Source: a virus. From it: DNA of 64,000 bases. This document shows, piece by piece, positions 1-64,000 of the stretch. A model generated the notes under the pieces. It had not been told where the DNA came from, did no database searches, and was given only the letters and a program-made list of their open reading frames with translations. Within the stretch, counting starts at the first letter, position 1; every line of letters begins with the position of its first letter. Made by a program: the position numbers and the translations under genes. Where the stretch lies: the IMG/VR virus record IMGVR_UViG_3300043436_001870, positions 49,165-113,164 of that record. One strand, 5' to 3'.

Positions 1-1
1 A

Positions 2-166
2 AAACACGGTCTTCAAGATAAAATTGAGGACGTATTCAAAGAAATTCATCGGTCCAATATGAGTAAACTGGGTGCAGATGGTAGACCCATCTACAGAGAG
101 GATGGTAAAATACTCAAGGGTCCCGGTTATACAAGACCAGACATTGCTTCAATAATCAATAAATAA
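2..166 (+). CDS. MazG-like / PRA-PH-like nucleoside triphosphate pyrophosphohydrolase, C-terminal fragment (5' truncated by window)
   Basis: Frame 2 reads KHGLQDKIEDVFKEIHRSNMSKLGADGRPIYREDGKILKGPGYTRPDIASIINK*. The HxSNMSK...REDGK(I/V)LKGP signature is typical of this family. Not in the supplied ORF track. Confidence 0.85.
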   Translation, partial: KHGLQDKIEDVFKEIHRSNMSKLGADGRPIYREDGKILKGPGYTRPDIASIINK

Positions 167-173
167 ATAAAAC

Positions 174-416
174 ATGGAAGCTTCAAGACCAATGACATTT
201 GGTGAAATGTTGGTGGGCATTACATTTAACCCATCACAGGATGATAAAGTAGCAAAAGCAAAACAGCTCTGTGCTGAATTAGCTGATCTACTTAATGATC
301 ATAATGAAAGCAGAGGAGAGAAGTCTCAAGATTCTCAAAGACTGTTCTCCCATGCAGTAGGAGAAATCCTTAATGCTCAAATGAATGTAGTTAAGGTTCT
401 TACTTACAAGTACTAA
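174..416 (+). CDS. Small helical-hairpin protein, possible Acb2/Tad1-like nucleotide-signal sponge
   Basis: 80 aa with GE..VGITFNPS.DDKV.K.K...A.L.D and a C-terminal helix (EILNAQMNVVKVLT). Resembles, from memory, small phage proteins grouped with Acb2/Tad1. A-rich start context. Confidence 0.5.
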   Translation: MEASRPMTFGEMLVGITFNPSQDDKVAKAKQLCAELADLLNDHNESRGEKSQDSQRLFSHAVGEILNAQMNVVKVLTYKY

Positions 417-463
417 GTAGTCGGTCTCCCACACTCTGTAAGACTCTTAGATAAATTAAGGGG

Positions 464-500
464 AAAGAGAACCCCGGTGTAATTGCCGGGGTTTTTCTTT
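464..500. terminator. Bidirectional intrinsic terminator between convergent modules
   Basis: aaagagaaCCCCGGtg-taat-tgCCGGGGtttttcttt: GC stem flanked by A-rich and T-rich tracts, at the point where the plus and minus gene sets converge. Confidence 0.85.
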
Positions 501-640
501 TATCCTTGTCCTCTGTTCAGTTTCTTGTAAAGCTTACTAGACTTCAGCTTACTGAACTTGGTTTTTGCCTGCACTCCAGGACGTTTTTTTTTACTTCCTT
601 TTGGTGCATAGTTGTTTTTTGATGTTACTGTCTTTGCCAT
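500..640 (-). CDS. Small very basic protein (46 aa, RGQG C-terminus)
   Basis: MAKTVTSKNNYAPKGSKKKRPGVQAKTKFSKLKSSKLYKKLNRGQG*. ATG 4 nt after the stop of the 1906-aa gene and stop at the terminator. Below the ORF-track cutoff. Confidence 0.8.
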   Translation of the reverse strand: MAKTVTSKNNYAPKGSKKKRPGVQAKTKFSKLKSSKLYKKLNRGQG

Positions 641-644
641 TCTA

Positions 645-3600
645 TTATCTCCAATTTTGTGCTTTTACAAAGTTAGTTACTGCCATTGCAGGATCCAAAG
701 ATTTACCTGTTGCTCCAAATGATCTAGCTAAATATGTTAAGGGTTTATACCCTTCAATCGGATTATCAGTGCCTCCTTCCTGCATCCATACATATGGTCC
801 TTCACGTTGATCAAAGTAGGCCTTTGAATCATCAGTACCAAAAAGACTATGCATAGCACTTGTAGTTAAGCCTCCTATGATTTTCCCATAGTTGTCAAAT
901 GTATTGTGCATTGCAACTGAGTCAAACTTTAACATCTCTAGATAGTTACCACCAGTTAACCATTGTTGTTGTTCATTTTTTAAACCCATAGCCATCATCA
1001 ATGCATGGTTAGATAACCAACCCATAAACTTAAAATCTGTTTCAGTTTCTGATGTGCCTATGAATGGTAATGGTCCAGACTTCTTACGGAGTTTTTCAAA
1101 CTTATCTGGATCATCATAATCAAATCCAAATATCATTGATATTGATAATACAAGTAATGCTAAGCTTCCTACATCAACTAGTGATTTAATCACAGCAATT
1201 TTTTCAGAATCTGTTCTAGATCTATAGTAGTCACTACCTTGTCTGATACTTCTTACAAGAAGTCTTAATGACTCAACGTGGTAACCCATTACTGTATCTC
1301 CTACTGCTGCATCAAATCTATATTGAGGATCTCTCCATGAACCTCTAAACTGGAATCGATTTAAGAACATTCTTACAAACCATCTCTTGAATGCAATGAT
1401 CCATTTGAATAGTAAGTATCTATCAGCATCAGCATAGTCAAACTTAGCAAATGAACCGGCCAGGTTATTTGTTACACCCTGTACCTTATTCTTAAATGCT
1501 TTGAATTTTTCTCCACCAACTCCCCATTCAGGATCTACTCCTTCTTTAATTCTTATCTGACCATCTACAGTTTCCCATGCATCCATGTAGGGAATTCTTT
1601 CTGTTCTACCATTTACAGTTCTTTCTACGGTTTGATGATACATCATGGCACCAAAGATTGAAACTGTTGAGTTTAATTCTGTCCATTTTCTAAAGCTAGT
1701 CATCCAACTCAAACCACCAAGGGCATCCTGTGCAAAGGATCTTGACATCTGCTCACCAAACTTTTCCTCAAATCTTCCCTGATATGCATCAAAGACCATG
1801 ATCAATTGTTCATTATGAGTCTTTGGTTTACCTGTATATAAGTTCATGCTGAGATCCATTGCTGCATTTGTTGCCCACAATTGACCTTTACCATAGTTAG
1901 CAGTATTAAAGTATCTACCTCCTGCTGCTTCAATCATAGATTGAATTCTTAATGAGAAGTCATTCTTTAATGCTGATGGAATGTCTAATGCAAAATAACC
2001 AAAAGCAGAATACTTCATGATCTGCTGTGCTGTTTTTGTTACCCATCTTGCATCATTATCATTACCAAGAGCACCCTTTGCCATCACACCTTCAAATTCT
2101 CTTTCAATAAAGTTGTCTATAGCTCTTTGTCTTACTGATTTATCCTTCTGTTCCTGTTGCCAAAGAGCCTTCTGTTTAATATTATTAGCAATGTTTCTTG
2201 CTTTTATTTGGCTATTAGATATACCTTTCTGAATGTTTACATAGTTAGATGGATCATGTAGTACAGACTGTAAAGCTCGGGCCATTGGATTCATCTCAAT
2301 CAGAGCTCTTTGTTTTTCAGCTGACAACATATATCTAAGCATACCTCCTACAACATCCAATGATACATCACTTACACCTAAGTCGGACAAACCATGAATA
2401 GGAATACCTGCATACTGATCATCATATAAATCTCCATCCATAATCATTGATTGCTCTTCATAATTGAAGCCACGATCAAAGTCATCTGATGAACCTTTAA
2501 ATAAATTTCTGACATTCCTCCACCATCCAGATATAGGATTTTCTGGTTTCTTATCTGCATTTAGGAAGTTCAGATTTCTTTCATAGTTACTAGTCATGAA
2601 TCTTGGAATGTCCAAGAATAATTTAGATTGACTAGGACTTCCCTCTTGAAATCTTAAATGATATTTAGAGAGAGCAAGAATAGCATCATAAAGAGGCTTA
2701 TCATTCTTCTTAATATCAAAGAACTGTTGATTGATGAATCTATTATCAGGAGCATCAAGACGTGGTAAGTGTCTACCATAATTATCTACAGTAGCCAATG
2801 TAGGATCACCTTGTTCTAATGCCTCAAGCATTGTTACTTCCTTTACAATATACTCATCCTTTACAATACGTTTGGTATACTGCTGTGAAGGAACACCAAG
2901 AACTGTTTCAGTTTCACCCTTAGAATTAGTAAATGTAAATGTCTCATAGTGTTTAGCATTGCTAGGTCTTGTGACATTCCATGCTCTTACTCTTGAGATC
3001 TTTGTTGTAGGTGCCCCTGTTTTATCTCGGGTCTGCTTCATTGTATGGTTTTCATCAAACCATGCCTTTACTTCAGGATATTTTGAGATAACTGTGTTAT
3101 AGAATGTTGGATCAAGAATTTTATCTGCATTATCTGGAGTAATATCCTTAGAACCAATTGTATCTATAAGAGTTTTAATAGGAATAAGACTAAATATTGA
3201 ATTGGCTGTATCAAGATAATAAACTGTAGGAACAGACTGTCTCAATTCTGAGAGCTCGTTGTATAGTTCCATGATTCTTTGCTTGTCTGCCTTTGACAAA
3301 CCATACAAGGATCTCTTATCCATAAGACTACTAAATCTTGAAGACTCAAATTGATCTAGTCCTCTTGTAGATTTGATTTCAAATAAATCATTTAATTCCT
3401 GCTGCTCTAATTTAGTGAGACCGGTGATACCTATAAGAGCATCCTTAGCCTTTTCAATCTTCTCCTCAACAGCTTTAATTGCAGCAATGTTGTTTACACT
3501 CATTGCTGTACCATCTGGCTGCATATCCTCATCTCTATAAGGATTAAGGAGCTGTCTCATTTCTTCATACAACTCATCAATCTTAATAGTAGCAGCAACA

Positions 3601-6365
3601 GTTGCAGGGAGTTTAGCTTTGATAGCATTGATCTCATCCACTATTCTCTGCTGTTCTTGGTAGTAACTTTCCTTCAGTTGAATTCTTGTATTCTTTGCTA
3701 TCCACTGAAGTCTGAGTTTATCCTTTACTTGTTGAGGATAGTTCTTTCTGCTAAGCTCATCCTCATATCTTGTAAGGGCATCTGTAAACAAGGTAGGCAT
3801 GACCTCTGATGTATAGAAGTCCTTTGAGGCTTCTCTAAACTCTCTCAGTCTCTGTGCTATTGCAATTTCCTCAGGGCTCTTTAGTTGACCGGCTGCATTA
3901 AAATTTGAATGCATTAGTCTATACTCCTTCCATAATACATCAAGACCTTCAGTTACGGCCTTGTTTTCTTCCTCACTGTTTCTATCTACAGTAGTACTAA
4001 GGTTTTGAATTCTAGCAAGCAAATCTTTTCTTCTTGCCTCAGCTATAGGACCAACTGTATCATTATCATCCTTCTTAAATATTTTATATCTTTCATAATA
4101 CTCTTTTACAAAAGGAGTATGAAAGTATGTTCTCATGAAAATATCCTTCTCTAACTTGAGACGGATTGCTTCTGAGTCATCACCTGTTTGCTGAGCTTTT
4201 AATACGGCATCTTCAATGTCTTTGTCCATCTTAGCTGTTGCAGCTCTATAATCCTTGTAAGGATTGATGATGGTTCTCACTTCTTTGTCACTTGTAGTGC
4301 CACTTGCATCTCTTGCTGGTCTGCGATCAACAAATGTAATCTTTGCACCAAATGCTGCTGGATTGCTTTGATTGTATCCTGCTCTATCAAGTATTGGTTT
4401 TACATCACTAATAAAAGCATTACCTCTACTCTGTGCAGTAGTCATGACATCAGTTACTCTGTTCTTTACCCACATTGCAAATCCAAATACAATTGGATCC
4501 TGGTTATAAATGTAACCTTCCAAGAATGAATTTAAAGCACTGGCATCACCAATGTTACCCTGCATCAAATAATCAATTTTCTCTTCAGAGAGATATGCTC
4601 CTTTCTTAAAGGAGATTCTCTTAAGCTTCTCATAGTTCTCAGCAGCTACACCAGTAAGCTTTTCTCCTTTTTCAATTCTTTCTTTAAATGACAAGAATGC
4701 TTTTAGCTGATCTGGTTCAAGACCCCAGTAATCTTTCATACGGAGAAGTCTAGTTTGTTCAGATAAACCAAGTTTGTCTATATCTTGCATCAACTTCTTG
4801 TACTTATCATCAATGTACTGCTGCATTGGTTTCAACTGAGTTTTAATTAACTCACTTGTACCATTGAAATATACCTTTCTTGTAGAGATCTTAGCTGTAT
4901 CTATCTGACCCTTGATATTCTCTACCAATTCAAAAATAGGATTCTCTGCCTCAATGTATCCATCTTGTTGAGCCTGTGCAAGAGTTTCCTTGAAATTATC
5001 AATGAAATTTTCCCATCCATTAAGAACATCATTGAAGTAGAATACAGTAGCAATATTATCCTTAGAATTTGGATCCTTTACAAGCCCAGTAATAGCACGG
5101 TTCATTTTAGTAGCCATACTTAATAGTCTGTCCAAACTCTGAACAAATGCTGTAGTGTGACTTTGTGCAGTACGTATCTCCTGCATTATTTTGTCAATCT
5201 CCTGGGTTATAAAAGTAGTTGCATCCTGAAATGGTGTAAGGTTTCTTTTAATTTCCTCAAGGTCATTTCTATTATACTTATCTTTGATAATCTCAGCAGC
5301 AGCTGCATAGTCCTTGTTCTTTTGAATAAGACCTAAGTACTTATTCATTACAACATACATCTCATTAGTAGACTCAATGAGTGCATTCTTTGGTAAGTTA
5401 TCTAACCCCTGTATTACTTCTTGTAGGTCAGTATAGTATTTGACTACATCTTCTTCAGACACAGCATCTAGATCAAGAATAAACTTGTCTAGAACAAGCA
5501 TGTCTGCTAGTTGATCTAATGTGGTGTCTACACTTAACTTCTCAATGGTAATCTTTTCCTCCTTGCCAAAAATCTTTCTTAAGATTTGGCGGATTGCATA
5601 TAGAATATCAGAGATGAACTTATTAAAGGCACTGTCTTTCTTCTCTACTGCAGCTTCAGTAAGAGCCATTACTAATAGCTCTTCCATAATAACAGGATCG
5701 TCCTCTGCTAATTCAGGGTAAGCTTGTTTAGCTGCCTCAAGAAGTTTTGGACCCATTGATGTCTGAAGTACCTGGCTAACCAGTTTATCAAACAATGGTT
5801 TATTAGATAACTGAATTGCTCTAATTACAGGGTGAGCAAACTCGTGGAATGCAGTCTTCTCTGTAATCAAATTAGGAATTACATATACTCTCCCCTGAAA
5901 GAAGAATGCTGGCTGACCTTTCCATGGATTGGCAGAACCTGCTGTAATTTCTGCAGCTGTCTCTGCTGTAATAACATCATAAGGAATACTTGTACTCTGA
6001 CTTAAAGCAAAAAGAAACTGAGTCATTCTTGCTGTTACCTTAAGACTACCCTGTGACTTTGCATCAAGAGTAATAGGATTAACAATTGTACTGTATGCTG
6101 GATCTGTATTTATTGATGTTTGAAATCCATTATACATAGCACCAAGTGGTACATTCTTTAATCCCGGAGCATGAATTGCTAATGTCTCAAGCATGTCATT
6201 AAACTGCTCAATTGTAGGAATCTCTATATCCTCACCAGCTTGTTTGTTCTGGTTAATTGTAAGATATGCACGTTTTACTTCCTGCTCTGCTATTTCAGCA
6301 AGACCAATTGATTTAGCATATTCAATAAGGGGATCAAGCACCCCAGGCATAGGACAAGCTACCAT
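645..6365 (-). CDS. Large virion cargo/ejection protein (1906 aa) with N-terminal zincin-like domain
   Basis: HEFAH at 5832-5846 followed by MEELL. Mostly helical, with a hydrophobic stretch (VGSLALLVLSISMIFGF) near the C-terminus. Adjacent to the virion RNAP gene. Confidence 0.8.
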   Translation of the reverse strand: MVACPMPGVLDPLIEYAKSIGLAEIAEQEVKRAYLTINQNKQAGEDIEIPTIEQFNDMLETLAIHAPGLKNVPLGAMYNGFQTSINTDPAYSTIVNPITLDAKSQGSLKVTARMTQFLFALSQSTSIPYDVITAETAAEITAGSANPWKGQPAFFFQGRVYVIPNLITEKTAFHEFAHPVIRAIQLSNKPLFDKLVSQVLQTSMGPKLLEAAKQAYPELAEDDPVIMEELLVMALTEAAVEKKDSAFNKFISDILYAIRQILRKIFGKEEKITIEKLSVDTTLDQLADMLVLDKFILDLDAVSEEDVVKYYTDLQEVIQGLDNLPKNALIESTNEMYVVMNKYLGLIQKNKDYAAAAEIIKDKYNRNDLEEIKRNLTPFQDATTFITQEIDKIMQEIRTAQSHTTAFVQSLDRLLSMATKMNRAITGLVKDPNSKDNIATVFYFNDVLNGWENFIDNFKETLAQAQQDGYIEAENPIFELVENIKGQIDTAKISTRKVYFNGTSELIKTQLKPMQQYIDDKYKKLMQDIDKLGLSEQTRLLRMKDYWGLEPDQLKAFLSFKERIEKGEKLTGVAAENYEKLKRISFKKGAYLSEEKIDYLMQGNIGDASALNSFLEGYIYNQDPIVFGFAMWVKNRVTDVMTTAQSRGNAFISDVKPILDRAGYNQSNPAAFGAKITFVDRRPARDASGTTSDKEVRTIINPYKDYRAATAKMDKDIEDAVLKAQQTGDDSEAIRLKLEKDIFMRTYFHTPFVKEYYERYKIFKKDDNDTVGPIAEARRKDLLARIQNLSTTVDRNSEEENKAVTEGLDVLWKEYRLMHSNFNAAGQLKSPEEIAIAQRLREFREASKDFYTSEVMPTLFTDALTRYEDELSRKNYPQQVKDKLRLQWIAKNTRIQLKESYYQEQQRIVDEINAIKAKLPATVAATIKIDELYEEMRQLLNPYRDEDMQPDGTAMSVNNIAAIKAVEEKIEKAKDALIGITGLTKLEQQELNDLFEIKSTRGLDQFESSRFSSLMDKRSLYGLSKADKQRIMELYNELSELRQSVPTVYYLDTANSIFSLIPIKTLIDTIGSKDITPDNADKILDPTFYNTVISKYPEVKAWFDENHTMKQTRDKTGAPTTKISRVRAWNVTRPSNAKHYETFTFTNSKGETETVLGVPSQQYTKRIVKDEYIVKEVTMLEALEQGDPTLATVDNYGRHLPRLDAPDNRFINQQFFDIKKNDKPLYDAILALSKYHLRFQEGSPSQSKLFLDIPRFMTSNYERNLNFLNADKKPENPISGWWRNVRNLFKGSSDDFDRGFNYEEQSMIMDGDLYDDQYAGIPIHGLSDLGVSDVSLDVVGGMLRYMLSAEKQRALIEMNPMARALQSVLHDPSNYVNIQKGISNSQIKARNIANNIKQKALWQQEQKDKSVRQRAIDNFIEREFEGVMAKGALGNDNDARWVTKTAQQIMKYSAFGYFALDIPSALKNDFSLRIQSMIEAAGGRYFNTANYGKGQLWATNAAMDLSMNLYTGKPKTHNEQLIMVFDAYQGRFEEKFGEQMSRSFAQDALGGLSWMTSFRKWTELNSTVSIFGAMMYHQTVERTVNGRTERIPYMDAWETVDGQIRIKEGVDPEWGVGGEKFKAFKNKVQGVTNNLAGSFAKFDYADADRYLLFKWIIAFKRWFVRMFLNRFQFRGSWRDPQYRFDAAVGDTVMGYHVESLRLLVRSIRQGSDYYRSRTDSEKIAVIKSLVDVGSLALLVLSISMIFGFDYDDPDKFEKLRKKSGPLPFIGTSETETDFKFMGWLSNHALMMAMGLKNEQQQWLTGGNYLEMLKFDSVAMHNTFDNYGKIIGGLTTSAMHSLFGTDDSKAYFDQREGPYVWMQEGGTDNPIEGYKPLTYLARSFGATGKSLDPAMAVTNFVKAQNWR

Positions 6366-9300
6366 TTACTTAAAGCATTTATTATTAAACTCAGCAATTT
6401 CTTCATCTGTTACAGGAGCACCATATTGTACAACAATACGTCCTTCACCAAAAGTCAAGTAGTGAGGATTGATATATCCAAACTTCTCAAATAATTGTTG
6501 TGAAAGATACAAAAAGGTTTGGACACCTATGGTTGTTTTATCAGCATACTGTGCATCAGCAGCTGCCGGGAAGTATTCATTGTAACCAATGAGGTACTGA
6601 CCATATCCATTAGAATCAAATGCAAGGTTGACACCAGATTCTTTCTTCTCCATAAGAGCAGCAATGTCTTCATCAATCATTGCTTTGTTCTCTTTAAGAG
6701 TAGCATCTGTCCATGCAGCCTTAGCATTGAAGTCCTTGATCTTACCTTCCTTAGCTTGAGAGACACGTGGTAATGATTTAGTTCTTATACCCAAAGAATT
6801 GTCACCCATAGCTCTGTAAACAACATTAGTACCAGCTGTATCTCTACTTTGTGTTGATGCTTCATTCCTCACAAATATTGTATTAGGATAGTCAACACTT
6901 AGCTGTATAGCATTCTGATCTGTTAGTTTATCAAACTGATTAACTACCTTTTTGGTTTTTTCATCTGTGCTTGTAAGGAGGTTGAATGTAAGTACACCTG
7001 TAGATGTATCCTGCAGCAATTCAAACAAAGTTAAAGTCTGAATATCACCAACTCTTTTCTTATTTGTAGACTTACTGATTTTACCAGCAACTACTTTTTT
7101 AGAACCAAAGTCACCGTTCCATTCAATGTTTTGACCCCCCGATTGACCATTTCTATTTAGAGCATAAGCAATGTTTGTCGCTCTAGATAAAGCTACATAC
7201 TTTAATTGGTTTTTTTCTTCTAGGGAAACAGGTGCCTCAATAATTGACTCTGTATCTACAAACACATTTGTATATGTTGATCCTTGTGACTTATGAATAG
7301 TATGAGCATAGCCATAGTCTATTGACTTTTTAAGAACTACTCTACCTTTTTTATCCGTAACGTCAAATGGAGTCATTATAGAATCTTTCAATCCACTGTA
7401 TATTGCAAATGCTTGATTTGCTCTTAGCTCTCCTGATTCAACCTGAGCATCTAAAGATTTTTGATATTCAACCAGTTTCTGAGCAAGAAGATTAATAATT
7501 TCTTGAGAGGTGCTTCTACTTAATACAAACTTCTCATATATATCACCATCACCATCTATTTCTTGTAGTTGTATTGTATATCCAGTTAGTTCAAGACCTC
7601 CTAGACCATTAAATGTCATTTTATTTTCTGCTTGAACGGATAGTACTTCATAATCAACAGAGTTATTTATTTGAAATGTTCCACCTTTTTTATAGCCTAC
7701 ATTTTCATATGCCATAATAATGTCACCTATAACATATTCTAGAATCTTAGACGTATCTACTTCTTTATCAAACCAGATTTTGTTTCTTACAACCTGGTTA
7801 AAATCCTCTACCCTTTCATTAGAATGTGACAATATTCTTACAAAGTTTCTATTGTTCTTAAAGTTTTCAGACTTAAAAGCAGCAATAGCTTGTCTTGTGA
7901 AATCAACTCCAGTCTTTGTTGTAACAATGCCTTGATTACCAGAAAGTTCTGTTTTAGCATCTATAGCTGATGTATCCTTTTTCTGATTATTACGAATGTC
8001 TTCAAGTATAGGACCTAATGGATTTGATCCAGCTTGTCTTTCTACTTTAGTCAGTTCATACTTATAGGGATGATCAAATGCTTTAGATCTCTTAGAGGTA
8101 GTCTTATCTTCCTCTACAGGATTAAGCTGTGCAGGATCTCCAATGAATAAGATCTTTGTTTTACCTTCTCCAGCATAATCAGACAGAGCATCAAATAACT
8201 CATCACCTACAAGTGAAGCCTCATCTACAATTACTACATCAGGTTTATAAAGAGATTCTTTTTGTACAGTTAACTTAATTTTACGAAGGTCTGTCTTAGT
8301 AAGCTTAGATGAGCTACCAAGACCTAGAAGCTTCTGTAATGTCACAGCTCCTGTCTTTGCTAGTTTGGCAATTACCTTCTTAGCTTTATGAGTAGGTGCT
8401 GTTACATTAATAGAGAGACCTCTTTGTCTCATGTACTCAAGGGCAATCTTTGTGATACTTGATTTACCTGTACCAGCATAACCCATCAGAGTAAATACAT
8501 CCTGGTTAGGATTATCAATGAAGTCAGCAATCTGCTGCAATGCTTCAAGCTGTTGATCATTAGGTGTAAATGGTATATCAAGCTTATCAAGATTTAGATT
8601 AATACCATTTATTGTAACAATACGACCAGGAGTCTCTTCCTCTGTTTCAAGTGGTGTTTCTAATTCAGATACAGTGTCATCTGTAATTCTAACAATATCT
8701 GAAGGTATTCCCTCAGGATTAAATGCGTAGTTCTTAAGCTTGTTACTTACATTCTTATTGTCAATTCTATACTGATTATTAAACAATGATGTATACTCAT
8801 CAAGAACAGTATTAGGTCTAGCCTTTAGATCAGTAAGAAACTTATCATAGGATGACTTAAGAAGACCATAGAACATATCATTAGGAACAGCTCTGATTAA
8901 GCTGAACGCAGATGTAGTATCAATACCTGTCTGAAGTAATGCATATAAACCAAATCTTGCAAATACCTTTGAGATTCTTTCATTCTCAATTGGATCTTCT
9001 ACCTTAATTACATTAGGGTCAGCTAGTTCTTCAATCTGCTGAGTATATAGATCAAGTTCTTCAGGTGTAGGTCTGTCACCAGTAAACTTAAGGTTGTTAA
9101 TAGTAACCTCTTGTTTCTTACCATCATTGGTTACAAATGATGATCCTCCTGTACTAATCTCAAGTCTATCAAGAACCTCATACTTGTCTAAAAGTGATGG
9201 GTTCTCCTTACCAATTTCAAGTACTTGCTTAGCATAAGATCTACCACCAAAGAACATGTGTCCATGGTAGTTGAGATTATCCAAAGCCATATCTCTTAGA

Positions 9301-12300
9301 GTAGCCTCATAAGCTTTAAATGCTGGCTTTGAATCATTCTTGAATGTATTTAGATGCGTCTTATAGATAGATGAGTTCTTTAAGTTTTCTGGACTATTCT
9401 TCTCAAAAGATCTTAGGACTTCTCTTTCATATACAAACTTAGTATAGAGAGCCTCAGCTGTCTTAGCATCATACAATGCAAATACAGATGACTCCACAGG
9501 TGCTACCTCGTTCTCCCACATAGAATCTTTAGAATACAATTCCTGTTGGAAAGTTGTAAGGATATCAGACTTACTTGCATACAAGATACCATTTTTTACT
9601 CTTGCTCCGGCACGAAGATATGTGACACCTTCAATAGGAACTTGTACTTCAAATCCTCTGTATACACCTTGTGTCTGATTGAATCTATAGTAATTAGATT
9701 GGAATACATAGTTAATCAAATCACTTCTGAATCTTTCAATGTACTCATCAGCATCAAGACCAGTCATCTTCTTATATGCAGATATAGGAGGCATACCCGA
9801 GATATCCTTATCAGTAAGGGATGCTATTTTTCTATTTACCTCCTTGCTATCTCTTAATGGGAATAGGTCACTGAATAAATCAAGGATGAAGTCTTGAATC
9901 TTGTAGGCAGACACCGGTGAATTTTCAATGATGTTCTGAATAGACTCGGGCTCAATACCATTAGCAAGGTCATCAATCTTAGCTAGTCTTAATCTAGCAT
10001 CAAGAAGTGTCTCTGTCTTAGTACGGTCAAAGTTCAAGTTCTGAGTAAGCTGAGTAATCTGTGAAGACATCTCACTTATTTCAAGGAAGTGAAGGAATAC
10101 AGAACGGTCATAATTATCAAAATCATTTGACTTATTAAGACGGCCTGCTAGGTCTGCTTTCTTAAACTCACCTATACCTTCTACAAGTCTATCAATTTCT
10201 TCAAAAACAAGTCTCTTACTAGGCTTCTTGTTCTTATACTTGGAGGTAGAATCCTTATCAGACTTCTCTTGGAAATCTGCTACAAGCCAGTTAAAGCCAT
10301 ACTTATTATCACCCTTATCAGCAAATAGTATACGGTCTCTTGCCTCATTTCTAAAGAAGTTACCTACATCACCATAGCCAATAGCTCTAGAGTACTGACT
10401 CTTAAACTTACGTTGCTCCTTAACAAAGTCACGTATGATTGGTTGAGACAAGAAGTATACGGCATCCTCAACAGGTACACCTGCCATGGTCATAAAGAGA
10501 AGACTGTTAATCAGCTCCTTGTTACCCTGAACATCAAAGATCCATGCTTTCTTAGCCACGTCAACAGAACCGTTGATCAATTGGCTGATAATGTCTGAGA
10601 TCTTGTTTAACTGTTCGGCATCATAATTTGCTGATAATGTTATACTATCACCTATCTTGTTGTGTGCAAACTTCAGTCTTTGTGGGTGCTCTACCGAACC
10701 TCTTTGAGTCTGAGTAATAATACGATTCTTTGTAAGAACCAAACCTGATCTACCAAAGATTGATTGAAATGTATTTACAACTGCAATGATACCTAGTACA
10801 TCCTTCCCTACGTTGTTTGACTGATGCTTATATAGGTTTCTTCCTACCTCAAATATTTCAGAAAGTCCTTTAGCCTTCTGTGTGCCTGCTCCTTTAGTTT
10901 CTTTAGCAATAGTCTCACCCAACGGTTCCATAGTGTCCGTTGTATTAGGTGTAATAAGACTGCTGAAGTTAAATGGATCAAGAAGAATATCCTTGATTAC
11001 ACCTAGAAGTTGGTTTTCAAGACCGGCCTTATCATCACCAAAGTTCATTACTGCAGAGGTCTTGTCTTCATAGTAAGTATCAATAGCTCTAAGTATATCT
11101 TTCTCCTCTTCTGTAAGAGTAGAGATGTCTAGATCTTCACCTAGTTGAACTAATTCTTTTATTTCATTGACTATAGCAGCATCAATTCCAAAACCAAGAA
11201 TATCAGATATTAAAGCATAGTCTTCCTCATTAACCTCTCTCTTTGTTTTGATGGTTGGGAAGAAGGTAAACATCTTATCAATGTCAAAGTCACCACCAGA
11301 CTTAGCAACAATCTCTGCAGGAAGAATAACAATGTTACCTGACTCCTCTGGAAGGAATTCAAACACCTCCATGACCTCCATAGAGTTTAGACCTTGAACT
11401 GGGATACGTACAGCAGCAGTTGTTACCATTGCTCTGTTGTCCCCTTGGTTCAACCACCACTCCTGCTTTATAAGATGATTTAATGCATCCAGTCTAGTTA
11501 CTCCATTCTCATTAGAGTATTTTACTACATCAGCATGATTTAGTAAGTTCTTAAATGGACCTTGTAAGGATATCTTGATCTTCATTGCTGATACAGATAT
11601 CACATTACCTTTCTTATCTAATTTAGGATTATAGAATGGTAGACCATTTGTACCACCATATCTTCCTATTTCTTCTTCTGTAGCTGTTCTTAATCTACCT
11701 TGTTCAAATCCTACTCCAGATACTTGTACTAATGATTCACCAGTTAATTTCTGATTAAGTATTCTCTTCTGAGCAATGTTTACAAGAGCTCTTTCAATTA
11801 CATCTGCTGATGGAGATAAGTCTAGATCTCTTAACAGAGTATCTGTAGCTTCATCTACACCTAAGAAGTCTACCTCATGCTCAGACAGTTTCTTACCTGG
11901 GCCAGACAATTCACTCTTAATGAATTCAATCAGACTTTTCTTAGTAGAACCTACCTGATCTCTGATTTTCTGTTTCTCAATCTCTACAAGACTGTCTAGA
12001 ATCTTTTCAAATCTAGATGCATATCTAGCAAACTTTGTAGAAAGCTTATCATTCTCAGCATTCCAGAGTCTGTATCTTTCATTCTTGTCTGCTATATTTG
12101 GTTTGTAATCTACAGGAACCTTATTTTCAAATAGACCCTGCTCAATTAATTTACGTAGCTGAGAAGAGAATGTAACTTTCTTTTTGTAATACTCAGCTAC
12201 TTCTAACTGATCCTTGAAGTAATCAAGGAAAACAGTATTCTTTGTAAACTGATAAGTTGGTGCATCAAATGCATAACCCTCAGTTGTTCTTTGATTATCA

Positions 12301-15300
12301 TTGTAGAACTTATCTGCCTTACCATCTTTAGTAATAGTGCTAACCTTAGACCCTGACTGCATCAATGCATAGTCAATATCCTGGTCAACCATTTTGTTAT
12401 GAAGGTTTTCTAATGGAGTATTCTTGATAACACTTGGAATCAACGGCATCAATGAGTATTTGTGGAATGCTGTTGCAGGTAATCCTGTACCCATAAGTGG
12501 GCCCCAATACTGCATCTTTTTAACTGGGAAGAAGTTTAGCACATCATCCATGGCTACTTCTTCACCCTTCACAATCTTGTTATATAGAAACTCCTGATTA
12601 GGTGTCCATTTATTCAATGACATCAATAATGCTCTATAAGCATCAAAGCTGATCCAACCCTGACCATCTGCTTCAGTCATCTCAGTATACTTAGAGAATA
12701 CTTTTTTAATAGATGCCTCGGCTTTAGCAACAGTTTCTGGACTTGCATTTACTTTCTTTAGACGGTCCTTCTCAATCTTGAGAGCTGCTTCTAAATACGT
12801 ATCATAGTAAATTGATTTACTTACAACATCCTGCATTACTGCAGAGTTCATAGTATTACCAAATGATGCTCTTGTCTTACCTCTTGTAGCAGCATAACTG
12901 ACCTGAGCAAACTTGCTGTCAATATATGCCGTCATTGCTGGACCTGTTCTAGCAAAGTCACCGGTTGCTGCAATACCAGCATTACGTTTAAAGAAGTCAT
13001 CTACATTCTTGTAGAGAGCTGGGTCACCATAGAACATTACACTAAACTCATACTTATGGATCCAGTCATTAGCTGTATATCCATCAATAAGAGCCGTAAT
13101 CATTTTTTCTCTTCGTTCAGCAGTAAGTCCGTTGATAACATCCTTAGGTGATCTTTCTGAATCACCTGTCTCAAGCTTTTCCAAAAGACTGTTTATCACA
13201 CCAGTATTACTCAGGATGCCACTTTCCTGAAGCATTTTAGCATTCTTCTGTCTTTGCTCAGTAAGATAATCTGTAATGTCTGTTTGTAATAAATTCTTGA
13301 GATCAAGATTACCATCAACAAACTTTAGAAACTGTTCTGATGTTTGCACCTCAGGACTTGTAGCTAACTGTTCCTTAAGGTTAGTAATTGTCTCGGGCTT
13401 AAGTATACCATTAAATATTACAAAGTCTTGAGCAACTTCACCATAGGTTTTATCACCAACAGTTACTGTTGCCGATGGATCTCCATTCTTAAGTTTTTGT
13501 ATACGTTCAAACTCTGAAGACAGGTACCCAATTAGTGTATCTGCAAATTCAGTTTTACCACCAGCAGTCTTAAAGTTTTTTAGATCAATGTAATGTAACT
13601 TACCATTAAGTAACTTGTACAATAATGTAGTAGCCTTGTCTGCATGTCGGGTTGCCTCAGTAGCACCGTACAGAGTAAGCATCAAGAAATCTCCTACAAG
13701 CTTTGTTGTTTCATCAGCAGAGGATGCATCAATACCACTACGTTCCATTATGTTACGTGTGTTGGTATATTGATTCATGAACCCAGCCATGTTATTAAGC
13801 TGAATAGAAACAGGAACTTGCTGACCACTACTAGAATCTTTATAAGTTCTTCTTACACCATTTTCATCAAAGGTTGATTTATATATGATGGTTGATTTTA
13901 CAAATGGATTTCTAGAAGGACTAAGATGACTCATGCTTAAATCATTGGCATTAGGCACACCTTCCTGAGTAAGCTCTGTAATAGATTTAGCTCTATTCCA
14001 TTTACCAATCTGATTAGATATAGTACTTCTTAATGATCTTTCTTGCTGGCTTTGATTGTTTGCATTGTTTACTGTAGTATCTGCAAAATCATCAGACCAT
14101 TTTAATTGGAACTTCTGTAATCCGTTGTATATACCAGAACCACCACCAAGAACTTGTCTTACAGAAACTTGTTCAATCTTTTTAGGAAGCTTATATGCTG
14201 AATCTGATTTATAGTTCTTATATATATCTGATGGTGCCTGAATTTTTATAGGATTTAATAGACCATCCTTTGATTTGTTATAGGCATAAATTGCCTGTAG
14301 GTAGTCCATGGTACGTTTACCATAGTTAGCAAGGCCTGACTTATAAGCATCAGCCTTAGCTGATTTACCATCTTCTAATACAATACCTATGCTATCAAAA
14401 AACTTATAGATATCATCTATATTGTCTTTTGTAAATTTAGTATTTCGGAATTGTCTATAAACAGCATTAACATTTAGAATATTATTACCATAGATGTCTT
14501 TAGTAATATATTCTCCTTCATCTGCAATAGCAAAGTTATCATTCCATCTTCTTCCTACTTTTCTGAACTCACCAGTTGCCTCAACAGGACTTACAATATA
14601 GGATGTTTCTTTACGTCCAAATCCTCCTTGAACATCCTGAATAAATCTATCAGTCTGCTTAAGTTCAAGCATTCTCAGATTAATTCTAGGCATTGTCAGA
14701 ATCTTTGTAAAGTCAGTCCAAAGATTCACTGATGCTTCATCTAAGTTCTGTGGAGAACCTATCTTGCTCATTAATTCCTTAATAATAGGATAGTCTTCAG
14801 CAGCAAGCTTTAACTTCTCATAAACTTCATTATCTGTATTAGCTCCTTCTGTAATATTCAGAATACGATTCCAGCTTTTCTTAAAATCATTTAAGTCCGG
14901 AAGACCTAGTATGTTCAGTTTAACTGAGCCATCTTTCTCATAGGCTTTTAGGGATCTGATTGTGAATAGTACATCTGGTTTAGCCAGGTTAGCTAATGGA
15001 ACTTCATTACCAGCTCTTTTTTCAAATACATTTCTATCCGTGATAGATGCCTCCTCCTCAATAGCCTGTATAGTACTCTTCATAAGAGTACTATTTTCCA
15101 TATGGAATTTTACAAGACCTACGGGATTATCTAAGTTATATGGATCACCAAAGTTTGCAAGTCCTGCAGCAATGGTATCAATGGCAAAATCAGTATCAGA
15201 TGTATCTTCAATATTAGAATCCATCTTGGATCTCTCTTCTAAAAGATACTCAAGCTGAGCTGTCATCTGTTCTCTTACATAATCATAACCAACAGAAAGT

Positions 15301-18008
15301 GACTGCTTATCTTTAATAAGAGTGGTTGTTGCTGCTGCTGTGTTGTATGCTTCATTTACCTTGTCAACATACTCAGAGAAAAGAGCATCGGTGCTATCTC
15401 CTAAAAGCTTGCTGATCATACTATTCATTACATAAGGAGAATCAGCAGCAGTTGACTCAATTGTCTTAGTCTTATTTAGTACATCAAAGTTAGCATTGGC
15501 TTGATCAAAAGTATAACCAGTTAGATTACCTACACGTAGTTTTTCATACAGCTCTCCAATGACTTTGTTGTCCCTAGGTGAAAGCTGTACTTCATCAACA
15601 GTTGTTCCTCCAAACAAGTTCTTAAGTAAATCAAGTAACCATTGGAAGAACTTATTACGTACAGGCTTGCCTTCTACAGGCTTACCTTTACCCAACATAA
15701 ATTCACGGAAATCCTCTGCAAGATACTCCTCTAGCTCTAGTAGAGTAGCATCAGCAAATGATACTGTTCTACCCATATATGACATGAATGTGCCGGTGCT
15801 CTTACGTGCCTCAGCATACATCTCATTTCTTTGGGCCTCAGTCATGAATGTCTGAGTAAACCCATGCCATGCTTCATGGTATAAATCAGTAAAGTCAGAA
15901 CCTTGGAAGAGAGTAATACCAGATAATGTCCAAGTTGCAACAGAACCTCTTGTATTAGAGTTTACTGCATTGAACATTACTTCATAAGGAATAACCTTAG
16001 CTAAAGGACTTCTCTCATACCATGCTTTAGCAGCATAGATCTGAGCAACAGTTGCTTTAACTGATTGTTGCTTATCAAGTTTGTTGAGACCTTTGGCCTT
16101 ACGGATAGTCTCTTCAAGCTTACCATTCTTTATGGCATTACCAATTACATTAGAATCAGCAGAACTTCTACCTCTTGGTTGTCTAGCCTTTGCCTTTGTA
16201 ACTGCTTCTTGTGCTGCAGCTTCATTGACTGGATTAGAAACAACTGGTGCAGTGCTTACAGGAGCTTGTGGTTGTTGTACTGTTACTGGATTCTTTAATA
16301 CTGTTTTACCAACCTCAGCTTTTACTGGACTGATTGTAAAGTATCCATTGTACTCACGTAGTTTACCATTAGAGTCAAAGAATCCTCTGATCTCTTTTGA
16401 AACTCTATCTAAATATTCTATTTGGTTCTCAGTAAAGTAATCTAAAACAATGGTACCATCCTGCTCAGACAAATTGAAGTTTGTGAAACTATTTTCATTA
16501 AAGTTCTTAGTAAGTATACTGTATTCTCTTGGAAATTTTTTTTTATCTGAAGAAATAGCATTTCTTAATTCTTGAAAAGAAAGAGCATCTGTTAATTTTT
16601 GAACAGCAGAGGAATCATTTAAGTCTATGTCTTTTCCATTATGAGTAATGTATAACTCAGACAACTTATAGTCAAAGTCTATCTTAAGACCTTTTCTTTC
16701 TTGTCCACCAAAGAATGAATTAATTAACTCATACTTTTCTTTTAGGGAAACTTTTACTCTTTTACCTTCAACATTTTTATATACGTCAGTGGTAAGAAGT
16801 TTAACAAGTTTATCTATATCAGTTTTGTCAGCAGGTTTTGTAAACACTTGTACTGACATATTACTTGCTCCAACCTTAAGTTGAATTGATTGTTTCTTAT
16901 CTTTTGTAACAAAATCTAATTTTAAAGGAACATTACCAAAATTGGCCTGTGAAACTTTGATACTAACTCCTTTTGCATCAGTATAAATACCAAGACGTGC
17001 ATCTGTAATAGAATAAACAATTGTATTACCTGGATTCTGATTCAAATATGCATAGCTTTTACTCAATGCATCAAATTGTGCAGTAAGTAATGCTTCAGCC
17101 TGCTCAATAGATATCTCACCTTCAGAATTATCTGATATTTCTTTTGGTGACTGTGTATACTCATTCTTTTGCCAGTTGTACTTACCATTGTCAAGTTTTC
17201 CTGGAATAGGTCTTGAACCATAATAAATTATACGTCCTTTATCTGATACATTAAACTGTTCATTAAAGTATAAAGGTGTACCATTGACATCTGTAATTAC
17301 AAATGCATACGGATTTTTATTTGCAGGCTGAGGGTATATCTGACCTTCAGGGATTCTCTTAATAGGTACAAGACTAATATGAATACCGCCAGTTACTCCA
17401 GGATACTCTATACCAGTTTCTCCTGGTTTAGGAGTAAGACCTTTTGCAGCCAAGAACTTAATAAAGTCTGTGTAATAAGCTAATGCTGCATCCTCTCCTA
17501 GACTGGCATTGCCTGGATCAGACAATGTATTAATTGTTGTAGCAAACGGATTAATAGGTCTAGGTCTTGTAAAGGGTACTCCTGCCTTGCTAATCTGAGC
17601 ACTTACTAAAGTTCTTTGTTCCTCAAAATTGATTTCAGAAATGATTTCTCCAAGATCTTTAGGAGGCTCATTGAGTCCTAGATAAGCTACTGTATTGTCA
17701 AGTCCTTTTTCTGGATTTGATAATTCATCTCTCAAGTCAAAAACCTCATCAAGACTTAATCCTTTTTTACGAATTTCCTTGCTTTTTGGTTGAGCAATCA
17801 TCTCTGGAAGAACAGCAGCTGTTAACATAGCATACTCAACAGCCAAGTTTTTATTTCCTGATTTAGCTAACACTCTGTCATAAATACTTTTTAGGTAGTT
17901 ATTCAGATTAAAAGTTTTTGCAGGATCATTAATAATCACTAATAAATCCTTTGCAATTTTTTTACGAAGGACCTGTATCTGCTCTGGGGTTCTTGTACAA
18001 TTGATCAT
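6366..18008 (-). CDS. Virion-packaged two-barrel RNA polymerase polyprotein (3880 aa): zincin-like domain, RNAP, SF1 helicase, C-terminal domain
   Basis: HEAWH (15864-15878) and LEEYLAEDF; ADGQGW (about 12655-12672); RIPVQG (about 11400); KSGGDFDIDK with DFDID at 11277-11291, as in the phi14:2 gp66-type crAss virion RNAP. Helicase motifs GYAGTGKS, DEAS, GDPAQL, HKSQGSTY, YVALSRA at about 7150-8570. Confidence 0.9.
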   Translation of the reverse strand: MINCTRTPEQIQVLRKKIAKDLLVIINDPAKTFNLNNYLKSIYDRVLAKSGNKNLAVEYAMLTAAVLPEMIAQPKSKEIRKKGLSLDEVFDLRDELSNPEKGLDNTVAYLGLNEPPKDLGEIISEINFEEQRTLVSAQISKAGVPFTRPRPINPFATTINTLSDPGNASLGEDAALAYYTDFIKFLAAKGLTPKPGETGIEYPGVTGGIHISLVPIKRIPEGQIYPQPANKNPYAFVITDVNGTPLYFNEQFNVSDKGRIIYYGSRPIPGKLDNGKYNWQKNEYTQSPKEISDNSEGEISIEQAEALLTAQFDALSKSYAYLNQNPGNTIVYSITDARLGIYTDAKGVSIKVSQANFGNVPLKLDFVTKDKKQSIQLKVGASNMSVQVFTKPADKTDIDKLVKLLTTDVYKNVEGKRVKVSLKEKYELINSFFGGQERKGLKIDFDYKLSELYITHNGKDIDLNDSSAVQKLTDALSFQELRNAISSDKKKFPREYSILTKNFNENSFTNFNLSEQDGTIVLDYFTENQIEYLDRVSKEIRGFFDSNGKLREYNGYFTISPVKAEVGKTVLKNPVTVQQPQAPVSTAPVVSNPVNEAAAQEAVTKAKARQPRGRSSADSNVIGNAIKNGKLEETIRKAKGLNKLDKQQSVKATVAQIYAAKAWYERSPLAKVIPYEVMFNAVNSNTRGSVATWTLSGITLFQGSDFTDLYHEAWHGFTQTFMTEAQRNEMYAEARKSTGTFMSYMGRTVSFADATLLELEEYLAEDFREFMLGKGKPVEGKPVRNKFFQWLLDLLKNLFGGTTVDEVQLSPRDNKVIGELYEKLRVGNLTGYTFDQANANFDVLNKTKTIESTAADSPYVMNSMISKLLGDSTDALFSEYVDKVNEAYNTAAATTTLIKDKQSLSVGYDYVREQMTAQLEYLLEERSKMDSNIEDTSDTDFAIDTIAAGLANFGDPYNLDNPVGLVKFHMENSTLMKSTIQAIEEEASITDRNVFEKRAGNEVPLANLAKPDVLFTIRSLKAYEKDGSVKLNILGLPDLNDFKKSWNRILNITEGANTDNEVYEKLKLAAEDYPIIKELMSKIGSPQNLDEASVNLWTDFTKILTMPRINLRMLELKQTDRFIQDVQGGFGRKETSYIVSPVEATGEFRKVGRRWNDNFAIADEGEYITKDIYGNNILNVNAVYRQFRNTKFTKDNIDDIYKFFDSIGIVLEDGKSAKADAYKSGLANYGKRTMDYLQAIYAYNKSKDGLLNPIKIQAPSDIYKNYKSDSAYKLPKKIEQVSVRQVLGGGSGIYNGLQKFQLKWSDDFADTTVNNANNQSQQERSLRSTISNQIGKWNRAKSITELTQEGVPNANDLSMSHLSPSRNPFVKSTIIYKSTFDENGVRRTYKDSSSGQQVPVSIQLNNMAGFMNQYTNTRNIMERSGIDASSADETTKLVGDFLMLTLYGATEATRHADKATTLLYKLLNGKLHYIDLKNFKTAGGKTEFADTLIGYLSSEFERIQKLKNGDPSATVTVGDKTYGEVAQDFVIFNGILKPETITNLKEQLATSPEVQTSEQFLKFVDGNLDLKNLLQTDITDYLTEQRQKNAKMLQESGILSNTGVINSLLEKLETGDSERSPKDVINGLTAERREKMITALIDGYTANDWIHKYEFSVMFYGDPALYKNVDDFFKRNAGIAATGDFARTGPAMTAYIDSKFAQVSYAATRGKTRASFGNTMNSAVMQDVVSKSIYYDTYLEAALKIEKDRLKKVNASPETVAKAEASIKKVFSKYTEMTEADGQGWISFDAYRALLMSLNKWTPNQEFLYNKIVKGEEVAMDDVLNFFPVKKMQYWGPLMGTGLPATAFHKYSLMPLIPSVIKNTPLENLHNKMVDQDIDYALMQSGSKVSTITKDGKADKFYNDNQRTTEGYAFDAPTYQFTKNTVFLDYFKDQLEVAEYYKKKVTFSSQLRKLIEQGLFENKVPVDYKPNIADKNERYRLWNAENDKLSTKFARYASRFEKILDSLVEIEKQKIRDQVGSTKKSLIEFIKSELSGPGKKLSEHEVDFLGVDEATDTLLRDLDLSPSADVIERALVNIAQKRILNQKLTGESLVQVSGVGFEQGRLRTATEEEIGRYGGTNGLPFYNPKLDKKGNVISVSAMKIKISLQGPFKNLLNHADVVKYSNENGVTRLDALNHLIKQEWWLNQGDNRAMVTTAAVRIPVQGLNSMEVMEVFEFLPEESGNIVILPAEIVAKSGGDFDIDKMFTFFPTIKTKREVNEEDYALISDILGFGIDAAIVNEIKELVQLGEDLDISTLTEEEKDILRAIDTYYEDKTSAVMNFGDDKAGLENQLLGVIKDILLDPFNFSSLITPNTTDTMEPLGETIAKETKGAGTQKAKGLSEIFEVGRNLYKHQSNNVGKDVLGIIAVVNTFQSIFGRSGLVLTKNRIITQTQRGSVEHPQRLKFAHNKIGDSITLSANYDAEQLNKISDIISQLINGSVDVAKKAWIFDVQGNKELINSLLFMTMAGVPVEDAVYFLSQPIIRDFVKEQRKFKSQYSRAIGYGDVGNFFRNEARDRILFADKGDNKYGFNWLVADFQEKSDKDSTSKYKNKKPSKRLVFEEIDRLVEGIGEFKKADLAGRLNKSNDFDNYDRSVFLHFLEISEMSSQITQLTQNLNFDRTKTETLLDARLRLAKIDDLANGIEPESIQNIIENSPVSAYKIQDFILDLFSDLFPLRDSKEVNRKIASLTDKDISGMPPISAYKKMTGLDADEYIERFRSDLINYVFQSNYYRFNQTQGVYRGFEVQVPIEGVTYLRAGARVKNGILYASKSDILTTFQQELYSKDSMWENEVAPVESSVFALYDAKTAEALYTKFVYEREVLRSFEKNSPENLKNSSIYKTHLNTFKNDSKPAFKAYEATLRDMALDNLNYHGHMFFGGRSYAKQVLEIGKENPSLLDKYEVLDRLEISTGGSSFVTNDGKKQEVTINNLKFTGDRPTPEELDLYTQQIEELADPNVIKVEDPIENERISKVFARFGLYALLQTGIDTTSAFSLIRAVPNDMFYGLLKSSYDKFLTDLKARPNTVLDEYTSLFNNQYRIDNKNVSNKLKNYAFNPEGIPSDIVRITDDTVSELETPLETEEETPGRIVTINGINLNLDKLDIPFTPNDQQLEALQQIADFIDNPNQDVFTLMGYAGTGKSSITKIALEYMRQRGLSINVTAPTHKAKKVIAKLAKTGAVTLQKLLGLGSSSKLTKTDLRKIKLTVQKESLYKPDVVIVDEASLVGDELFDALSDYAGEGKTKILFIGDPAQLNPVEEDKTTSKRSKAFDHPYKYELTKVERQAGSNPLGPILEDIRNNQKKDTSAIDAKTELSGNQGIVTTKTGVDFTRQAIAAFKSENFKNNRNFVRILSHSNERVEDFNQVVRNKIWFDKEVDTSKILEYVIGDIIMAYENVGYKKGGTFQINNSVDYEVLSVQAENKMTFNGLGGLELTGYTIQLQEIDGDGDIYEKFVLSRSTSQEIINLLAQKLVEYQKSLDAQVESGELRANQAFAIYSGLKDSIMTPFDVTDKKGRVVLKKSIDYGYAHTIHKSQGSTYTNVFVDTESIIEAPVSLEEKNQLKYVALSRATNIAYALNRNGQSGGQNIEWNGDFGSKKVVAGKISKSTNKKRVGDIQTLTLFELLQDTSTGVLTFNLLTSTDEKTKKVVNQFDKLTDQNAIQLSVDYPNTIFVRNEASTQSRDTAGTNVVYRAMGDNSLGIRTKSLPRVSQAKEGKIKDFNAKAAWTDATLKENKAMIDEDIAALMEKKESGVNLAFDSNGYGQYLIGYNEYFPAAADAQYADKTTIGVQTFLYLSQQLFEKFGYINPHYLTFGEGRIVVQYGAPVTDEEIAEFNNKCFK

Positions 18009-21000
18009 TACTTACAATCTAATGAGTTATCAAATTCATCATTTACTTCGTCTTCTGAGATGTTTTCTACATCATCAAAAGCCTGACTACTTAGTTTACT
18101 TGCCTCTTCTGAATCAGTTGCTGTTTCAGCAGACTGATTTGCAAGATCTTTTTCTTCTGTAGTAAACTCAACAGGACTCTCAACTTTATCAATCTCACCA
18201 GTTTTTACATCTTTAATCTTAATGTACTCAACTTGTTCCCTTAGTTGTTGTTCTGTTAATATGACATCCTCTCCAGCAAGATTAAGATTTCTTACAACTA
18301 CTGTTTTATTATTGTCATTCTTAGCTACAATAATGGCATTACCATCAGCACTATATATTGATTTGTCTTTCATAACAAGTATTGTCATAACATTAACTGA
18401 GTCAAAGGTAATACCTGATGGCTCCAATTGATTACGTCTATTTGCAAGAAGTTTCTCATAAGTTTCATAATCCAAGTTCTCAGCTTGCAGAACTTGATTA
18501 TTTACTTTTGCCACAATATCATCTAGCTGTTCTTGAGTAGCTTCTGCAATTTGTTCTCTGATAGTTTTTATATCAGTTGGAGTTGCTTCCTCCTCTGCTG
18601 CAAGTTCTTCAGCAGTTGGTATGCTGATTGGACCTGGTGTTGGTTGACCTGCTGGTACTGGAGCTGGTGCTGCAGGACCTGGTTCTGTAAAGTTATTGCT
18701 AGTATTATACTCATCAACAATGTTATCAATTATAGGATCTGTTGAAGTAGCAAACCATGTAGCAAATTCTTTATTAGCAACACCTGGTTTATTAGTTGCA
18801 ATAGAATACTGACCAAGCAATGTAGCCATTAAATCTGGATAGTCCTTCTTAAGAGAATCAAGACTTGTACCTCTTGTTACAGCTGGTTTAGACACAATAC
18901 CTATTCCACTAGCTGGTGCTGTTCCTGCTGCAGTTGTGGTTCCTGCCGGAGCAGTTACACCCTTTCCTGCAAGTTTGTTAGATACAATACCTAGTACCTC
19001 AGTAAGAGCTGTCTCATCTATTGATATAGCCTGACCAAATTGTTTTTTAAAGAAACTAACCAATGCCTTTACAAACTCCTGCCATAGATTACGGTTAGTA
19101 TTCTTGTAGGGAATTATTGCAAGGACTTCTTGGCCGGCCTGACTAGCAAAGGCTTCAGCAACAAATGCTTCTTGACTAGTAAGCATGCGAGTAACATAGT
19201 TACCATACTTCTGTCTCATATCAGGATTATCTTCATAGTACTTCTTAAATGCATCCATGACATTCTGAATAGCAGCCTTAAACCCTGGATCAGATTGATT
19301 ATCAGAAACAATCATCTGGGTTAATGGATGTATCATTAGATATGTCAAAGTAGATGTATAGAACTTACCATCAACTTGGGCTGAATAATCCTTAGTAGCA
19401 AATCTAGGATCAATAGTAATACCTGTTTCTTTAGTGTAACTAAATCCAGAAGGACTTGTCAATGATATTACCATTTTCTTCTCAGGATCAACTGCCGTCA
19501 TAAGATTTTGAATCATCTTTCTAGACGGAACAGATCCTATTCTTTTCTTGAGAATATATTTAAGAACATCAACAATAGAAATAGTATATGTATCTTGACC
19601 AGGTTGTAAACCTAATCCAGTCAATATATCATTTAATGAAGGAGCCTTATCAGCTTCAATCATATCATCAATTAAATATCCTCCCTTAGCCATAGCTTCA
19701 GCAATAACTTTACCCTTTAGAGTAAAGCCTTGTTCTGATTCAAACTCAGACAAGAAATTTAGAATTTCTTTGTAAAGATTACTTGTAGGTTCTACTTCTT
19801 CAAACTCATTAGTCTTTGGGTTTTGTTTGTAGAATGCTGAAGGAACTCTATCTCCTTTCATCAATGCTTCAATCTCATCCGGAGAAAAGAATACATTGAA
19901 CTTTAAAAACAGTTTTTGAATAAGTTCATTTACTCCTATACGAGTCTTGAACTCATCCAATGACTTCTGCATCTTGGTTTTAGCAATTTCTCTAGCATCC
20001 TTTGCAGCTTGTGTAAACTGCTTAGCTGCCATTGAATAATTGTATGGATCATTCAAGAATGTCACAGCATTCATTGCATCACTCAAATTCTCTGAAAGCT
20101 CAGCATAGTCAATAACTTGTAATACCAGTTTATCTAGTTCTGGACTCTTGGCATCAATACCAGAAATAGCAGAAAGGTAGTCTCTTACTCTAGTTTCAAG
20201 CTCTTGTCTTCTTTGTTCTAAACCGGCCTCAATTTCATTACCCTCAAAGTCTAATGGTAATTGACCCTGAGGACCACCAGTAACCTTTAGTTTTTTAGCT
20301 TTGATGCTGACTGATTTAGAAACTTTCTTACCAGATGCATCTGTGTATTCTATGGTAACTTTATTGGATGTCTTCTTTGTTACAGTACCTGTAACCTTAG
20401 CACCGTTCTTAAAAGTATACTCCACAGTGCTGCCCTGCTGTACAGTAAATTGTGTCTTGGTATCTTCCTTTACTTCATCTCTTAGTGCAGCATTTGCTAC
20501 AGATTTCTTGGCTTGACTATATTCTTTTCTGTAATTAGCAAAGTCTTCCTTAAAGTTTCTAAGAAGAGCTGCTTGTTTCTTTCTTTCCTCACCTAGTTTC
20601 TTCTGTGCTTCATCACCCTGTAAATATCCAGTAGCCTCCCTTTCTAGAAGATTAATCTGAGTATCAATCATATCCTCACCAAATGCACTTTTGCTGTCAC
20701 TTAGAAATAAAGATGTAAGTTGCATAGACTGAGCTGCTCCTAACTTTGTTCCAGCTGCATCATTAAATATGCTACTTAATCTTTTAGCTGCTTGCTGATA
20801 TGTATAGTCATTATAAATTGCTAGGGTACGAGCTTCTTCAAATCCATACCAGTCTTCATATTCATCTGGGTTACCTGACTTAGGATTAAATGGATTTCTA
20901 ATAGTACTATACTTCTCATGATTAGCCTTGATCTGATTTACTTTATTCAAAACAGAATCAAGTCTACCTCTCATATCATTATTAAACTCATCAGCTTTAC

Positions 21001-23116
21001 CAGAATTTTGGTCATAACCAAAAGCCTGAAGTAACTCATCATCACTCATTTGTTGGAATGATTCAATCTGATCAGTAAACATGTCAATGTAACCCTGATT
21101 CAGAAGAGTCTTAACATGTTTGAATATTGCATCATTTACTAAATCTTTTTCTTCTCTAACATCTCCAGCAGCTTCTGCTAAACTCATAAGATTAGCAAAG
21201 TCCTTTTGGTTTTGAGTATTTTCATAGATAGCATTAAAAAACTTTTTAGGATCAGCTTGGATTTCATTAGCTGTTTTTATTACTCTATCCTGAGTAGCTT
21301 TTCTTTGTGCAATCTTATCATCATAGGCTTTTTTGTCTTTGACTTTTTCATATACATCTTTACCAGCCTGTACTCCATATTGAAAAACTAGACTCTGAGG
21401 TACTTGAACCATACCTCCCATCAAGAAACCAGATAAGAATGTTTCAGCACCTTGAGCAGTAAATTGATCACCAATACCGGCTCCAAGCTTATCTAAGAAT
21501 AATGCTGTACCTGCTCTTTCAGGAGATGCAAATGTCTCAAGATAATAGTCAGTCATTGTCTTTGCAATAGACTCTTGATATGATTCTTGTAAACCTTCAG
21601 CAAGGTTAGCAGACATATATCTTATACCATTCTTAGCAAAATTCTGTGGTCTAAACTGGTTTATAATTCTTTTACCATTTTTCTTTGTAAACCAGTCTCT
21701 AGGATTTGCAGGATCAACAAACCCCTCATATTTTTTCTTGGTTTTCTTGCCGTAGTTTATAACAAGCTTACCTAATGAGGAATCACCATTTTCTCTAAAA
21801 GCCCTGAAACCTTTTAATGCCTTATCAAATACTAGCTTATTAGATACAAGGATCATTGGAAAGTTAGCCTGAGTAGTTGATACCCCAGCAAGTTTAGCTT
21901 GCTGCATAATCTTGTTAGCATCCTCACCTTCAGGTGCTCTACCATTTTCCTCTAGGTATTTATCATAGAGTTCCATAAAGACATCATTCTGAACCATACC
22001 ACCTTCAAGCCTTGATTCAGCAAGAGAAGTATTCATCATCTGAAGATCTCTAAAAAAAGAACCAAATGTCTTAGAGTGTCTTGCCCAGTCACTCATTGCA
22101 TCAAAGCCATTAGCTCCTGTTCTGATATTCTTAACTGTTTCTGCTGTTTGAGTAAATGGATTAACAAAATCTCCAAGACCTTTCCAAAATTTTCTAGCAT
22201 TATTTACATCTGACAAGCTGTTGGCTGCAGTTGCTGTAGAAGCAAGATCAGGTGCCTGTTGAGCAACTGTCTTACCTGCCTGAATCACATCCTCTACATT
22301 TTCAAGTGTCTTACCAGCTTTCATGAATTTTGCAAGATTAGAACCTGTTTTTGCAGCAGCAAGTCCACCTAATGCACCACCTGTTAAAGCCGTAGCTCCC
22401 CATAGAGCTACTTCTTCAAGAATTATATTACTCATTACACCAAAGGTGTAAGCAGAGTTTCCATATAGATTTACAGCAAATCCACCTACACCACCTCTAG
22501 AAGAGTTAGCAATGGACATCATTCTATTCATATCTCTTGCATACTTTGTGTCACCACTTGCATTGAAAGAGAATAGATCATCCCAGTTATTAAATGTCTG
22601 AGATAAACCAAGACCTGCTAATGACATCCATTGTGTACTTGCTCTAGACCAATCATCTGTCCAAGTACTATTAGCATTGTAGATAGCTTCATTATCTACA
22701 TAAGGGTTCCATCCTAGTTTTTTATACTGAGGATGGTTATAATATCTATCAAAGTTATTTTTATTAGGACCAGCACCAAAACCAATCTGTCTTACTCTAT
22801 CTGCTGCAGTACCGCTTGTAGGGATCCCACCAGGGCTCATAACAGTAGAGAGCATGTCTTTTACATAACTCTGGGTACCGTCAATCTGAGGATTAGTTTT
22901 CTCTGGAGTAAATGTAGCAAGACCTTTATTATTACCGGCTGCTATCTCAGCATTTTGTCTTAATGGAGTTGCACGGTTCATGAACACATTAGATGGACCA
23001 GTACCAAGTATCTTATTTACACTTTGCTCCATACCAGGAAGTATCTGATCAAACTGTTTCTTAGTTTGATCAAGTAAAGCCAAGTATTGATCAACAGGAT
23101 TTATTGCTTCTGCCAT
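18008..23116 (-). CDS. Large virion cargo/ejection protein (1702 aa) with Gly-rich hydrophobic segments and a degenerate zincin-like domain
   Basis: Hydrophobic Gly/Ala stretches (VALWGATALTGGALGGLAAA; FLSGFLMGGMV), the EGLQESYQE motif, coiled coils, and a YLMIHPLT...EAFVAEAFAS zincin-like remnant. TAATG overlap with the RNAP gene. Confidence 0.75.
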   Translation of the reverse strand: MAEAINPVDQYLALLDQTKKQFDQILPGMEQSVNKILGTGPSNVFMNRATPLRQNAEIAAGNNKGLATFTPEKTNPQIDGTQSYVKDMLSTVMSPGGIPTSGTAADRVRQIGFGAGPNKNNFDRYYNHPQYKKLGWNPYVDNEAIYNANSTWTDDWSRASTQWMSLAGLGLSQTFNNWDDLFSFNASGDTKYARDMNRMMSIANSSRGGVGGFAVNLYGNSAYTFGVMSNIILEEVALWGATALTGGALGGLAAAKTGSNLAKFMKAGKTLENVEDVIQAGKTVAQQAPDLASTATAANSLSDVNNARKFWKGLGDFVNPFTQTAETVKNIRTGANGFDAMSDWARHSKTFGSFFRDLQMMNTSLAESRLEGGMVQNDVFMELYDKYLEENGRAPEGEDANKIMQQAKLAGVSTTQANFPMILVSNKLVFDKALKGFRAFRENGDSSLGKLVINYGKKTKKKYEGFVDPANPRDWFTKKNGKRIINQFRPQNFAKNGIRYMSANLAEGLQESYQESIAKTMTDYYLETFASPERAGTALFLDKLGAGIGDQFTAQGAETFLSGFLMGGMVQVPQSLVFQYGVQAGKDVYEKVKDKKAYDDKIAQRKATQDRVIKTANEIQADPKKFFNAIYENTQNQKDFANLMSLAEAAGDVREEKDLVNDAIFKHVKTLLNQGYIDMFTDQIESFQQMSDDELLQAFGYDQNSGKADEFNNDMRGRLDSVLNKVNQIKANHEKYSTIRNPFNPKSGNPDEYEDWYGFEEARTLAIYNDYTYQQAAKRLSSIFNDAAGTKLGAAQSMQLTSLFLSDSKSAFGEDMIDTQINLLEREATGYLQGDEAQKKLGEERKKQAALLRNFKEDFANYRKEYSQAKKSVANAALRDEVKEDTKTQFTVQQGSTVEYTFKNGAKVTGTVTKKTSNKVTIEYTDASGKKVSKSVSIKAKKLKVTGGPQGQLPLDFEGNEIEAGLEQRRQELETRVRDYLSAISGIDAKSPELDKLVLQVIDYAELSENLSDAMNAVTFLNDPYNYSMAAKQFTQAAKDAREIAKTKMQKSLDEFKTRIGVNELIQKLFLKFNVFFSPDEIEALMKGDRVPSAFYKQNPKTNEFEEVEPTSNLYKEILNFLSEFESEQGFTLKGKVIAEAMAKGGYLIDDMIEADKAPSLNDILTGLGLQPGQDTYTISIVDVLKYILKKRIGSVPSRKMIQNLMTAVDPEKKMVISLTSPSGFSYTKETGITIDPRFATKDYSAQVDGKFYTSTLTYLMIHPLTQMIVSDNQSDPGFKAAIQNVMDAFKKYYEDNPDMRQKYGNYVTRMLTSQEAFVAEAFASQAGQEVLAIIPYKNTNRNLWQEFVKALVSFFKKQFGQAISIDETALTEVLGIVSNKLAGKGVTAPAGTTTAAGTAPASGIGIVSKPAVTRGTSLDSLKKDYPDLMATLLGQYSIATNKPGVANKEFATWFATSTDPIIDNIVDEYNTSNNFTEPGPAAPAPVPAGQPTPGPISIPTAEELAAEEEATPTDIKTIREQIAEATQEQLDDIVAKVNNQVLQAENLDYETYEKLLANRRNQLEPSGITFDSVNVMTILVMKDKSIYSADGNAIIVAKNDNNKTVVVRNLNLAGEDVILTEQQLREQVEYIKIKDVKTGEIDKVESPVEFTTEEKDLANQSAETATDSEEASKLSSQAFDDVENISEDEVNDEFDNSLDCK

Positions 23117-23120
23117 ACTA

Positions 23121-26100
23121 TTACTGAGTTAACTGAGCTGGATCGTATATCTTGTTTTGACTAGATTCTTTTAGAGAAGCCATGTATTCCATATTACCTC
23201 TATTAAAATCTGCAAACATGTTATTAAAGAAATTTACTGAAGAGTTAAGATCTGTTGTTGTTGTTCCATATATAGGATTATTAAGAACTTTACCTGCAGC
23301 ATCTACTGATCTAGCTTGACCAGTATAAGTGTATCCCCCAAGAGCATTAGGAACAAGTTCTACATGACCTCCAAGATCACTAAATGAGTCAAGAACAATC
23401 TTACCCTTCATATTCATAGTCCATTCATTCTTAGTCATTTGCATTCCTAAAAATGGAGACGATGATGCTTTATCAGCATCCATCATAAATGTAATTGTAG
23501 GACGTTGTCCTTCATTCATCTTCTGTTGAAGATCCCAAGCAATACCTTTTTCCTTTTCATTACCTGCATGTTTATTTACCCATCCTGGATCAAGTTCCCA
23601 AGTCATTGCCACCTTAGTTGCATCATTTCCAGCAACAGCATGAAGAAAGTAATTACCAGTGGGTCTCATTTGATTCTCACCAGTTTTACCTCCTGTATTC
23701 ATCATTGCTGAACCTAAGAATGCTTTTAGGGTATTCAAAGCTGAAGTTTGTGAAGCATCATTTACTATGTCTTCATTTTCCAAATCATCTGCTGTAAGGT
23801 CAAACCCTGATATTCCAGATACTACCTTAATACCATAGTCATCCATAAAACTTTGAGAAGCTGTCTTAGGTATAAGATCTTTTACATAAAAGTCTTTGGC
23901 CATGTCAAATGACAAACTATTAAATACAGCAGAGTCAAATGTATATCCAGCAGCAGTACCATAATATCTATTTATACCACCATCACCTGGTAGTTTGGAA
24001 TCAATTGTTTCAAGTCCTAATTCAGAATTAGGATCTTTCTTAAGAGTTTCATACGCATCTACAAGTTCCTCATAAGCATCTTGAGCATATTCAATAAGTA
24101 AATCTTGTGTAGCATCAACCATTACCATACCAGAAGGATCTAGTGTTTGTTTACCTTTATTGGCTGCTAGATATGCTTGAATATATTCATTCTCAGATCT
24201 TATACCTGATTTGTTTTGTTTAAAAAATATAGAAGCATCTAGACTATTAACACCAGCCTCTAATGCTAATTTTGAAGCAACCTTAGTATTATTTCTAATC
24301 ATGATATCATTGATACCAGCCTTTAGATCTTCATTCTCTTGAACAATTGCATTAGCCTTTAAAACTTTTTGTTGAACAGCTATTGCAGCAGGATCTTTAG
24401 TTATTTTAACTTGCTCATTCATATAGTTAGTTATCTTCTTCTGAACAGTAGCATAATAAGAACCAGTTCCTTCAATAGTAAATTCTGGTGTTTGTTTATC
24501 TACATTAACTAAAGAGTAAGTGCCATTTGAATTTCTCACAGCAAGACCTGATGTTTTCTTAATTTGTTCAGGAATCTTTTCTGTAGTTGTACCTGCAAAA
24601 CCAGAGCTAATATCTTTAGAGCCTTGGTAAATTCCTGTAAGTCCTGCAGAAATACCTGCAGCAGCAAAAGGTGTTGCTGTACCTAATGAAAAAACTTCAC
24701 CAATACCAGAAATAGCAGTTAATACACCACCACCAACAAGTTCTGCTACACCAATTAATCCTGTTGTCCAATCTGTTGGGGTATCTACTTCTTTAACCAT
24801 TTCAGGAGTTTTTTCCTGAACTTGATATTCACCAAGTACATCTTTTACAGCTTTGGTAGCAAGAGCTTTCTGTTCTGGTGTACCATTAGTAATATAATAA
24901 TTCTGCATGGAAAGAAACTCATTTATGCTTTGTTTAGTAGCAACTTCTGATTCTTTACCTAAGCTTTGACTTACATTTCTATTTCTTTCAAAAGTATCTA
25001 TGTCTTCATTTGTTATATTTCCTGGACCAGGAACAGTAACTTCATAACCACTATTAAAGCCTTCACCAAAAGATGTACCTGCTGCAGCAGAACCATTTTC
25101 TTCTATCATTTTACCTACAACATCCATTATTTTCAGTGCCTTATCTTTCTGAAATTTTGCTTCAAGTTCAGCCATAGCATATGCATGCTTTACTTTAAGA
25201 ACTGTATATGGATCTTCCTTAATGTCAATATCAGCATGTGACATTGCATAATTAGTAGCAGTACTGTTTGCAAGATCATCAAGTAAGAAATAAGACATGG
25301 CACCATCTACTCTCTGTCTCATACCTTCAAGATCAGCTGGATCATAACTCATAAAATCAGTCTGAGTTAGTGCTTCCTTGTTCTTTTCTAGAACAGTTGA
25401 TTGAACTGATTCATCTTGTAGGGTGTTCTGATAGATTGCAATCAGATCCTGATCTAAGTCTGGATCAACACCTTTTTCTCTGATGGTTGCTTCAATTACT
25501 TTCTTCTTAGACTTAGCATATTCCATTCTCTCAGTATCATCCATGTTAGCTACACGGTAATACTCATTAATCTCTTTTACTTTAGACTGTAGGTATTCTG
25601 TCTCAGCTCCTACAGCATCACCATTAAATTTCTCAAGGTTACCTTGAATATAGTTCTTACGGTCAAGATATGCCTGAGTTCTAAACATGTCCTTAATTCT
25701 CGGATCTCCTGCAAGAAGAGAACTGAACACATTCTTAATAGTAGGAATAGCAGGCTGACCATTAGTGTATTTAAAAATAAATCCACCTCTAATATCAGGA
25801 GTTACAATGTTGATATCATTATCCTTTGCAAACTTGAATAGATTCTCAGCGGCATTAATAAATGGAACGTATCTTGGATTCTGAAATCTAAGTGAGTCAT
25901 CATCAGAACTATTAGCAAAATCTTCTGCCTGATAGTTTAATGCAGACATTCCCTCTTCCCAGTATTTCTCATCACTCTTGGGATTTGGGTTATTACGAAG
26001 ATTCATTGCCTTTGCTTGCTGTCCTTCAAACTGTTTAGTAAAGACAAGGTCTTTTCTAAAATACTGATTATCAATCAGTGGCTGAAATAACTTACCAGCT

Positions 26101-26372
26101 TGTTCTACATTCTCAGCAAGAGAAAGATCAACACCAGATAACCGGTCTATCTCTGAATCAACCTGAGTAAAGAATGCATCTCTGCGTTCTTTGTTACTCT
26201 CTCTCAGTAAGTTAGAGTTTAAGAGTTGACCATAAACTGAATTGATTTTGTTATATCCTGCATCATATTGAGCCTGCTTAGCAGTTAAAGCAGACTGAAA
26301 GAAATTAAAGTCCGGCTTGAAAGGCTGGATCTGTGGGATATAATCTTGTATGCCGTTGATGTAAATTGCCAT
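23121..26372 (-). CDS. Virion cargo protein (1083 aa) with a glycine-zipper membrane-insertion segment
   Basis: N-terminal QPFKPDFNF...KQAQYD, typical of crAss-like cargo proteins. Segment GLIGVAELVGGGVLTAISGIGEVFSLGTATPFAAAGISAGLTG. Confidence 0.7.
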   Translation of the reverse strand: MAIYINGIQDYIPQIQPFKPDFNFFQSALTAKQAQYDAGYNKINSVYGQLLNSNLLRESNKERRDAFFTQVDSEIDRLSGVDLSLAENVEQAGKLFQPLIDNQYFRKDLVFTKQFEGQQAKAMNLRNNPNPKSDEKYWEEGMSALNYQAEDFANSSDDDSLRFQNPRYVPFINAAENLFKFAKDNDINIVTPDIRGGFIFKYTNGQPAIPTIKNVFSSLLAGDPRIKDMFRTQAYLDRKNYIQGNLEKFNGDAVGAETEYLQSKVKEINEYYRVANMDDTERMEYAKSKKKVIEATIREKGVDPDLDQDLIAIYQNTLQDESVQSTVLEKNKEALTQTDFMSYDPADLEGMRQRVDGAMSYFLLDDLANSTATNYAMSHADIDIKEDPYTVLKVKHAYAMAELEAKFQKDKALKIMDVVGKMIEENGSAAAGTSFGEGFNSGYEVTVPGPGNITNEDIDTFERNRNVSQSLGKESEVATKQSINEFLSMQNYYITNGTPEQKALATKAVKDVLGEYQVQEKTPEMVKEVDTPTDWTTGLIGVAELVGGGVLTAISGIGEVFSLGTATPFAAAGISAGLTGIYQGSKDISSGFAGTTTEKIPEQIKKTSGLAVRNSNGTYSLVNVDKQTPEFTIEGTGSYYATVQKKITNYMNEQVKITKDPAAIAVQQKVLKANAIVQENEDLKAGINDIMIRNNTKVASKLALEAGVNSLDASIFFKQNKSGIRSENEYIQAYLAANKGKQTLDPSGMVMVDATQDLLIEYAQDAYEELVDAYETLKKDPNSELGLETIDSKLPGDGGINRYYGTAAGYTFDSAVFNSLSFDMAKDFYVKDLIPKTASQSFMDDYGIKVVSGISGFDLTADDLENEDIVNDASQTSALNTLKAFLGSAMMNTGGKTGENQMRPTGNYFLHAVAGNDATKVAMTWELDPGWVNKHAGNEKEKGIAWDLQQKMNEGQRPTITFMMDADKASSSPFLGMQMTKNEWTMNMKGKIVLDSFSDLGGHVELVPNALGGYTYTGQARSVDAAGKVLNNPIYGTTTTDLNSSVNFFNNMFADFNRGNMEYMASLKESSQNKIYDPAQLTQ

Positions 26373-26403
26373 GTGTTATAGTAAAAATACAAAAAAAATC
26401 TGT

Positions 26404-26429
26404 AAAGTTTAATAAACTTTTAAAGTTTA
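26404..26429. promoter_or_regulatory. Triple alternating 8-bp repeat (operator/promoter-like)
   Basis: AAAGTTTA-a-TAAACTTT-t-AAAGTTTA forms two overlapping perfect inverted repeats in the only sizeable gap of the cargo block. Confidence 0.5.
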
Positions 26430-29210
26430 CATATAGCCTACCTTGTAAACATAAGGTACAACTGGTCCACCTTTTCTTGATTGTGGTTGACCCATTGCAT
26501 AGTTTCCATAAGGCATTGATGCTGGAGCAATTGAACTATATGCTTGGAAGTATGCATCTTGCTCACTAGGAGCTCTAGTAGCCCCAGCACTTGCAGGTTT
26601 ACCATAGAAAATATCCGTAGCTTGTTCATGTGTAAGCTCTGGATGTTTGTCCTTCCAAGACATGTACTGATCAGCAACTGATGATGGAGCTGACTCCCGA
26701 CCTGTAAATTTCCGACCCTTATTAAAGTACATCATACCTCCAGTGGCAGGATCAATTTGATAATTAGGATACAACTGATTCAACACCTGAGCTTGTGCTC
26801 TATTAGTAACAGCATCAATATAAGATTGTCTTAAGTTACCTTTAGCAGCTCTACGAGCATTATCATAGTTCTGGTTAGTAAGATTAACCTGATCCACATA
26901 TGTCTGAGCAGCCTGTAAGTTCTGAAGCTGAGCTTGGTTCATGATATCTGCTTTCTTGTAAGCAAACTCATTAGCTACCCCTACGTTCTGAGTATTATAT
27001 CTACCCATAACATTTGCAATCTGTTCTGCAGCCGTTCCCTGTATCCCTGCAAGACGTGCACTGGTCATAGAAGTAGATGCTCCAGATCCTCTCATAACAT
27101 CACCGGCAATACCAGCAGTTTCTTGGATAGCAGCAATCTCTCTAGAAGGATCATAGTAAGTCGGCTCAGGTACATAAGGATTGTACTGATACTTAGCTGG
27201 CATGTATTTTCTAATACTAGCTAGGTCAGAAACAGCACCCATAGTTCTTACCACATCCTGAAGCCACCATGGAGTATAAGTATCACCTGATATGTAATTA
27301 GGATCTTCCTGATCTAATATCTCGGTTTCTTCAACTTCCTCTTTAATTTCCTCAGTAGGTCTTTCATATGTAAATGCATCAGCATGCTCAAGACCTAATT
27401 TTGCATCATCACCTTGTCCTGGTCTGTACTCGTCAGGAAGAAAGTAATGTTCTATAGCACTTGTCAATCCAGCCTCTGTTGCAATTACTTCACCAGTCTC
27501 TTTATCCTTAAAAACTCTGTTAGGATTAAGCTTAGCTTTTTTCTTACCACCAATAAATTCTGGTGTATATAATTTCTCAGGCTTATCAATGTTGCTTTTA
27601 ATGTACTGATCTTCTAGGTCATAACCTAATGCGGTAAACATTGTCTTCCTGTTAGCTAACTTTTCATTAGCAGGAAGTTTATCCCAATCTGCAGCAGTAC
27701 CTTCCATGTTATTAGCTTTCCAGAAACGGTACTCATAGAAGTCCGGATCTGTATAGCCATAGAAACCTGTGCCTCCAGATTCTTGTAGGGATACGTTGAA
27801 TTCTGGTGTGCCAGCTCCAATCTGATTAGAGTCCTTACCATATGAGAAGAAGTCAGTTAAGAATTCTTTCTCATCTATGTTCATAGCCTTCTTAGCTGAT
27901 GATTTAATTTCCCAGCCTGGATTTCTCTGAACATTACCTACCATGTAGGGATCAGTGTGGTATATAGCATGACCGTCCTTGGCCAATCTGTTAAGAATCT
28001 CAGCAGCCTTTTGTTTGTCTGTATCAAAGTTACCAGTATAATACTGAGAACCTGACTTAGTCATGTTTACAGGTTTAGTAGGATCATAAGGTAATACCTT
28101 ATAGTATTTACCACCTTCCTCATATATATCACCGGCTTTAGTAGCCTTTGCTTTATCTTTAATTTTAGATCGATCTACTGAAGTTACAGTTTTAGTCTTT
28201 ACTCTGTATCTTTTACCATTTCTTTCAATGATTCTCTCACCATCTGATTTAGTTGGAGTATTATTCTTACCATAGTACGCATCATCAAACTGAGTAATTC
28301 TTACACCATAACCGTCTACATAGTACGGATTGCCTTTTTCATCTGTTTTATAAAACACACCAGAAGAATAATCAGGCTTAACTTCAGGTTCCTTCTCAGT
28401 TTGAACAAGACCAGTAAGAACTTGAGCATAGAAGTTATTCATATACTCTCTTCTCATTTCTCTCTGAGTTCTACGTGTCTCACGTTTTCTCTGTCTCTCA
28501 GTTGGTAAGAATGATAACTGTCTTTGTTGTTCTTCAGTCATCTGACCACCAGGCTGGAAAGATCTTAGTGGCATACCACCATATCTTGCCATAGGCATCT
28601 CCTGCATTTCCATACCTTGACCAGGTTGACCTGGTTCAGTAGGTAGCAACATATTAGGATCAATGTTGTACTTTGCAAGGAAAGGCATTGCTACTAATGG
28701 AATACCTCCAGGAAATCCTTTCATGGACTCCTGAATCAAAGCAAGCTTACCAAGTTTTACCTGATAGTTTGCAATAACAGCCTCTGCAGTTTGAACCTGC
28801 AGTTTATCAGAATCAGGATCCTGAAGAATCTTACGGTACTTATTAATATCATACCTCTTAGATATTTCTGCAGGAGTATATCCTCTCTTTGACTTAGGCA
28901 TACCAAACTCAGCAATAAGATCAGCATCCTTAATTCTCATTGATGCTGTATCACTGAATACAAATGAATCAGGAGGAATAACCATTGGTACTCCACCCTG
29001 ATGGTGTCTTGGGCCATGAATCTTATAGTGAGCTGGTAAACCTTCCTTGTCTGGAAGAAACACAGTTTCACCTCCTTCTGTTTCTACATTGGCCAGATCT
29101 CTGTCAACTGGACCCAAAGATGTTCTAACCTCCATCGGCTTTTGTGCCAATGAGTTTGGAATATAACTGGGGGCCATCTGATATGCCCTTACAAGTTTGT
29201 TATTATACAT
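26427..29210 (-). CDS. Virion cargo protein (927 aa)
   Basis: N-terminal ETEGGE...GPRHHQGGV motif seen in crAss-like internal proteins; Q/N/A-rich helical C-terminal region; MARYGG, FQPGG and RKGG motifs. Confidence 0.7.
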   Translation of the reverse strand: MYNNKLVRAYQMAPSYIPNSLAQKPMEVRTSLGPVDRDLANVETEGGETVFLPDKEGLPAHYKIHGPRHHQGGVPMVIPPDSFVFSDTASMRIKDADLIAEFGMPKSKRGYTPAEISKRYDINKYRKILQDPDSDKLQVQTAEAVIANYQVKLGKLALIQESMKGFPGGIPLVAMPFLAKYNIDPNMLLPTEPGQPGQGMEMQEMPMARYGGMPLRSFQPGGQMTEEQQRQLSFLPTERQRKRETRRTQREMRREYMNNFYAQVLTGLVQTEKEPEVKPDYSSGVFYKTDEKGNPYYVDGYGVRITQFDDAYYGKNNTPTKSDGERIIERNGKRYRVKTKTVTSVDRSKIKDKAKATKAGDIYEEGGKYYKVLPYDPTKPVNMTKSGSQYYTGNFDTDKQKAAEILNRLAKDGHAIYHTDPYMVGNVQRNPGWEIKSSAKKAMNIDEKEFLTDFFSYGKDSNQIGAGTPEFNVSLQESGGTGFYGYTDPDFYEYRFWKANNMEGTAADWDKLPANEKLANRKTMFTALGYDLEDQYIKSNIDKPEKLYTPEFIGGKKKAKLNPNRVFKDKETGEVIATEAGLTSAIEHYFLPDEYRPGQGDDAKLGLEHADAFTYERPTEEIKEEVEETEILDQEDPNYISGDTYTPWWLQDVVRTMGAVSDLASIRKYMPAKYQYNPYVPEPTYYDPSREIAAIQETAGIAGDVMRGSGASTSMTSARLAGIQGTAAEQIANVMGRYNTQNVGVANEFAYKKADIMNQAQLQNLQAAQTYVDQVNLTNQNYDNARRAAKGNLRQSYIDAVTNRAQAQVLNQLYPNYQIDPATGGMMYFNKGRKFTGRESAPSSVADQYMSWKDKHPELTHEQATDIFYGKPASAGATRAPSEQDAYFQAYSSIAPASMPYGNYAMGQPQSRKGGPVVPYVYKVGYM

Positions 29211-29222
29211 AGTGTAAAGGTA

Positions 29223-31757
29223 TTATTTACCGAACTTATATGCTCCGGCTTTCTTAACATTTTTAATTGTAGGCATAGTCATGTAGTATGTATCAGCATA
29301 ATAAAAAGGTTGTCCACCGTACTGTGCATACATACCTCTAACATTTGCAGTTGCTTGACGAGGTCTAAAACCAAGACCAATACCTGGTTGATTCATAAAG
29401 TAAGATCCTTCACTATTACGAGCATTAGATTTACCATGAACCTGAAGAGCTGAATTAAAATCTGCATCTTCCTGATTCCAGCTACCGTACTTATTAAAGA
29501 AACCGGCAAGAGTATCCATACCAGCAATCATTTGATCAGCACTTAAATCAGCAAAAAGACCTTTTCTCTTTATCTTGTTATCTTTAATAATCTGGTCCTC
29601 TGCTCTAAAAGGATCAGCTTCTTTCTCAATCTCTCTAGCTTGTTGATCCATAAAGTCATTTACACCGGTATCCCAATACATATTTTGTGTATTGTTAGCC
29701 TCAGCATTTACAGCTACAGCTCCATCAAATGGAGGCATCTCAGCAGAAAAAATATTGCTCTTCTCACCAGAAAAATCAGTGCTCTGAAACATTGGTAATG
29801 CATATGGACCACCATGTCTCATACCTTCCATAATACCTTTTAACATAGCCTCTCTATGTTGAGGATTATTTTTATCAAAAGTTGTGGATCCTCCAGTGTT
29901 TACTTCTGTGCCTACGTAAGGACTTGGTCCAAGAACTGGTCCTTTTACATTTGATCCAATAGGATTAATTGTTACCATAGGTTCAGTTTGATTAAATGAA
30001 GAATAATCAAAATCTGTATTACCAGCAGACATCATTGATGGTTGCTTAACAGGACCCTCTGGACCAATTACAGGACCGGCTGGTGCATATGATGGTTGAT
30101 TAGGTCTATAGTTCCAATTATATGCCATTTGAACCTTTTGATCAGTAGTCATTGCAGGCATAGCACTTTGGAATGTATTAGGATCTTGAATAGCAGGAAC
30201 CTGAGTTGTTTTTGCAGACTCAGTTGGCATTGTTGTCCTATAAGGACCCTGACCAACACCTTGCTTTACAAGATCAAAACTCTTGATTCTATTACCAGGT
30301 AAAAGAGCTGCTCGTGTTTTTATATTAGTGGGTACGTAACCTCTAAGGTCAACACCTGATAAAGCATAACCAAGAAGTGCATTAGCACTCTTTCTTCTAA
30401 GTCCTCCTCCAGGTATGTAATCTAAGAAATTACCATAGTTGGCTTGTTGCTGTGGTTGTCTATAACCTTGTGGGTACTGATAATACTGTGGTCCAGATTG
30501 ATATGGTGTATCAAAGTACATACGACCAGAACTATCTACAGGTACACGTCTACCACTACCATCATTTAATTCTACCATTCGCCATCCTTCCCAACCTGTT
30601 GGTGTAGTACCAGTAGTACTAGTGGTTGTTGTAGCAGAATTAGTAGGACCAGTTGCTGCAGGTGCACTTGATGAACCACTTGTTCCTGTTGTACCAGCAG
30701 CTGTAGTACCAGATTCTTGTTTCTTCTTCTCAGCATCAACCTCAGCTTTTAATTCTTCTGCAGTTCTTGCTTTAGTAGCAGTTGCTGTAGAAACACCACC
30801 TGATGTAGTACTGTTTGACTTAGGTTGAGCAGCCGGAGCCGATGCAGCTGGTTTACTGCCAGATCCTGCTGCAGGAGCAGAAGATCCAGAAGATGGTGTA
30901 CCAAGTAGTCCTAATGCATCAACGTTGTAATCAACAACATTAGTATTGTAGTTAGGATTATTAGGATCTAACATCATAGACCCTGGTGCTAGACCTGTAA
31001 CATCATACTGTCCAGATGTATCTTTAGATTGATACTTAGGTATACCACCATATCTCATTCCAGACATTGGAGGAGCCTCATCTACAAGCTCAATAGACTT
31101 CATTAGTGCCTTCTGTCCATTGTTCTGGATCTTACCAATAAAGTTCTGCATCTTATCTGTATAGAAACTGTCTTTACCAGTTCCTGTTGGCTGGCCTCCA
31201 GCTTGTAAAGAAGGTTGGCCACCGGCCATCATTGGATATGGTGTACCATAGTAATGGTTCATATCCTCCTGAGTTCTTGAATCAATACCAGCTAATTCAG
31301 ATCCTGATTGCATTACAGGAAGCATGCCTGTAAACTGAGGCATACCAGGAGGAAAGTTACCACCAGACTGAAGCATAAAGTAATTAGTCTTACCCCATCC
31401 TTTGTTTGGAAAACTTACTGCCTGAGGAAATGCCTCTTGATATGATCCACCAACCTCATATGCATTATTACTATTAGTATAAACAGGAGCAAAGAACTGT
31501 TGCTCTGATTGAATCTGAGGATAGATATTAGGTAGACCAGTAGCACCACCATCTCTATGATAAGTAGGAGGCACGGGTACACCATAACTAAAGAACTGAT
31601 CAGCAGTTGCTATCTGAGGAAAGGCCTCAGGAGTTCCACCCATTGCTAATTTCTTGGCCTCTGGAAAGTCTCTGAAGAAGTTTTCCTCACCATATGCTTC
31701 TAATTCCTGAGGAGATTTAAAACCTCCCATCTTCATGAACTGCTTTATAAGATTCAT
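29223..31757 (-). CDS. Low-complexity virion cargo protein (844 aa) with about 10 hydrophobic-x-x-GG motifs
   Basis: MKMGG, LAMGG, HRDGG, YEVGG, LQSGG, MMAGG, LQAGG, MRYGG, MRHGG, AQYGG; S/T/A/P-rich disordered centre; repeated (F/Y)PQ peptide. Confidence 0.65.
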   Translation of the reverse strand: MNLIKQFMKMGGFKSPQELEAYGEENFFRDFPEAKKLAMGGTPEAFPQIATADQFFSYGVPVPPTYHRDGGATGLPNIYPQIQSEQQFFAPVYTNSNNAYEVGGSYQEAFPQAVSFPNKGWGKTNYFMLQSGGNFPPGMPQFTGMLPVMQSGSELAGIDSRTQEDMNHYYGTPYPMMAGGQPSLQAGGQPTGTGKDSFYTDKMQNFIGKIQNNGQKALMKSIELVDEAPPMSGMRYGGIPKYQSKDTSGQYDVTGLAPGSMMLDPNNPNYNTNVVDYNVDALGLLGTPSSGSSAPAAGSGSKPAASAPAAQPKSNSTTSGGVSTATATKARTAEELKAEVDAEKKKQESGTTAAGTTGTSGSSSAPAATGPTNSATTTTSTTGTTPTGWEGWRMVELNDGSGRRVPVDSSGRMYFDTPYQSGPQYYQYPQGYRQPQQQANYGNFLDYIPGGGLRRKSANALLGYALSGVDLRGYVPTNIKTRAALLPGNRIKSFDLVKQGVGQGPYRTTMPTESAKTTQVPAIQDPNTFQSAMPAMTTDQKVQMAYNWNYRPNQPSYAPAGPVIGPEGPVKQPSMMSAGNTDFDYSSFNQTEPMVTINPIGSNVKGPVLGPSPYVGTEVNTGGSTTFDKNNPQHREAMLKGIMEGMRHGGPYALPMFQSTDFSGEKSNIFSAEMPPFDGAVAVNAEANNTQNMYWDTGVNDFMDQQAREIEKEADPFRAEDQIIKDNKIKRKGLFADLSADQMIAGMDTLAGFFNKYGSWNQEDADFNSALQVHGKSNARNSEGSYFMNQPGIGLGFRPRQATANVRGMYAQYGGQPFYYADTYYMTMPTIKNVKKAGAYKFGK

Positions 31758-31758
31758 A

Positions 31759-34700
31759 TCACTTGTATTTATTAAGCCACGAGCTTGTATTAGACAAAGT
31801 TACACTATTAATATACTTATTTTTACTGAGAGATCCACCTTTTTCAAATTCCTGTTTTTGATTATTTTGTAAAACAGGTTGAGGAACCTGCAATGGTTGT
31901 GGTGCTCTTGGTTGTATATATGGAAAAGGTAATGCCTTTAGTTGATTATGATAATCTGCATATTGTGATTCCAATTCTGGTAATTTTCCTTGATAACTAT
32001 AATAATTCATTGTTTTTGGATTCATCCAATTTGCTAGTTCCTCTTCATCTTTAGGTATTTCAAAAGTCCAATCCTTTCCGGAACCGGAATCATAAAAAAA
32101 ACCTTTTTGTGTATCTGTAGCATTTCTTCTTATTCTAGAATCAACATTAGAAACATTGCCTGATGATACCATTGTATGCCAATACCCTGGTCTTTCAATC
32201 ATTGCTACATCACCAGCTTCTAAATTTTCATACTTTGTAGGATACCAACCTTTATCAGGAGTAAGTTCATCTTTTAGTTTTCTACCTGATGAAATTTGTT
32301 TTACAGGATATCCTGATTTTCTTAATGCTTCTGTAGCTCTTGTTGCACAATATTGTTGACCATTTGGTAAAACAGTACAAAAAGGAACATTATCCATAAA
32401 ATGAGATTCTCCACTATCTAATAGATTTTGTTTAAATCTTTGTATATCCGCATACTCAGTTTCATAATTTTTTCTTATGTTATTCATTTCACTTTGAATA
32501 TCATAATATTCTGGGTTACTTCCTCCCTTTTGATACTTGTTTATCCATCCACCATCTTTTTGTTGTGGAGTATCTTGTCCTGCTATAACAGCTGCAGCTC
32601 CTGTACCTATTGCTGCTGGTACTAATGCTTTATAGATATTAGGATTAGTCATATCAAACATTCCATTGTTGCCTATTGCTGATTTAATATTTTTTGGGTC
32701 AAAAACTATAGTTTGTCTATGGTATGGAAAAATGTTTTTATCAAGAATACCATCATAGTTATTTTTTAATAACTCATTAAGTTGTTCATTTGTTATTTGG
32801 TCGTTTCCATAAGTACCTTTTACTCTACCTGAATATGGTTTTTCCATATTAATGTATGTTTGGTATATTTCTCTTTCATTTTTAGGTGTATTTCTTGAAT
32901 AACTTTCAGCCCTTGACTTACTGGGCGTAAAATAAATACCTTGGTCTCCAGTATATGTATCTCTTTTAATATACCCTTTATCTTGGGGTGTTAAAAATTG
33001 TTCATACCCTACTTTACCTCCATGATATTGAAAAGCAAAACTACCATCTGAATTTACTAATTTAGAATTACCAAATGCCTTTTTAAAGTTTTCACTATTC
33101 TGTTGCACAAATTGTTCAGGCGTTCCTTTAAAAGGAGAACCATCAGGATTTTTCATCCAACTACCATCAGCTTTAGTTGTTTGTTCTATAGCATGATACT
33201 CATCCATTAAAGCTTTATTAGATGGTATTTCAGAATTCCATTTGCCCCAATCTATTTCTGATTTAAATTTATTAGCAGAACCTGGTAGTTGAGTAGGTGT
33301 AAAAAGTTTTTGTTGGTCTAAAGGAATTACAAACTCTCTATCAGCAGCTCTACTTAAAGATTTATCATAATTTTGAAACTCTGCTAACCTACTCTTAGGT
33401 ACTTGTAGTTGTATAATCTCTGGGTCAACAAATTCTCTATCAGCTTTGTAAAAATCAAAATCTGCTTTATCTTTTGTAAACCATTGTCCAAAATATTTTT
33501 CTCTATCTTTAAAATGTTGTATAGCTTTTTCATTTTGAAACATTGGTCCTAATTTACCTTCAGCAGCTAATTCAGACATGGGTCTAGCTCCTCTTTCTTG
33601 TATTCTCCATAAATCAACTAAATCATCAACATTACCAGAATCTGGTAATTGTTTGGTCTTGCTCCCTTTAGACCCTTTTAAAAATGGAATAGGTAATGAT
33701 CCAGCTAACTCTAAAGCTCCTTCTGCAAGATTTCCAGAAGCAATATTAGAAAGTCCATAGAATGCTCCAGCTCCTGTAGGAAAGATAATGTTATTGAATG
33801 TTTTATTAGCATCTTCTCTTCTATCCATAATTGCTTGCTGAACCTCTGCTTCACCACCTGGTAATATTCTTTCTCCAGTTTGAGGATTTTCATAAACGGT
33901 CTGCATAGAACCTAAAGCTCCGGGAACTTGTCTTGCAACAAAACCCTTAGGAGTTTTTTTGGTATATGCAGTCATTATCCTATGATTTAGAGCTGCATCT
34001 TCCTCTACAGGATTACCTTTTGGTTTAGGTGTGGCTACAGAAGTTTTATCTGCAACAGCTTGTTGATTGCCTACATATCTAATATCACTAGTATCAACAG
34101 GCTGCTTCATAAACTTGGCAAGCTCTGGATTAACTTGATTACCGTCTTGATACTTCTGTAACCAACCACCATACTTATACCCTGCTTTAATAAGATGTTT
34201 TTGCACATCTCCTTTTGTTAAGTCACTAACAAAACTAATAGTCTCCATAAGATTCTTTGCAGTATCAAAATTCATATTTTGACTAAGCATACTAAGTGTA
34301 TTATACTCAGCATTTTTATCTATCTGTCCTAGTATTCCATCTCTAATAAGTTTTTTTAATGTTTCTTCTTGCACGGTAGGATTTATATTTCCAATATTTT
34401 TAACCCAATGATTACTCATTTTAGGGGTTACTGCTGGTGATAGATCAATAAACTTAAAAGAATTAGAAGCATCATCATAAAAAACATTACTGCCAGCATT
34501 ATCAATTGCTGATCTATTTTGTGCTAACTCAAAATAGTCTTTTGCATATTGAGTCCAGGCATCTGTTGGAATATTAATTATCTTATCTGTTGGTAAAGAA
34601 TATAAAGGTTTACCCTCCATTCTACGCATTATATATGCATTTAATATGTCAGGTTTTGTTATAATCTCAGCACTTTTTGGAGAACCTGGTATGCCATTAT

Positions 34701-37700
34701 CCTTTACTGTATCAGCCAAAGCAGAGATATTCTCGTTCGGCACTTCTGGAATATATTTTTGATTATTAGATAAAATTCTTTGTTGGTTAACTACTTTACC
34801 AACATTAGGACTCTTAATATTTTTTTGCATTTGACTTAGGTCAATGTCCATAAACTCAGGAATATATTGAGAAACTTGCTCAGGACTTTCATATTTAAGC
34901 AAGTAACCTGGATAATCAGGTAATTCATATACTCCTTTGTTAAAAGCACCGTCAGTAGCAATGTTTGGACCTGTCCGAACAGCAGTTACATCAATGTTTT
35001 TTGGAGACTGGTAAACTCTTTTGTATCCAGTTAGCCAGTTTGGTTTAGCTTCATAAATTGCATTAATATCTTCAAGATCTAGCTGCTGTAAAACTTCTCC
35101 TGTTTCAGGATCAATAGGTCTAGCTGCTGCATGACGCCCTACAATTTTTTGACCTGTTACAGGATTTATTTCTCCTCGGGAATACATAGGTACATCAGAC
35201 TGCATTAAATAATGAGGTGTTGAATCAGTGCTTTTAAAAACCTCTGCTGGTTTTCCTTTTGAAAAAGATGGAAACTCTGTAGGTCTACGAAATACCGAAT
35301 TATCTCCAATAGGATTAGCCCTTACTAAAAATGTTTTGAGTGCATCATCATATCCAGCTTGATTCACATATCTATAATTCATGTTTCCTTCTAATGGTGT
35401 AAAGACACTTCCTTTAGCAGTAGGATTTATTTTATATGTATATTGTAAAGGTGTCTGAGTAGTAAGATATTTACCTGCTCTTGCTGCATTCTCAGCTATA
35501 TTAGTTCCTTCTAATAATCCTATACCAACAGCATTGAGTGGATCATACCCTGCTTCATAAAGATTACTCATTGCAGCTGCATATTCTGGTTGTCTATAAT
35601 CTGTAAACAATGGCTTAGATCTCTGACCTTGTAGGGCAGAACCAAAATCTCCAGTAATAGCACCTGTCACAAGATTAGTAGGATAAGATAACGGTGCCAA
35701 CATTCCCATAGCAGATGCATTGGCGGCTTCCTCTTGAGTATAATCTGAATTAGTCCATAATGGTTGATTAATAAGATTGTTACCTTGATACCAATCAATA
35801 GGTCCAACGGCAGCTATGTTTGCAGCATTTCTTAAATTCTTCTCAAGACCTTGGCTAAACTGACTAGTAAAATCTGGATCTAGTTTACCAGCATATTGTG
35901 ATCTTTCAATAGTAGATCTTTCTTCCGGGGTGAGAGAGTTTAACCACTCTACTCTAGTTCTGTCTCCCTGAGGTTTATTACCTAAAATCTCTAGAGCTAC
36001 TTGATCATTGGCATTCTGTGATGCTCTTTTTTGAACACGGGGATCTAATGGATTCATACCTAATGACTTAGCAAAAGGTGTCATCTCACCCTCTCTTGTC
36101 TTAGCCGCTATCTTCTGCTTCTTTTTATCTAAGTCAGTAAGATTATACTGATACTCAACAGGCTTAGTCATAACAGTCATAGGTCCAAATTCTGGATCAT
36201 ATGTCTGATATGAATCTTTAAATAAGAAGTTCCATTTGGGATCATTAGGATCTACCTCAGTTTTTCTACCATCAGCTTTTCTTACAGCTTTTTGAAGCCA
36301 TCTTTGCTTTTCTTCAGTAGTAAGAGATCTTCCTTTTTTACGTTCTTTCTCTGCAAGTAAGTCTGTCCACTGCTCTACACCTTTATTGTATTCATCCCAA
36401 CCTTTAGCATAATCAGCAGACTGTTGTGCCTGTGGATCTAGAGATGGAAGAGTAAAATTACTTGTTGGTTTAACTTGACTAGAACCTTCATTACCTTGAT
36501 ATTTATTTAACCAGCCACCATACTGCATGGTCTGTTTATCATATAGATCTACAGCCTCATGATACTGGAACTTACCATCACCCTTAGAAGCATTAGCTCG
36601 TCTGTAATTGATATAGTTATCATACCCACCTTGTTCAATTAATTGAGCAGCTACTTTACCAATAGATTGATTGTATGATATTCCTGCTAATTTAGCAAGC
36701 TGGTCTGATGTCATATCTAGACCATACTCATTGGCTACTTCTTTTAGGTAAAGGTAGTTTTTACTAAGTACATAGAATGTTGGTAAGCCTGCCTTTACAG
36801 GATCCGTAAGTTCATAATCAGACTCATATAACTTACTTCTTAATTGAGGATTGATGTTAGTCTCATCTTTTAGGGATGTGATGCCCATTGATTTTTCTCT
36901 CTCAGGCATAAGGGCATCCTGTAATCCTTTTGCTACAGCACCTGCTACTATACCTGATGGTCCTGGTAGTACATTTGATATAATAGATTTTTCATAATTC
37001 TTTCCTGCATATGTTTCTCTAGTAGGAATAATCCGAGCAACTCTCATAAGTTTTCCAAACTCATTTTCTGTAATAGGAATATCCTTAAGAATTGAATCTT
37101 TATTCTTCTCAATTACTGAAAGAAACTTATGAGTATTTTCTCCTGAAATTGATTGACCAGCCCAATCTGCTTGATTTGCTAAAGCACCTTCAGGTTTAAA
37201 TTGGCCATATTCTGTTTGGTAATAGGATATACCTCCTGCTGGTATCCTTCCATCATTGTCTACACCATCAAAATAGTTAGGTCTTGTGATACCTGCAATT
37301 AATGATACCTGACTCTTACTATTACCTGGTACCTTACCTTCAATAAAATCTTCAACTGGTTGTTTTTGAAGATCTCCATGGACATTATGCTCAACATATA
37401 ATTTACCATCCTTGTCAGCTTTTACAATACCAACGTGTGTAGTAAAGAATCTATTATTTAAAGGCTGAGTTTGATTCCATGCTTTCTTTGTAGAAGGAGA
37501 ACCTTCATAAAATATATTAACAACATCACCAGGTTTAATGTTACCTGTATTCAACATTTCTCTTAGCTGTCCTTTTACAGCATCATTATTCAATGTTGAT
37601 TTAAGATAGTTTTTTATTTCATTCTCACCAGCCTTAGGTGACAATGGAATCTGTGATCTTTCAGGTAAACCTGTAAATAAAAGTTTACCTCCTTTATTTT

Positions 37701-39180
37701 GCAAGTTTTCAGAAAGAGTCCATGCATCACCTTTAAAACCAAGTTCTTCTCTAGCCTCTTCTCCTACAACATCCTCACTACATACAGTTCCATTAATATA
37801 TTGAGCACATCCTCTTACAACTTGTCCTTTTACTTTAGCATCTTCAGTTTTATCATAGTCCTGATTAGGATCTATACTAAAGTTGTAACCTATCTTAATA
37901 TCAGATGGTTTTAAGTTAAAATCATACTTTACATTACCTGTAAAAAAACCTCTTTTCATAAGATCTTTTTCAAAGTCTTGCATTGACTGATTAGTTAAAC
38001 CAACATCTGGTTCACCAGTTTGTGGATCATATAACTCAAATGGACTTCTTACAGAAATACCTAAAGTACTCTTTGCATCAATTTTATTCTTGTATGCACG
38101 TATAGCATCTTTAGTATTATTATCAAGTTGTCCAGAGTTGTACTTCTGGTTATACATGTTATACTGACGTATAGCATTAAGAGTCTGTTTATCAATTTTA
38201 CCTGATAAATTACCATCTATGTTTTCACCAGTAACACCAAGAACTTCAAGTAATCCTTCATTAGCCAAATATTTCTGAAGCTCAATTACTTGTTCAGGAG
38301 TTTGATAGTCTTCAACTTTAATTATTTTCTTTGTTTCTGGATAATAACCTTTTCCATCTAAATAAGACTGAACCTTTATGATATCATCTGGTGTATAGTC
38401 AGAGGCATTCTTATGTCTTAGATTAAAATCTGCTGTTTGCTTATATGCATTTACAGCTTCATCTTCATCCTTGTAGGGTGCAACAAAAAACTCAGGTGAT
38501 GCAGCATACTTGTTAACCTCTCTTCTCTTTTCAATCTCCTTAGTTTTAGGTATATCAACACCTGACACAAGTGAGTATAACTCTGGAGCAATCTCAGCCA
38601 TTGCAGGATTCTCTACAAGATTAGTAGGTTCTTCAGCAGGATTCTTAGCAACAGGTTTTGAAGCAGCTGGTTTAGGAGCAGCCGGCTTTTTAGTTTCGGA
38701 TACACCTAATGATGACAACCATTTGTCAACATAATCTTGTGGCTCATTTGCCTTAGGAGCAAACTTTGCCATAAGGTTCTTAAGTACTTGTGACTTGTTT
38801 GAATCAAGCTCTTTCCATTCTTCAGTACCCTTCTCACGGATTCTCATTCCATCAGGTTCATCAATATACTCAAGTCGGCTACCAAAAGTTTTGACACCAC
38901 CCTCTTGATATTTACTCAACCATCCTTTATCAGAGAGATCTGGTATTGATATGTCACCTCCTGATTGAGCCATAGGTATCTCATACACCATTTTACCAGG
39001 AAATTGATACTTGCCTCCAGGCTGCATCATAATAGGTGGTTGGCCAGGTACAAATCCCATTACAGGGTATGGTACACCCTCCATGGTTATTCTACCATCT
39101 TTAGTTGGTACTGCTGTAAGTTTTCCTGGATGAGCCCATTGACCATTCTTATCTACAATAAACTTATTAAGCTTACTCAT
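31759..39180 (-). CDS. Polyvalent cargo polyprotein (2473 aa): PG-binding, CHAP/NlpC-like, lysozyme-like, ART-like, kinase-like, ART-PolyVal-like and second NlpC/P60-like domains
   Basis: CAQY...GDAW...PGDVV...THVGIV; RET..G...MGIT...DP...SYN; GAFNKGVY..LLKYE...IDNAGSNV...FIDL; YHGG...GIYFT...YDGI...IVFDPKNIKSAIGNNG; CATR...AGDV...WHT. Five W(L/I)xKY delimiters. Confidence 0.75.
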   Translation of the reverse strand: MSKLNKFIVDKNGQWAHPGKLTAVPTKDGRITMEGVPYPVMGFVPGQPPIMMQPGGKYQFPGKMVYEIPMAQSGGDISIPDLSDKGWLSKYQEGGVKTFGSRLEYIDEPDGMRIREKGTEEWKELDSNKSQVLKNLMAKFAPKANEPQDYVDKWLSSLGVSETKKPAAPKPAASKPVAKNPAEEPTNLVENPAMAEIAPELYSLVSGVDIPKTKEIEKRREVNKYAASPEFFVAPYKDEDEAVNAYKQTADFNLRHKNASDYTPDDIIKVQSYLDGKGYYPETKKIIKVEDYQTPEQVIELQKYLANEGLLEVLGVTGENIDGNLSGKIDKQTLNAIRQYNMYNQKYNSGQLDNNTKDAIRAYKNKIDAKSTLGISVRSPFELYDPQTGEPDVGLTNQSMQDFEKDLMKRGFFTGNVKYDFNLKPSDIKIGYNFSIDPNQDYDKTEDAKVKGQVVRGCAQYINGTVCSEDVVGEEAREELGFKGDAWTLSENLQNKGGKLLFTGLPERSQIPLSPKAGENEIKNYLKSTLNNDAVKGQLREMLNTGNIKPGDVVNIFYEGSPSTKKAWNQTQPLNNRFFTTHVGIVKADKDGKLYVEHNVHGDLQKQPVEDFIEGKVPGNSKSQVSLIAGITRPNYFDGVDNDGRIPAGGISYYQTEYGQFKPEGALANQADWAGQSISGENTHKFLSVIEKNKDSILKDIPITENEFGKLMRVARIIPTRETYAGKNYEKSIISNVLPGPSGIVAGAVAKGLQDALMPEREKSMGITSLKDETNINPQLRSKLYESDYELTDPVKAGLPTFYVLSKNYLYLKEVANEYGLDMTSDQLAKLAGISYNQSIGKVAAQLIEQGGYDNYINYRRANASKGDGKFQYHEAVDLYDKQTMQYGGWLNKYQGNEGSSQVKPTSNFTLPSLDPQAQQSADYAKGWDEYNKGVEQWTDLLAEKERKKGRSLTTEEKQRWLQKAVRKADGRKTEVDPNDPKWNFLFKDSYQTYDPEFGPMTVMTKPVEYQYNLTDLDKKKQKIAAKTREGEMTPFAKSLGMNPLDPRVQKRASQNANDQVALEILGNKPQGDRTRVEWLNSLTPEERSTIERSQYAGKLDPDFTSQFSQGLEKNLRNAANIAAVGPIDWYQGNNLINQPLWTNSDYTQEEAANASAMGMLAPLSYPTNLVTGAITGDFGSALQGQRSKPLFTDYRQPEYAAAMSNLYEAGYDPLNAVGIGLLEGTNIAENAARAGKYLTTQTPLQYTYKINPTAKGSVFTPLEGNMNYRYVNQAGYDDALKTFLVRANPIGDNSVFRRPTEFPSFSKGKPAEVFKSTDSTPHYLMQSDVPMYSRGEINPVTGQKIVGRHAAARPIDPETGEVLQQLDLEDINAIYEAKPNWLTGYKRVYQSPKNIDVTAVRTGPNIATDGAFNKGVYELPDYPGYLLKYESPEQVSQYIPEFMDIDLSQMQKNIKSPNVGKVVNQQRILSNNQKYIPEVPNENISALADTVKDNGIPGSPKSAEIITKPDILNAYIMRRMEGKPLYSLPTDKIINIPTDAWTQYAKDYFELAQNRSAIDNAGSNVFYDDASNSFKFIDLSPAVTPKMSNHWVKNIGNINPTVQEETLKKLIRDGILGQIDKNAEYNTLSMLSQNMNFDTAKNLMETISFVSDLTKGDVQKHLIKAGYKYGGWLQKYQDGNQVNPELAKFMKQPVDTSDIRYVGNQQAVADKTSVATPKPKGNPVEEDAALNHRIMTAYTKKTPKGFVARQVPGALGSMQTVYENPQTGERILPGGEAEVQQAIMDRREDANKTFNNIIFPTGAGAFYGLSNIASGNLAEGALELAGSLPIPFLKGSKGSKTKQLPDSGNVDDLVDLWRIQERGARPMSELAAEGKLGPMFQNEKAIQHFKDREKYFGQWFTKDKADFDFYKADREFVDPEIIQLQVPKSRLAEFQNYDKSLSRAADREFVIPLDQQKLFTPTQLPGSANKFKSEIDWGKWNSEIPSNKALMDEYHAIEQTTKADGSWMKNPDGSPFKGTPEQFVQQNSENFKKAFGNSKLVNSDGSFAFQYHGGKVGYEQFLTPQDKGYIKRDTYTGDQGIYFTPSKSRAESYSRNTPKNEREIYQTYINMEKPYSGRVKGTYGNDQITNEQLNELLKNNYDGILDKNIFPYHRQTIVFDPKNIKSAIGNNGMFDMTNPNIYKALVPAAIGTGAAAVIAGQDTPQQKDGGWINKYQKGGSNPEYYDIQSEMNNIRKNYETEYADIQRFKQNLLDSGESHFMDNVPFCTVLPNGQQYCATRATEALRKSGYPVKQISSGRKLKDELTPDKGWYPTKYENLEAGDVAMIERPGYWHTMVSSGNVSNVDSRIRRNATDTQKGFFYDSGSGKDWTFEIPKDEEELANWMNPKTMNYYSYQGKLPELESQYADYHNQLKALPFPYIQPRAPQPLQVPQPVLQNNQKQEFEKGGSLSKNKYINSVTLSNTSSWLNKYK
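33271..33651 (-). repeat. Imperfect 21-bp direct repeat (18/21) flanking an in-frame 360-bp cassette
   Basis: 33631-33651 attaccagaatctggtaattg versus 33271-33291 attagcagaacctggtagttg, encoding QLPDSGN and QLPGSAN. Confidence 0.7.
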
Positions 39181-42100
39181 TATCTTGGAGAATTGAGGAG
39201 TTTAGTATTTGTTACTTTCAACAACATTTTTACATTGTCTGATATTGTTCTTGTAAGGACAATGTGATTCAGGTAATGTCTGAACTTCTTACGTTCAAAT
39301 GGTGACTTATTATAGTTAAGGTTATTTACATTCAACACTCTAATGTAACCATTAATTTCTGTATTCCAAATAGGTTGCTGAGCCTGTACACCGCCCACAA
39401 TGAATTCACCACGGTTATTGGTTATGTCCCAGAACTGATTGAATCTGTATTTCTGTTCCTCCTTAGAGTATAGAATACTAATACTGTTTGGGTTTACCTG
39501 AGGATAGTTTACAATTACTGGAGCATTGTTCTTAGGACTAGTAATCAAATTAAGTGTACCAGAAACTTGTTCAGTATTATAAACTATAGCCTTATCAAAA
39601 TTAAAATCAAGAACATGGAATCTATCAATACCATTAGGATTGTAAACATATGCCTCCATAATGTATTCAACATTTCTGGTAGTATTAACAGCTTGTCCTG
39701 TAACAGATGCATAGTCAATCTCAAATGGATAGTCTACACCATAGAAGTTACAAAACTTACTAGTAAAGTTACCATGTCTCCAAATGCTTGAAGATCCGTT
39801 CTGAGTGTTTGTTGTAAGGAAACCTCTAATACTTGACATAGCATATTCTGGATGCCAGTCATGGAATGACAACCATATTCTTAACTTAGAGTCAAAACTT
39901 ACTGTCCATGATGCATCTTCAAAGTACAAAGGATCTCCAAGTACAAATGGAATCTTAGCACCACCTGGTGCTTTATAAGTAAAATCAAGTCCACCTAAAT
40001 ATGTAACATTGTCAATGTACTCATCCTTGACTCTGTAGTCTTTCTTGCAGAAATAAATAATACCATTGTCATTATCATAAAGTGACTGGCAACCAATTCC
40101 TACAACAGGATTATCTGCTACTTCAAAATTAGGAAACTGATCAAGTAGGAACATCTTTAAATATTTAGAGAACCACCACTTCATACCCATATCAGATATG
40201 GCAGCCATTCCCTCAGCTACTGTAAAGATCTTACCTTGTGATGCACTCATCCAAAATATACCAGCAGGAGTATTTATAATACTCAATCTATGCTGTGATG
40301 AACCATGTTGAAACTCTTGATCAGCATTGCTTAATGTCTGAAGTGGTTGACTAAATAAGCCACCATCTCCAATTGTAATTTTAGTGCCAGCTGTTGTTTG
40401 AAGTTGATCAACAGCATTAAACATCAATGGTGTTGAATGCTCAAACAAAATAATAGCACCATTCTTATTTATGGATTTGAATGCTACAACTCTGTCATCA
40501 AAGTCATTGTAGTTGTTTACAAGATAAATATGCCAGTAGTCTTTTTTATCCTCTTGATTCTGTGGAAGAGAGTATATTACTCTATTAGGAAAATATGTGT
40601 AACATTTTTCTGCTGTGGTAGGACTGTAAGATCTATCCTGCATAGCTCCCCATGATAAGAAACTATTTAGAACTTTTGTTACACCAAGAGAAATGTCATA
40701 CTTGTAGAAGTTACCGACTCTTATGATATCTGTGCTAAACAGATTATTAAGATTAGCATACCCATATGGATCATAGAATCTTTCAGCAGGAGTATCATTG
40801 TAATCTCTGTGATCTACGTTGTATTCAGTTTCAACATAAAAATCTAAGACTCCTGATTGAAACAAATACATGTAAGCATTCTTTACTCCAATTCTAAAAC
40901 TAGAAAAAAGATTTGCAAAAAATCCATCAATACCTGTATTGTCAACTCTGTCTAAGTTATATCTACCAGAAGGCAGTGGATTGGTTATAGCATCAACACC
41001 TCCTTCAAGAAGATTCTGAACGGCACCTGTTAAACCTTGAATAAAATCAGCTGTATCATATTTGCTAAAGTCTGCAAAAAATCTTGCATAGTTTACCATA
41101 TACCTTGTGGTATAATCAATCTCTGTTCCTATAGGTACATTGTATAACCAATCATAAAAATAGAAGAAGGTATTCTTCTCAGTGTATCTTCCTATGTAAA
41201 CATCTCCACCAAGTATTAATGGTGTTTTGTCTACTACAACTCTTGATCTTGGTCTTGTAGGGAATGTATAGTCTATTGCTTCTGGGCCCAGGGGCTGATC
41301 AAAAGAAAATACACAGCCTGTTGTAATCTGGCTAGGTGATTCTATCTGACCATATTGGTTTCTAAATCTTACCTTTAGTCCCGCATAAAAAGCTGAGCCT
41401 GTTGCATTAAAAGAACCTCCAGGACTATTGAACTTGATACCCTTATTAAATACATTAGGATTATTCTGAACACTACCTATAGTCTGTACAGAGTTGTCAG
41501 CTAATGATGGATCACCAATTGGATTATTAAGTTCTATTGCAACTGTCTTAGATCTAAATAAGTTATTTACTGTTTTATCAGAAAACGTAGTAATCTGATT
41601 GTCAATGTATACTGAGTTTATAATAGATCTTCTGGTATTAGCAACACCATTCAGATTCAGCTTAGCATTACCCTGAGCATACTTATTAAGATTTACATGG
41701 CTTAAGCTCCGGTAAACATAATCCCTATAAGGAGTGATAGATCTTAATAGTTCAAGCATTGCATCGGTACCCTGCATCCAGTATGATGCAAATGTTACAA
41801 TACCACCTGCTGTTCTAAATATAACAGGAGCATAACTAAAATCAGACCTTTCTACCTCATACTCCATTGATGGTCCAATACCTGCAGCACCTAATGCAGC
41901 ACCTCCAGTTACAGCTCCTATTTGTCCAAATATTATTCCTTGAATAGTGGCTAATGATGCATCAACTCCACCACCAGCCATAGTACCAATGTTAAGAGCA
42001 CTACCGGCACCAGTTGGACCATAATTATAGTTATCATTACCACCTAATGGAGTTAGTAATCCGACATTGATTGGTGTGGCTGGTACTGGAGCAGTTCCAC

Positions 42101-44363
42101 TAAATCCTGGTGTAAAAGTTTTACCTGTCTGATATTTACTAATATCTCTACCACGAATAGATTTCATGGCAGTACCAATACCTACAATTGCTGATATTAT
42201 AAAAGCTAAGTTAGTTATTAACTTCTCTTTAGGATGCCCAGGAACAGGTTCAAAACGACCCAGCATATTAAACCTAGATCCCACCTCTCCATAAAGTTTT
42301 AATTCAGTTGCAGATAAGAAAGGATCATTAAAAGTTGTGTCAGGAGAATGAAAAGTAAATAAACGTCTACTAACATTATCATTCCAGGTATTAGAGTTAT
42401 TAAGCTGTGCACTATAACCACCCTGACTATTAAAATTAGAAAGAGTATGATCCTTTCCTAAGTAATTGCAAACATAGTTTTGGTAATAGATCAATTCATC
42501 TTGACTACCATTATCTTCAACATAATAACGCATGTTGCGGATTATACCTTTAGCAACAATAGTTCTATTACCTTGTCTGTTTGATCTTAGAATTTCATAA
42601 CCAATTACACCAGGAATAATGTTACCATCATTGTCAACAGGAGCCTTAATGTTTTCAAACTCAACACCCAGAATTCTAATAGCTCTAGCTTGAGTAGCTG
42701 TAAAAGTAGTACCAGAAAATGATCCTGCCGATGTACGTACATGACCATAGTTTTGACCTGTAGCAACATCACCGTAAGTTGTATCTGTTGCATATATAGC
42801 ATCAGCTGGCATCTTATGGTGTCTTATAGGAAGTCCACATAAGTCATATGCCGGATCAGATGTTCCAGCCCATGTATGCTGAGTTGCATTCCATATCTCT
42901 GGTTTGTTTGCTGGATATTTTTCAGTAGATTCCCAGTAACCCATTTTACCACGGGCTATAACCTGACCAGCTACTACAGAAGCAGTATCAGTAGGTAAGT
43001 TGTTTTCAATTACATAAGCTGTATTAACAACTTCCCAGAGTTCAGGAATATAATTAGGATCCTGAGCATATTCAATATTATCAAGATTGGCAGAACTAAA
43101 TGAAGCTTTTTCCCATGATTGAGCAGGTCTACCAGGTATATGATATGAACTAGATCTTTCACCAGTATTATAAACCCAGCGAATATAGAAGGCATACTGC
43201 TCATCTCTCATGTAACCATTTTCATTACCACCATTCTCATAGTAGTTTGGTGGTTGCTCAATCATTACCCAGTTTGTTCTGATCTGATTGGCCAATGGCT
43301 GATAATTAAAATCAAACTTTGCAGTAGGAGCTGCTCTGATCAAGTAATTATTTACAGCATACATACCTTCAGACTTCTCATATGCTGGAGATCTAAGTGG
43401 TATATATGATAAAGGAATTGATTCTAATTCTGGATTAATGTAATCAATAGTTACAGAATTAGTCTCAGTAACATAATTACCAATCTTTCTAGCAACTGTC
43501 TGTTGATTTACTGTACCAACAATAACAAGTTCAAACTCTTGAAATCTATCAGTATCCATATTTGAAAAACTGATATCAAGTGAACCTGTGGCATTGTTAT
43601 GACTAAACAGAGGTTGAATCTGAGAAGGATTAAAATAGTCAGTGACACGTTGCTGATTAATTGTATAAGCAACAACGGCATAGTAACTACCATTTAATAA
43701 CTGCCCACCAGTAAGTCCTGTGCTAATTTTAACACAGGGTATCTTCATTAACCGAGCAATCCTTGTTTTCTCTACATCCAGAGTCAAAGGAATGTTTGGT
43801 TGACAGTCAATACAAGGACCAGGTAAAACATCTGTGCACTCATAGGGCACACCTGGCCATGGCTCATTCTGAGTAATATCAGGATAGTCTCTGAGTCTTA
43901 CATCACCAATATTTAAGGTCCTGTCTGGATTCAAAGCATCACACCAGTAGAGCTGATAAGAGCAGTCAAAATTCTGCTTAGAAGCTCCTATAATTATGTT
44001 AGTTCTTTTGAATCCCCATTGAGTATCATTACTAATTGGCTTATACTCACATAACTCATCATTGAATAATCCAATTTCAGAATTGATATCATCTGTTGTA
44101 TAAACAGCCCAGTAGTGTTCTACAATAGGAATAGCACCTATAAAGGTGTATGGTAATGTAACACACTTTAAGTTTGCAGGCTCATTTCCAATAATACCCA
44201 GGTCACCAGAGTCTGAGTTATTTACCACATTTCTAGCATCATACCATGAACCCTCAGGAGCAAACGTGGGGTCATAGTCTTTAACCATACCTTTGTTAAA
44301 GGTATTTGTCTCAGCACTGCTAGTATTCTGTGATGGAGTATTTTCTGATGATTTCTTAGCCAT
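39180..44363 (-). CDS. Tail muzzle / stabilization protein (1727 aa)
   Basis: N-terminal TFNKGMVKD.D......SWYDARN; YMRDEQYAFYIRW; C-terminal SWTVSF...WLSFHDWHP, characteristic of crAss-like muzzle (P22 gp10-like) proteins. Follows the ring genes. Confidence 0.85.
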   Translation of the reverse strand: MAKKSSENTPSQNTSSAETNTFNKGMVKDYDPTFAPEGSWYDARNVVNNSDSGDLGIIGNEPANLKCVTLPYTFIGAIPIVEHYWAVYTTDDINSEIGLFNDELCEYKPISNDTQWGFKRTNIIIGASKQNFDCSYQLYWCDALNPDRTLNIGDVRLRDYPDITQNEPWPGVPYECTDVLPGPCIDCQPNIPLTLDVEKTRIARLMKIPCVKISTGLTGGQLLNGSYYAVVAYTINQQRVTDYFNPSQIQPLFSHNNATGSLDISFSNMDTDRFQEFELVIVGTVNQQTVARKIGNYVTETNSVTIDYINPELESIPLSYIPLRSPAYEKSEGMYAVNNYLIRAAPTAKFDFNYQPLANQIRTNWVMIEQPPNYYENGGNENGYMRDEQYAFYIRWVYNTGERSSSYHIPGRPAQSWEKASFSSANLDNIEYAQDPNYIPELWEVVNTAYVIENNLPTDTASVVAGQVIARGKMGYWESTEKYPANKPEIWNATQHTWAGTSDPAYDLCGLPIRHHKMPADAIYATDTTYGDVATGQNYGHVRTSAGSFSGTTFTATQARAIRILGVEFENIKAPVDNDGNIIPGVIGYEILRSNRQGNRTIVAKGIIRNMRYYVEDNGSQDELIYYQNYVCNYLGKDHTLSNFNSQGGYSAQLNNSNTWNDNVSRRLFTFHSPDTTFNDPFLSATELKLYGEVGSRFNMLGRFEPVPGHPKEKLITNLAFIISAIVGIGTAMKSIRGRDISKYQTGKTFTPGFSGTAPVPATPINVGLLTPLGGNDNYNYGPTGAGSALNIGTMAGGGVDASLATIQGIIFGQIGAVTGGAALGAAGIGPSMEYEVERSDFSYAPVIFRTAGGIVTFASYWMQGTDAMLELLRSITPYRDYVYRSLSHVNLNKYAQGNAKLNLNGVANTRRSIINSVYIDNQITTFSDKTVNNLFRSKTVAIELNNPIGDPSLADNSVQTIGSVQNNPNVFNKGIKFNSPGGSFNATGSAFYAGLKVRFRNQYGQIESPSQITTGCVFSFDQPLGPEAIDYTFPTRPRSRVVVDKTPLILGGDVYIGRYTEKNTFFYFYDWLYNVPIGTEIDYTTRYMVNYARFFADFSKYDTADFIQGLTGAVQNLLEGGVDAITNPLPSGRYNLDRVDNTGIDGFFANLFSSFRIGVKNAYMYLFQSGVLDFYVETEYNVDHRDYNDTPAERFYDPYGYANLNNLFSTDIIRVGNFYKYDISLGVTKVLNSFLSWGAMQDRSYSPTTAEKCYTYFPNRVIYSLPQNQEDKKDYWHIYLVNNYNDFDDRVVAFKSINKNGAIILFEHSTPLMFNAVDQLQTTAGTKITIGDGGLFSQPLQTLSNADQEFQHGSSQHRLSIINTPAGIFWMSASQGKIFTVAEGMAAISDMGMKWWFSKYLKMFLLDQFPNFEVADNPVVGIGCQSLYDNDNGIIYFCKKDYRVKDEYIDNVTYLGGLDFTYKAPGGAKIPFVLGDPLYFEDASWTVSFDSKLRIWLSFHDWHPEYAMSSIRGFLTTNTQNGSSSIWRHGNFTSKFCNFYGVDYPFEIDYASVTGQAVNTTRNVEYIMEAYVYNPNGIDRFHVLDFNFDKAIVYNTEQVSGTLNLITSPKNNAPVIVNYPQVNPNSISILYSKEEQKYRFNQFWDITNNRGEFIVGGVQAQQPIWNTEINGYIRVLNVNNLNYNKSPFERKKFRHYLNHIVLTRTISDNVKMLLKVTNTKLLNSPR

Positions 44364-44365
44364 AA

Positions 44366-45271
44366 TTATACAACATTGTTTACACGAAGATTAGCCATTG
44401 GATAAGGATATGATTTAAACATATCATAGTACTTACCATACATTGCTTTTCTATTCATTGCCCACACTTTCTCCATCTCAGAGAAGTTAGGTGTATTTAC
44501 AATTGACAAGGCATAGTTTCTTGCTGCTCTATATTCCTGTAGGACAAGTTGTAGCTGTGCTGCCACATTATTGCCATCCATAATAAGATTCTCAAGAATA
44601 CGTTTCTTCATAGCATATTCATAGTACTCATTGATCATAGGATGATCTGGCACCATAAGGTTACCATCAGTATCCTCAAGAGTACCTTGATAGTTAATAT
44701 ACAGATTCCCTTCTTTTAAGGATGTATAAATCCAGCCGTCTTTAATGTATGCCTCATCCTTTGCCATGTGATGTAGGTTAGGACAGTCACAATCTACAAA
44801 CTGAGAGTTTCTAAAACGGATTGGAGCAAAGTGGTCATAGGTTCTTGTCTCTGTATTTACAACCTGAATCAGCTGATAAGAATCTCCACACTTGGTCATA
44901 CAAACTGGCTGCTGAGGTAGTGATACATCAGAGCAGTAGTTTTGTTCTACCCATGGTCTCCATTCTGGAGTTACGTCTTGAACATTGGTACCTTGTGGTA
45001 CAGCAAAAGAATACTTAGCTTGACCACAGATTAAAGCAAAATTCATTACATAAAAATCATCAGGAAGTCTAACCTTACCATCACATACCTCAAGAACTCT
45101 CTCTTTGGTCATGTATATTCTAAGACCTAGATCATAGTTTACTCTAATAGCTACCTTGTACAACTGTGATGGATCAATAGTAGTATCCGTGGCAATAGCC
45201 TTCAGGTCAATTTTAACATCTTCTAGAAGACTGTCAAACGTCCTGTATTTTAAGGTGTAGTTATAGTTCAT
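44366..45271 (-). CDS. Tail ring (tubular) protein
   Basis: 301 aa; KVRLPDDFY and IYTSLKEGNLYINYQG...DGNLMVPD motifs; position next to the muzzle gene. Confidence 0.75.
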   Translation of the reverse strand: MNYNYTLKYRTFDSLLEDVKIDLKAIATDTTIDPSQLYKVAIRVNYDLGLRIYMTKERVLEVCDGKVRLPDDFYVMNFALICGQAKYSFAVPQGTNVQDVTPEWRPWVEQNYCSDVSLPQQPVCMTKCGDSYQLIQVVNTETRTYDHFAPIRFRNSQFVDCDCPNLHHMAKDEAYIKDGWIYTSLKEGNLYINYQGTLEDTDGNLMVPDHPMINEYYEYAMKKRILENLIMDGNNVAAQLQLVLQEYRAARNYALSIVNTPNFSEMEKVWAMNRKAMYGKYYDMFKSYPYPMANLRVNNVV

Positions 45272-45933
45272 CGTGTTGCACTTTGTTTATCAGAAAGGAA
45301 TTGATCTTGTGGTATCTGTATGCTAATCATAAAGTCCTGAAGAACTTGTTTTTCAATCTCAGCAAAGAACTCAGGTGGTATACCAAGAGCTTGCTCTTGT
45401 ACAGATTTGCATGGATCATCACAACTAAAACCTGCAACACTTGAATCAAAGATTGCCTCAATTGAGATAGCATCCCATTCAGTATCAGGTAAATACAAGT
45501 AACTATCCATAAACCAGTAGTACTTATTATTATTATACTTAAATGCAGATGTCTTTGTCATGCTGGTATATAAAGCCGGAGTTGTCTTATACACCTCAGT
45601 GTATGTATCAATTGACATTACTGATCTTATAAGGGGTCCCTGAGGTCCTTCAAATATACCAGGTAGTTTGTCTTTGGTCCTTTTGATTACACACCCAGAC
45701 TTTGGTTGACAGCATGCCTCAACTCTATCAACCTCTACAAGATCAACACAGGCTAATCTTTTATACAGAGATCCAAACTTAGCACGGCCAGCAATAGGAT
45801 TCTGTCTTTTCATATACATCCGGGCATACTTAGTTATCAGGCTATAGATCATACGATCTGTTACAAATGAATCCACATTTGCAGCCTTGATAACATTTCT
45901 CACCCTTGATATTGCATCACCAATTGTATCCAT
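45268..45933 (-). CDS. Tail ring (tubular) protein
   Basis: 221 aa; CVDLVEVD..CC...CVIKRTK.KLP and YYWF..SYLY...ISIEAIF motifs as in crAss-like ring proteins. Confidence 0.75.
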   Translation of the reverse strand: MDTIGDAISRVRNVIKAANVDSFVTDRMIYSLITKYARMYMKRQNPIAGRAKFGSLYKRLACVDLVEVDRVEACCQPKSGCVIKRTKDKLPGIFEGPQGPLIRSVMSIDTYTEVYKTTPALYTSMTKTSAFKYNNNKYYWFMDSYLYLPDTEWDAISIEAIFDSSVAGFSCDDPCKSVQEQALGIPPEFFAEIEKQVLQDFMISIQIPQDQFLSDKQSATR

Positions 45934-45935
45934 GT

Positions 45936-46520
45936 TTAATCTATTTCAAAGTCATTATATTTTGCTTTGTCTATGGTATTTCTAATCTTAAAGTAATCCC
46001 TAGACTTATTCTTCTTATACATCTTAACAACATCTGTAGTATTCTCTACAACAATGTATTTCTTAAAATCCTCTTTGTACCTATCTTTTACAGTTCTCTT
46101 GAACTCTCTTGATGCTGTAAAGGCCCAAATAGATCTTTCTCTTAATTTGTACTTTGCATAGTACGCACTAAAAAATATCTTACCAACATATCCATCCGTA
46201 TCCCAGTTCTTATGTTTTACAACAACTCCATACTTAATGGACTTGCCGTAGTCAATATTATCACTGGTCACATTCCCACAAGACCCTATAAAAACAAATC
46301 CAAGACCCTGTGGTAGCTCTATACCATCTCTATGCTCAATTACTTTATCCCATAGCAGTCCATTGAATTTATGGACTATCTTCTTAAGCTCTCTCTTTCC
46401 ATAGTGGCTATACTCTGGAAACTTTAATCTAAACTGCTCTAAATAGTCCTCATCAATTATATTGGTTTTCTTGACTCTGTATCTTGGAGCATTAAGATCT
46501 GGCTTTCTGAATTGCTGCAT
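45936..46520 (-). CDS. IHF/HU-like DNA-binding protein (crAss-type)
   Basis: Basic 194-aa protein with IVHKFNGLLWDKVIE.RDGIELP.GLGFVFIG and FTASREFKR, typical of the divergent IHF gene in crAss-like structural modules. Confidence 0.7.
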   Translation of the reverse strand: MQQFRKPDLNAPRYRVKKTNIIDEDYLEQFRLKFPEYSHYGKRELKKIVHKFNGLLWDKVIEHRDGIELPQGLGFVFIGSCGNVTSDNIDYGKSIKYGVVVKHKNWDTDGYVGKIFFSAYYAKYKLRERSIWAFTASREFKRTVKDRYKEDFKKYIVVENTTDVVKMYKKNKSRDYFKIRNTIDKAKYNDFEID

Positions 46521-46579
46521 AGGTCTTATTATAATTTACAAAAAAATATTGGAACTTCATTATAGATTTCAAATATAGT

Positions 46580-46609
46580 AAAATACCCCCAGGTCTTCAC
46601 CTGAGGGTA
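46580..46609 (-). terminator. Intrinsic terminator after the fibre block
   Basis: Minus strand TACCCTCAGGT-GAAG-ACCTGGGGGTA-TTTT: 11-bp stem with one G-U pair, then a U tract. Confidence 0.85.
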
Positions 46610-46648
46610 CCTTGTTTAGTCGTGTAAAACCAACAAACAACGACTTAA
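46580..46648 (-). ncRNA. Candidate 3'-UTR small RNA (stem-loop with UUGUUGGUUUU loop plus terminator)
   Basis: Stem AGTCGT(T)GT/ACACGACT at 46618-46645. The loop is complementary to TAAAACCAACA, found just upstream of the start codons at 54443 and 60908. Confidence 0.4.
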
Positions 46649-46650
46649 TA

Positions 46651-47595
46651 TTATGAACAGTTACCTAGATTAGTAACGGTTACAATGTAATCCTTGACAA
46701 GATGAAGTGATCCAGGAACCATACAAACAGTTAAAGTAGCTAAAGGTAATATTGTAGCAGATTGTCTAACATTATTACAGTCAATGTAATCTATAGGAAG
46801 AGATCTTTCTTTTTCACCATTAGCTATGGTATAATTTTGACAGCTACAACAAGCTTCACTTGCTATCTTTTGAATTATTGTAGAGGTTGAATTAGTTACA
46901 GTTGGTAAACTCTGTGAGCACACTCTATAAGAAGAACCAGTAAATGGTGTAGCTACTTGTTCTTCAGCTTGGTTGACACAATCATCATAGCTCAAAATAG
47001 AGTTTACACCACAGTTAGTTCCGCATGGACAGAACTCAATGTATCCTGTTGCATCATCTCCAGTAGGAGAAAGTCCAAATCTTACAGCAGCTGCAGTTGT
47101 ATAGTTCTCTCCATTAGCAGTTATATTAACTGAATCAACACTATCCCCATCCAGAACAACAGTTCCTAAAAAGCCTGTACCGCCACCAGTAGGTGTTATA
47201 ATAACACTAGGTGGTGATACATATCCTGATCCTGCATAGTCAACAACAATATTAGCAATACCTGATTTAGTACAAGAAATCTCATAAACATCGCATGTAT
47301 TAGTTTCTGTTCCAAACTTAAAAGTTACTCTTGATGGAATGTCATCTTCAGCAGCACAACATGGTTGAATATAACCATCTACAGTGTAATTAGCACAGAG
47401 TACAGGTTCAACAGGAAGGCACTCATCAAATGTCTCATCAATTGTAATCACAGTTGTCTTCTGTACTCCTATTACAGAAGCAGAAGAATCAATGTAAACA
47501 CAGAATGGAGGTGTTGGTGATATTGCATCACCTCTCACAGCTATTCTATGACAACCCTCATATTGAGGAGTATATGTAATTGATAATGATGCCAT
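46651..47595 (-). CDS. Cys-rich tail fibre/accessory protein (314 aa)
   Basis: Beta-rich; IVVDYAGSGYVSPPSV and VNITANGENYTTA repeats typical of phage tail proteins; many cysteines. Confidence 0.6.
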   Translation of the reverse strand: MASLSITYTPQYEGCHRIAVRGDAISPTPPFCVYIDSSASVIGVQKTTVITIDETFDECLPVEPVLCANYTVDGYIQPCCAAEDDIPSRVTFKFGTETNTCDVYEISCTKSGIANIVVDYAGSGYVSPPSVIITPTGGGTGFLGTVVLDGDSVDSVNITANGENYTTAAAVRFGLSPTGDDATGYIEFCPCGTNCGVNSILSYDDCVNQAEEQVATPFTGSSYRVCSQSLPTVTNSTSTIIQKIASEACCSCQNYTIANGEKERSLPIDYIDCNNVRQSATILPLATLTVCMVPGSLHLVKDYIVTVTNLGNCS

Positions 47596-48149
47596 TATGC
47601 TATTGTTGCTGCTTTGATAATTACAGAATAACAGTTACCAGTATCACATACTGAGTTAATACGAATCAGATATGATGTACTAGGAGCTAAATTACTAATT
47701 ACAGCAGTCAAAGTAGTTTGAGAAGCTAACAAAGTCCAGCTACCTAATACACAAGGATTTGTTGGAACTTGTTGATATTCTAATTGATATGTATTAGCCG
47801 TAGCTGATGCTTCCCATGCAATTGTCAATGTTGTGCTTGTAGCAGATACTGGAAATACATTCCATGTTGCTTGACAAGTAGAACAAGGATCAGCACATTC
47901 TGGATCAGCTCCTGTACGTATAATCATTTGCTGAATTATACTCTGTAATGATCTTCCATCCTCAATGCCCATTTCCCAGATACCAGCTCCATTATAGTAG
48001 GTACATCTTGTATCTACATATTCAGAGCATGGATTAGGTACCGGACATTGTTGGTCTGGAGGACATGAATATGTCTTAGCTGTGGTGTAAGCTGAATCCT
48101 TACAACCACAATTAGACGTTGAAGTATTTTGACAATTAGTACAAGCCAT
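47595..48149 (-). CDS. Cys-rich fibre protein with fibronectin type III-like domain (184 aa)
   Basis: TSTTLTIAW...YQLEY...ISNLAPSTSYLIRINSVC is an FN3 pattern; Cys-rich N-terminus. Confidence 0.7.
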   Translation of the reverse strand: MACTNCQNTSTSNCGCKDSAYTTAKTYSCPPDQQCPVPNPCSEYVDTRCTYYNGAGIWEMGIEDGRSLQSIIQQMIIRTGADPECADPCSTCQATWNVFPVSATSTTLTIAWEASATANTYQLEYQQVPTNPCVLGSWTLLASQTTLTAVISNLAPSTSYLIRINSVCDTGNCYSVIIKAATIA

Positions 48150-48153
48150 TGTA

Positions 48154-49626
48154 TTATGCGCAGGTTATAGGATTAGATTGACAAGGAGTTGAATAGCCAT
48201 TTTGAGTTGATGTAACAATACCATAATAGATATCACCGGTAGTTAATCCAGAAAATATTGAAGTACGAGCACCAGCAGCAGAAAATGTATTTACAGTTTG
48301 ACCAACAAAAGCTCCAGCCTGTGTGTATAATGTAACAGTATATGTTGTAGTAGGTGTTACACTAGTCCATGTAATTGTAACCTGATTTGCAACAGATGAA
48401 GCAATACCTACATTGATAAGAGTACACCAGTTTGTATTATAGAAACTGTAGCGTCTTGATTTTGTACAACTTATAGTTCCATCTGTAACACATAGATTAA
48501 TATCTAGTTCGTACCAAATAGCTTGTTCTGTAACAGTAGGTGCCGTTGTCATATCAAGCTGCATCTGAGTACCGTTATTAATAGAGTCAATTACATCTTC
48601 ATTAAATGTAAAAGGACCACCAACAGAACTTGTTACTTCAACAGCAGTGGTACTTCCTGAACAATAGTTAAATCCAGTTGGAATAGAACCACTAAAAAAC
48701 ACATTAATAAACTTGACTCCAGTAATTCCTGTTGCAGTAAATGACCAGATAATATCATCACAAGTTAATGAGCAGCATGCTGCAAGTTGAGTTTGTAATG
48801 TTGCAACTGCAGATCTCAAATCACATACAGTAAGCCACATATTTACATATGACTCAGCAAGTGTTTGTGAGTTAATAGTCCAACCAGGTATTGCAGACAT
48901 TGTTGGTGCTGTTTGTGCTGGATCTAATGGAGCAAGTCCTGGTAAACCAACACACTCATAGCCAATTGCATCATAAAGAGCAAGAGGTGATCCTGTTCTA
49001 GCTTGTAGGGCACAGAATGCTGTTTCAAGTTGTACTGCAAAGTCAACAATGTTTAATCCAGATACTCCTGACAAACAGCTTGCAGTTCCTACTGTTATGT
49101 TTGTAGGTCCAGCATTACAGCAGTTGTTTTCTATAAAAGTAACACGAGTATCTAATGCTGCAAGTCCGTTCTGAATAGTAGCTATTGTAGAAAGAATGGT
49201 ACATATCTCATTACCAATCTTAATGACATAATCCTTAAGCTGTAAACTTACAATCAGGTTTCCAAGGAAATCAGGTTCCTGAAAACAAGGAGCAATTGTA
49301 ACTTGACAATCTGGACAACCGGCAGTAGCATTACCTCCATTCTGTTGACTAAGGTCACAAACCTTATTCAAGATAAACTGAATAAGTTCCTGAAGATTCT
49401 GTGGGTTAGGACACAAAGGATCAAAGCATGACAAGTCATAGACTGTCATATCAAGTTGATCTAAAACAGTACATAACTTCTCTGCAAGCTTTGCTACTAC
49501 ATCACTTACAGTATCTCCTTTGCATAGTTTAATGCAAGGAATGTCTGGTCCTTGCCAGATTACACAGTTAGAAGAAATGGGATTGCATCCTTCTTGTGTG
49601 TCATTTGCTTTTATTGGAGTTGCCAT
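48154..49626 (-). CDS. Cys-rich fibre protein with coiled coils and C-terminal FN3-like domain (490 aa)
   Basis: CNPISSNCVIWQGPDIPC...GDTVSDVV module; coiled-coil stretches; VTITW...YTVTLY...FSGLTTGDIY. Confidence 0.7.
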   Translation of the reverse strand: MATPIKANDTQEGCNPISSNCVIWQGPDIPCIKLCKGDTVSDVVAKLAEKLCTVLDQLDMTVYDLSCFDPLCPNPQNLQELIQFILNKVCDLSQQNGGNATAGCPDCQVTIAPCFQEPDFLGNLIVSLQLKDYVIKIGNEICTILSTIATIQNGLAALDTRVTFIENNCCNAGPTNITVGTASCLSGVSGLNIVDFAVQLETAFCALQARTGSPLALYDAIGYECVGLPGLAPLDPAQTAPTMSAIPGWTINSQTLAESYVNMWLTVCDLRSAVATLQTQLAACCSLTCDDIIWSFTATGITGVKFINVFFSGSIPTGFNYCSGSTTAVEVTSSVGGPFTFNEDVIDSINNGTQMQLDMTTAPTVTEQAIWYELDINLCVTDGTISCTKSRRYSFYNTNWCTLINVGIASSVANQVTITWTSVTPTTTYTVTLYTQAGAFVGQTVNTFSAAGARTSIFSGLTTGDIYYGIVTSTQNGYSTPCQSNPITCA

Positions 49627-49662
49627 ATATATAATCTACTTATTTTTTTGTTGATTTCCAAA

Positions 49663-50538
49663 TTAGATTAACGATCCAGTTCCAGAAACATTCTGAGGTA
49701 TTCCACAGGCCACTGTTGGTGTAACAGGACATTCAATAGCTAATTCTGGTGTTGGTGGTGGTATACATTCACCAGGAGGATTGATTCTGCTGTAATCAGA
49801 CAGTTCTTTTTCAATCCATAACTTATCAAAGTCAACTCCATCACAACAGTTACCCATACCATTTTTAATGGTATTAAATAGTTTGTAATAGTTATTAGCA
49901 AACTTTGTATTAGTTCTGATCTCACATTCTGAATCAGTAATGTGATAATATTTCTTTACAGGCTTCTGAATTGTTCTTACAAATACTTCAGGCTCATCAG
50001 GTAAACAACATGAGCAGTCTTTATGTGCATCTGTTACTGTGTAATAATTACAAGGGCATCCTGTATCTTCTGTATATGGTCCAAGAACTGTATAACAGTT
50101 ATCAGGATACTCAGCAATATTTACAACTGAACCTACATACAATGCAAGATCGGATGATGTTACAAGAGCAGTAGAAGCACTTTGTATTAAATCAGCAGGA
50201 GCATCAACTATAATACCTGTTGCTTTACAGTTCAATAGAACATAAGCTGTATTTACTGGACAAATCTCGGAACCTGTTGATGTAACATAGGTAAGATCAA
50301 TACTAACTGCATTTGAAAAACAGGTTTCACATGCTGATCCAGGAATTACTTCAAAACTAGAACATAGTGAATTTACTGTGTAGTAAATATCAGGAAAGTT
50401 CTCTGGATCAGTTACTTGAACAACATTATCTAACTCAGCTTGAAAATAAAGATCTACATCAGAGCCAGTAATGGTAGTTATATAAACAGAAGTATCTGTT
50501 TGACAACTGGTAAGTGTTATGCAGGTATATGATATCAT
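49663..50538 (-). CDS. Cys-rich structural protein (291 aa)
   Basis: Contains the Y.L.NC...DL..Y.G.VV.I..YP..C.TV module also repeated in the 1246-aa protein; C-terminal GMGNCC. Confidence 0.65.
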   Translation of the reverse strand: MISYTCITLTSCQTDTSVYITTITGSDVDLYFQAELDNVVQVTDPENFPDIYYTVNSLCSSFEVIPGSACETCFSNAVSIDLTYVTSTGSEICPVNTAYVLLNCKATGIIVDAPADLIQSASTALVTSSDLALYVGSVVNIAEYPDNCYTVLGPYTEDTGCPCNYYTVTDAHKDCSCCLPDEPEVFVRTIQKPVKKYYHITDSECEIRTNTKFANNYYKLFNTIKNGMGNCCDGVDFDKLWIEKELSDYSRINPPGECIPPPTPELAIECPVTPTVACGIPQNVSGTGSLI

Positions 50539-53500
50539 TATTTACAATTTTTAGTAATACAACATTCACAATCAGGGAATACATTATCCACAACAATATC
50601 ATAGATTAAATCACTGCAGCTTTCGGTTTTAATTAAGGATGCACAAAATGGTTGACAACTATTATATTCAATTGTTCCACTAAGACTAGTCTGTTTACCT
50701 GGTGGAAAAATGCTTGTATTTTTTGTTACTCCATTATCAGTGCTATAGTAAGCTGTAGCACTTCTACCAACCATTGCTGCTTTTTGTTGATATGAAAATA
50801 TACTTGATGTACTTGCTGTTGTTCCTGTTATTGTTGATTGAAGAGTCCAGGTTGCCCCACTATTAGTTGTTCTATATATTCCACCGACTTCTCCAGAAGA
50901 TGCCGGATAATAAACAACATCTGCAATATTTGTACTACTTAATGAATTACCGCTACCTATAACATTTTCAGTAATGGTAAGAGTTTGTGTAAATGTAGCA
51001 CCAAAATCTGCTGATTGATATATGCCGGTTCTTGTAATAGCAATAATAACATTAAGACCTAGTGTTACAATATCTTGTACAGGATTACCAGCAGATATTG
51101 GGTTATCACTATTACAAGCAGTCCAAGTAAGACCTAAGTCTATTGACTTAAATATCTTATCTTCAACACTAACATAGATAGTTGTTAGATCCCAAGAAGC
51201 AATAGCATAGGCTTCTGGAGAAGGTCCCCATGTAGGATATAATGTTGCAGGAGAATCTGGTAAATCAGAAAAAGTAGTTCCTCCATCTGTTGAAACAGCA
51301 AAAGTGTCTCCAACAGCTATAATTAAATCTGTGGGTAGAATTTCATTGTACAAAAGAATATCATTAAATTCTCCTCCTGTGGTATAAGAACCTCCTACAG
51401 CAGTCCATGAAAATCCATGATCTGTAGTATGATATATTCCTATAGTTCCAGCTGCAAAAACAGAACCTATTATCTGTCTATCAGCTTTTATAACAGATGC
51501 TGTTGATGTTGACACAGGTAATCCATCAAAATATAAATCATAGGTAGCACCAAAATCTGTAGATACATACACAGCCTGGAAACCACCTGATACTAGACTT
51601 CCATCCTGAAGAGCATATATATATATTATTTCCTGTAGCACAGGTAACCAGTAAGATGTATATGGGCAAGAACTATTAATAGGAGAATAAAACAACATAG
51701 TAGATGTTGTTACATTATAAAACTCCCATTGTGCTGGATCATTATTCCATACAATTGAATAATCATTTCCACTTGCCGTAAACAAATATTGGTATCTACC
51801 ATTTATTAAAACACTAGAGGCAGTTACATCAATTGTTTCTTCAGTACCAGCTTCAATATCAAAAATACCTGTTACACGTAAACATTTGCAGGTTGGTTCA
51901 GTAACTGTAAAGCAAAGACCAGGATAACCCTGGATACTGATAGTCTTCCCTATAAGATTTAAGAGATCTGAATCAGTAAGTATAAAACTCTGGTCATTGA
52001 AACAGTTGTTCAACTGATACAATGGAGGATTACAAATAGCACATGATTGGAACTCTGAAGCTATTGTAACTGCTTCTGGAGTAAACTCAGTTTTAGTATT
52101 TGGTCCCACCTGCCAGCATTCACCAGGATATTCTGATACCTGAACAGTCTTTGCAAGATCTGCCTCTAAGTCTTGAGTAGTATAAATAACCACATCAGTG
52201 TCCTTACAATTGTACAGAGCATATGATGGATCACATAAATAACATTCATCAAAAGATTCAGTTACAGTAATTACTGTGCTTATAGGGCATATGTCGTCAA
52301 GCTTGGTAACTGTCCAACAAACATCTGAACCTTGAATCTTAACAACCTTTCCAATATACTCTGAAAGGTCTACCTGAGTAATAATGTCCTGAGCTGAGCC
52401 TTTACAATCAGCTAATTCATAACAACATGGTACAACAGTTAATGATTCTAAACAATTACATCTTGCAATTAAACGTGTAGGATCATCTGGATCAGTAGCA
52501 TATGTTAATGTACAGCCAGGAGGACATGCTGGTGGTGCATAAGCACCTCCACATACAGAATCTGATACAGCACCGGCAATTGCTGATGCTCCTGAAAAAC
52601 TAGCTTCAAACCAAAGAGGTGTACCATTCTCAACTGTAACAACAGGTGTTGCTATATTTATGAATGTACTGTAAATACTAGACACTTCAGTAGATTCGCC
52701 CAAACCTACCATGATATGTTTTATACCATCTGTTTTTAATACATCACATAAGTTAATATAACCTGAAAGTGAACTATATGATACAGCACTATATATACAT
52801 GGACCAGAACAACCTGTTCCATCAGTTATTGTAATAATAACCTTGGCAGCAAGAGGTCTTGCAGTAGCACCAGAAAATAATTCATTCTGTGCTGCACAAA
52901 TAGCATCAACATGGTCAGTTCCTCCTCCTATGCTAGATGAACATAAACCTGAAGAAGGATTAGTTTTAGGCTGATTTATACCTGTTGTAATATCAGCAAT
53001 ATTTGTAGTAAGTTCTTGTGACACACATGCAGAAGTAGCCCACTGAACAATCCCAACCTGAATATCTCCAGAGGTAATTTGTGCTGATAAACTGTTTACT
53101 ATATCCTCAGCAAGAAGCTTCATTTGAGTCCACTCAGGATAAGCAGTACTATTTTGTACAGAAGATGAGTTATCTATTGTAATAATTAAATCTACCTCAC
53201 AAGATCCTCCTAAAAGAGATTCACAATTTCCTGTTACAGGATTATATGTAAAACCTTCACCACATAATGACAAACCTTCAATCTCTTGCTCACAGTTACC
53301 TGTTACTGGATTAAAGTCATATTTACTTCTACATTCTCCACATAGAAAATCAACACCAGTAATTGCAGTTATTTTAGCTGCAACAAAAGGATTAGTTAAT
53401 GTTACACCACCATCTGTTGATGCATATAATGTTGTATTATTACCAACAATAATGCTATTGAGGGTAAAGTCAAAAATATCTACATTATCCGTTCCAGTTG

Positions 53501-54278
53501 AGGCACCATTAACTAATGCCCATGTACTACCAGAGTTTGTAGATTTATAAATACCTAGATCACATATAAGATATACAACACCAGTACTTACAGTTGAACT
53601 ACTAAATCTAAAATCTGCAGTTGTTGAACCACCAAGTGCTCCTGGTGTTCCAAGTAGAGTAAATGTATTACCTGAGTCTGTTGACTGATAAACACCAGCT
53701 CCACATACAACAGATATTGTTCCACCTAATCCATCAGAGACAATACCTGTTATTTTGTAACCAGCAACAATAGGAACATCATTATTAAGAACTTCCCATG
53801 TATTACCAAAGTCTGTTGTTTTGTATACCTTATCTTCAATTGCAACAAAACCACTAGTTCCAGCAGGAAAGTATGCAGCTCTTGCAATAGAACCAGGTAC
53901 ACCATATAATGTAGAAGCTGTTACTGGTAATGCAATAAAGTTTTGACCACCATCAATTGATTTGAATAGTTGATCTCCAATAGCAAGAACATTAAAACTA
54001 TCAATGTAGTAAACAGAATGCCACTGATGGCCTGTAGTATTACCAGTAAGTGTATAAGACTCACCACCATCTACTGATCTGTATATACCGTGCACTTGGT
54101 TAGTAACAAGACTCTTGTAAGGATCATGAGTATCTGTAGCTATCCATACACTTGTAGCTCCTATGGTAAAGGGGCTTGTAGGAAGACCGGCAGCTGTTGC
54201 CAGACTCCAGTTTACACCAAGATCATCTGATACATAGACCTTATTAAACCCTGCTATCGCATATGTTCTTGTTGCCAT
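50538..54278 (-). CDS. Putative receptor-binding/fibre protein (1246 aa): two BNR/Asp-box beta-propellers, VWA domain, Cys-rich repeats
   Basis: Multiple S/T-x-D/N-x-G-x-T/S-W/F boxes at both ends; DLIITIDNSSSV (MIDAS DxSxS) with IITITDG; tandem NPVTGNCE; three Cys modules at about 51890-52430. Confidence 0.8.
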   Translation of the reverse strand: MATRTYAIAGFNKVYVSDDLGVNWSLATAAGLPTSPFTIGATSVWIATDTHDPYKSLVTNQVHGIYRSVDGGESYTLTGNTTGHQWHSVYYIDSFNVLAIGDQLFKSIDGGQNFIALPVTASTLYGVPGSIARAAYFPAGTSGFVAIEDKVYKTTDFGNTWEVLNNDVPIVAGYKITGIVSDGLGGTISVVCGAGVYQSTDSGNTFTLLGTPGALGGSTTADFRFSSSTVSTGVVYLICDLGIYKSTNSGSTWALVNGASTGTDNVDIFDFTLNSIIVGNNTTLYASTDGGVTLTNPFVAAKITAITGVDFLCGECRSKYDFNPVTGNCEQEIEGLSLCGEGFTYNPVTGNCESLLGGSCEVDLIITIDNSSSVQNSTAYPEWTQMKLLAEDIVNSLSAQITSGDIQVGIVQWATSACVSQELTTNIADITTGINQPKTNPSSGLCSSSIGGGTDHVDAICAAQNELFSGATARPLAAKVIITITDGTGCSGPCIYSAVSYSSLSGYINLCDVLKTDGIKHIMVGLGESTEVSSIYSTFINIATPVVTVENGTPLWFEASFSGASAIAGAVSDSVCGGAYAPPACPPGCTLTYATDPDDPTRLIARCNCLESLTVVPCCYELADCKGSAQDIITQVDLSEYIGKVVKIQGSDVCWTVTKLDDICPISTVITVTESFDECYLCDPSYALYNCKDTDVVIYTTQDLEADLAKTVQVSEYPGECWQVGPNTKTEFTPEAVTIASEFQSCAICNPPLYQLNNCFNDQSFILTDSDLLNLIGKTISIQGYPGLCFTVTEPTCKCLRVTGIFDIEAGTEETIDVTASSVLINGRYQYLFTASGNDYSIVWNNDPAQWEFYNVTTSTMLFYSPINSSCPYTSYWLPVLQEIIYIYALQDGSLVSGGFQAVYVSTDFGATYDLYFDGLPVSTSTASVIKADRQIIGSVFAAGTIGIYHTTDHGFSWTAVGGSYTTGGEFNDILLYNEILPTDLIIAVGDTFAVSTDGGTTFSDLPDSPATLYPTWGPSPEAYAIASWDLTTIYVSVEDKIFKSIDLGLTWTACNSDNPISAGNPVQDIVTLGLNVIIAITRTGIYQSADFGATFTQTLTITENVIGSGNSLSSTNIADVVYYPASSGEVGGIYRTTNSGATWTLQSTITGTTASTSSIFSYQQKAAMVGRSATAYYSTDNGVTKNTSIFPPGKQTSLSGTIEYNSCQPFCASLIKTESCSDLIYDIVVDNVFPDCECCITKNCK

Positions 54279-54281
54279 CTA

Positions 54282-54443
54282 TTACTTAGTTACATTAACT
54301 GAATTTACAGTTGGTGCTGTATCACTTTTTTTATCTGCTACAGGTTTTGTTGCACATTTTGAACAACCTTGTTTACCATTAGGTAAGATTCTTTTTTGAC
54401 ATCCGCATGTCATTGTTGCTCCACAATTTGCACATTTTGCCAT
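54282..54443 (-). CDS. Small Cys-rich protein (53 aa, CxxC-CxC-CxxC)
   Basis: MAKCANCGATMTCGCQKRILPNGKQGCSKCATKPVADKKSDTAPTVNSVNVTK*. Fills the gap between two genes; not in the ORF track. Confidence 0.8.
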   Translation of the reverse strand: MAKCANCGATMTCGCQKRILPNGKQGCSKCATKPVADKKSDTAPTVNSVNVTK

Positions 54444-54464
54444 ATTTATGTTGGTTTTAAATTA

Positions 54465-55022
54465 TTAGCAATCTCCACAACCACAACCGCATGAAAGTTT
54501 GGTTACTCTTTTATCTACATAATTGTAGATCTCCATTCCTTTTGCTGGTTTATGGCAGTACTCTACTGTAGCCTTAGCTGCTTTCAACATAGTTTGTAGC
54601 AACTGTAGTTCCCTTAGTTTTTCTTTTAAAGGAGTTTGTGGCTCACAGCCTTGTACATCAAGGCAGCAGAGTAAGTTATTTATCTTATTCAACACCTTTG
54701 TAACCCTCAAGTGGTTATACTCTACGTATACTGTGTCATTTGGACTAACACTATACCGTACAATATAAACACCATCTGCAAAGTCATTGTATGTATTACC
54801 ACAATTAGTAGTCTGAAGCCCCAGTTCACAGGCACTTATGTTCTCAAGAAACCCAGGCTGAAGATCAGTTACCTCATAAGCTGTGGTAAATCCAGGAGGA
54901 GTAATCTCAATCTTGAGACATTCTACCGGTGCTACATCACTGTAAATACTGGCATCTACCACACGGAATATACATGTAGTAAGAGTATCTGGGATGTCTA
55001 ATGCTAATTGATGTTTTTCCAT
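54465..55022 (-). CDS. Conserved structural protein (185 aa), probable tail hub/fibre adaptor
   Basis: Ig-like N-terminal part (LKIEITPPGF...DGVYIVRYSVSP) and helical Cys-bearing C-terminus; first gene of the fibre block. Confidence 0.6.
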   Translation of the reverse strand: MEKHQLALDIPDTLTTCIFRVVDASIYSDVAPVECLKIEITPPGFTTAYEVTDLQPGFLENISACELGLQTTNCGNTYNDFADGVYIVRYSVSPNDTVYVEYNHLRVTKVLNKINNLLCCLDVQGCEPQTPLKEKLRELQLLQTMLKAAKATVEYCHKPAKGMEIYNYVDKRVTKLSCGCGCGDC

Positions 55023-55034
55023 TATGTTACAAAA

Positions 55035-55077
55035 ATAAAAAAGGAGAGGAGAGTTTGAAGCTCCCTCTCCTTTTTAT
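55035..55077 (-). terminator. Intrinsic terminator after the 439-aa gene
   Basis: AAGGAGAGG...CCTCTCCTT stem flanked by A/T tracts on both sides. Confidence 0.85.
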
Positions 55078-55095
55078 TATTCAAACTTTTTTTAC

Positions 55096-56415
55096 TTAGT
55101 CATTTGATGGCTCAACTGGAGTGCACTCCTCATAGCAACCAAAGGTCTGAAGACCATTGCAAGATGAGTTTGCATTAGCCAACCAAGCTGCCATGAATGC
55201 TTCAAAAGCTGCATCTGTACCATTTGTAACAATCTGTAACAAGTACTGATCATTATCAAATGTTCCTGTTGGGTTATTCAAACGTGGTACACTGTGCTGA
55301 ATAAAGTAGTTTGTATACTGTGAGTTCTTATCAATTGCATTGAATACATCAGTACCATTGGTAATCTCACGGATACGAAGATCCATTCCAGTATAGAAAG
55401 GTTGTTGTGCATATCCTTCAGTAAGGATTAAGCTACGAAGAGCACTTTCTCCAAATCCTGTTCCTTGAACTGGAAGACATTGGTTATATACACACAAACC
55501 AGAGAATTGGCATGGATCACCATTTAAGTCTACCTCAGAAGCATAGATCTTTACTGGCTCAATGTAAGCAATGATAGAATCATTTGGATAGAATGTACAA
55601 GTTCCAAAACGAGTATCTACATATGCACCATTGATGATCAAACCAGCAAGAGTTGTTGCATCACCAGGAAGAGTTGATGGATCTAATGTGTAACCTAACA
55701 ACAAGTTAAGGTTAGTAGTAGATGATGTTCCATCACCAATATTTATCCAAGTTGTACCACCATCAGTTGAATAAGTGATTTGAACTTGAATGAATGGATT
55801 GATCAAAGGACTGTTCAACAAATTGTAAGCCCATTGAGTGTAAACAACCAAAGGATTAACTGCTGAAGGTGCCAAAGCATCTGCAGCACAGCAACCTGTA
55901 TAAGCAGCTGCATCATAGTATGTGTTACGGCTCAAAGTACGAAGTACTGGAGAACCTTTAATATCTACACGTAGGTAGTAAGTCTCATCACACAAGAACT
56001 CTTTTGTACAAGTTGGTTGATCCCAAAGGTCTACAGCAGGATCAGATCCTGGCACTTGTCCATTAGCTGCACCAACAGTAACCTGAGCTTGTTGTGGAGA
56101 ACATGGATCCACACGATAGAAATTAGTAATATACTTAGGATTGATAATCTTTGACTTTACAGTCTCAGAATATCCACCATGGAATGGACCAATTTTATCA
56201 TTTGGGTGAATTGAGCTTGATACAAGCATCAATGGGCATGCAACAATTGTTGCTGGAACCAAATCAGGAACTTCCCAAGTGTTGGGATTTACAAAGGTAA
56301 ATCTAAAGTTTGTACCAATGTCGTCATTAATACCGGCCAAGTATGGACCGGGAGTTGTATAGAAGCCAGTCGTACCAACGAAGGCCTTCTGAAAAGCATG
56401 GTTAAAATAAGCCAT
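55096..56415 (-). CDS. Abundant structural protein (439 aa), probable auxiliary capsid protein
   Basis: Codon usage resembles the MCP gene; has its own leader and terminator; beta-rich sequence. Confidence 0.55.
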   Translation of the reverse strand: MAYFNHAFQKAFVGTTGFYTTPGPYLAGINDDIGTNFRFTFVNPNTWEVPDLVPATIVACPLMLVSSSIHPNDKIGPFHGGYSETVKSKIINPKYITNFYRVDPCSPQQAQVTVGAANGQVPGSDPAVDLWDQPTCTKEFLCDETYYLRVDIKGSPVLRTLSRNTYYDAAAYTGCCAADALAPSAVNPLVVYTQWAYNLLNSPLINPFIQVQITYSTDGGTTWINIGDGTSSTTNLNLLLGYTLDPSTLPGDATTLAGLIINGAYVDTRFGTCTFYPNDSIIAYIEPVKIYASEVDLNGDPCQFSGLCVYNQCLPVQGTGFGESALRSLILTEGYAQQPFYTGMDLRIREITNGTDVFNAIDKNSQYTNYFIQHSVPRLNNPTGTFDNDQYLLQIVTNGTDAAFEAFMAAWLANANSSCNGLQTFGCYEECTPVEPSND

Positions 56416-56463
56416 TTTTGATAAAAATTAAAAAGGTTACAAATAAATATATAATCAATATAA

Positions 56464-56483
56464 GGAAAGCATTTCTACTTTCC
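56464..56483 (-). terminator. Hairpin after ferritin (terminator or stability element)
   Basis: Minus strand GGAAAGTA-GAAA-TGCTTTCC followed by TTATATT; GNRA loop. Confidence 0.6.
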
Positions 56484-56490
56484 AAATGTT

Positions 56491-57096
56491 TTACAAATAA
56501 TCTTTCATTTCATGATCAAGAAGACGCATTGCAATCTTATCAGTACCAAATGAATTTAACTGATCCACCCAGTTCTGCATCTTTGAATGCTCCTCAACTT
56601 GTTCTTTTAGGAACTTCAATGCTAGTTCATAGAGCATATGATCTGCTTTTTTCATAGCATCAGATGCTAAATCTTTGATCTGTGTTGTTATCAGAATCTC
56701 ATGGTCATATGATTCTTTAATAATTTCAGGAAGTCCTGAGAAATCCTGCTTAGGAGAATCAAGTCTTGGTGTAATAGGTTGTACACCCATAGACAACAAA
56801 TATGTACGTGACCAATCTGAGTGTGCCAACTCCTCATTACTATAGTTACGCCATAGTTTTGAAGCATTTACATATCCTTGATTATCTAACCACATTGACA
56901 TGGCTAAATATACTCTTGATGAATACTCCTCTTGTTGAATACGGTAATTTAGATATGTAACACATTCATCAGATAAGAGTATGTTCTTACCTTTTGTGCT
57001 AGGTGCTGGACCCATATCATATTTAGATTTCTCTGCTGAACCAGCTGATGTTGTTGCTGATCTAGAAAGCAAAGTTCTTGACGGTGCTTCTGCCAT
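56491..57096 (-). CDS. Ferritin (FtnA-like) with N-terminal extension
   Basis: LN.RIQQEEYSSRVYLAMSMWL, EELAH, HEILIT.QI, FLKEQVEEH: ferroxidase-centre residues of non-haem ferritin. Confidence 0.9.
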   Translation of the reverse strand: MAEAPSRTLLSRSATTSAGSAEKSKYDMGPAPSTKGKNILLSDECVTYLNYRIQQEEYSSRVYLAMSMWLDNQGYVNASKLWRNYSNEELAHSDWSRTYLLSMGVQPITPRLDSPKQDFSGLPEIIKESYDHEILITTQIKDLASDAMKKADHMLYELALKFLKEQVEEHSKMQNWVDQLNSFGTDKIAMRLLDHEMKDYL

Positions 57097-57100
57097 TATT

Positions 57101-57808
57101 TTATGTATTTACTTGAGATGAATTACTTGCAATACTGTACTGGTTCATAGACTCAATGTCTCCAGCAAGTATCTGTACTGTGTTATCAATAAGAACCTCA
57201 ACAATGTTATCCTGAAACTCACATTCAACATCAGCAACTGATGTCTGAAGAGTATAAGGGTCAACACAGTCTTCAATCTGAATCTTAATTGGCTCTCTAT
57301 AGTACATAAGAGAAGCACCTACAACATCAAACTCATTGTTGTTATAGATCCTTACCTTATCCCCTACAAGAGTGCAAAAGGTCTCTCCCCATTCAAAGCT
57401 TGGTTTCTTCAGATCATCTTGTAAGAGGATTGGAACATTCTGTTCTTCTGAGAGATATACTACGGCTATACCTGTTGGGTTCTCACAACAGTCTTTCTTA
57501 GCATTAGCATTCACACGTTTAAACTGAACATAGTCTCCTGGTAGTAATCCAGACTCCATATACAACTCTTTCTGAGTTAATGTAATTGGAATCTCTTTTA
57601 GAAGATTCTGCAGATCATCAATCTTTCTTGTAGTCTGCTCATCTCCCTGCTTTTCAGCATTCATACCAATCAACTGCCTACGGACCCATTGGATCTGTGC
57701 CTTATTAAAAGCCTCAATAATCTGCCAGCATTCTATGTTATCATAGTCATTACTAGCCAATTTATTTAGCCTCTGCTTGATCTTGAGTTGTAGGGTAGTA
57801 TTGTTCAT
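57101..57808 (-). CDS. Head-proximal ring / adaptor protein (235 aa)
   Basis: LNKLASNDYDN...FNKAQ..W, DDLQNLL, KPSFEW.ET, YYREP motifs typical of crAss-like ring protein 1. Confidence 0.7.
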   Translation of the reverse strand: MNNTTLQLKIKQRLNKLASNDYDNIECWQIIEAFNKAQIQWVRRQLIGMNAEKQGDEQTTRKIDDLQNLLKEIPITLTQKELYMESGLLPGDYVQFKRVNANAKKDCCENPTGIAVVYLSEEQNVPILLQDDLKKPSFEWGETFCTLVGDKVRIYNNNEFDVVGASLMYYREPIKIQIEDCVDPYTLQTSVADVECEFQDNIVEVLIDNTVQILAGDIESMNQYSIASNSSQVNT

Positions 57809-57999
57809 TATCCTTTACGTTTTATATTCTTCCACATTGCAGCAGCAGCAATCTTTTTACCTTTTTCTCCACCTCCTGTTTTTGCAGCAATCTTGTCAAA
57901 TATTTTTCCTTTTTTACCAATATCTTTACCAGCACTTGCTTTCTTGGCTACAGATGATTTTTGTTTTTCTGTAAGACCAGATGAGGGTTTCTTTGCCAT
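57808..57999 (-). CDS. Small basic protein (63 aa)
   Basis: K/A-rich (AGKDIGKKGK.FDKIA...IAAAAMWK); TAATG overlap with the next gene. Confidence 0.8.
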   Translation of the reverse strand: MAKKPSSGLTEKQKSSVAKKASAGKDIGKKGKIFDKIAAKTGGGEKGKKIAAAAMWKNIKRKG

Positions 58000-58016
58000 A
58001 GTATTACTAATTTATA

Positions 58017-58109
58017 TTAACACTTCCATTTTCTCAATGACTTATTAATCCTGCTATTAGGATCATTAGCAGTCTTACTAGAAGTAAGTTTCTTCTTCAT
58101 GCCAGACAT
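58017..58109 (-). pseudogene. Orphan 3' end (30 codons) of the gene at 58776-59021
   Basis: [30 protein letters not shown] is 22/30 identical to the last 30 aa of the 81-aa protein. Confidence 0.8.
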
Positions 58110-58372
58110 CATTTTTTCTTACCTCTTACAACACCACCATTTTTTTTGTATTTAGAAGCATTTTGCTCTGCTTTTTTTACAGCATCGTAGTAAACTTTAC
58201 CTGGATTATCTTTATACAACTGTTTAGCAATCTGTAACTTTTCTGCAGCATCTTTTTTGGCTTGTGCATATGGGTTGTATTTAGGCACATTTATTTTTAC
58301 TGCTGTTTTATCTGCAGCGGCAGGTTCAACCTGAATTCCTTTTTGTGCCTTTTTTAAAACTTTCTTTTTCAT
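58109..58372 (-). CDS. Small basic protein (87 aa)
   Basis: K-rich; LKKAQKG at the N-terminus and YKKNGG at the C-terminus; ATGA overlap with the endonuclease gene. Confidence 0.75.
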
Positions 58373-58868
58373 AGTAAATCTAACTTTAGATAATCTTCTG
58401 CCTCTCTTGTGTTATCAGTATAAGATAACAAATATATTCTAGCAAACTCTAAAAGTTCTGGATCATCTTTAAAATGTCCCAACCCTCTATTACAATGGTT
58501 ACAAAGCATCCCCCTGACCACATTGGTTTTATGACAATGATCAACTACCAGATTTTCCTTTGCTCCACATATTACGCACTCAGTTACAGTTTCAATAATA
58601 TCTTTTAAAAGTTCATCAGATATCATTTCTCTATATTGTCCTCTTCTGGTTTCACTTCTATAATTAGACCTACAGGATTTACACCAACTATCAAAACCAG
58701 ATTTAGTTTTATTATGCAAAGGGAAGTACTCAGCAGATAAAGGTTTATCTACTTTACATCTTGTACATTCCTTTGTTAGCACTTCCATTTTCTTAAAGCC
58801 TTATTTATTCTACTATTTGGGTCTCTTGCTGTTTCTGCAGAAGTATTTTTAGCTTTGTGACCTTTCAT
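58110..58868 (-). mobile_element. Putative free-standing homing-endonuclease cassette carrying a replacement 3' end of its target gene
   Basis: EndoVII-type nuclease plus an 87-aa gene lie between two diverged copies of the same 93-bp gene end. Confidence 0.55.
58369..58788 (-). CDS. Endonuclease VII-like (His-Me finger) nuclease
   Basis: CVICG...[27 protein letters not shown] plus N-terminal CxxC...CxxC zinc motif. Confidence 0.9.
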
Positions 58869-59021
58869 TCTAGCACAGAATGATTTTTTTCTAGGACCAC
58901 CTTCAGGTTGTGGAGGTTTAATGTCATGACCAGCTGCCTTTAGAGAAGCACGACCTTTAGCATTAAGTCCACCTGATGGTGACTTACCTTCTTTTCTTTG
59001 CCAAGCTGGAGACTTTGCCAT
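58776..59021 (-). CDS. Small basic conserved phage protein (DUF6321-like, from memory)
   Basis: PAWQRKEGK...[10 protein letters not shown]...RKKSFCARM...[15 protein letters not shown]. Confidence 0.8.
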
Positions 59022-59022
59022 A

Positions 59023-59292
59023 TTATCTATGTTTTTTGGTTTTCTCTTTTACTGACTTAGGTTGAGAAACAAATTGTTTATTCTTTCTGTTACCTTCAGC
59101 CTTAGCCTTATTAGTAGCTGCTTTTTCACCAGAACTTAGTGCATCCCAAGCAGCCTTAGGTAAGTATCTTCTCTTACCATTTGCTTTAACCTCTTTGCTT
59201 GATCCACGCTTCTTATTAGCATGGGTACCAGAAGTCATCCACTCTTGGTTAGTCCAGCTTTTAAGGGATTGTTGTGATTTAGCAAGTGGCAT
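59023..59292 (-). CDS. Small basic protein, C-terminal half of a DUF5872-like protein
   Basis: SQQSLKSWTNQEWMT...RYLPKAAWDALSSGEK. Confidence 0.75.
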   Translation of the reverse strand: MPLAKSQQSLKSWTNQEWMTSGTHANKKRGSSKEVKANGKRRYLPKAAWDALSSGEKAATNKAKAEGNRKNKQFVSQPKSVKEKTKKHR

Positions 59293-59477
59293 TATTTATA
59301 CCCTCCACCTTTAGACTTGTACTCTCTTGCAAGCATCTGAGCCTTTCTAGCAGACCATTCTCCAGGATCTCCACCCTTAGAGCCAGCTTTAATCTTGTTA
59401 AATAAAGACTTTCTCATACTAGGTTTAGTATAATTACCAGCCTCATTTACTTTGGATTTACTTTTTTTTACAGCCAC
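59292..59477 (-). CDS. Small basic protein, N-terminal half of a DUF5872-like protein
   Basis: YTKP.MRK.LF..IKAGSKGGDPGEWSARKAQMLAREYK.KGGGY; GTG start; TAATG coupling to the next gene. Confidence 0.75.
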   Translation of the reverse strand: MAVKKSKSKVNEAGNYTKPSMRKSLFNKIKAGSKGGDPGEWSARKAQMLAREYKSKGGGYK

Positions 59478-59598
59478 AGTCTTTCATTTTAGTTGGGTAA
59501 ATGGATTGAATACTCCCTCCGTTTTTAGCAGAAGGAGTACTCTTACCATATGAAATCATGTTCTTCTTTTCATCAGAAGAAAGAATTGGACGGTTCAT
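59458..59598 (-). CDS. Small basic protein (46 aa)
   Basis: MNRPILSSDEKKNMISYGKSTPSAKNGGSIQSIYPTKMKDCGCKKK*. Starts 2 nt after the previous stop and carries an AKNGG motif. Not in the ORF track. Confidence 0.65.
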   Translation of the reverse strand: MNRPILSSDEKKNMISYGKSTPSAKNGGSIQSIYPTKMKDCGCKKK

Positions 59599-59600
59599 GG

Positions 59601-59855
59601 TTATTTCTTCTTACCCATTTTCTTCATTGTACCACCTCTCTTCATCTTGCCACCATACAGTCTTGATGGTTGTCCACCAGGAACTACATTAGCACTAGGA
59701 TTCATATTAGGAGTTACTCCTTTTGTACTAGGAGTAGTTTCAACAGATACTGAAGCATTTGCATTCTTCATGCCACCAGTCATCATTTTTTTAGCACCAC
59801 CTGCCATCATTTTCTTAGTACCACTATAGCTCATTTTTTTACTAGCCTTTTTCAT
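59601..59855 (-). CDS. Small Lys/Met/Gly-rich protein (84 aa)
   Basis: Repeats KKMSYSG, KKMMAGG, KKMMTGG, RLYGG, MKRGG. Confidence 0.8.
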   Translation of the reverse strand: MKKASKKMSYSGTKKMMAGGAKKMMTGGMKNANASVSVETTPSTKGVTPNMNPSANVVPGGQPSRLYGGKMKRGGTMKKMGKKK

Positions 59856-59891
59856 CTTATTGAAATTAAAATTGTTACACTATTAATATAA

Positions 59892-60908
59892 TCATTGATT
59901 CCAATACTTCTCAACTTTTTTTATCAAGTTTACAAGTATTTCCTCATTTAGTGGATTCTTTAAGTATTCTACAACATCTGCTGGTGTTCTTCCCATCAAT
60001 GCTGAAGACTGTGAGTCATAGATAAATCCATCTGCTTTGGTCAAAATAAACTTGTAGTAAGTAGCATCTTTAACCATTGCACGGATCTTCAATGTCTCCA
60101 TATCCTTATCAGCCGTGTCAAGGAACATCTGAGCAGCACGATTTGCATTCTTCTCAGAACCCTCTCCATTAATGAAGGTATCCATGTTATCATAGAGTAC
60201 ATCATTAGGAGTTGTCTTTTTGTACTGCACACTTGCAGTATCTACAACCTTAGCAATATAGAACAACTTATTTGTGTTCTTATTGAATAATTTCTCCAAC
60301 TCAGCAAGAGCTTTGTTACGAAGTTTCTTACTTTCAGTTTTAGTTGATACAGTTTCTTCAAACTTATCAAGGTAAAACTTAGGTGCCTTTGGCTTCATTC
60401 TAGCCTCTTCATAACTTCTACATACAATTGAAAATCCTCCAGCCTCAATTGCATAGAGCTTTATCAAATCATATGGATCTTTCTGTGGCTCCAAAAAGAG
60501 TGGTTCATTACCACATCTAATTGTAATCTTGCTCCAGAACTCATCATTATCCGGTCTGAGAAGTTTAACCTTATTCCAAAACTCTTTGTCATCAGTATCA
60601 ATAACATTTGCAGCAAGTTCTCTTTCAAGTTGTGCTACTATTGTTCTAATCTCCTTGACCTTAGCTTCTCTGTCTTCTTGATCCCTAATTAGTTTTACCT
60701 CAGGGGCAAACTCATTAAGTCCGGTTACATACCGTTTAATACCATTGAGCTCAATACATGCTAGTTGTTCTTCTTGGAAGACACCATCATATAGAGCAAG
60801 GCCATATTGTTCAAGGCCCATGTTTTGCACCTTACTATTAAAGTAAGGCTTGATCATAATAGGTCCACGCTTAATACCTGGATCTGATTCAATTAATGTA
60901 AAACTCAT
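59892..60908 (-). CDS. Conserved capsid-module protein (338 aa), function unknown
   Basis: Long ORF downstream of the MCP with RYVTGL and EYLKNPLNEEI motifs; preceded by TAAAACCAACA. Confidence 0.7.
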   Translation of the reverse strand: MSFTLIESDPGIKRGPIMIKPYFNSKVQNMGLEQYGLALYDGVFQEEQLACIELNGIKRYVTGLNEFAPEVKLIRDQEDREAKVKEIRTIVAQLERELAANVIDTDDKEFWNKVKLLRPDNDEFWSKITIRCGNEPLFLEPQKDPYDLIKLYAIEAGGFSIVCRSYEEARMKPKAPKFYLDKFEETVSTKTESKKLRNKALAELEKLFNKNTNKLFYIAKVVDTASVQYKKTTPNDVLYDNMDTFINGEGSEKNANRAAQMFLDTADKDMETLKIRAMVKDATYYKFILTKADGFIYDSQSSALMGRTPADVVEYLKNPLNEEILVNLIKKVEKYWNQ

Positions 60909-60932
60909 GTTGTGTTGGTTTTAAAAACAAAT

Positions 60933-61409
60933 TTAAGAAAGTTGTGGGATTACTGTATAAAAAAATGATAGAGTATCAATATCCCCTGTAGTAGCAATAT
61001 TATTAACACGCACTCCAACTTTACCATCTATTAATGCTGATGCCGTAAGTATTTCTAAAACAGGCATACCATCATCAAATGATCCAAGTGTAAGTTGAAC
61101 AAATGCTGGAGTACTAACTCCTGTAGGCGTTGTGTAAAGAGCTTCATTGAAAACCAAATCAAAGCTTTCTCTACCACCAGGACTAATACCTAAATCATCA
61201 ATTGTTACTATACCACAAGGCTTAGATAAAAGTAAGAAATTATCAGTAGTAAAAGATACTTCATCAGTAGCAATCTCATTACCAATGTACAATGCTGCAC
61301 GGTTTAGGTGTGCCATACGTGCCAAGGCAGCTTCTCCTTCAGATGAAAATTTTTGGATCTGATCAGGAGATGTAGGAAGAACTTTTTTAAGAGGAGGAAT
61401 ATTTGCCAT
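60933..61409 (-). CDS. Probable capsid decoration / head-fibre protein (158 aa; start revised to MANIPP)
   Basis: The longer track start at 61466 runs through the MCP terminator, whereas the ATG at 61409 has an A-rich context. ALARMAHLN followed by a beta-rich domain. Confidence 0.6.
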   Translation of the reverse strand: MANIPPLKKVLPTSPDQIQKFSSEGEAALARMAHLNRAALYIGNEIATDEVSFTTDNFLLLSKPCGIVTIDDLGISPGGRESFDLVFNEALYTTPTGVSTPAFVQLTLGSFDDGMPVLEILTASALIDGKVGVRVNNIATTGDIDTLSFFYTVIPQLS

Positions 61410-61433
61410 TTTATTTTTTGATTTAAAAGTAAA

Positions 61434-61464
61434 TAAAAAAAGGGAGGAGTTGTAGCTCCTCCCC
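61434..61464 (-). terminator. Intrinsic terminator after the major capsid gene
   Basis: GGGAGGAG-CTACAA-CTCCTCCC-TTTTTTT on the minus strand. Confidence 0.9.
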
Positions 61465-61478
61465 ATTTCTATGATTCT

Positions 61479-63101
61479 TTAGAATGATCCACCTGTGATT
61501 GGGTTTCTCATTACAATTTTCAATACTTTGGTTGGGTCTTTTACCCAGATTGCAGGCATTGTCTGTGTCATGAATACTCGGTATCCATTGAACTGACCAG
61601 ATGACTGGAATCCTTGTGTACGGCCCATGTAGTCCATAGTACCGTTTTGGTACCACCACTTCAATTGATTATCCCATGACAACTTCAACAAGAAGATGTT
61701 ATCATTAGTGTTGTCAGTAATGTCAAAGATAATGAAGCTGTAAGATGACAATGGGAAACCATCAATGATTGGGTTTTCAATGTCATTTGTATGCAAGTTA
61801 TCAAATGCTGGGTTCAACACAAACTTCACGTTAGCCAAGAATGGAATAACATATGAAGTAAATGCAAATCCAAAGTTGAGATCCATGCTCTGACCAGAGA
61901 TAGCTCCAATACCTGCATCAGATGCAGCCTGGATTACAAGACCTGAAGCAACAGCCTCACGTTTGATAGCCTCATTTACCATTCTCATACCACCCATACC
62001 AGTCTGTACAATGAGTTGACGTTTAGGATCTGGACCCTTGAACTCAACCTTACCAGCATAGAAGTTGTAGATTTCAGAACGGAACAAATCAAGGTTGAAA
62101 CCAGACTTGTTGTAAACACGCTTGAATGAGTTATCAAGCTGCTTCCAAAGACCCACAGATAGACGGATATCATCTGGACCATCCTGACGTACTCTACCAC
62201 CTTGTCCCCACATGAGGTAAGTCTCAATGTCAGTTGCTACTTTAGTCAAGTGAGCAGCTTCCATTGTGGTTAAGAATGTACGGCTTAATGAACCATTTGA
62301 CATTGCACGTTTAACATAGTCCTTACCCATACGGCTAACCATTGTTTCAAGGTTTGCCACAGCAGGATCAACGTTCTTATCAAAGTTTCTCCAGATCTCA
62401 GTTACAGGTACAGTACCATCAGCATTCAAACCACCCTTGATCATAAGATCAGCACGGCTTGATACAGAATAGTGTACGTGTGCTTCAGCTCCACCTACAA
62501 AGTTGTAGAATTCACGGAAGCCAGTTGCTGTGATGATGTCAGAGAATCTCTCTCCATACTCACCACGTGCAGAACCTTTACGGAAGATCTTTGTACCAGA
62601 TACTAGGTAAGTATCAGCATCAATACCGTTACCAGTATCATTGTTTACAAGCTGTACAGTGTACAAGAAGCCATCACCCAATGGGAGAATGTCATCTGCA
62701 GTGATGTACATTTCAAAACCGTTGTACTTGTCATATGTGATGATATCTCCATGACCAAACTCACGACGAGAGAGTTTAATCTTGAAGGTTTGACCATCAA
62801 CACCTACAATGCCGGTTTCTTGTGAATCAATAATGTAAGGAAGATCTTGTACAACTGGTGTTTGCCACTTGTACTCACCTCTTGCATTATCAACACTAAT
62901 TACGTTCTTACCACCAAAGCTTGACATCTGATAAAGAGGCATTTCAACCTTCTGAGCCATAGCCCAAAGATCTACTGGACCAAGGTCCATTGGCTCTGCA
63001 TTTTTCAGCATGTTAACAAGGTGGTATGAATCTACGTGTGAACTAGCTGCGTAGTTGGTATCTCGTAGAAATATACCATTGTTTAAAACTGGAGTTGCCA
63101 T
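61479..63101 (-). CDS. Major capsid protein (crAss-like, 540 aa)
   Basis: Size, strongly biased codon usage, own terminator, position after the scaffold-like gene; motifs YLMWG, GLWKQL, TGMGGM, IWVKDPTK. Confidence 0.85.
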   Translation of the reverse strand: MATPVLNNGIFLRDTNYAASSHVDSYHLVNMLKNAEPMDLGPVDLWAMAQKVEMPLYQMSSFGGKNVISVDNARGEYKWQTPVVQDLPYIIDSQETGIVGVDGQTFKIKLSRREFGHGDIITYDKYNGFEMYITADDILPLGDGFLYTVQLVNNDTGNGIDADTYLVSGTKIFRKGSARGEYGERFSDIITATGFREFYNFVGGAEAHVHYSVSSRADLMIKGGLNADGTVPVTEIWRNFDKNVDPAVANLETMVSRMGKDYVKRAMSNGSLSRTFLTTMEAAHLTKVATDIETYLMWGQGGRVRQDGPDDIRLSVGLWKQLDNSFKRVYNKSGFNLDLFRSEIYNFYAGKVEFKGPDPKRQLIVQTGMGGMRMVNEAIKREAVASGLVIQAASDAGIGAISGQSMDLNFGFAFTSYVIPFLANVKFVLNPAFDNLHTNDIENPIIDGFPLSSYSFIIFDITDNTNDNIFLLKLSWDNQLKWWYQNGTMDYMGRTQGFQSSGQFNGYRVFMTQTMPAIWVKDPTKVLKIVMRNPITGGSF

Positions 63102-63132
63102 TTTTGTTATTTAACTTAAATTGGTTAATCTA

Positions 63133-64000
63133 TTAATTACGTTTAAAGATGTTACCACCACTTCTGGGAATACGTCTTTGAACTGTTTCTTCTTTCTCAA
63201 TAACAGGCGCACTAGATGTCATCTTAGCTTGCTCTGTTTTTAGAGTTCTAACTGTTTTCTCTACAGTTTCATTAGAACCCTTCTCTTTGATCTTTGCTTT
63301 ATATCCTTCTGGATCAGCAAGTAGCCAAAGTGCTTCTGCAATTAAATCATGTCTTGGTTCTACATATTGATATTTCTCCAATAAGTGCCCAAGCATATTT
63401 GTTTGTTTACCAGAGATAGATGGATAGTTAGGTTGAACAAGTCCGCTATAAAGCATACCTTGTGTCTTTTTATCCAACTTAACACCTCCAAGTTCACCTG
63501 CATTCAATGTTTCATAAACATTAGTCATGTAGGCCTGAGCTGCTGCATGCTGTTGTTTTCTCATTTGCTCTTGTTGAGCAAGTTTTTGAGCAACAACCTG
63601 CTCCTGCATTTTATCAAGCTTTGGCTTGAACTTTAAGGCTTTGCTTTCAAGTTCTTCTCTGTCTTTCCAAGCATAGATTTCTTCATCTATCTCTTCTTCA
63701 GTACCAAAGTTTGTAGCTCTCAAGTACTCTCTTATAATAGATTCTTGATCTTTAGGATTCTTTGGATCAAGTGTTCTCTTTTCTTCTACTTCTGAGAGTA
63801 CACGGAAAAGACCTTTTAAATCTTCTCCACCATCTGCTACATATTTTGCAGCTACTTGAAGTTCTTCTGGCAAGGCGTCAAAAAACTCAACTGGTACTTC
63901 TTGCTTTACTTTGTTTTCTCTTTCAGCAAAGTTTGCTTCAATGAGTTCCTCAAAGTCATTTAAAGAATACTCTTCAATTGGCTTATCATCATCAAATGGG
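63133..64000 (-). CDS. Acidic helical scaffold-like protein upstream of MCP (5' truncated)
   Basis: Frame is open to the window edge (PFDDDKPIEEYSLNDFEELIEANF...) beyond the TTG start of the track; acidic coiled coil. Confidence 0.7.
   Translation of the reverse strand, partial: PFDDDKPIEEYSLNDFEELIEANFAERENKVKQEVPVEFFDALPEELQVAAKYVADGGEDLKGLFRVLSEVEEKRTLDPKNPKDQESIIREYLRATNFGTEEEIDEEIYAWKDREELESKALKFKPKLDKMQEQVVAQKLAQQEQMRKQQHAAAQAYMTNVYETLNAGELGGVKLDKKTQGMLYSGLVQPNYPSISGKQTNMLGHLLEKYQYVEPRHDLIAEALWLLADPEGYKAKIKEKGSNETVEKTVRTLKTEQAKMTSSAPVIEKEETVQRRIPRSGGNIFKRN

What the first reader, a model, noticed from the sequence alone, without database searches (positions are those of the whole stretch)
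6354..18016. Three giant ejection proteins are Cys-free except for cysteines facing each other at the gene junctions
Seen: reading the 1702-, 3880- and 1906-aa proteins (about 7500 aa) I find only four cysteines. They are ...SLDCK* (18014-16) next to MINC... (17997-99), and ...NKCFK* (6375-77) next to MVAC... (6354-56). The outer ends of the trio have none. The genes are coupled by TAATG and TAAATG junctions. Inference: the C-terminus of each protein is joined to the N-terminus of the next by a disulfide or metal clasp, rebuilding a head-to-tail chain. Such a chain could be threaded through the tail in fixed order and released by reduction in the host cytoplasm.
Basis: partly seen in the sequence, partly recalled or inferred. 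Interest (0 to 1): 0.85.

Follow-up and report, generated by a model that had tools for sequence, protein, structure and literature searches.

The report
Terminal cysteines chain crassvirus cargo proteins
Three giant proteins that this crAss-like phage probably packs into its particle and injects (the middle one is its RNA polymerase) have no cysteine except one at each end that faces the next protein; the rule holds in every relative checked and moves with gene fusions and splits, so the proteins are most likely tied head to tail by disulfide bonds into one injectable thread.

Summary
The 1702-, 3880- and 1906-aa proteins (A, B, C) hold four cysteines in 7488 residues, at A-1701, B-4, B-3878 and C-4.

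It is not chance and not a DNA motif.
- All 97 A homologues have exactly one Cys, 0-8 residues from the C-terminus.
- 67 of 68 B/C junctions and 32 of 32 A/B junctions in IMG/VR relatives carry a Cys on both sides.
- 40 loci with A and B fused have no Cys in the 3193-4318 residues visible, yet all five genomes checked further keep the B/C pair.
- Split or inserted proteins carry new Cys-tipped ends.
- phi14:2, crAss001 (where A lies on the opposite strand), p-crAssphage and phage phi4:1 follow the rule.

B is the crAss virion RNA polymerase fused to a Dda helicase. C is the zincin protein.

The bond itself is untested here. A solved precedent with the same sequence signature exists: cyanophage A4 gp27 Cys1715-gp26 Cys5 (PMC12002296).

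This scan has noted the same rule on at least eight other crAss-like genomes. I found no paper describing it for crassviruses.

Verdict: real, conserved, probably a disulfide daisy chain, and a new variant of a known kind.

The parts
18008..23116 (-). Gene A, 1702 aa, first link of the chain. It sits at the position of crAss001 gp47 / phi14:2 g067. Cys-free except Cys1701.
   Evidence: 97/97 homologues have exactly one Cys, 0-8 residues from the C-terminus. No Pfam or PHROG hit. No HMM-detectable homology to gp47/g067.
18014..18016 (-). TGT codon of A Cys1701 (tail ...NSLDCK*)
   Evidence: It is an invariant column in the A-family alignment A4.
6366..18008 (-). Gene B, 3880 aa, middle link: crAss-type virion RNA polymerase fused to a C-terminal Dda/RecD-like helicase. 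Its only Cys are at positions 4 and 3878.
   Evidence: (PDB 6VR4 gp66, E 5e-22)
17997..17999 (-). TGT codon of B Cys4 (head MINC...)
   Evidence: A Cys at position 3-5 is present in all 32 split A/B loci.
11277..11291 (-). DFDID catalytic motif of the two-barrel RNA polymerase (B aa 2240-2244)
   Evidence: The same motif is reported at 1361-1365 of phi14:2 gp66 (preprint 10.1101/2020.03.07.982082).
7158..8576 (-). SF1 Dda/RecD-like helicase domain of B (aa 3145-3617)
6375..6377 (-). TGC codon of B Cys3878 (tail ...NNKCFK*). It lies at the end of a predicted C-terminal helix.
   Evidence: It is the only invariant column of alignment A2. AF2 places a helix at residues 138-149 of the last 150 aa.
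645..6365 (-). Gene C, 1906 aa, last link: homologue of phi14:2 g065 (RNAP-associated zincin protein). One Cys, at position 4, and none at the C-terminus.
6354..6356 (-). TGT codon of C Cys4 (head MVACPMPG...)
   Evidence: Invariant in alignments A1 and A3. 45/46 homologues have a Cys in the first 10 residues, and the exception is N-terminally truncated.
5832..5846 (-). HEFAH zinc-binding motif of the zincin domain of C (aa 174-178), about 170 residues from the junction Cys
   Evidence: Fold matches to zincin peptidases are weak.
23121..31757 (-). Three upstream Cys-free genes (1083, 927, 844 aa). They are probably cargo proteins but, by the cysteine rule, not part of the chain.
   Evidence: They lie between the muzzle gene (39180-44363, crAss_MUZ) and A.

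Best explanation
A, B and C are the virion-packed RNA-polymerase cargo block of a crassvirus. I propose that in the particle the C-terminal tail of each protein docks on the N-terminal head of the next, and that a Cys-Cys disulfide locks the joint. For B, the predicted tail is a helix ending in the Cys. For C, the head is a short coil carrying Cys4, followed by a small helical domain. The result would be one linear thread A-B-C of about 7500 residues with side stubs of only 2-4 residues. All other cysteines are purged, which lets the unfolded proteins pass the tail and leaves no wrong pairing possible. After injection the reducing cytoplasm would open the joints and free the polymerase-helicase and its partners. 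Shown here: the cysteine pattern, its conservation, and its coupling to protein boundaries. Shown by others: virion packing of the homologues, and a real disulfide of this type in phage A4. Inferred: the bond in crassviruses, ordered threading, and reductive release.
For: (1) The pattern is exact in the window.
(2) Family-wide counts. 97/97 A homologues have one Cys each, all at the C-terminus, in 189,850 residues. 45/46 C homologues have a Cys at position 3-10, none has a C-terminal Cys, and there are 5 internal Cys in 93,331 residues. 59/61 B homologues have a C-terminal Cys.
(3) Junction-wise counts. 67/68 B/C junctions and 32/32 A/B junctions have a Cys on both sides.
(4) Only inner termini carry Cys, in chains of 2, 3 and 4 proteins. 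This asymmetry is what pairing of neighbours predicts.
(5) Fusions. P0148 and 40 IMG/VR loci with A and B fused have no Cys at the former junction, and none at all in the 3193-4318 residues visible. The fused protein still ends in a Cys and C still starts with one in 5/5 genomes checked. The gut Suoliviridae examined are fused in the same way and keep the B/C pair, with 1-7 scattered internal Cys.
(6) Splits and insertions.
- L062 splits B into 602 + 2440 aa with a new Cys pair, whereas the unsplit L045 B has none there.
- L044, L073 and L055 have an extra 576-689-aa protein with exactly two Cys, one at each end.
- The tail next to C keeps 74% identity to the L045 B tail.
- P0101 is a truncated B with a new 47-aa tail ending in ...LGC.
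(7) The pattern does not depend on gene adjacency. In crAss001, cr85_1 and cr128_1 the A-type gene is on the opposite strand, yet the pattern is the same.
(8) It holds in phi14:2 g067/g066/g065, where all three are annotated as MS-detected in virions. It also holds in p-crAssphage gp45/gp44 and in Cellulophaga phage phi4:1, which lies outside Crassvirales.
(9) crAss001 virions contain gp47, gp49 and gp50, and also real structural disulfides (PMC10172136).
(10) Solved precedent. Cyanophage A4 has a gp27 Cys1715-gp26 Cys5 disulfide, with the C-terminal helix of gp27 docked in gp26 (PMC12002296). In A-4L, ORF27 (1717 aa) and ORF26 (1114 aa) each have exactly one Cys, at 1715 and at 5.
(11) AF2 models. 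The B tail is a helix bearing the Cys. The C head is a coil with Cys4 followed by a confident helical mini-domain.
Against: No experiment or structure shows the bond in any crassvirus.
- The proteins are made in a reducing cytoplasm, and no thioredoxin-fold gene was found in this genome. Oxidation would therefore have to happen in the particle or after lysis.
- Gut crassviruses live in an anoxic habitat.
- The A/B fusion state needs only about 2 changes on the tree, so the 40 fused loci are few independent events.
- Exceptions exist. cr116_1 gp049 has a C-terminal but no N-terminal Cys. p-crAssphage gp47 has a lone C-terminal Cys with no evident partner. L125 shows an ORF break without Cys.
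- A4 gp27/gp26 share no detectable sequence homology with A/B/C, so that precedent is an analogy.
Confidence: 0.7

Rival explanations
1. Metal clasp. The facing terminal thiols bind a shared metal ion (a Zn hook or clasp, or a linear Cu(I) site) instead of forming a disulfide. The proteins would still be chained head to tail.
For: The same pairing logic fits all comparative data. C carries a zinc site nearby.
Against: There is only one Cys per terminus, and no conserved His or second Cys beside it (alignments A2 and A3). Two ligands are too few for a stable Zn site unless several copies meet. The one solved case of this signature is a disulfide.
Confidence: 0.08
2. The terminal Cys bond to something other than the neighbouring protein: to a second copy of the same protein (tail-tail or head-head dimers) or to a capsid or portal protein, as anchors for packing.
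For: Fusion data alone do not exclude it, because termini vanish on fusion anyway. Several copies of each protein per virion have been suggested as possible for crAss001 (PMC10172136). p-crAssphage gp47 has a lone terminal Cys.
Against: It does not explain why the first N-terminus and the last C-terminus never carry a Cys, while every inner terminus does, in chains of 2-4 proteins. It also does not explain why the tail peptide next to C is kept when a protein is inserted.
Confidence: 0.1
3. Regulation of the zincin protease. The junction Cys acts as a cysteine switch on the catalytic zinc of C, keeping the protease latent in the particle.
For: C4 is as invariant as H174/E175/H178/E229. The zincin domain always lies within about 200 residues of a Cys-tipped junction, on the other side of it in p-crAssphage gp45.
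Against: It cannot explain the A/B pair, the pairs at new splits far from any zincin domain (L062), or the A4 and phi4:1 cases. In the AF2 model a 65-100 low-confidence linker separates the head from the zincin domain.
Confidence: 0.05
4. Chance, or a nucleotide-level signal at coupled gene junctions that happens to encode Cys.
For: In the window both junctions share AAGTAA(A)TG.
Against: P is about 5e-12 in the window alone. Codon (TGT or TGC) and exact position vary among homologues. The pattern persists when the genes are not adjacent or lie on opposite strands.
Confidence: 0.01

Closest known systems
Cyanopodophage A4 (Anabaena phage A-4L) ejection proteins gp27-gp26, with a Cys1715-Cys5 disulfide in the cryo-EM pre-ejectosome (PMC12002296)
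   Same: The neighbouring genes encode large ejection proteins with one Cys each. The upstream protein has it 2 residues from its C-terminus, and the downstream one has it at position 5. The C-terminal helix of the first protein docks on the second and is locked by the disulfide. This is the same sequence signature as every junction here.
   Different: It is a two-protein link in a 42-kb T7-like podophage, with no RNA polymerase. There is no detectable sequence homology to A/B/C. The paper reports one bond in one phage. It gives no rule, no link to fusions or splits, and no reductive-release idea.
RNA-polymerase cargo block of cultured crassviruses: phi14:2 g067-g066-g065 (gp66 = PDB 6VR4) and crAss001 gp47-gp50-gp49
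   Same: B matches gp66 and carries DFDID. C matches g065 by HMM. Synteny after the muzzle and cargo genes is the same. The terminal-Cys pattern is identical. The homologues are MS-detected in virions.
   Different: B here carries an extra Dda helicase and is 1.6-1.8 times longer. A shows no sequence similarity to gp47/g067 by HMM search. The papers searched do not mention these cysteines.
Cysteine-free ejected proteins of Schitoviridae (N4 gp50, DEV gp71-gp73; PMC11445570)
   Same: Cys is strongly purged from giant injected proteins, including a virion RNA polymerase. This is read as an adaptation to passage out of the particle and through the periplasm.
   Different: Those proteins have essentially no Cys at all, and any found are treated as errors. 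No terminal pairs and no linkage are proposed.
Di-chain AB toxins held by one interchain disulfide that is reduced in the target cytosol (from my own knowledge)
   Same: This is a resemblance in how it works only. Separate chains travel as one covalent unit through a narrow translocation step and are released by cytosolic reduction.
   Different: Those are single gene products nicked by a protease. There is no homology, the bond spans a loop rather than two true termini, and no virion is involved.
Polyprotein form of the same block in other crassviruses (fusions noted in the Drobysheva et al. preprint; 'polyvalent proteins', PMC5512222)
   Same: The same modules are joined by peptide bonds instead. 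B relatives carry varied accessory enzyme domains typical of polyvalent proteins.
   Different: The fused forms lack the junction Cys. The published view invokes proteolytic processing, not disulfide tethering.

Membership tests
Crassvirales virion RNA-polymerase cargo block (gp47/gp50/gp49 type) | The middle protein is a two-barrel RNA polymerase with a DFDxD motif, related to phi14:2 gp66 | tested here: met
   phmmer against PDB hits 6VR4_A at E 5e-22 over B aa 2198-2538. DFDID lies at aa 2240. tblastn hits the RNAP genes of 60 crassvirus records.
Crassvirales virion RNA-polymerase cargo block (gp47/gp50/gp49 type) | The downstream partner is the zincin (HExxH) RNAP-associated protein (g065/gp49 type) | tested here: met
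   HEFAH and E229 are invariant. The C-family HMM hits phi14:2 g065 at E 2e-16 and the C proteins of cr1_1 and cr50_1.
Crassvirales virion RNA-polymerase cargo block (gp47/gp50/gp49 type) | The upstream partner is homologous to gp47/g067 | tested here: not met
   The A-family HMM finds none of gp47, g067 or the fused gut forms at E 1e-3. The equivalence rests on position and on the shared cysteine pattern only.
Crassvirales virion RNA-polymerase cargo block (gp47/gp50/gp49 type) | Genomic setting: crassvirus capsid, ring and muzzle genes followed by cargo genes | tested here: met
   Pfam Crass_capsid (61479-63101), CrAss_Ring_1 (44366-45271) and crAss_MUZ (39180-44363).
Crassvirales virion RNA-polymerase cargo block (gp47/gp50/gp49 type) | The proteins are present in virions and injected | not testable with these tools
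   Known only for homologues: MS notes in the phi14:2 record, crAss001 MS (PMC10172136), and early transcription by gp66.
Disulfide-linked neighbouring ejection proteins (cyanophage A4 gp27-gp26 type) | The upstream protein has a Cys at its extreme C-terminus, the downstream protein has a Cys at about position 5, and both are otherwise Cys-free | tested here: met
   Window. A-4L ORF27 and ORF26.
Disulfide-linked neighbouring ejection proteins (cyanophage A4 gp27-gp26 type) | A disulfide between the two Cys is seen in the particle | not testable with these tools
   Seen for A4 only.
Disulfide-linked neighbouring ejection proteins (cyanophage A4 gp27-gp26 type) | Sequence homology to gp27/gp26 | tested here: not met
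   No blastp hit (E 1e-2) and no family-HMM hit. The relation is one of mechanism, not of family.
Cysteine switch of zincin pro-enzymes (MMP type) | A pro-segment Cys ligates the catalytic zinc of the same protein | tested here: inconclusive
   In the AF2 model, Cys4 lies in a coil (pLDDT about 74), separated from the zincin domain by a low-confidence linker at 65-100. The idea does not cover the other junctions.

The most novel reading that the evidence does not exclude
A general 'terminal-cysteine code' may let crassviruses and some other phages of Bacteroidota and cyanobacteria assemble separately encoded cargo proteins into one thread of close to a megadalton. The thread would leave the particle in a fixed order and fall apart by reduction in the host. 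The code would be modular: any new payload gene joins the chain simply by carrying a Cys-tipped head and tail, as the inserted 576-689-aa proteins suggest. Gene fusion and disulfide tethering would then be interchangeable evolutionary solutions.
Probability: 0.5. Interest if true: 0.85.

Novelty: new variant of a known kind. Interest (0 to 1): 0.78.

Why it matters
Crassviruses are the most abundant phages of the human gut. [quoted passage not shown]

A covalent head-to-tail thread would give a concrete, testable answer. It would explain why the block is sometimes one polyprotein and sometimes three genes, and why these proteins are purged of cysteine. It would also give a sequence rule for annotating which giant ORFs of uncultured phages belong to the injected set.

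Two cultured systems (phi14:2 and crAss001) allow a one-day gel test.

Tried and rejected
- Chance and a nucleotide motif at coupled junctions: rejected.
- INPHARED megablast of the region and tblastn of A: no match.
The gene after the split variant P0101 could therefore not be read.
- Scans of genome contigs and metagenome contigs for P0101 found no close relative.
- The Foldseek search of the C 1-330 model gave only weak zincin matches (PPEP-1/2, anthrax lethal factor; E 0.14 or worse). I use it only as consistent with the HExxH motif.
- A phage-encoded thiol oxidase or thioredoxin was sought in the 113-kb genome. PF00085 gave no match. PF04777 gave no match, but its control was silent too, so that answer is uninformative.
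- The A-family HMM against gp47/g067 found nothing.
- p-crAssphage under NC_024711 and JQ995537 is not in the collection. I used BK010471 instead.
- The final Nature version of Drobysheva et al. is not held, so I read the preprint.
- Supplementary MS tables of the crAss001 paper are not held.
- A first large A-family alignment failed, and a smaller one was used.
Full report
**1. Observation**

The three ORFs lie on the minus strand. A is 18008-23116 (1702 aa), B is 6366-18008 (3880 aa) and C is 645-6365 (1906 aa). Translation gives exactly four cysteines in 7488 residues:
- A-1701 (...SLDCK*)
- B-4 (MINC...)
- B-3878 (...NKCFK*)
- C-4 (MVAC...)

The junctions are TAATG and TAAATG.

The purge acts at the codon level. 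In-frame TGY codons number 1, 2 and 1. The other two frames of the same genes hold 16-262 TGY triplets. The three genes upstream (1083, 927 and 844 aa) have no Cys, whereas the other structural ORFs of the window hold 2.7% Cys. Four random Cys would each land within five residues of a distinct inner terminus with P about 5e-12.

**2. What the proteins are**

The window is the last 64 kb of a 113-kb IMG/VR virus record. It encodes a crassvirus major capsid protein, ring protein 1 and muzzle protein. These are followed by Cys-poor giant genes and then by A, B and C.

B matches the solved virion RNA polymerase gp66 of Cellulophaga phage phi14:2 (PDB 6VR4, E 5e-22). It carries the DFDID catalytic motif at aa 2240. 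It ends in a complete Dda/RecD-like helicase at aa 3145-3617.

C has an invariant HExxH...E zinc site. Its family HMM hits phi14:2 g065, the 'RNAP-associated' zincin protein.

A has no recognisable family. It shows no HMM similarity to gp47/g067, so its equivalence is positional.

Homologues of all three are reported in virions of phi14:2 and crAss001. gp66 is reported to transcribe early genes after injection.

**3. Conservation**

Protein searches returned 97 A, 61 B and 47 C relatives, down to about 22-25% identity.
- **A family.** Every one of the 97 A relatives has exactly one Cys, 0-8 residues from the C-terminus. That is 97 Cys in 189,850 residues.
- **C family.** 45 of the 46 clear C relatives (the 47th hit, at E 1.5e-4, was left out) have a Cys at position 3-10, and none has one near the C-terminus. 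The exception starts at C residue 98.
- **B family.** 59 of 61 B relatives have a C-terminal Cys. Those lacking an N-terminal Cys are either truncated entries or longer proteins with extra N-terminal sequence.
- **Invariant columns.** In an alignment of the last 150 aa of B from 47 phages, the Cys is the only invariant column. In the first 330 aa of C, the invariant columns are C4 and the four zinc-site residues.

**4. Junction-by-junction test in genomic loci**

78 IMG/VR loci were fetched around C homologues. In these, 67 of 68 gene junctions upstream of C have a Cys within 10 residues on both sides. The exception (L063) is an overlapping break inside the C homologue, probably a frameshift.

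Another 78 loci were fetched around A homologues. Of these, 32 have A and B as separate genes. All 32 show A with a single Cys 0-8 residues from its end and B with a Cys at position 3-5.

**5. Natural experiments**

(a) Fusion.
- P0148/P0149 (5609 and 5537 aa) begin with an A-like part and end with the B helicase. They have one Cys, four residues from the C-terminus.
- Forty IMG/VR loci have one ORF running from the A start through more than 3000-4300 residues without a single Cys.
- In five such genomes the fused protein ends in ...C-x-x, and the C homologue starts M-x-x-C.
- The gut Suoliviridae examined (cr1_1, cr50_1, cr4_1, cr52_1) also have the large fused form. They keep the B/C pair and have a few scattered internal Cys.
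- On a tree of the A N-terminal region the fused state needs only about two changes. These loci therefore represent few independent events.

(b) Split.
- L062 encodes the B N-terminal part as a 602-aa protein (Cys 3 and 601) and the rest as a 2440-aa protein (Cys 4 and 2438).
- The unsplit homologue L045 (3177 aa) has Cys only at 3 and 3177.
- P0101, 93% identical to B, departs from it after about aa 2371. It ends in a new 47-residue tail...DKLGC.

(c) Insertion.
- L044, L073 and L055 have an extra 576-689-aa protein between B and C, with exactly two Cys, one at each end.
- The tail of the L044 insert is 74% identical to the tail that contacts C in L045.

(d) Gene order.
- In crAss001, cr85_1 and cr128_1 the A-type gene is on the opposite strand from the polymerase.
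- It still has its single C-terminal Cys. The polymerase has Cys at both ends and the C-type protein has one at position 5.
- This removes any explanation based on the DNA or on translational coupling.

**6. Reach**

| Phage | Proteins | Cysteine positions |
|---|---|---|
| phi14:2 | g067 (1797 aa) | last residue |
| phi14:2 | g066 (2180 aa) | exactly Cys 3 and 2179 |
| phi14:2 | g065 (1421 aa) | Cys 3 only |
| p-crAssphage (Intestiviridae) | gp45 (zincin at its end) | Cys one residue from the end, plus two internal |
| p-crAssphage | gp44 (polymerase plus the rest of C) | Cys 3, no C-terminal Cys |
| Cellulophaga phage phi4:1 | gp038 | last residue (its first ~20 residues lie outside the fetched stretch) |
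| Cellulophaga phage phi4:1 | gp037 (517 aa) | Cys 4 and next-to-last |
| Cellulophaga phage phi4:1 | gp035 (1914 aa) | Cys 3 only |

p-crAssphage is thus a two-member chain with a permuted domain order. phi4:1 is classified outside Crassvirales.

Exceptions or unclear cases:
- cr116_1 gp049 lacks an N-terminal Cys.
- The IAS virus gp055/gp056 junction contains Ns.
- cr108_1 has an about 290-nt interruption without Cys inside its polymerase gene.
- L125 has an ORF break without Cys.
- p-crAssphage gp47 has a lone C-terminal Cys.

**7. Mechanism**

Only inner termini carry Cys, in chains of two, three or four proteins. The pair appears and disappears with the protein boundary. The simplest reading is that each tail Cys pairs with the head Cys of the next protein.

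A disulfide is the most likely bond, for four reasons.
- There is one thiol per terminus and no conserved neighbouring ligand for a metal.
- crAss001 particles contain structural disulfides.
- The same sequence signature corresponds to a solved disulfide in cyanopodophage A4. There the C-terminal helix of gp27 inserts into gp26 and Cys1715 bonds Cys5 (PMC12002296). I confirmed that A-4L ORF27 (1717 aa) and ORF26 (1114 aa) each contain exactly one Cys, at those positions.
- AF2 models fit such docking. The last 12 residues of B form a helix carrying the Cys. C starts with a coil holding Cys4, followed by a confident three-helix mini-domain, a disordered linker and the zincin domain.

Ordered threading and reductive release are inferences. 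They draw on the narrow tail (under 50 Å), the tiny side stubs that terminal placement leaves, and the reducing cytoplasm.

**8. Rivals**

- A metal clasp fits the pairing logic but lacks ligands.
- Homotypic bonds or capsid anchoring do not explain the Cys-free outer ends.
- A cysteine switch on the zincin site could add a role for the B/C joint, because the zincin domain always lies within about 200 residues of a joint. It cannot explain the other joints.
- Chance and DNA-level signals are excluded.

**9. Known or new**

Depletion of Cys in ejected proteins is published for N4-like phages (PMC11445570). One head-to-tail disulfide between two ejection proteins is published for A4.

In the papers I could search I found no mention of the crassvirus terminal cysteines or of a general rule. 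These include the crAss001 atlas, the gp66 preprint and a 2026 N4 paper that discusses crassvirus cargo.

Earlier notes of this scan report the same rule on at least eight other crAss-like genomes, and they gave me the A4 lead. I had completed my own tests before reading them, and I checked the A4 claim myself.

**10. Limits**

The gene after the P0101 split could not be read.

Noticed in passing
window 31759-39180 (minus strand); Cys codons at 37807-37809, 37780-37782, 32377-32379, 32347-32349: The 2473-aa cargo-type protein has four Cys, arranged as two close pairs (458/467 and 2268/2278). Similar lone CX7-9C pairs occur in crAss001 gp45 (390/398) and phi14:2 g069 (369/378). Many IMG/VR relatives have a ~1000-aa protein just upstream of A with exactly two internal Cys. 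These may be small intrachain disulfide loops in cargo protein 1.
   Followed up: partly
window 5832-5846 and 6342-6356; L180 (p-crAssphage gp45): The zincin domain always sits within about 200 residues of a Cys-tipped junction: after it in most phages, before it in p-crAssphage gp45. The Cys in C is usually followed by P-x-P (CPMP, CPLP, CPNxN). The weak fold matches of the domain are led by Pro-Pro endopeptidases and anthrax lethal factor. The protease might act at or near the joint.
   Followed up: partly
window 46651-55022 (minus strand): The ORFs in the structural block upstream of the ring-protein gene (two have tail, connector or VWA-domain matches) are unusually Cys-rich, at 3.5-7.6%. 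This is the opposite of the cargo block and fits the disulfide-stabilised tail described for crAss001.
   Followed up: no
L182 (cr116_1) 4043-18754: A 215-aa ORF lies between the polymerase (which ends in a Cys) and an 833-aa protein. That protein has a C-terminal Cys but no N-terminal Cys. It is the one clear breach of the pairing rule I saw.
   Followed up: partly
L180 (p-crAssphage) gp47, 21141-23714: An 857-aa cargo-type protein has a single Cys one residue from its C-terminus. No neighbouring protein has an N-terminal Cys (gp46 has none at all).
   Followed up: no
L084 (cr108_1) 17152-17443: The polymerase gene is interrupted by about 290 nt without an open frame. The flanking ORF ends carry no Cys, so this looks like an intron or an assembly break rather than a protein boundary.
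   Followed up: no
B homologues P0104-P0145: Relatives of B carry varying accessory domains: DUF1768/NADAR, 2OG-Fe(II) oxygenase, ART-PolyVal, AAA_33 kinase and PF25176. A and C relatives carry NUDIX, PD-(D/E)XK, zeta-toxin, LysM or HD domains. The chain therefore behaves like a modular 'polyvalent' payload carrier.
   Followed up: no

Follow-up and report, generated by a model that had tools for sequence, protein, structure and literature searches.

It is an open question how the virion-packaged RNA polymerases of crAss-like phages begin to transcribe a genome that enters the cell as duplex, given that gp66 of phage phi14:2, once purified, is efficient only with single-stranded or denatured DNA as template. 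The preliminary description of the present locus had started from two premises, that crAss-like virion RNA polymerases are injected to transcribe early genes and that purified gp66 prefers a single-stranded template. Both are borne out: gp66 is packaged into the virion, and its transcription of duplex falls far behind that of single-stranded or denatured DNA (Drobysheva et al.). A polymerase of this type that carries its own helicase raises the question whether, and in which lineages, template opening can be assigned to an attached motor.

The window is a stretch of 64,000 nt of the record IMGVR_UViG_3300043436_001870 (positions 49,165-113,164), to which all coordinates below refer. It contains P0001, a single uninterrupted open reading frame in which one chain combines an HExxH motif, a phi14:2 gp66-like RNA polymerase with the motif DFDID and an SF1B helicase (Table 1). 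The start of P0001 overlaps the end of an upstream 1,702-aa ORF and a downstream 1,906-aa ORF adjoins; P0001 is one of a series of giant late genes that are coupled in translation and lie beside genes for virion structural proteins. The late operon of cargo genes to which it belongs is that of a distant crAss-like phage, and no PHROG family was found for the neighbouring giant ORFs (1,906, 1,702, 1,083, 927, 844 and 2,473 aa).

Table 1. Features of P0001 with their positions in the window
Feature	Position	Strand	Residues (aa)	Remark
Giant ORF P0001, predicted virion RNA polymerase polyprotein	6366..18008	-	3,880 aa	
HEAWH (HExxH), possible zincin-like gp65-equivalent module	15864..15878	-	711-715	motif, position and phi14:2 parallel
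gp66-like RNA polymerase core	10395..13109	-	1634-2538	aligned to PDB 6VR4 residues 867-1681
DFDID catalytic metal-binding motif	11277..11291	-	2240-2244	
Polymerase C-terminal body	8718..10388	-	2541-3097	conserved in relatives with and without helicase
Helicase cassette: acidic linker, helicase, short linker	7023..8717	-	~3098-3662	absent from helicase-less relatives
SF1B (Dda/RecD2-like) helicase domain	7101..8618	-	3131-3636	
Q-motif PNDQQLEAL	8538..8564	-	3149	Q invariant in 49-sequence alignment
Walker A / motif I GYAGTGKS	8460..8483	-	3176-3183	
Motif Ia APTHKA	8382..8399	-	3204	
Walker B / motif II IVDEAS	8214..8231	-	3260	
Motif III GDPAQLNPV	8115..8141	-	3290	
Motif IV LTKVERQ	8034..8054	-	3319	invariant Arg
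Motif V YAHTIHKSQGSTY	7272..7310	-	3567	
Motif VI YVALSRA	7179..7199	-	3604	invariant Arg
Conserved C-terminal domain, DUF7831-like	6369..7022	-	~3663-3880	below Pfam cut-off

The claim of a complete SF1 (Dda/RecD2-like) helicase in frame with the virion RNA polymerase stands: all motifs listed in the preliminary description are found in one ORF, Walker A lies exactly where it had been placed and the proposed span of 7150-8570 falls within the domain delimited here. Domain search and structure prediction, which had been suggested as a check, agree on a Dda-type SF1B helicase by profile, sequence and predicted fold, at levels of significance that chance does not explain. The domain matches the PHROG family phrog_325 (Dda-like helicase; E 6e-79, aa 3145-3615), Pfam AAA_30 (E 1.5e-25) and UvrD_C_2 as well as the sequence of T4 Dda (PDB 3UPU; E 5e-17), and its AlphaFold (AF2) model (pLDDT 82.8) finds 3UPU as the best match (Foldseek E 2.8e-28), with 486 aligned columns against the 439-residue T4 Dda and a TM of 0.80 normalised to Dda. 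Two RecA-like domains and the Dda-type accessory domains, a 1B pin and a 2B SH3-like tower, are present in the model, in which the pin hairpin region is of low confidence (pLDDT 55-63).

The SF1B motifs Q, I, Ia, II (DExx) and III-VI are complete in the query, with the catalytic Lys, Asp/Glu, Gln and Arg, and the 20 columns invariant over 49 aligned homologues (Q, GxGK, DE, D..Q, R, H..Q and Y....R) are all intact. A catalytically dead domain, considered at the outset as an objection, finds no backing in a sequence with every invariant residue preserved and a dN/dS of 0.23, as compared to 0.15-0.17 for the flanks. Judged by these ratios, the helicase is under purifying selection, and its divergence keeps pace with the rest of the protein (84, 70, 44 and 43% identity in four relatives). 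ATP-driven 5'-to-3' translocation and unwinding can be predicted from the SF1B type. The fused copy is the sole SF1B helicase of the query genome.

A chimeric assembly, or an ORF call that unites two separate genes by mistake, might be suspected of a source record that is a linear metagenomic contig but is effectively excluded. The ORF is uninterrupted in the query contig, and the same colinear join recurs in independent assemblies: at least 10 IMG/VR contigs of separate metagenomic origin share the architecture and the junction with 40-90% identity, and the join is furthermore present in Logan, ENA and JGI assemblies and in the two reference Crassvirales genomes cr118_1 and cr50_1.

The gp66-like identity of the polymerase is confirmed by sequence comparison. 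A phmmer alignment to PDB 6VR4 (phi14:2 gp66; E 5e-22) covers aa 1634-1895 and 2198-2538 and crosses the catalytic loop, which reads SGGDFDIDKM in the query and TGSDFDIDKM in gp66, and tblastn also matches Crassvirales genes annotated as 'putative RNA polymerase' and phi14:2 g066. In many relatives, the HExxH motif is found ~1,450-1,650 aa upstream of DFDxD. Because the HExxH region matches no Pfam family at E<=1 and a tblastn search of 50,697 phage records was negative, its zincin label is derived from motif and position together with the phi14:2 parallel. At the other end of the protein, the C-terminal domain scores 22.1 bits against Pfam DUF7831 (PF25176; E 1.4e-4), under the 27-bit gathering cut-off, while six of eight clade members match DUF7831 at E<=0.01 (best 2.7e-5) and PF25176 is among the precomputed Pfam matches of several relatives; the domain is consequently termed DUF7831-like and is not a confirmed member. 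With respect to its fold, ESM Atlas provided no usable match, Foldseek against the PDB nothing at E<=0.001 and a wide VIA-align search a best Z of 4.1, which is within noise. The domain terminates the polymerase lineage whether the helicase is present or not.

The query genome also encodes a DnaB-like helicase, an SF2 (phrog_16) helicase, a primase and a DNA polymerase; with the DnaB-like and SF2 enzymes present, a role of the P0001 helicase as the main replicative helicase was rejected. The best matches of the MCP are Leptolyngbya phage Lbo-JY46 (28%), the epsilon-group crAssE-Sib and Cellulophaga phi17:2. As these MCP-nearest phages are unclassified Caudoviricetes or stand outside the ICTV order Crassvirales, the query is called 'distant crAss-like' only. 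No homologue of the query polymerase core was detectable in Lbo-JY46, phi17:2 and crAssE-Sib, and among the three a free SF1 helicase occurs in crAssE-Sib only. Nor did a megablast comparison of the gene with reference phages recover a near relative.

Comparison of the polymerase relatives shows the helicase to be a ~565-aa cassette between the polymerase body and the conserved C-terminal domain. The survey of helicase frequency proposed in the preliminary description found it absent from 78 of 138 polymerase relatives, in which the polymerase body is joined straight to the C-terminal domain; in the helicase-less P0251, P0256 and P0259 the alignment gap runs from 3098/3102 to 3662. Of 120 giant helicase-bearing proteins, about 100 have DFDxD as well, with Walker A usually following after 900-1,500 aa. 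A free copy that compensates for the loss was considered and rejected, as no SF1B helicase was found elsewhere in the genomes of helicase-less relatives, including a 100% complete genome of 122.6 kb. Counted by genome, SF1B copies are fused in six cases, free in three and without significant match in 13, with fused and free copies never together; complete relatives with the fusion possess the fused copy only. On the polymerase tree, presence and absence switch at least nine times. Within the clade of the query the helicase is vertically inherited; on a wider scale there have been repeated gains or losses of the cassette, and close relatives manage without it.

The helicase is thus an optional helper outside the polymerase core and, being optional, cannot be the general solution for template opening. 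A built-in helicase as a general mechanism is not supported, for most polymerase relatives lack the insert, relatives without it had no SF1B helicase elsewhere, and phi14:2, in which the single-strand preference was measured, has none at all. The objection that the domain might be cleaved off and dispensable holds for dispensability in the relatives, whereas cleavage is a proposal from the literature. The giant proteins of the relatives carry other cassettes such as NADAR/YbiA, a 2OG-Fe(II) oxygenase, an ART (ART-PolyVal) and RNase H, and between relatives the stretch N-terminal to HExxH differs in length by hundreds of residues, which points to cassette hot spots. Free-standing members of the helicase family, such as crAssphage gp14, are encoded in replication blocks and interleave with the fused ones on the helicase tree, so that the ancestral role may have been in replication or recombination.

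Compared with known systems, the query protein shares with phi14:2 gp66 (6VR4) a homologous core including the DFDxD loop, the location as a giant late gene in a cargo block and an HExxH module, which lies N-terminal to the polymerase in the query and may have its counterpart in the zincin-like neighbour gp65 of phi14:2. It differs in length (gp66 has 2,194 aa in 6VR4, the query 3,880 aa) and by the addition of the helicase cassette and the DUF7831-like domain; the phi14:2 genome encodes no SF1B helicase at all. Fused polyproteins with a gp65-type module have been mentioned and their cleavage proposed (Drobysheva et al.). All motifs are common to the query and the SF1B 5'-to-3' helicases T4 Dda (3UPU) and RecD2 (3GPL), with the fold covering the whole of Dda; T4 Dda, with ~22% identity to the query helicase, is, however, a free early protein of 439 aa for replication and recombination and not a domain in a predicted late virion protein.

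The 'SF1 helicases' crAssphage gp14 and cr110_1, at 28-30% identity, belong to the same family but are free-standing, ~480-490 aa long and located among replication genes; such Crassvirales replication-block helicases and polymerase-fused forms share a well-supported mixed clade with the query. The reference Suoliviridae cr118_1 and cr50_1 resemble the query in that polymerase and helicase are encoded in one ORF as the sole SF1B copy, in giant coding sequences of 4,946 aa as annotated (open frame 4,949) and 4,774 aa (open frame 4,775), respectively, labelled only 'DNA helicase'. Unlike the query, these are human-gut Crassvirales, with ~30% helicase identity to it; cr118_1 is placed in a branch apart from the query on the helicase tree, from which cr50_1 was left off.

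Phages and conjugative elements encode polyvalent proteins, among them virion polymerases of N4 type with fused MPTase and ART domains (Iyer et al., 2017; PMC5512222). Giant multi-domain virion-delivered proteins and swappable cassettes are common to both, as would be a zincin-type module linked to a virion polymerase, and P0001 combines several unrelated domains in one chain, is shuffled in relatives and would be delivered with the virion. The helicases described in that survey are of SWI2/SNF2 type or, in a few cases, UvrD-like, its polymerase is the single-subunit N4 enzyme, which is unrelated, and no Dda-type helicase on a two-barrel crAss-type polymerase is among them. Among eukaryotic enzymes, QDE-1 of Neurospora is related to gp66 in structure and depends on the helicase QDE-3 and on RPA for its single-stranded DNA template (Drobysheva et al.). 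The pair is a functional precedent for a gp66-type polymerase working with a helicase, although QDE-3 acts in trans and in a different biological process. QDE-3 is a RecQ-type helicase and not of SF1B. Our literature search turned up no account of a crAss-type virion polymerase with a fused Dda-type helicase, with an earlier depiction in a figure possible (Yutin 2021, Fig. 3, transcription-block domains); the cassette nature and its patchy distribution appear to be new, the fusion having previously existed as an annotation label.

The best explanation, which is tentative and falls slightly short of an even chance, is that the intact Dda-type cassette makes the virion polymerase an injected accessory transcription booster. 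We infer that P0001 is packaged, that its helicase is an active ATPase and that it is coupled to transcription. Polymerase-associated proteins of phi14:2 and crAss001 are virion cargo according to published studies, and P0001, encoded among late cargo and structural genes, would like other crassvirus polymerase proteins be capsid cargo that is ejected before the DNA. An ATP-driven 5'-to-3' single-strand translocase would thereby be positioned on the incoming genome before phage genes are expressed. The acidic linker would tether it to the polymerase, and gp66, a relative of that polymerase, favours a single-stranded template. With the helicase running 5'-to-3' on the non-template strand and the polymerase reading the template 3'-to-5', translocation might keep the two strands apart, clear bound host proteins from the DNA and boost early transcription as an accessory activity and not as a requirement. 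The repeated and retained fusion to one partner, the polymerase, suggests a benefit of acting in cis, and opening of DNA for the polymerase by the helicase is plausible. Dda-type SF1B helicases require a 5' single-stranded loading site (tail), an argument against their opening intact duplex promoters unaided. The opening of promoters and the pulling of DNA, both raised in the preliminary description, would be hypothetical activities. If the polyprotein is cleaved, the cis tether would be lost.

Other effector-like cassettes in the relatives are as compatible with a set of anti-host tools as with an aid to transcription, and a minor but real chance is given to the helicase as an injected counter-defence or host-takeover effector, an interchangeable payload on the polymerase polyprotein whose action has no link to transcription. 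Such an effector might, for instance, clear restriction complexes, nucleoid proteins or CRISPR effectors off the DNA as it enters, or remodel that of the host. The variety of enzymatic modules in the relatives' giant protein, the cassette hot spots and a presence as patchy as arms-race cargo predicts can all be read this way, and polyvalent virion proteins with helicase modules are known in other phages (PMC5512222). Those helicases are, however, mostly SWI2/SNF2 enzymes paired with methylases and not of Dda type (PMC5512222), the helicase of the query's clade is stably and vertically inherited at a rate equal to the polymerase, and no defence target is indicated by the present analysis.

A rather improbable, more far-reaching form of the transcription booster would be one covalently coupled bipolar machine of helicase and polymerase, a self-unwinding RNA polymerase that works on duplex phage DNA with no host factors and perhaps draws the genome in. 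If true, such a machine would answer, for these lineages, how a single-strand-preferring polymerase gets its template.

Doubtful is also a replication or recombination accessory helicase like T4 Dda, freed by proteolysis from the late polyprotein and serving origin firing, fork passage past obstacles or recombination, with early delivery allowing a quick start of replication. T4 Dda and RecD2 as best structural and sequence matches, the free relatives in the replication blocks of crAssphage, cr110_1 and crAssE-Sib with their interleaved position on the tree, the finding of no genome with both a fused and a free copy among those counted and the cleavage proposed for such polyproteins (Drobysheva et al.) are in line with this role. 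The genome, though, already has DnaB-like and SF2 helicases, a late-expressed, capsid-packed enzyme in few copies is an odd supply of a replication factor, and the recurrent fusion specifically to the polymerase is left without explanation. Highly improbable is a DNA-entry motor, in which the helicase on the leading genome end helps to pull DNA from the capsid into the cell: delivery before or with the DNA, as deduced from the crAss001 cargo, would suit it, but SF1B enzymes travel on single-stranded DNA while the entering DNA is duplex, and relatives with the same virion genes are entirely without the helicase. Transcription-coupled genome entry is known in other podoviruses and was counted in favour of such a motor.

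In current annotations, whole-gene labels such as 'DNA helicase' or 'exonuclease V' hide the cassette architecture of these genes. A polymerase covalently joined to an intact predicted unwinding motor is natural material for testing template opening, with sister lineages in which the motor is cleanly deleted as a matching control, plus and minus forms both being known as sequences. More generally, the locus shows giant crAss-like cargo polyproteins to be scaffolds with fixed joints, at which enzymatic cassettes are inserted and lost.

Helicase and polymerase lie, as the preliminary description had claimed, in one uninterrupted frame of a single giant ORF, whose start overlaps the 3' end of an upstream 1,702-aa ORF and which is directly followed by a 1,906-aa ORF. 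The motifs read by that description are all present where it had placed them, with DFDID at aa 2240-2244 and the helicase Q-motif, Walker A (window 8460-8483), Ia, Walker B, III, IV, V and VI within aa 3149-3610. The top PDB sequence match of the polymerase is 6VR4, gp66 of phage phi14:2 (E 5e-22, catalytic loop inside the alignment), and tblastn retrieves 'putative RNA polymerase' genes in several Crassvirales, so that its assignment to the gp66-like virion polymerases can, on these matches, be considered sound. Equally, the SF1B identity of the helicase is borne out by phrog_325 'Dda-like helicase' (E 6e-79, aa 3145-3615), by Pfam AAA_30, AAA_19, PIF1 and UvrD_C_2, each above its cut-off, and by PDB sequence matches to T4 Dda, a deep-sea Dda-like helicase and RecD2. 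In an AlphaFold model of aa 3131-3880 (49-sequence alignment, mean pLDDT 82.8) T4 Dda (3UPU) is the top Foldseek match (E 2.8e-28, TM 0.80 across the entire Dda), followed by RecD2 and Pif1. The 20 invariant columns of the 49-sequence alignment are catalytic residues of motifs Q, I, Ia and II-VI, at all of which the query is intact; by every feature testable in sequence or model, the domain is a bona fide SF1B member.

A word-indexed search limited to proteins of 2,134-6,790 aa detected this helicase domain in 147 giant proteins on contigs of the usual crAss size; DFDxD also occurs in about 100 of 120 retrieved, in most cases 900-1,500 residues N-terminal to Walker A. In 10 IMG/VR contigs the same open frame covers DFDxD and the helicase and ends at the same C-terminus, while an eleventh, shorter contig (L016) spans helicase and C-terminus only. 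Colinearity with the query extends over the full length of relatives that share 86%, 69% and ~42% identity with it, and the helicase diverges at the rate of the remaining protein. Two ICTV reference genomes carry the same fusion, cr118_1 (Suoliviridae, Besingivirus; 4,946-aa CDS annotated 'DNA helicase' or 'exonuclease V') and cr50_1 (Cohcovirus; 4,774-aa CDS annotated 'DNA helicase'). As the join is reproduced in many independent assemblies, a chimeric assembly has next to no probability; the fusion is real and well defined. Contig L023 (IMGVR_UViG_3300043568_000218, same contig as L054) has a frameshift within the helicase, which is broken after ~321 domain residues with reading continued in +1 over 432 codons, either a sequencing error or a decaying cassette.

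The record, 113,164 bp long with the window as its right-hand 64 kb, is 95% complete (CheckV). Its major capsid protein is closest to that of Leptolyngbya phage Lbo-JY46, a cyanophage in culture (28.5% over 99%), with epsilon-group crAss-like phages next, and the phage is therefore labelled just 'distant crAss-like'; a polymerase-core homologue was undetected in Lbo-JY46, phi17:2 and the epsilon-group phages. The giant ORF belongs to a long minus-strand late-gene run that terminates in virion structural genes and the major capsid protein. Six neighbouring giant ORFs match no PHROG family at E<=0.001, and the three giant ORFs around the polymerase are translationally coupled. The early/middle region encodes a short DnaB-like helicase (329 aa), an SF2 helicase (phrog_16), primase, Sak4-like annealing protein, AAA ATPase, DNA polymerase (668 aa, phrog_1252), ParB-like protein, exonuclease and metallophosphoesterase. 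With separate DnaB-like and SF2 helicases encoded elsewhere, a role of the SF1B domain as replicative helicase was rejected.

Coordinates of the features in the query genome (G000) and in related contigs and genome records
Feature	Location	Strand	Remark
Giant ORF	window 6366-18008	minus	single open frame, 3,880 codons
Six neighbouring giant ORFs	window 645-6365, 18008-39180		1,906, 1,702, 1,083, 927, 844 and 2,473 aa
Region from N-terminus to HExxH	window ~15880-18008		aa 1-710
Cassette (acidic linker, helicase, short linker)	window 7023-8717	minus	gap in helicase-less relatives
Helicase in dS comparison	window 7101-8618		compared with L016:2027-4252
C-terminal domain, ~220 residues	window 6369-7022		aa ~3663-3880; terminal domain of polymerase lineage
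Major capsid protein	window 61482-63101		nearest reference Leptolyngbya phage Lbo-JY46
Replication module, outside window	G000:C1:22297-23418, 33328-34317, 45533-47539
Broken helicase of contig L023	L023:10001-12218
Weak phrog_325 matches	G008:C1:72584-72787; G006:C1:63979-64239		~20 bits; ORFs ~220 aa

A polymerase-core query (aa 1600-2540) retrieved 447 giant homologues, 138 of which were analysed by domain-wise phmmer. Polymerase core, following body and C-terminal domain are present in the 78 helicase-less relatives, the C-terminal domain directly adjoining the polymerase body; among 44 helicase-bearing homologues this domain is detectable in 23 and not in 21, and 16 could not be classed for the helicase. 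The segment absent by alignment from the relatives P0251, P0256 and P0259 extends from query aa ~3098/3102 to 3662, which marks the helicase as a cassette within the polymerase polyprotein. The C-terminal domain, conserved at the protein end with or without helicase, shows the motifs DYPN, GTN..R..G, FD..GYGQY.IGY and TFLYLS.QL..FGY.NPHY; its Pfam DUF7831 score of 22.1 bits is just under the threshold of 27, E<=0.01 is reached by six of the eight members of the clade, and its model, of moderate confidence, gave no recognisable match to a solved fold. The distance from N-terminus to HExxH varies from 711 to ~1,500 aa among close relatives (P0002-P0020), in which DFDxD-to-Walker-A spacing is steady (~930-950 aa); NADAR/YbiA and 2OG-Fe(II) oxygenase domains are inserted in relatives, and the region upstream of the HExxH module is a second cassette hot spot.

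When whole records were screened with phrog_325, the fused copy was the sole one in the query genome, cr118_1, cr50_1 and three IMG/VR relatives (two 100% complete), and a free copy the sole one in crAssphage, cr110_1 and crAssE-Sib; no genome of the census has both. Significant matches are lacking in phi14:2, cr108_1, cr85_1, cr1_1, cr4_1, cr10_1 (only a 15.6-bit P-loop match) and the nearest relatives by capsid protein, Lbo-JY46 and phi17:2, as well as anywhere in the records of seven relatives with the same C-terminal domain but lacking the cassette, among them a genome of 122.6 kb that is 100% complete. Since such relatives have no SF1B copy elsewhere, cassette loss is, as judged from these records, uncompensated and the helicase not essential to this polymerase kind. 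The weak matches in G008 and the cassette-less G006 (19.8 bits, P-loop only; ORF with in-frame stop codons) are probably unrelated small P-loop proteins.

On a FastTree phylogeny of 119 polymerase cores, without outgroup and with direction of change read from nesting only, helicase presence changes at least nine times, seven of them forced by well-supported branches. The helicase is present in 23 and absent in 11 of the 34 members of the query's clade (support 100), and ten of these 11 cluster together inside a set of helicase-bearing branches. Among 187 helicase domains placed on a tree, that of the query belongs to a fully supported 13-member clade with 12 polymerase-fused members and one 905-aa protein of unclear status. 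Both observations point to vertical inheritance of the cassette in the query lineage and later loss. Across the whole family, free-standing (~450-500 aa) and fused forms interleave with at least 13 forced changes, although some proteins classed as free or mid-size may be pieces of longer genes; the crAssphage replication-block helicase gp14 lies in a supported clade that includes fused forms, and when 1.84 billion representatives were searched exhaustively with HMMER, giant and 450-500-aa proteins alternated in rank among the 520 matches below 1e-30. Against the 89%-identical L016, dN/dS is 0.23 for the helicase, 0.17 for the preceding polymerase body and 0.15 for the C-terminal domain, so the helicase, where present, seems to be kept functional. 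The corresponding dS values are 0.215, 0.54 and 0.51; the much lower figure for the helicase could reflect recent cassette exchange between the two lineages or unusual codon constraint.

Dda-type enzymes require a 5' single-stranded loading site. The virion-packaged gp66 is strongly active in transcription on single-stranded or denatured DNA and poorly so on duplex; QDE-1, its relative in eukaryotes, requires a helicase and RPA, and fused polyproteins may undergo cleavage (Drobysheva et al.). The capsid cargo of crAss001 includes proteins associated with the polymerase, which are ejected before the DNA and refold in the cell. The helicase might arrive ready-made alongside the polymerase and act on the entering genome. 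Its polarity would suit this: with an SF1B motor moving along the non-template strand 5'-to-3' and a polymerase reading its template 3'-to-5', both would advance the same way along the duplex, so that a tethered pair could hold the bubble open and remove bound proteins. That the helicase is an accessory boosting early transcription in cis is tentatively preferred, at somewhat under an even chance; against its strong version stand the dispensable cassette, phi14:2 without such a helicase, the loading-site need, the relation to replication-block helicases and other effector-type cassettes in the same scaffold. Given dispensability and these other points, an independent injected effector in counter-defence or host takeover ranks second and is rather unlikely, a released helper for replication or recombination is distinctly less probable, and an entry motor is very improbable, ahead of an artefact only.

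As a whole, the protein agrees with the concept of a 'polyvalent protein' (Iyer et al. 2017, PMC5512222), the survey of which includes SWI2/SNF2, a few UvrD-like helicases and the N4 polymerase, unrelated to the crAss type. No paper was found to describe a crAss-type polymerase with a Dda-type helicase fused to it, although Yutin 2021 Fig. 3 may depict one, and the fusion is present, unremarked, in reference genome annotations. The present analysis adds the precise position of the insertion joint, the observation that complete sister genomes do not compensate for the loss, and a census with fused and free copies never together. What emerges from these comparisons is an intact and selected Dda-type helicase, joined covalently to the polymerase within one polyprotein and optional across relatives, which may boost early transcription in cis.

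Follow-up and report, generated by a model that had tools for sequence, protein, structure and literature searches.

The window analysed here, a stretch of 64,000 nucleotides, comes from the 113-kb genome of a crAss-like phage and contains three neighbouring genes for injected ("cargo") proteins of 927, 844 and 2473 aa, encoded just after a ~1700-aa tail-tip (muzzle-like) gene. All three proteins carry a glycine-flanked peptide in disordered regions, for which no earlier description was found in the literature searched. The features are the following:

26427..29210, minus strand: 927-aa cargo protein, N-terminal domain at about residues 40-125
26430..26480, minus strand: C-terminal SRKGGPVVPYVYKVGYM, residues 911-927 of the 927-aa protein
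28545..28589, minus strand: ARYGGMPLRSFQPGG, residues 208-222, a GG - x5 - FQ - x - GG unit
29223..31757, minus strand: 844-aa cargo protein, mostly predicted disordered (AlphaFold2 mean pLDDT 40)
29313..29327, minus strand: AQYGG, residues 811-815 of the 844-aa protein; G814 and G815 are invariant columns
29784..29822, minus strand: MRHGGPYALPMFQ, residues 646-658 of the 844-aa protein
31029..31058, minus strand: MRYGGIPKYQ, residues 234-243; [RK]-[YWHF]-GG-x-P-x-[YF]-Q in many homologues
31188..31649, minus strand: GG array, four ~30-aa units h-x-x-GG-x(2-6)-[FYM]-P-Q, then MMAGG and LQAGG
31638..31757, minus strand: N-terminal helical domain of the 844-aa protein, residues 1-40, containing MKMGG (pLDDT 74-87)
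31759..39180, minus strand: 2473-aa polyvalent cargo ("slot") protein, from Pfam, Atlas leads and synteny
31762..31785, minus strand: C-terminal tail SSWLNKYK of the 2473-aa protein, then the stop codon
32521..32553, minus strand: junction motif 4, GGWINKYQKGG, residues 2210-2220
34138..34179, minus strand: junction motif 3, YKYGGWLQKYQDGN, residues 1668-1681
36487..36528, minus strand: junction motif 2, MQYGGWLNKYQGNE, residues 885-898
38896..38928, minus strand: junction motif 1, KGWLSKYQEGG, residues 85-95, closing the conserved N-terminal domain
59458-59598: 46-aa ORF bearing AKNGG
59601..59855, minus strand: 84-aa Lys/Met/Gly-rich protein with MMAGG, MMTGG, LYGG and MKRGG

Glycine-flanked peptides in the cargo trio

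An earlier note on this DNA had described a hydrophobic-x-x-G-G tag, and every pentapeptide that it listed was found in the translations. Those of the large proteins are ARYGG (residue 208), FQPGG (218) and SRKGG (911) in the 927-aa protein, MKMGG (8), LAMGG (37), YEVGG (100), LQSGG (129), MMAGG (176), LQAGG (184), MRYGG (234), MRHGG (646) and AQYGG (811) in the 844-aa protein, and AQSGG (71), YQEGG (91), MQYGG (885), YKYGG (1668), YQKGG (2216) and FEKGG (2445) in the 2473-aa protein. The pattern holds up but was mis-described: hydrophobic-x-x-GG is a loose wording for two sharper short linear motifs in the disordered parts of the three cargo proteins. The first, GG-W-[LI]-x-K-Y-Q-x-GG, is found in the 2473-aa protein between modules and at the C-terminus, and the second, GG-x(2-8)-aromatic-P/K-Q, in the 844- and 927-aa proteins. 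The core unit is aromatic/Met - Q (or R/K) - x - G - G, with G-G-W-[LI]-x-K-Y-[QKN]-x-G-G as its full form.

The bare number of GG dipeptides is the one predicted by Gly content (14 seen vs 10.9 in the 844-aa protein, 13 vs 14.7 in the 2473-aa protein), a result that taken alone would count against the tag, but their context is non-random: a hydrophobic residue occupies position -3 at 24/36 GG sites of the trio vs 38/118 elsewhere in the 113-kb genome (Fisher p=4e-4), which bears out the claimed concentration in specific proteins, a subset of the virion or ejected ones. In this line, PHI-Q-x-GG occurs 9 times in the 4,244 aa of the trio vs once in the remaining 31,255 aa. A test with 500 shuffles per protein, preserving the composition of each, gave for [MLFYA][QRKEM]xGG 8 copies vs 0.7 in the 844-aa, 7 vs 0.95 in the 2473-aa, 3 vs 0.4 in the 927-aa and 3 vs 0.15 in the 84-aa protein, with p<0.1 in no other protein of the window, although these p-values are optimistic because the patterns were picked after data inspection. 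Moreover, the 2473-aa protein holds 5 copies of W[LI]xKY vs 0.01 expected. A compositional artefact, by which Gly-, Gln-, Tyr- and Met-rich low complexity would give h-x-x-GG by chance, agrees with the GG counts, with the composition of the 844-aa protein (11% Gly, with much Q, Y, P and M) and with the choice of patterns after the fact. It is nevertheless extremely improbable, and was refuted for the three large proteins: the shuffles fail to reproduce the counts, the sites are positionally conserved in homologues, and 44 viral contigs of IMG/VR carry the exact 8-residue motif, vs roughly 2 estimated by chance from ~36 bits of pattern information and an assumed collection size.

The location of the copies in disordered linkers and near termini is supported by AlphaFold2. 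In the 844-aa protein only residues 1-40 are confidently folded, a helical domain kept in 26/26 sequences of alignment A3, and pLDDT falls to ~33 in the GG array (residues 41-199), whose units read LAMGG..FPQ, HRDGG..YPQ, YEVGG..FPQ and LQSGG..MPQ; motif regions lie at ~30-35, in predictions that are soft owing to shallow alignments of 22 and 9 rows. Fifty homologues of this protein were found, and motif conservation extends to homologues at ~25-30% identity. Residues G70, G71, P80, Q81, G104, P111, G132 and G133 are invariant in 22 homologues (25-73% identity), the GG and the subsequent P-Q being among the few invariant columns of a protein that is otherwise barely alignable, and such columns within disorder are typical of short linear motifs. 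Likewise, MRHGGPYALPMFQ is kept as xRxGGPYxLPMYQ in most homologues within an otherwise unalignable region. Three homologues (P0018, P0042 and P0047) contain extra inserted modules with GG motifs on their flanks. In the 927-aa protein, ARYGGMPLRSFQPGG has ARYGGGMQMFQVGG and ARYGGSMSTYQVGG as counterparts in the relatives L004 and L005, and the counterparts of SRKGGPVVPYVYKVGYM, C-terminal in the same relatives too, are NGGPVPFTYTVGY and KGGLVPFAYTVGY.

The pattern does not amount to the genome-wide cargo code that had been proposed: the vRNAP (3880 aa) and the 1906-, 1702- and 1083-aa proteins were searched and lack the motif, and neither the MCP nor the scaffold-like protein has a copy.

Junction peptides of the slot protein and its family

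The 2473-aa protein comprises a conserved ~95-aa N-terminal domain followed by four modules: PG_binding_1 with a Cys/His hydrolase-like segment, an unknown module, ART-PolyVal, and a second Cys/His hydrolase-like segment. ART-PolyVal (residues 2045-2175, E 1e-10) and PG_binding_1 (residues 296-360, under the curated cut-off) were detected with Pfam, and weak Atlas leads at residues 430-650 and 2222-2420 suggest that the two Cys/His segments are NlpC/P60/CHAP wall hydrolases, the first adjoining PG_binding_1. Its stop codon, TGA, is followed by one base and the ATG of the next gene. In the syntenic relatives L003-L005 the slot is occupied by proteins of 477-562 aa, which carry PNWLDKYQ or PNWLDKAQ at the position of junction motif 1.

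The W-L-x-K-Y peptide, common among uncultured related phages, defines a family of 4,222 clusters that has no Pfam model and shows the logo K-K-[ND]-G-G-W-L-D-K-Y-[QEN]-x-G-G. Among the best 150 of the 4,222 clusters, WLxKY and 0-4 further residues form the C-terminus in 144, usually with a single residue added (WLDKYQ, WLNKYK, WLDKYN); the motif also lies in the first 15 residues in 73, and additional copies are internal in 114. The 45 copies of GGWL[DN]KYQ are written in 28 DNA spellings, showing selection at the protein level. The motif is phage-specific: 14 matches, about the chance level, were obtained in 596 Gb of bacterial genomes, and the only two that look real are both on contigs binned with Bacteroidota MAGs. 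Slot proteins range from 258 to 2080 aa across the family, and the smallest (258-334 aa) keep the motifs and have no enzyme modules. In 26/27 related loci listed, the gene downstream of the slot gene starts with the ~35-aa helical domain of the 844-aa protein, the gap being one base in 20/27; in distant relatives, this downstream protein has in common with the 844-aa protein its N- and C-terminal ends.

A glycine-flanked linker that is simply tolerated as a flexible hinge, with no specific binding partner, might persist through module swaps by recombination between copies and through the passage of beads on a string along a narrow tail channel. Module content indeed varies greatly at constant motif positions, and the cargo region is hypervariable next to a conserved head (against the complete relative G001 the MCP is 97% identical, the 844-aa protein 38% over its first ~245 residues). 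According to the abstract of Bellis et al. 2026 (PMC13434306), the N4 vRNAP passes as beads on a string through a ~35 Å channel, in a set of loosely connected, giant multi-domain ejection proteins comparable to those found here; that abstract names no shared junction peptide, and our vRNAP lacks the motif. A hinge alone is unlikely, since invariance of W-L-x-K-Y across >4,000 clusters is not expected of a mere linker, which need not form the last residues of a protein either, and synonymous sites vary freely, making the DNA homology available for recombination short and imperfect.

Possible cutting at the motif

The tag had also been read as a cleavage code. On this reading, a phage or host protease would cut after GG or Y/F-Q, either inside the head or once the proteins are ejected, releasing the wall-hydrolase, ART and other modules and shortening the 844- and 927-aa proteins. 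Sites of 3C/TEV-like proteases typically contain aromatic-Q, and those of adenain, Ulp1, PLpro and C39 typically contain GG, as in (M/L/I)XGG-X for the adenovirus protease, LXGG for coronavirus PLpro and the C39 double-glycine leaders. The motif resembles such sites in these residues, in the hydrophobic position before Gly-Gly and in its recurrence across several virion proteins, one of them small and basic. Moreover, its GG columns are invariant, as GG-specific cysteine proteases also require; in the 2473-aa protein it lies exactly between modules with different destinations, which looks like a polyprotein and counts, with the former point, against docking; and many natural C-termini stop right after K-Y-Q, as a post-Q cut would leave them. 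HExxH sites are present in the neighbouring 1906- and 3880-aa proteins, and Iyer, Burroughs, Anand, de Souza and Aravind 2017 argued that the processing of polyvalent proteins is done by peptidase domains within them, such as the zincin MPTase (PMC5512222). The 2473-aa protein, the product of a late virion-associated gene, likewise joins ART-PolyVal to wall-binding and hydrolase-like modules, but differs from that scheme in lacking HExxH and in having a fixed junction peptide, a kind of motif not reported in that paper, where the words "linker" and "glycine" are absent (PMC5512222).

Cleavage is nonetheless unlikely. The complete relatives G001 and G004 encode a terminase, a portal, a phrog_16294 protein and the MCP, and nothing recognisable as a head protease lies between portal and MCP. 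The zincin and papain-like cargo domains had been put forward as candidate proteases, a suggestion that finds no HExxH in the 2473-aa protein and Cys/His segments that look instead like wall hydrolases. Copies at the extreme termini of the family members are sites where cutting frees nothing, and the minimal members have all the motifs and no module to release. The hydrophobic residue is at P5, vs P4 in adenain or PLpro sites, and the motif, unlike these sites, runs on C-terminally as W-L-x-K-Y-Q; the MCP and scaffold-like protein bear no copy, and a comparable crAss001 protein was modelled as a single chain across tail and capsid. In appearance, the peptide is closer to a docking or junction tag than to a site of proteolysis.

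Proposed docking of unfolded cargo

We tentatively favour, at somewhat less than even chances, that the motifs serve unfolded cargo as docking or junction peptides, in the manner of the cargo protein 1 of crAss001 (gp45, 842 aa; Bayfield et al. 2023, PMC10172136). Short segments of gp45 dock on the portal wing (residues 425-552) and on tail rings R1/R2 (214-245), with probable further docking on the muzzle, and the chain is believed to span capsid and tail without being cut (PMC10172136). This precedent for docking at the portal and within the tail barrel also makes the "capsid interior" proposed as destination of the tag too narrow. Its gene is placed like that of the 844-aa protein, its likely counterpart, directly after the muzzle gene and ahead of the RNAP-associated giants; both proteins are Gly-rich and ~840 aa long (12.6% Gly and 20 GG in gp45), and gp45 is mostly unmodelled apart from short docking segments. 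Its portal-bound domain, Pfam crAss_CARG1 (PF25725), starts at residue 424 with N-A-F-G-G-W-L-N-T-Q-G-G. [quoted passage not shown] The link to crAss001 consists of synteny, a partial phmmer match through an intermediate, a weak hhalign hit and a resemblance by eye. PF25725 has no match in this genome, 927-aa protein included, or in five relatives, and none of the curated crassvirus cargo models matches this genome or its relatives. On the other hand, crAss001 has no separate slot protein, and its gp45 lacks both the repeated GG..FPQ array and a W-L-x-K-Y tail at the C-terminus. A membrane helix is predicted in gp45.

Specificity, conservation, predicted disorder, terminal position, distribution and synteny of the motif are all established, and the sorting half of the earlier claim fits: protein-level selection of a specific, conserved peptide at termini and junctions would suit a tag recognised by a virion component. 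Restriction to the trio, the linear-motif signature, phage specificity, modules changing at the motif and the fixed gene pairing also argue for docking. So does PHI-Q-x-GG in phi4:1 gp040 (FQAGG, YQNGG, FQIGG, FQSGG), a virion protein by mass spectrometry, and in cyanophage Lbo-JY46 (FQTGG, FQQGG). We infer that the motif binds and that the chains stay uncut. Gly pairs on both sides would hold out an aromatic peptide of 5-7 residues to be gripped by a conserved virion component, candidates being the portal and the tail-barrel or muzzle lumen, or by a neighbouring cargo chain, and this grip would hold the mostly unfolded chains in place and in order for their exit through the tail. With the same peptide at both ends of the slot protein, new effector modules could be spliced in at a copy leaving the ends undisturbed, which may have produced the beads-on-a-string 2473-aa protein. 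Encapsulin cargo-loading peptides and the T4 capsid-targeting sequence are also short conserved terminal peptides, separated off by a flexible linker, that unrelated cargo modules have in common; their targets are an HK97-fold shell or the scaffold core, and gp21 removes the T4 sequence. The W-L-x-K-Y peptide differs in being also internal and in not marking all cargo, as the vRNAP lacks it.

The motif might instead engage the host envelope after ejection, at the membrane interface, peptidoglycan or a periplasmic protein, helping the first ejected proteins to build a trans-envelope conduit much as the TolB and OmpF boxes do in disordered colicin translocation domains. Its carriers are the proteins expected to leave first and include wall-hydrolase modules (Lbo-JY46 has a transglycosylase-like domain and phi4:1 gp041 a Phage_lysozyme2), the peptide is aromatic and basic and displayed in Gly-rich disorder, and the only host hints are Bacteroidota. 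We consider this quite improbable: nothing points to a host partner, prediction does not make the motif a membrane segment, and the presence of PHI-Q-x-GG in a cyanophage makes a host-lineage-specific receptor unlikely for that form.

Membership of the 84-aa protein in the motif system is uncertain, and for it a compositional artefact is possible. The claim that the small basic proteins at 58109-59855 share the tag held for this one only, with a hydrophobic residue at -3 in 4/5 GG, and failed for the others: the 87-aa (KKNGG), 81-, 63- and 46-aa ORFs have 1-2 GG each, most without a hydrophobic residue at -3, and GG was looked for and not found in the 89- and 139-aa ORFs. In the G001 homologue of the 84-aa protein, the two N-terminal GG are lost and the three C-terminal ones kept (SYGG, MKMGG, MGYGG).

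Motifs of the first three cargo proteins and their family

The pattern that an earlier note had described as a hydrophobic-x-x-G-G tag (h-x-x-GG) is real and more specific than was proposed: it belongs to the first three cargo proteins, the neighbouring 2473-, 844- and 927-aa proteins (the trio), and possibly to one small protein besides. All the pentapeptides initially named were found in the translations, and two sharper motifs lie beneath them. The trio is encoded in the 64-kb window that forms the right end of a phage contig of 113,164 bp, where all the late genes occupy the minus strand in the following order of transcription.

Late genes of the window, in order of transcription
63133-63999, minus strand: scaffold-like ORF, interrupted by the contig end
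61479-63101, minus strand: MCP, 540 aa, phrog_11589
After the MCP, minus strand: small proteins, tail and fibre proteins, and three structural proteins of 194 to 301 aa
Next, minus strand: muzzle-like protein, 1727 aa, with a match to the virion protein family phrog_37948 (2289 aa)
31759-39180, minus strand: 2473-aa protein, in what we call the slot
29223-31757, minus strand: 844-aa protein
26427-29210, minus strand: 927-aa protein
Next, minus strand: 1083-aa and 1702-aa proteins
6366-18008, minus strand: 3880-aa protein (putative vRNAP) with a RecD/PIF1-type helicase
645-6365, minus strand: 1906-aa protein, the last in order

The concentration of the tag in certain proteins holds for the context of the Gly-Gly pairs, which is not random, and not for their number, as plain GG counts equal the expectation from Gly content in every protein. 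The 844-aa protein has 8 copies of [MLFYA][QRKEM]xGG and the 2473-aa protein 7, where composition-preserving shuffles predict 0.7 and 0.95, respectively; the excess was smaller in the 927-aa protein and in an 84-aa protein (59601-59855, minus strand) and nil in the others. Among the 126 predicted proteins, a hydrophobic residue precedes GG at position -3 in 24 of 36 cases within the trio versus 38 of 118 elsewhere (Fisher p=4e-4; background frequency of this residue class, 0.40), and the form PHI-Q-x-G-G (PHI, hydrophobic residue) occurs nine times in the trio versus once in the other 31,255 residues. These patterns were defined post hoc from the sequences and later confirmed by independent loci and 150 family representatives. 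The proposed extension of the tag to the small basic proteins was not borne out, as only the 84-aa one is enriched, and a genome-wide cargo code finds no enrichment in the vRNAP or in the 1906-, 1702- and 1083-aa proteins. The start of an 87-aa basic protein (58109-58372) resembles the KKAQxG element that follows the helical N-domain of distant 844-type proteins. Many GG pairs of two further proteins fall within S-x-D-x-G-x-T-W (Asp-box) repeats, a separate motif: the 1246-aa protein (50538-54278) has seven Asp-box/BNR-like repeats S-x-D-x-G-x-[TN]-[WFL] and the 439-aa protein (55096-56415) one, which suggests beta-propeller receptor-binding or sialidase-like tail proteins.

The first motif, G-G-W-[LI]-x-K-Y-Q-x-G-G, is found in the 2473-aa protein after a conserved N-terminal domain of ~95 aa and between three pairs of modules, and the protein ends in a variant of it, SSWLNKYK. 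The 844-aa protein carries four units of ~30 aa with the form h-x-x-GG-x(2-6)-[FYM]-P-Q, followed by MRYGGIPKYQ, MRHGGPYALPMFQ and AQYGG, and the 927-aa protein contains ARYGGMPLRSFQPGG and a C-terminal tail with GG. The K-Y/F-Q element reported to follow the tag is indeed present, not as a separate element but forming a single unit, Y/F-Q-x-G-G, with the next h-x-x-GG.

The slot of three syntenic loci from related phages (L003-L005) holds a protein of 477-562 aa, versus 2473 aa here, with the N-terminal domain common to both, internal GGWLD[KT]YQ copies and a C-terminal end WL(D/N)(K/N)Y(K). A degenerate DNA pattern for GGWL[DN]KYQ matched 44 stretches in IMG/VR, ~41 of them inside long ORFs, for a chance expectation of ~2 as estimated from the information content of the pattern and an assumed collection size. 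Scanning 596 Gb of bacterial genomes gave 14 matches, about the chance number, 12 being chance occurrences in short frames; the two that look real come from contigs binned with Bacteroidota MAGs. There are 28 different DNA spellings across 45 copies of GGWL[DN]KYQ, and therefore the constraint acts on the peptide.

A profile of nine short family members retrieved 4,222 clusters (formed at 50% identity) with a threshold of E<=1e-3, of which 1,129 also passed E<=1e-30. Among the best 150 of the 4,222, with lengths of 244-2080 aa and variable module content, the C-terminus is W-L-x-K-Y plus 0-4 residues in 144 (WLDKYQ in 42, WLNKYK in 27, WLDKYN in 24, and others), the peptide lies within the first 15 residues in 73, and internal copies occur in 114. 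The logo reads K-K-[ND]-G-G-W-L-D-K-Y-[QEN]-x-G-G, position -5 being usually Lys, not hydrophobic, in the wider family. No Pfam model covers these proteins, which show only a weak match to phrog_36695 ('virion structural protein'), and the strings WLDKY, WLNKY and GGWLDKYQ were absent from the literature searched by full text; the peptide defines a large family lacking functional annotation in Pfam or PHROGs, of which we found no published description. Copies of PHI-Q-x-GG are also present in gp040 of Cellulophaga phage phi4:1 and in its analogue from Leptolyngbya phage Lbo-JY46. An origin of the internal copies by fusion of tandem genes was dropped, with no locus showing two separate genes that bear terminal motifs.

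The cargo region, polyvalent proteins and crAss001 gp45

A polyvalent protein is a single polypeptide, encoded by a phage or conjugative element, that combines at least two effector or enzymatic domains with no relation to one another (PMC5512222). Judging from its predicted domains, the 2473-aa protein is multi-domain in the sense of Iyer et al. (2017), with ART-PolyVal (E 1e-10), PG_binding_1 and two NlpC/P60/CHAP-like segments that are leads only. Its gene lies in a late, virion context, with the muzzle-like 1727-aa gene on one side and the genes for cargo and vRNAP on the other, and the slot analogue of phi4:1, gp040, was found in virions by MS/MS according to its record annotation. A zincin-like MPTase for self-processing is frequent, not obligatory, in polyvalent proteins, and the words 'linker' and 'glycine' are not used in the paper describing them (PMC5512222). 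The zincin signature HExxH is absent from the trio; the proteins of 1906 and 3880 aa and an early protein of 400 aa are the only ones to have it, and FHEFAHP (1906-aa, residue 174) and YHEAWHG (the helicase-bearing 3880-aa giant, residue 711) could possibly mark zincin-like peptidase domains, like those suggested for N4-like vRNAP polyvalent proteins. PDB chains, searched with the 2473-aa and 927-aa proteins and the 844-aa family profile, returned nothing relevant.

The gene order of phage crAss001, with rings, muzzle gp44, cargo gp45 and gp46 and RNAP giants, is paralleled by the present layout. By BLASTP, the proteins of 184 to 314 aa show no paralogy comparable to that of the R1-R4 tail rings. 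Cargo protein 1 of crAss001, gp45 (842 aa), was resolved as short pieces only, namely a portal-wing domain (425-552), a helix at tail rings R1/R2 (214-245) and, on the muzzle, probably a further 14 residues, and its authors argued for one chain bridging capsid and tail (PMC10172136). The 844-aa protein resembles gp45 in size (~90 kDa, 844 aa vs 842 aa) and in its place after the muzzle gene and before RNAP-associated giants. The Gly content of gp45 is 12.6%, and the Pfam model crAss_CARG1 (PF25725) starts at its residue 424, where the sequence reads N-A-F-G-G-W-L-N-T-Q-G-G. Moreover, ~80 residues of gp45 align with a wider-group member of the 844-aa family (phmmer E 2.8e-6, in a set of 65 sequences), the match ending in the GGWLNTQGG-containing peptide, and the N-terminus of the 927-aa protein aligns weakly with what comes next in gp45 (35 columns, hhalign probability 25%). 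PF25725 found no match in the trio or, at E<=10, in the six-frame translation of the whole genome; among five related genomes, G001-G004 gave none and G005 only a 12-bit match, versus 222 bits for gp45 itself. Profile and sequence searches of PDB chains did not find gp45. The relation of the trio to gp45 is probably one of resemblance and distant kinship, and we make no claim of membership because the curated profile matches neither this genome nor its five relatives.

Comparison with G001 indicates, at the level of protein identity, an almost frozen head and a fast-evolving cargo region: 97% for the MCP, 82% for the 301-aa, 62% for the 1727-aa, 61% for the 927-aa and 46% for the 1083-aa proteins, with the 844-aa protein 38% identical over its first ~245 residues only and a slot protein of 562 aa versus 2473 aa here. 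The 844-aa protein has 50 homologues in metagenomes, and aligning 22 of these (25-73% identity) leaves only 21 invariant columns, including G70 G71, P80 Q81, G104, G132 G133 and G814 G815, the middle being barely alignable; insertions of ~150 aa in some homologues are edged by extra GG motifs. The motifs of the 927-aa protein are preserved in L004 and L005. AlphaFold2, run with the 22-homologue alignment, gave the 844-aa protein a mean pLDDT of 40 (~33 in the GG array), with 70 reached only by the four short helices of residues 1-40 and by a few other short elements, both fold predictions being built on shallow alignments.

The gene after the slot starts with this 844-type helical domain (~35 aa, consensus MKxQILKIAGVKSEKEFYKKFPTEEAF) in all but one of the 27 related loci listed, and the gap between both genes is one base in 20 of the 27, here TGA-T-ATG (31757-31761), a junction that probably reflects translational coupling. 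With stop codon, one base and ATG, the downstream cargo gene lies in the +1 frame. Post-slot proteins of a wider group (L009-L058) have ~1000-1170 aa and join an 844-type N-terminus to a 927-type block, LPDGGETIMFRG-SHDNGGMPITFG-VEVEGGEPAVKL, and so the 844- and 927-aa proteins may represent the split of one ancestral cargo protein. These wider-group proteins also show Gly-rich, membrane-like runs similar to residues 112-172 of gp45.

Docking or cutting at the motif

The tag had been read as a sorting or cleavage code, of which the sorting half is plausible, whereas the cleavage half is the weaker reading. Proteolysis at the motif would agree with the invariant Gly-Gly, the aromatic-Gln pair, the location between modules with different targets and the self-processing proposed in print for polyvalent proteins (PMC5512222), but several observations make it rather improbable. 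Complete relatives have no recognisable head protease, G001 and G004 showing TerL, portal, phrog_16294 (unknown function) and MCP but matching none of the protease families of PHROGs; the carriers lack a zincin motif, and the two Cys/His segments of the 2473-aa protein, as leads only, resemble NlpC/P60/CHAP wall hydrolases and adjoin PG_binding_1. No motif copy that could serve as a head-maturation site of the T4 gp21/phiKZ gp175 type occurs in the MCP, the scaffold-like ORF or the 177- and 338-aa proteins. Proteases acting at GG sites have a hydrophobic residue at P4 of the cut (adenain, PLpro) or at -4, -7 and -12 of an N-terminal leader (C39), in contrast with the listed copies, where the hydrophobic residue would be at P5, P4 is mostly Q, R or K, and the location is internal or C-terminal. 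Furthermore, the motif closes the protein and in many cases also opens it, and minimal members of 258-334 aa carry it with nothing to free.

Docking or junction peptides are the reading that we tentatively favour, since disordered, Gly-flanked and terminal conserved peptides look like docking motifs and crAss001 offers a precedent. A pure hinge and recombination junction, which we place second and ahead of cleavage, seems unlikely, and the docking and hinge readings are compatible. An epitope for the host envelope, acting after ejection, we regard as the least probable of the four. A complex predicted between the first 60 residues of the 844-aa protein and the last 60 of the 2473-aa protein, with family alignments for both, reached a score of 0.13 (mark 0.32) in a run without controls, which speaks neither for nor against binding.

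It is possible, if doubtful, that G-G-W-L-x-K-Y-[QKN] is a universal plug-and-play cargo tag for a very large uncultured crAss-related group (>4,000 protein clusters, with host hints of Bacteroidota only). A conserved receptor, in the portal or tail lumen or on the next cargo chain, would then grip the free C-terminal and the internal copies, so that any effector module inserted between two of them is loaded and leaves in a fixed sequence. If true, this would explain how anti-host effectors can be swapped with such freedom under a head that remains 97% identical. As a short conserved terminal peptide across different cargo, the motif recalls the terminal cargo-targeting peptides of encapsulins (CLP), with the difference that the vRNAP and other giant proteins here do not have it. 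The selection, arrangement and expulsion of large proteins ahead of the phage DNA are poorly understood, and in crassviruses one cargo protein has been seen, in fragments only. In this regard, a peptide placed at the termini of the first-ejected proteins and at their module junctions is a concrete experimental handle, usable for mutation, reporter fusion, as bait or in the inspection of cryo-EM maps, and it shows the points where effectors (ADP-ribosyltransferase, wall hydrolases, unknown modules) are exchanged in an arms-race region. Were it sufficient for loading, it would become a tool to package foreign proteins into such phages.

Isolated relatives and contig ends

The closest isolates by MCP are Lbo-JY46 (28%), the Cellulophaga phages phi4:1 and phi17:2, and a crAss-like phage, and these four were the only isolated phages matched by the MCP and the slot N-domain; megablast gave no DNA match to isolated phages, and tblastn with the 844-aa protein found nothing in them. 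The profile length of phrog_37948 (2289) equals that of phi4:1 gp042, which takes the position equivalent to the muzzle-like protein. Among the small late genes (58369-59021) there are a 139-aa endonuclease VII (PF02945) and an 81-aa protein with a stand-alone DUF6321, a domain that in PHROGs forms the C-terminal end of far larger phage proteins (e.g., 849-928 of a 928-position profile); a link of the 81-aa protein to the cargo modules or gp45 was dropped for lack of significant similarity.

Terminase and portal are absent from the contig, and G001 has both, a 738-aa TerL and a 915-aa portal, between the same flanking genes. The present contig breaks within the scaffold-like ORF that precedes the MCP (63133-63999; contig start, L001 41-1364) and that of G001 at about the same place, and the near-coincident breaks may point to a repeat or to a physical end of the genome.
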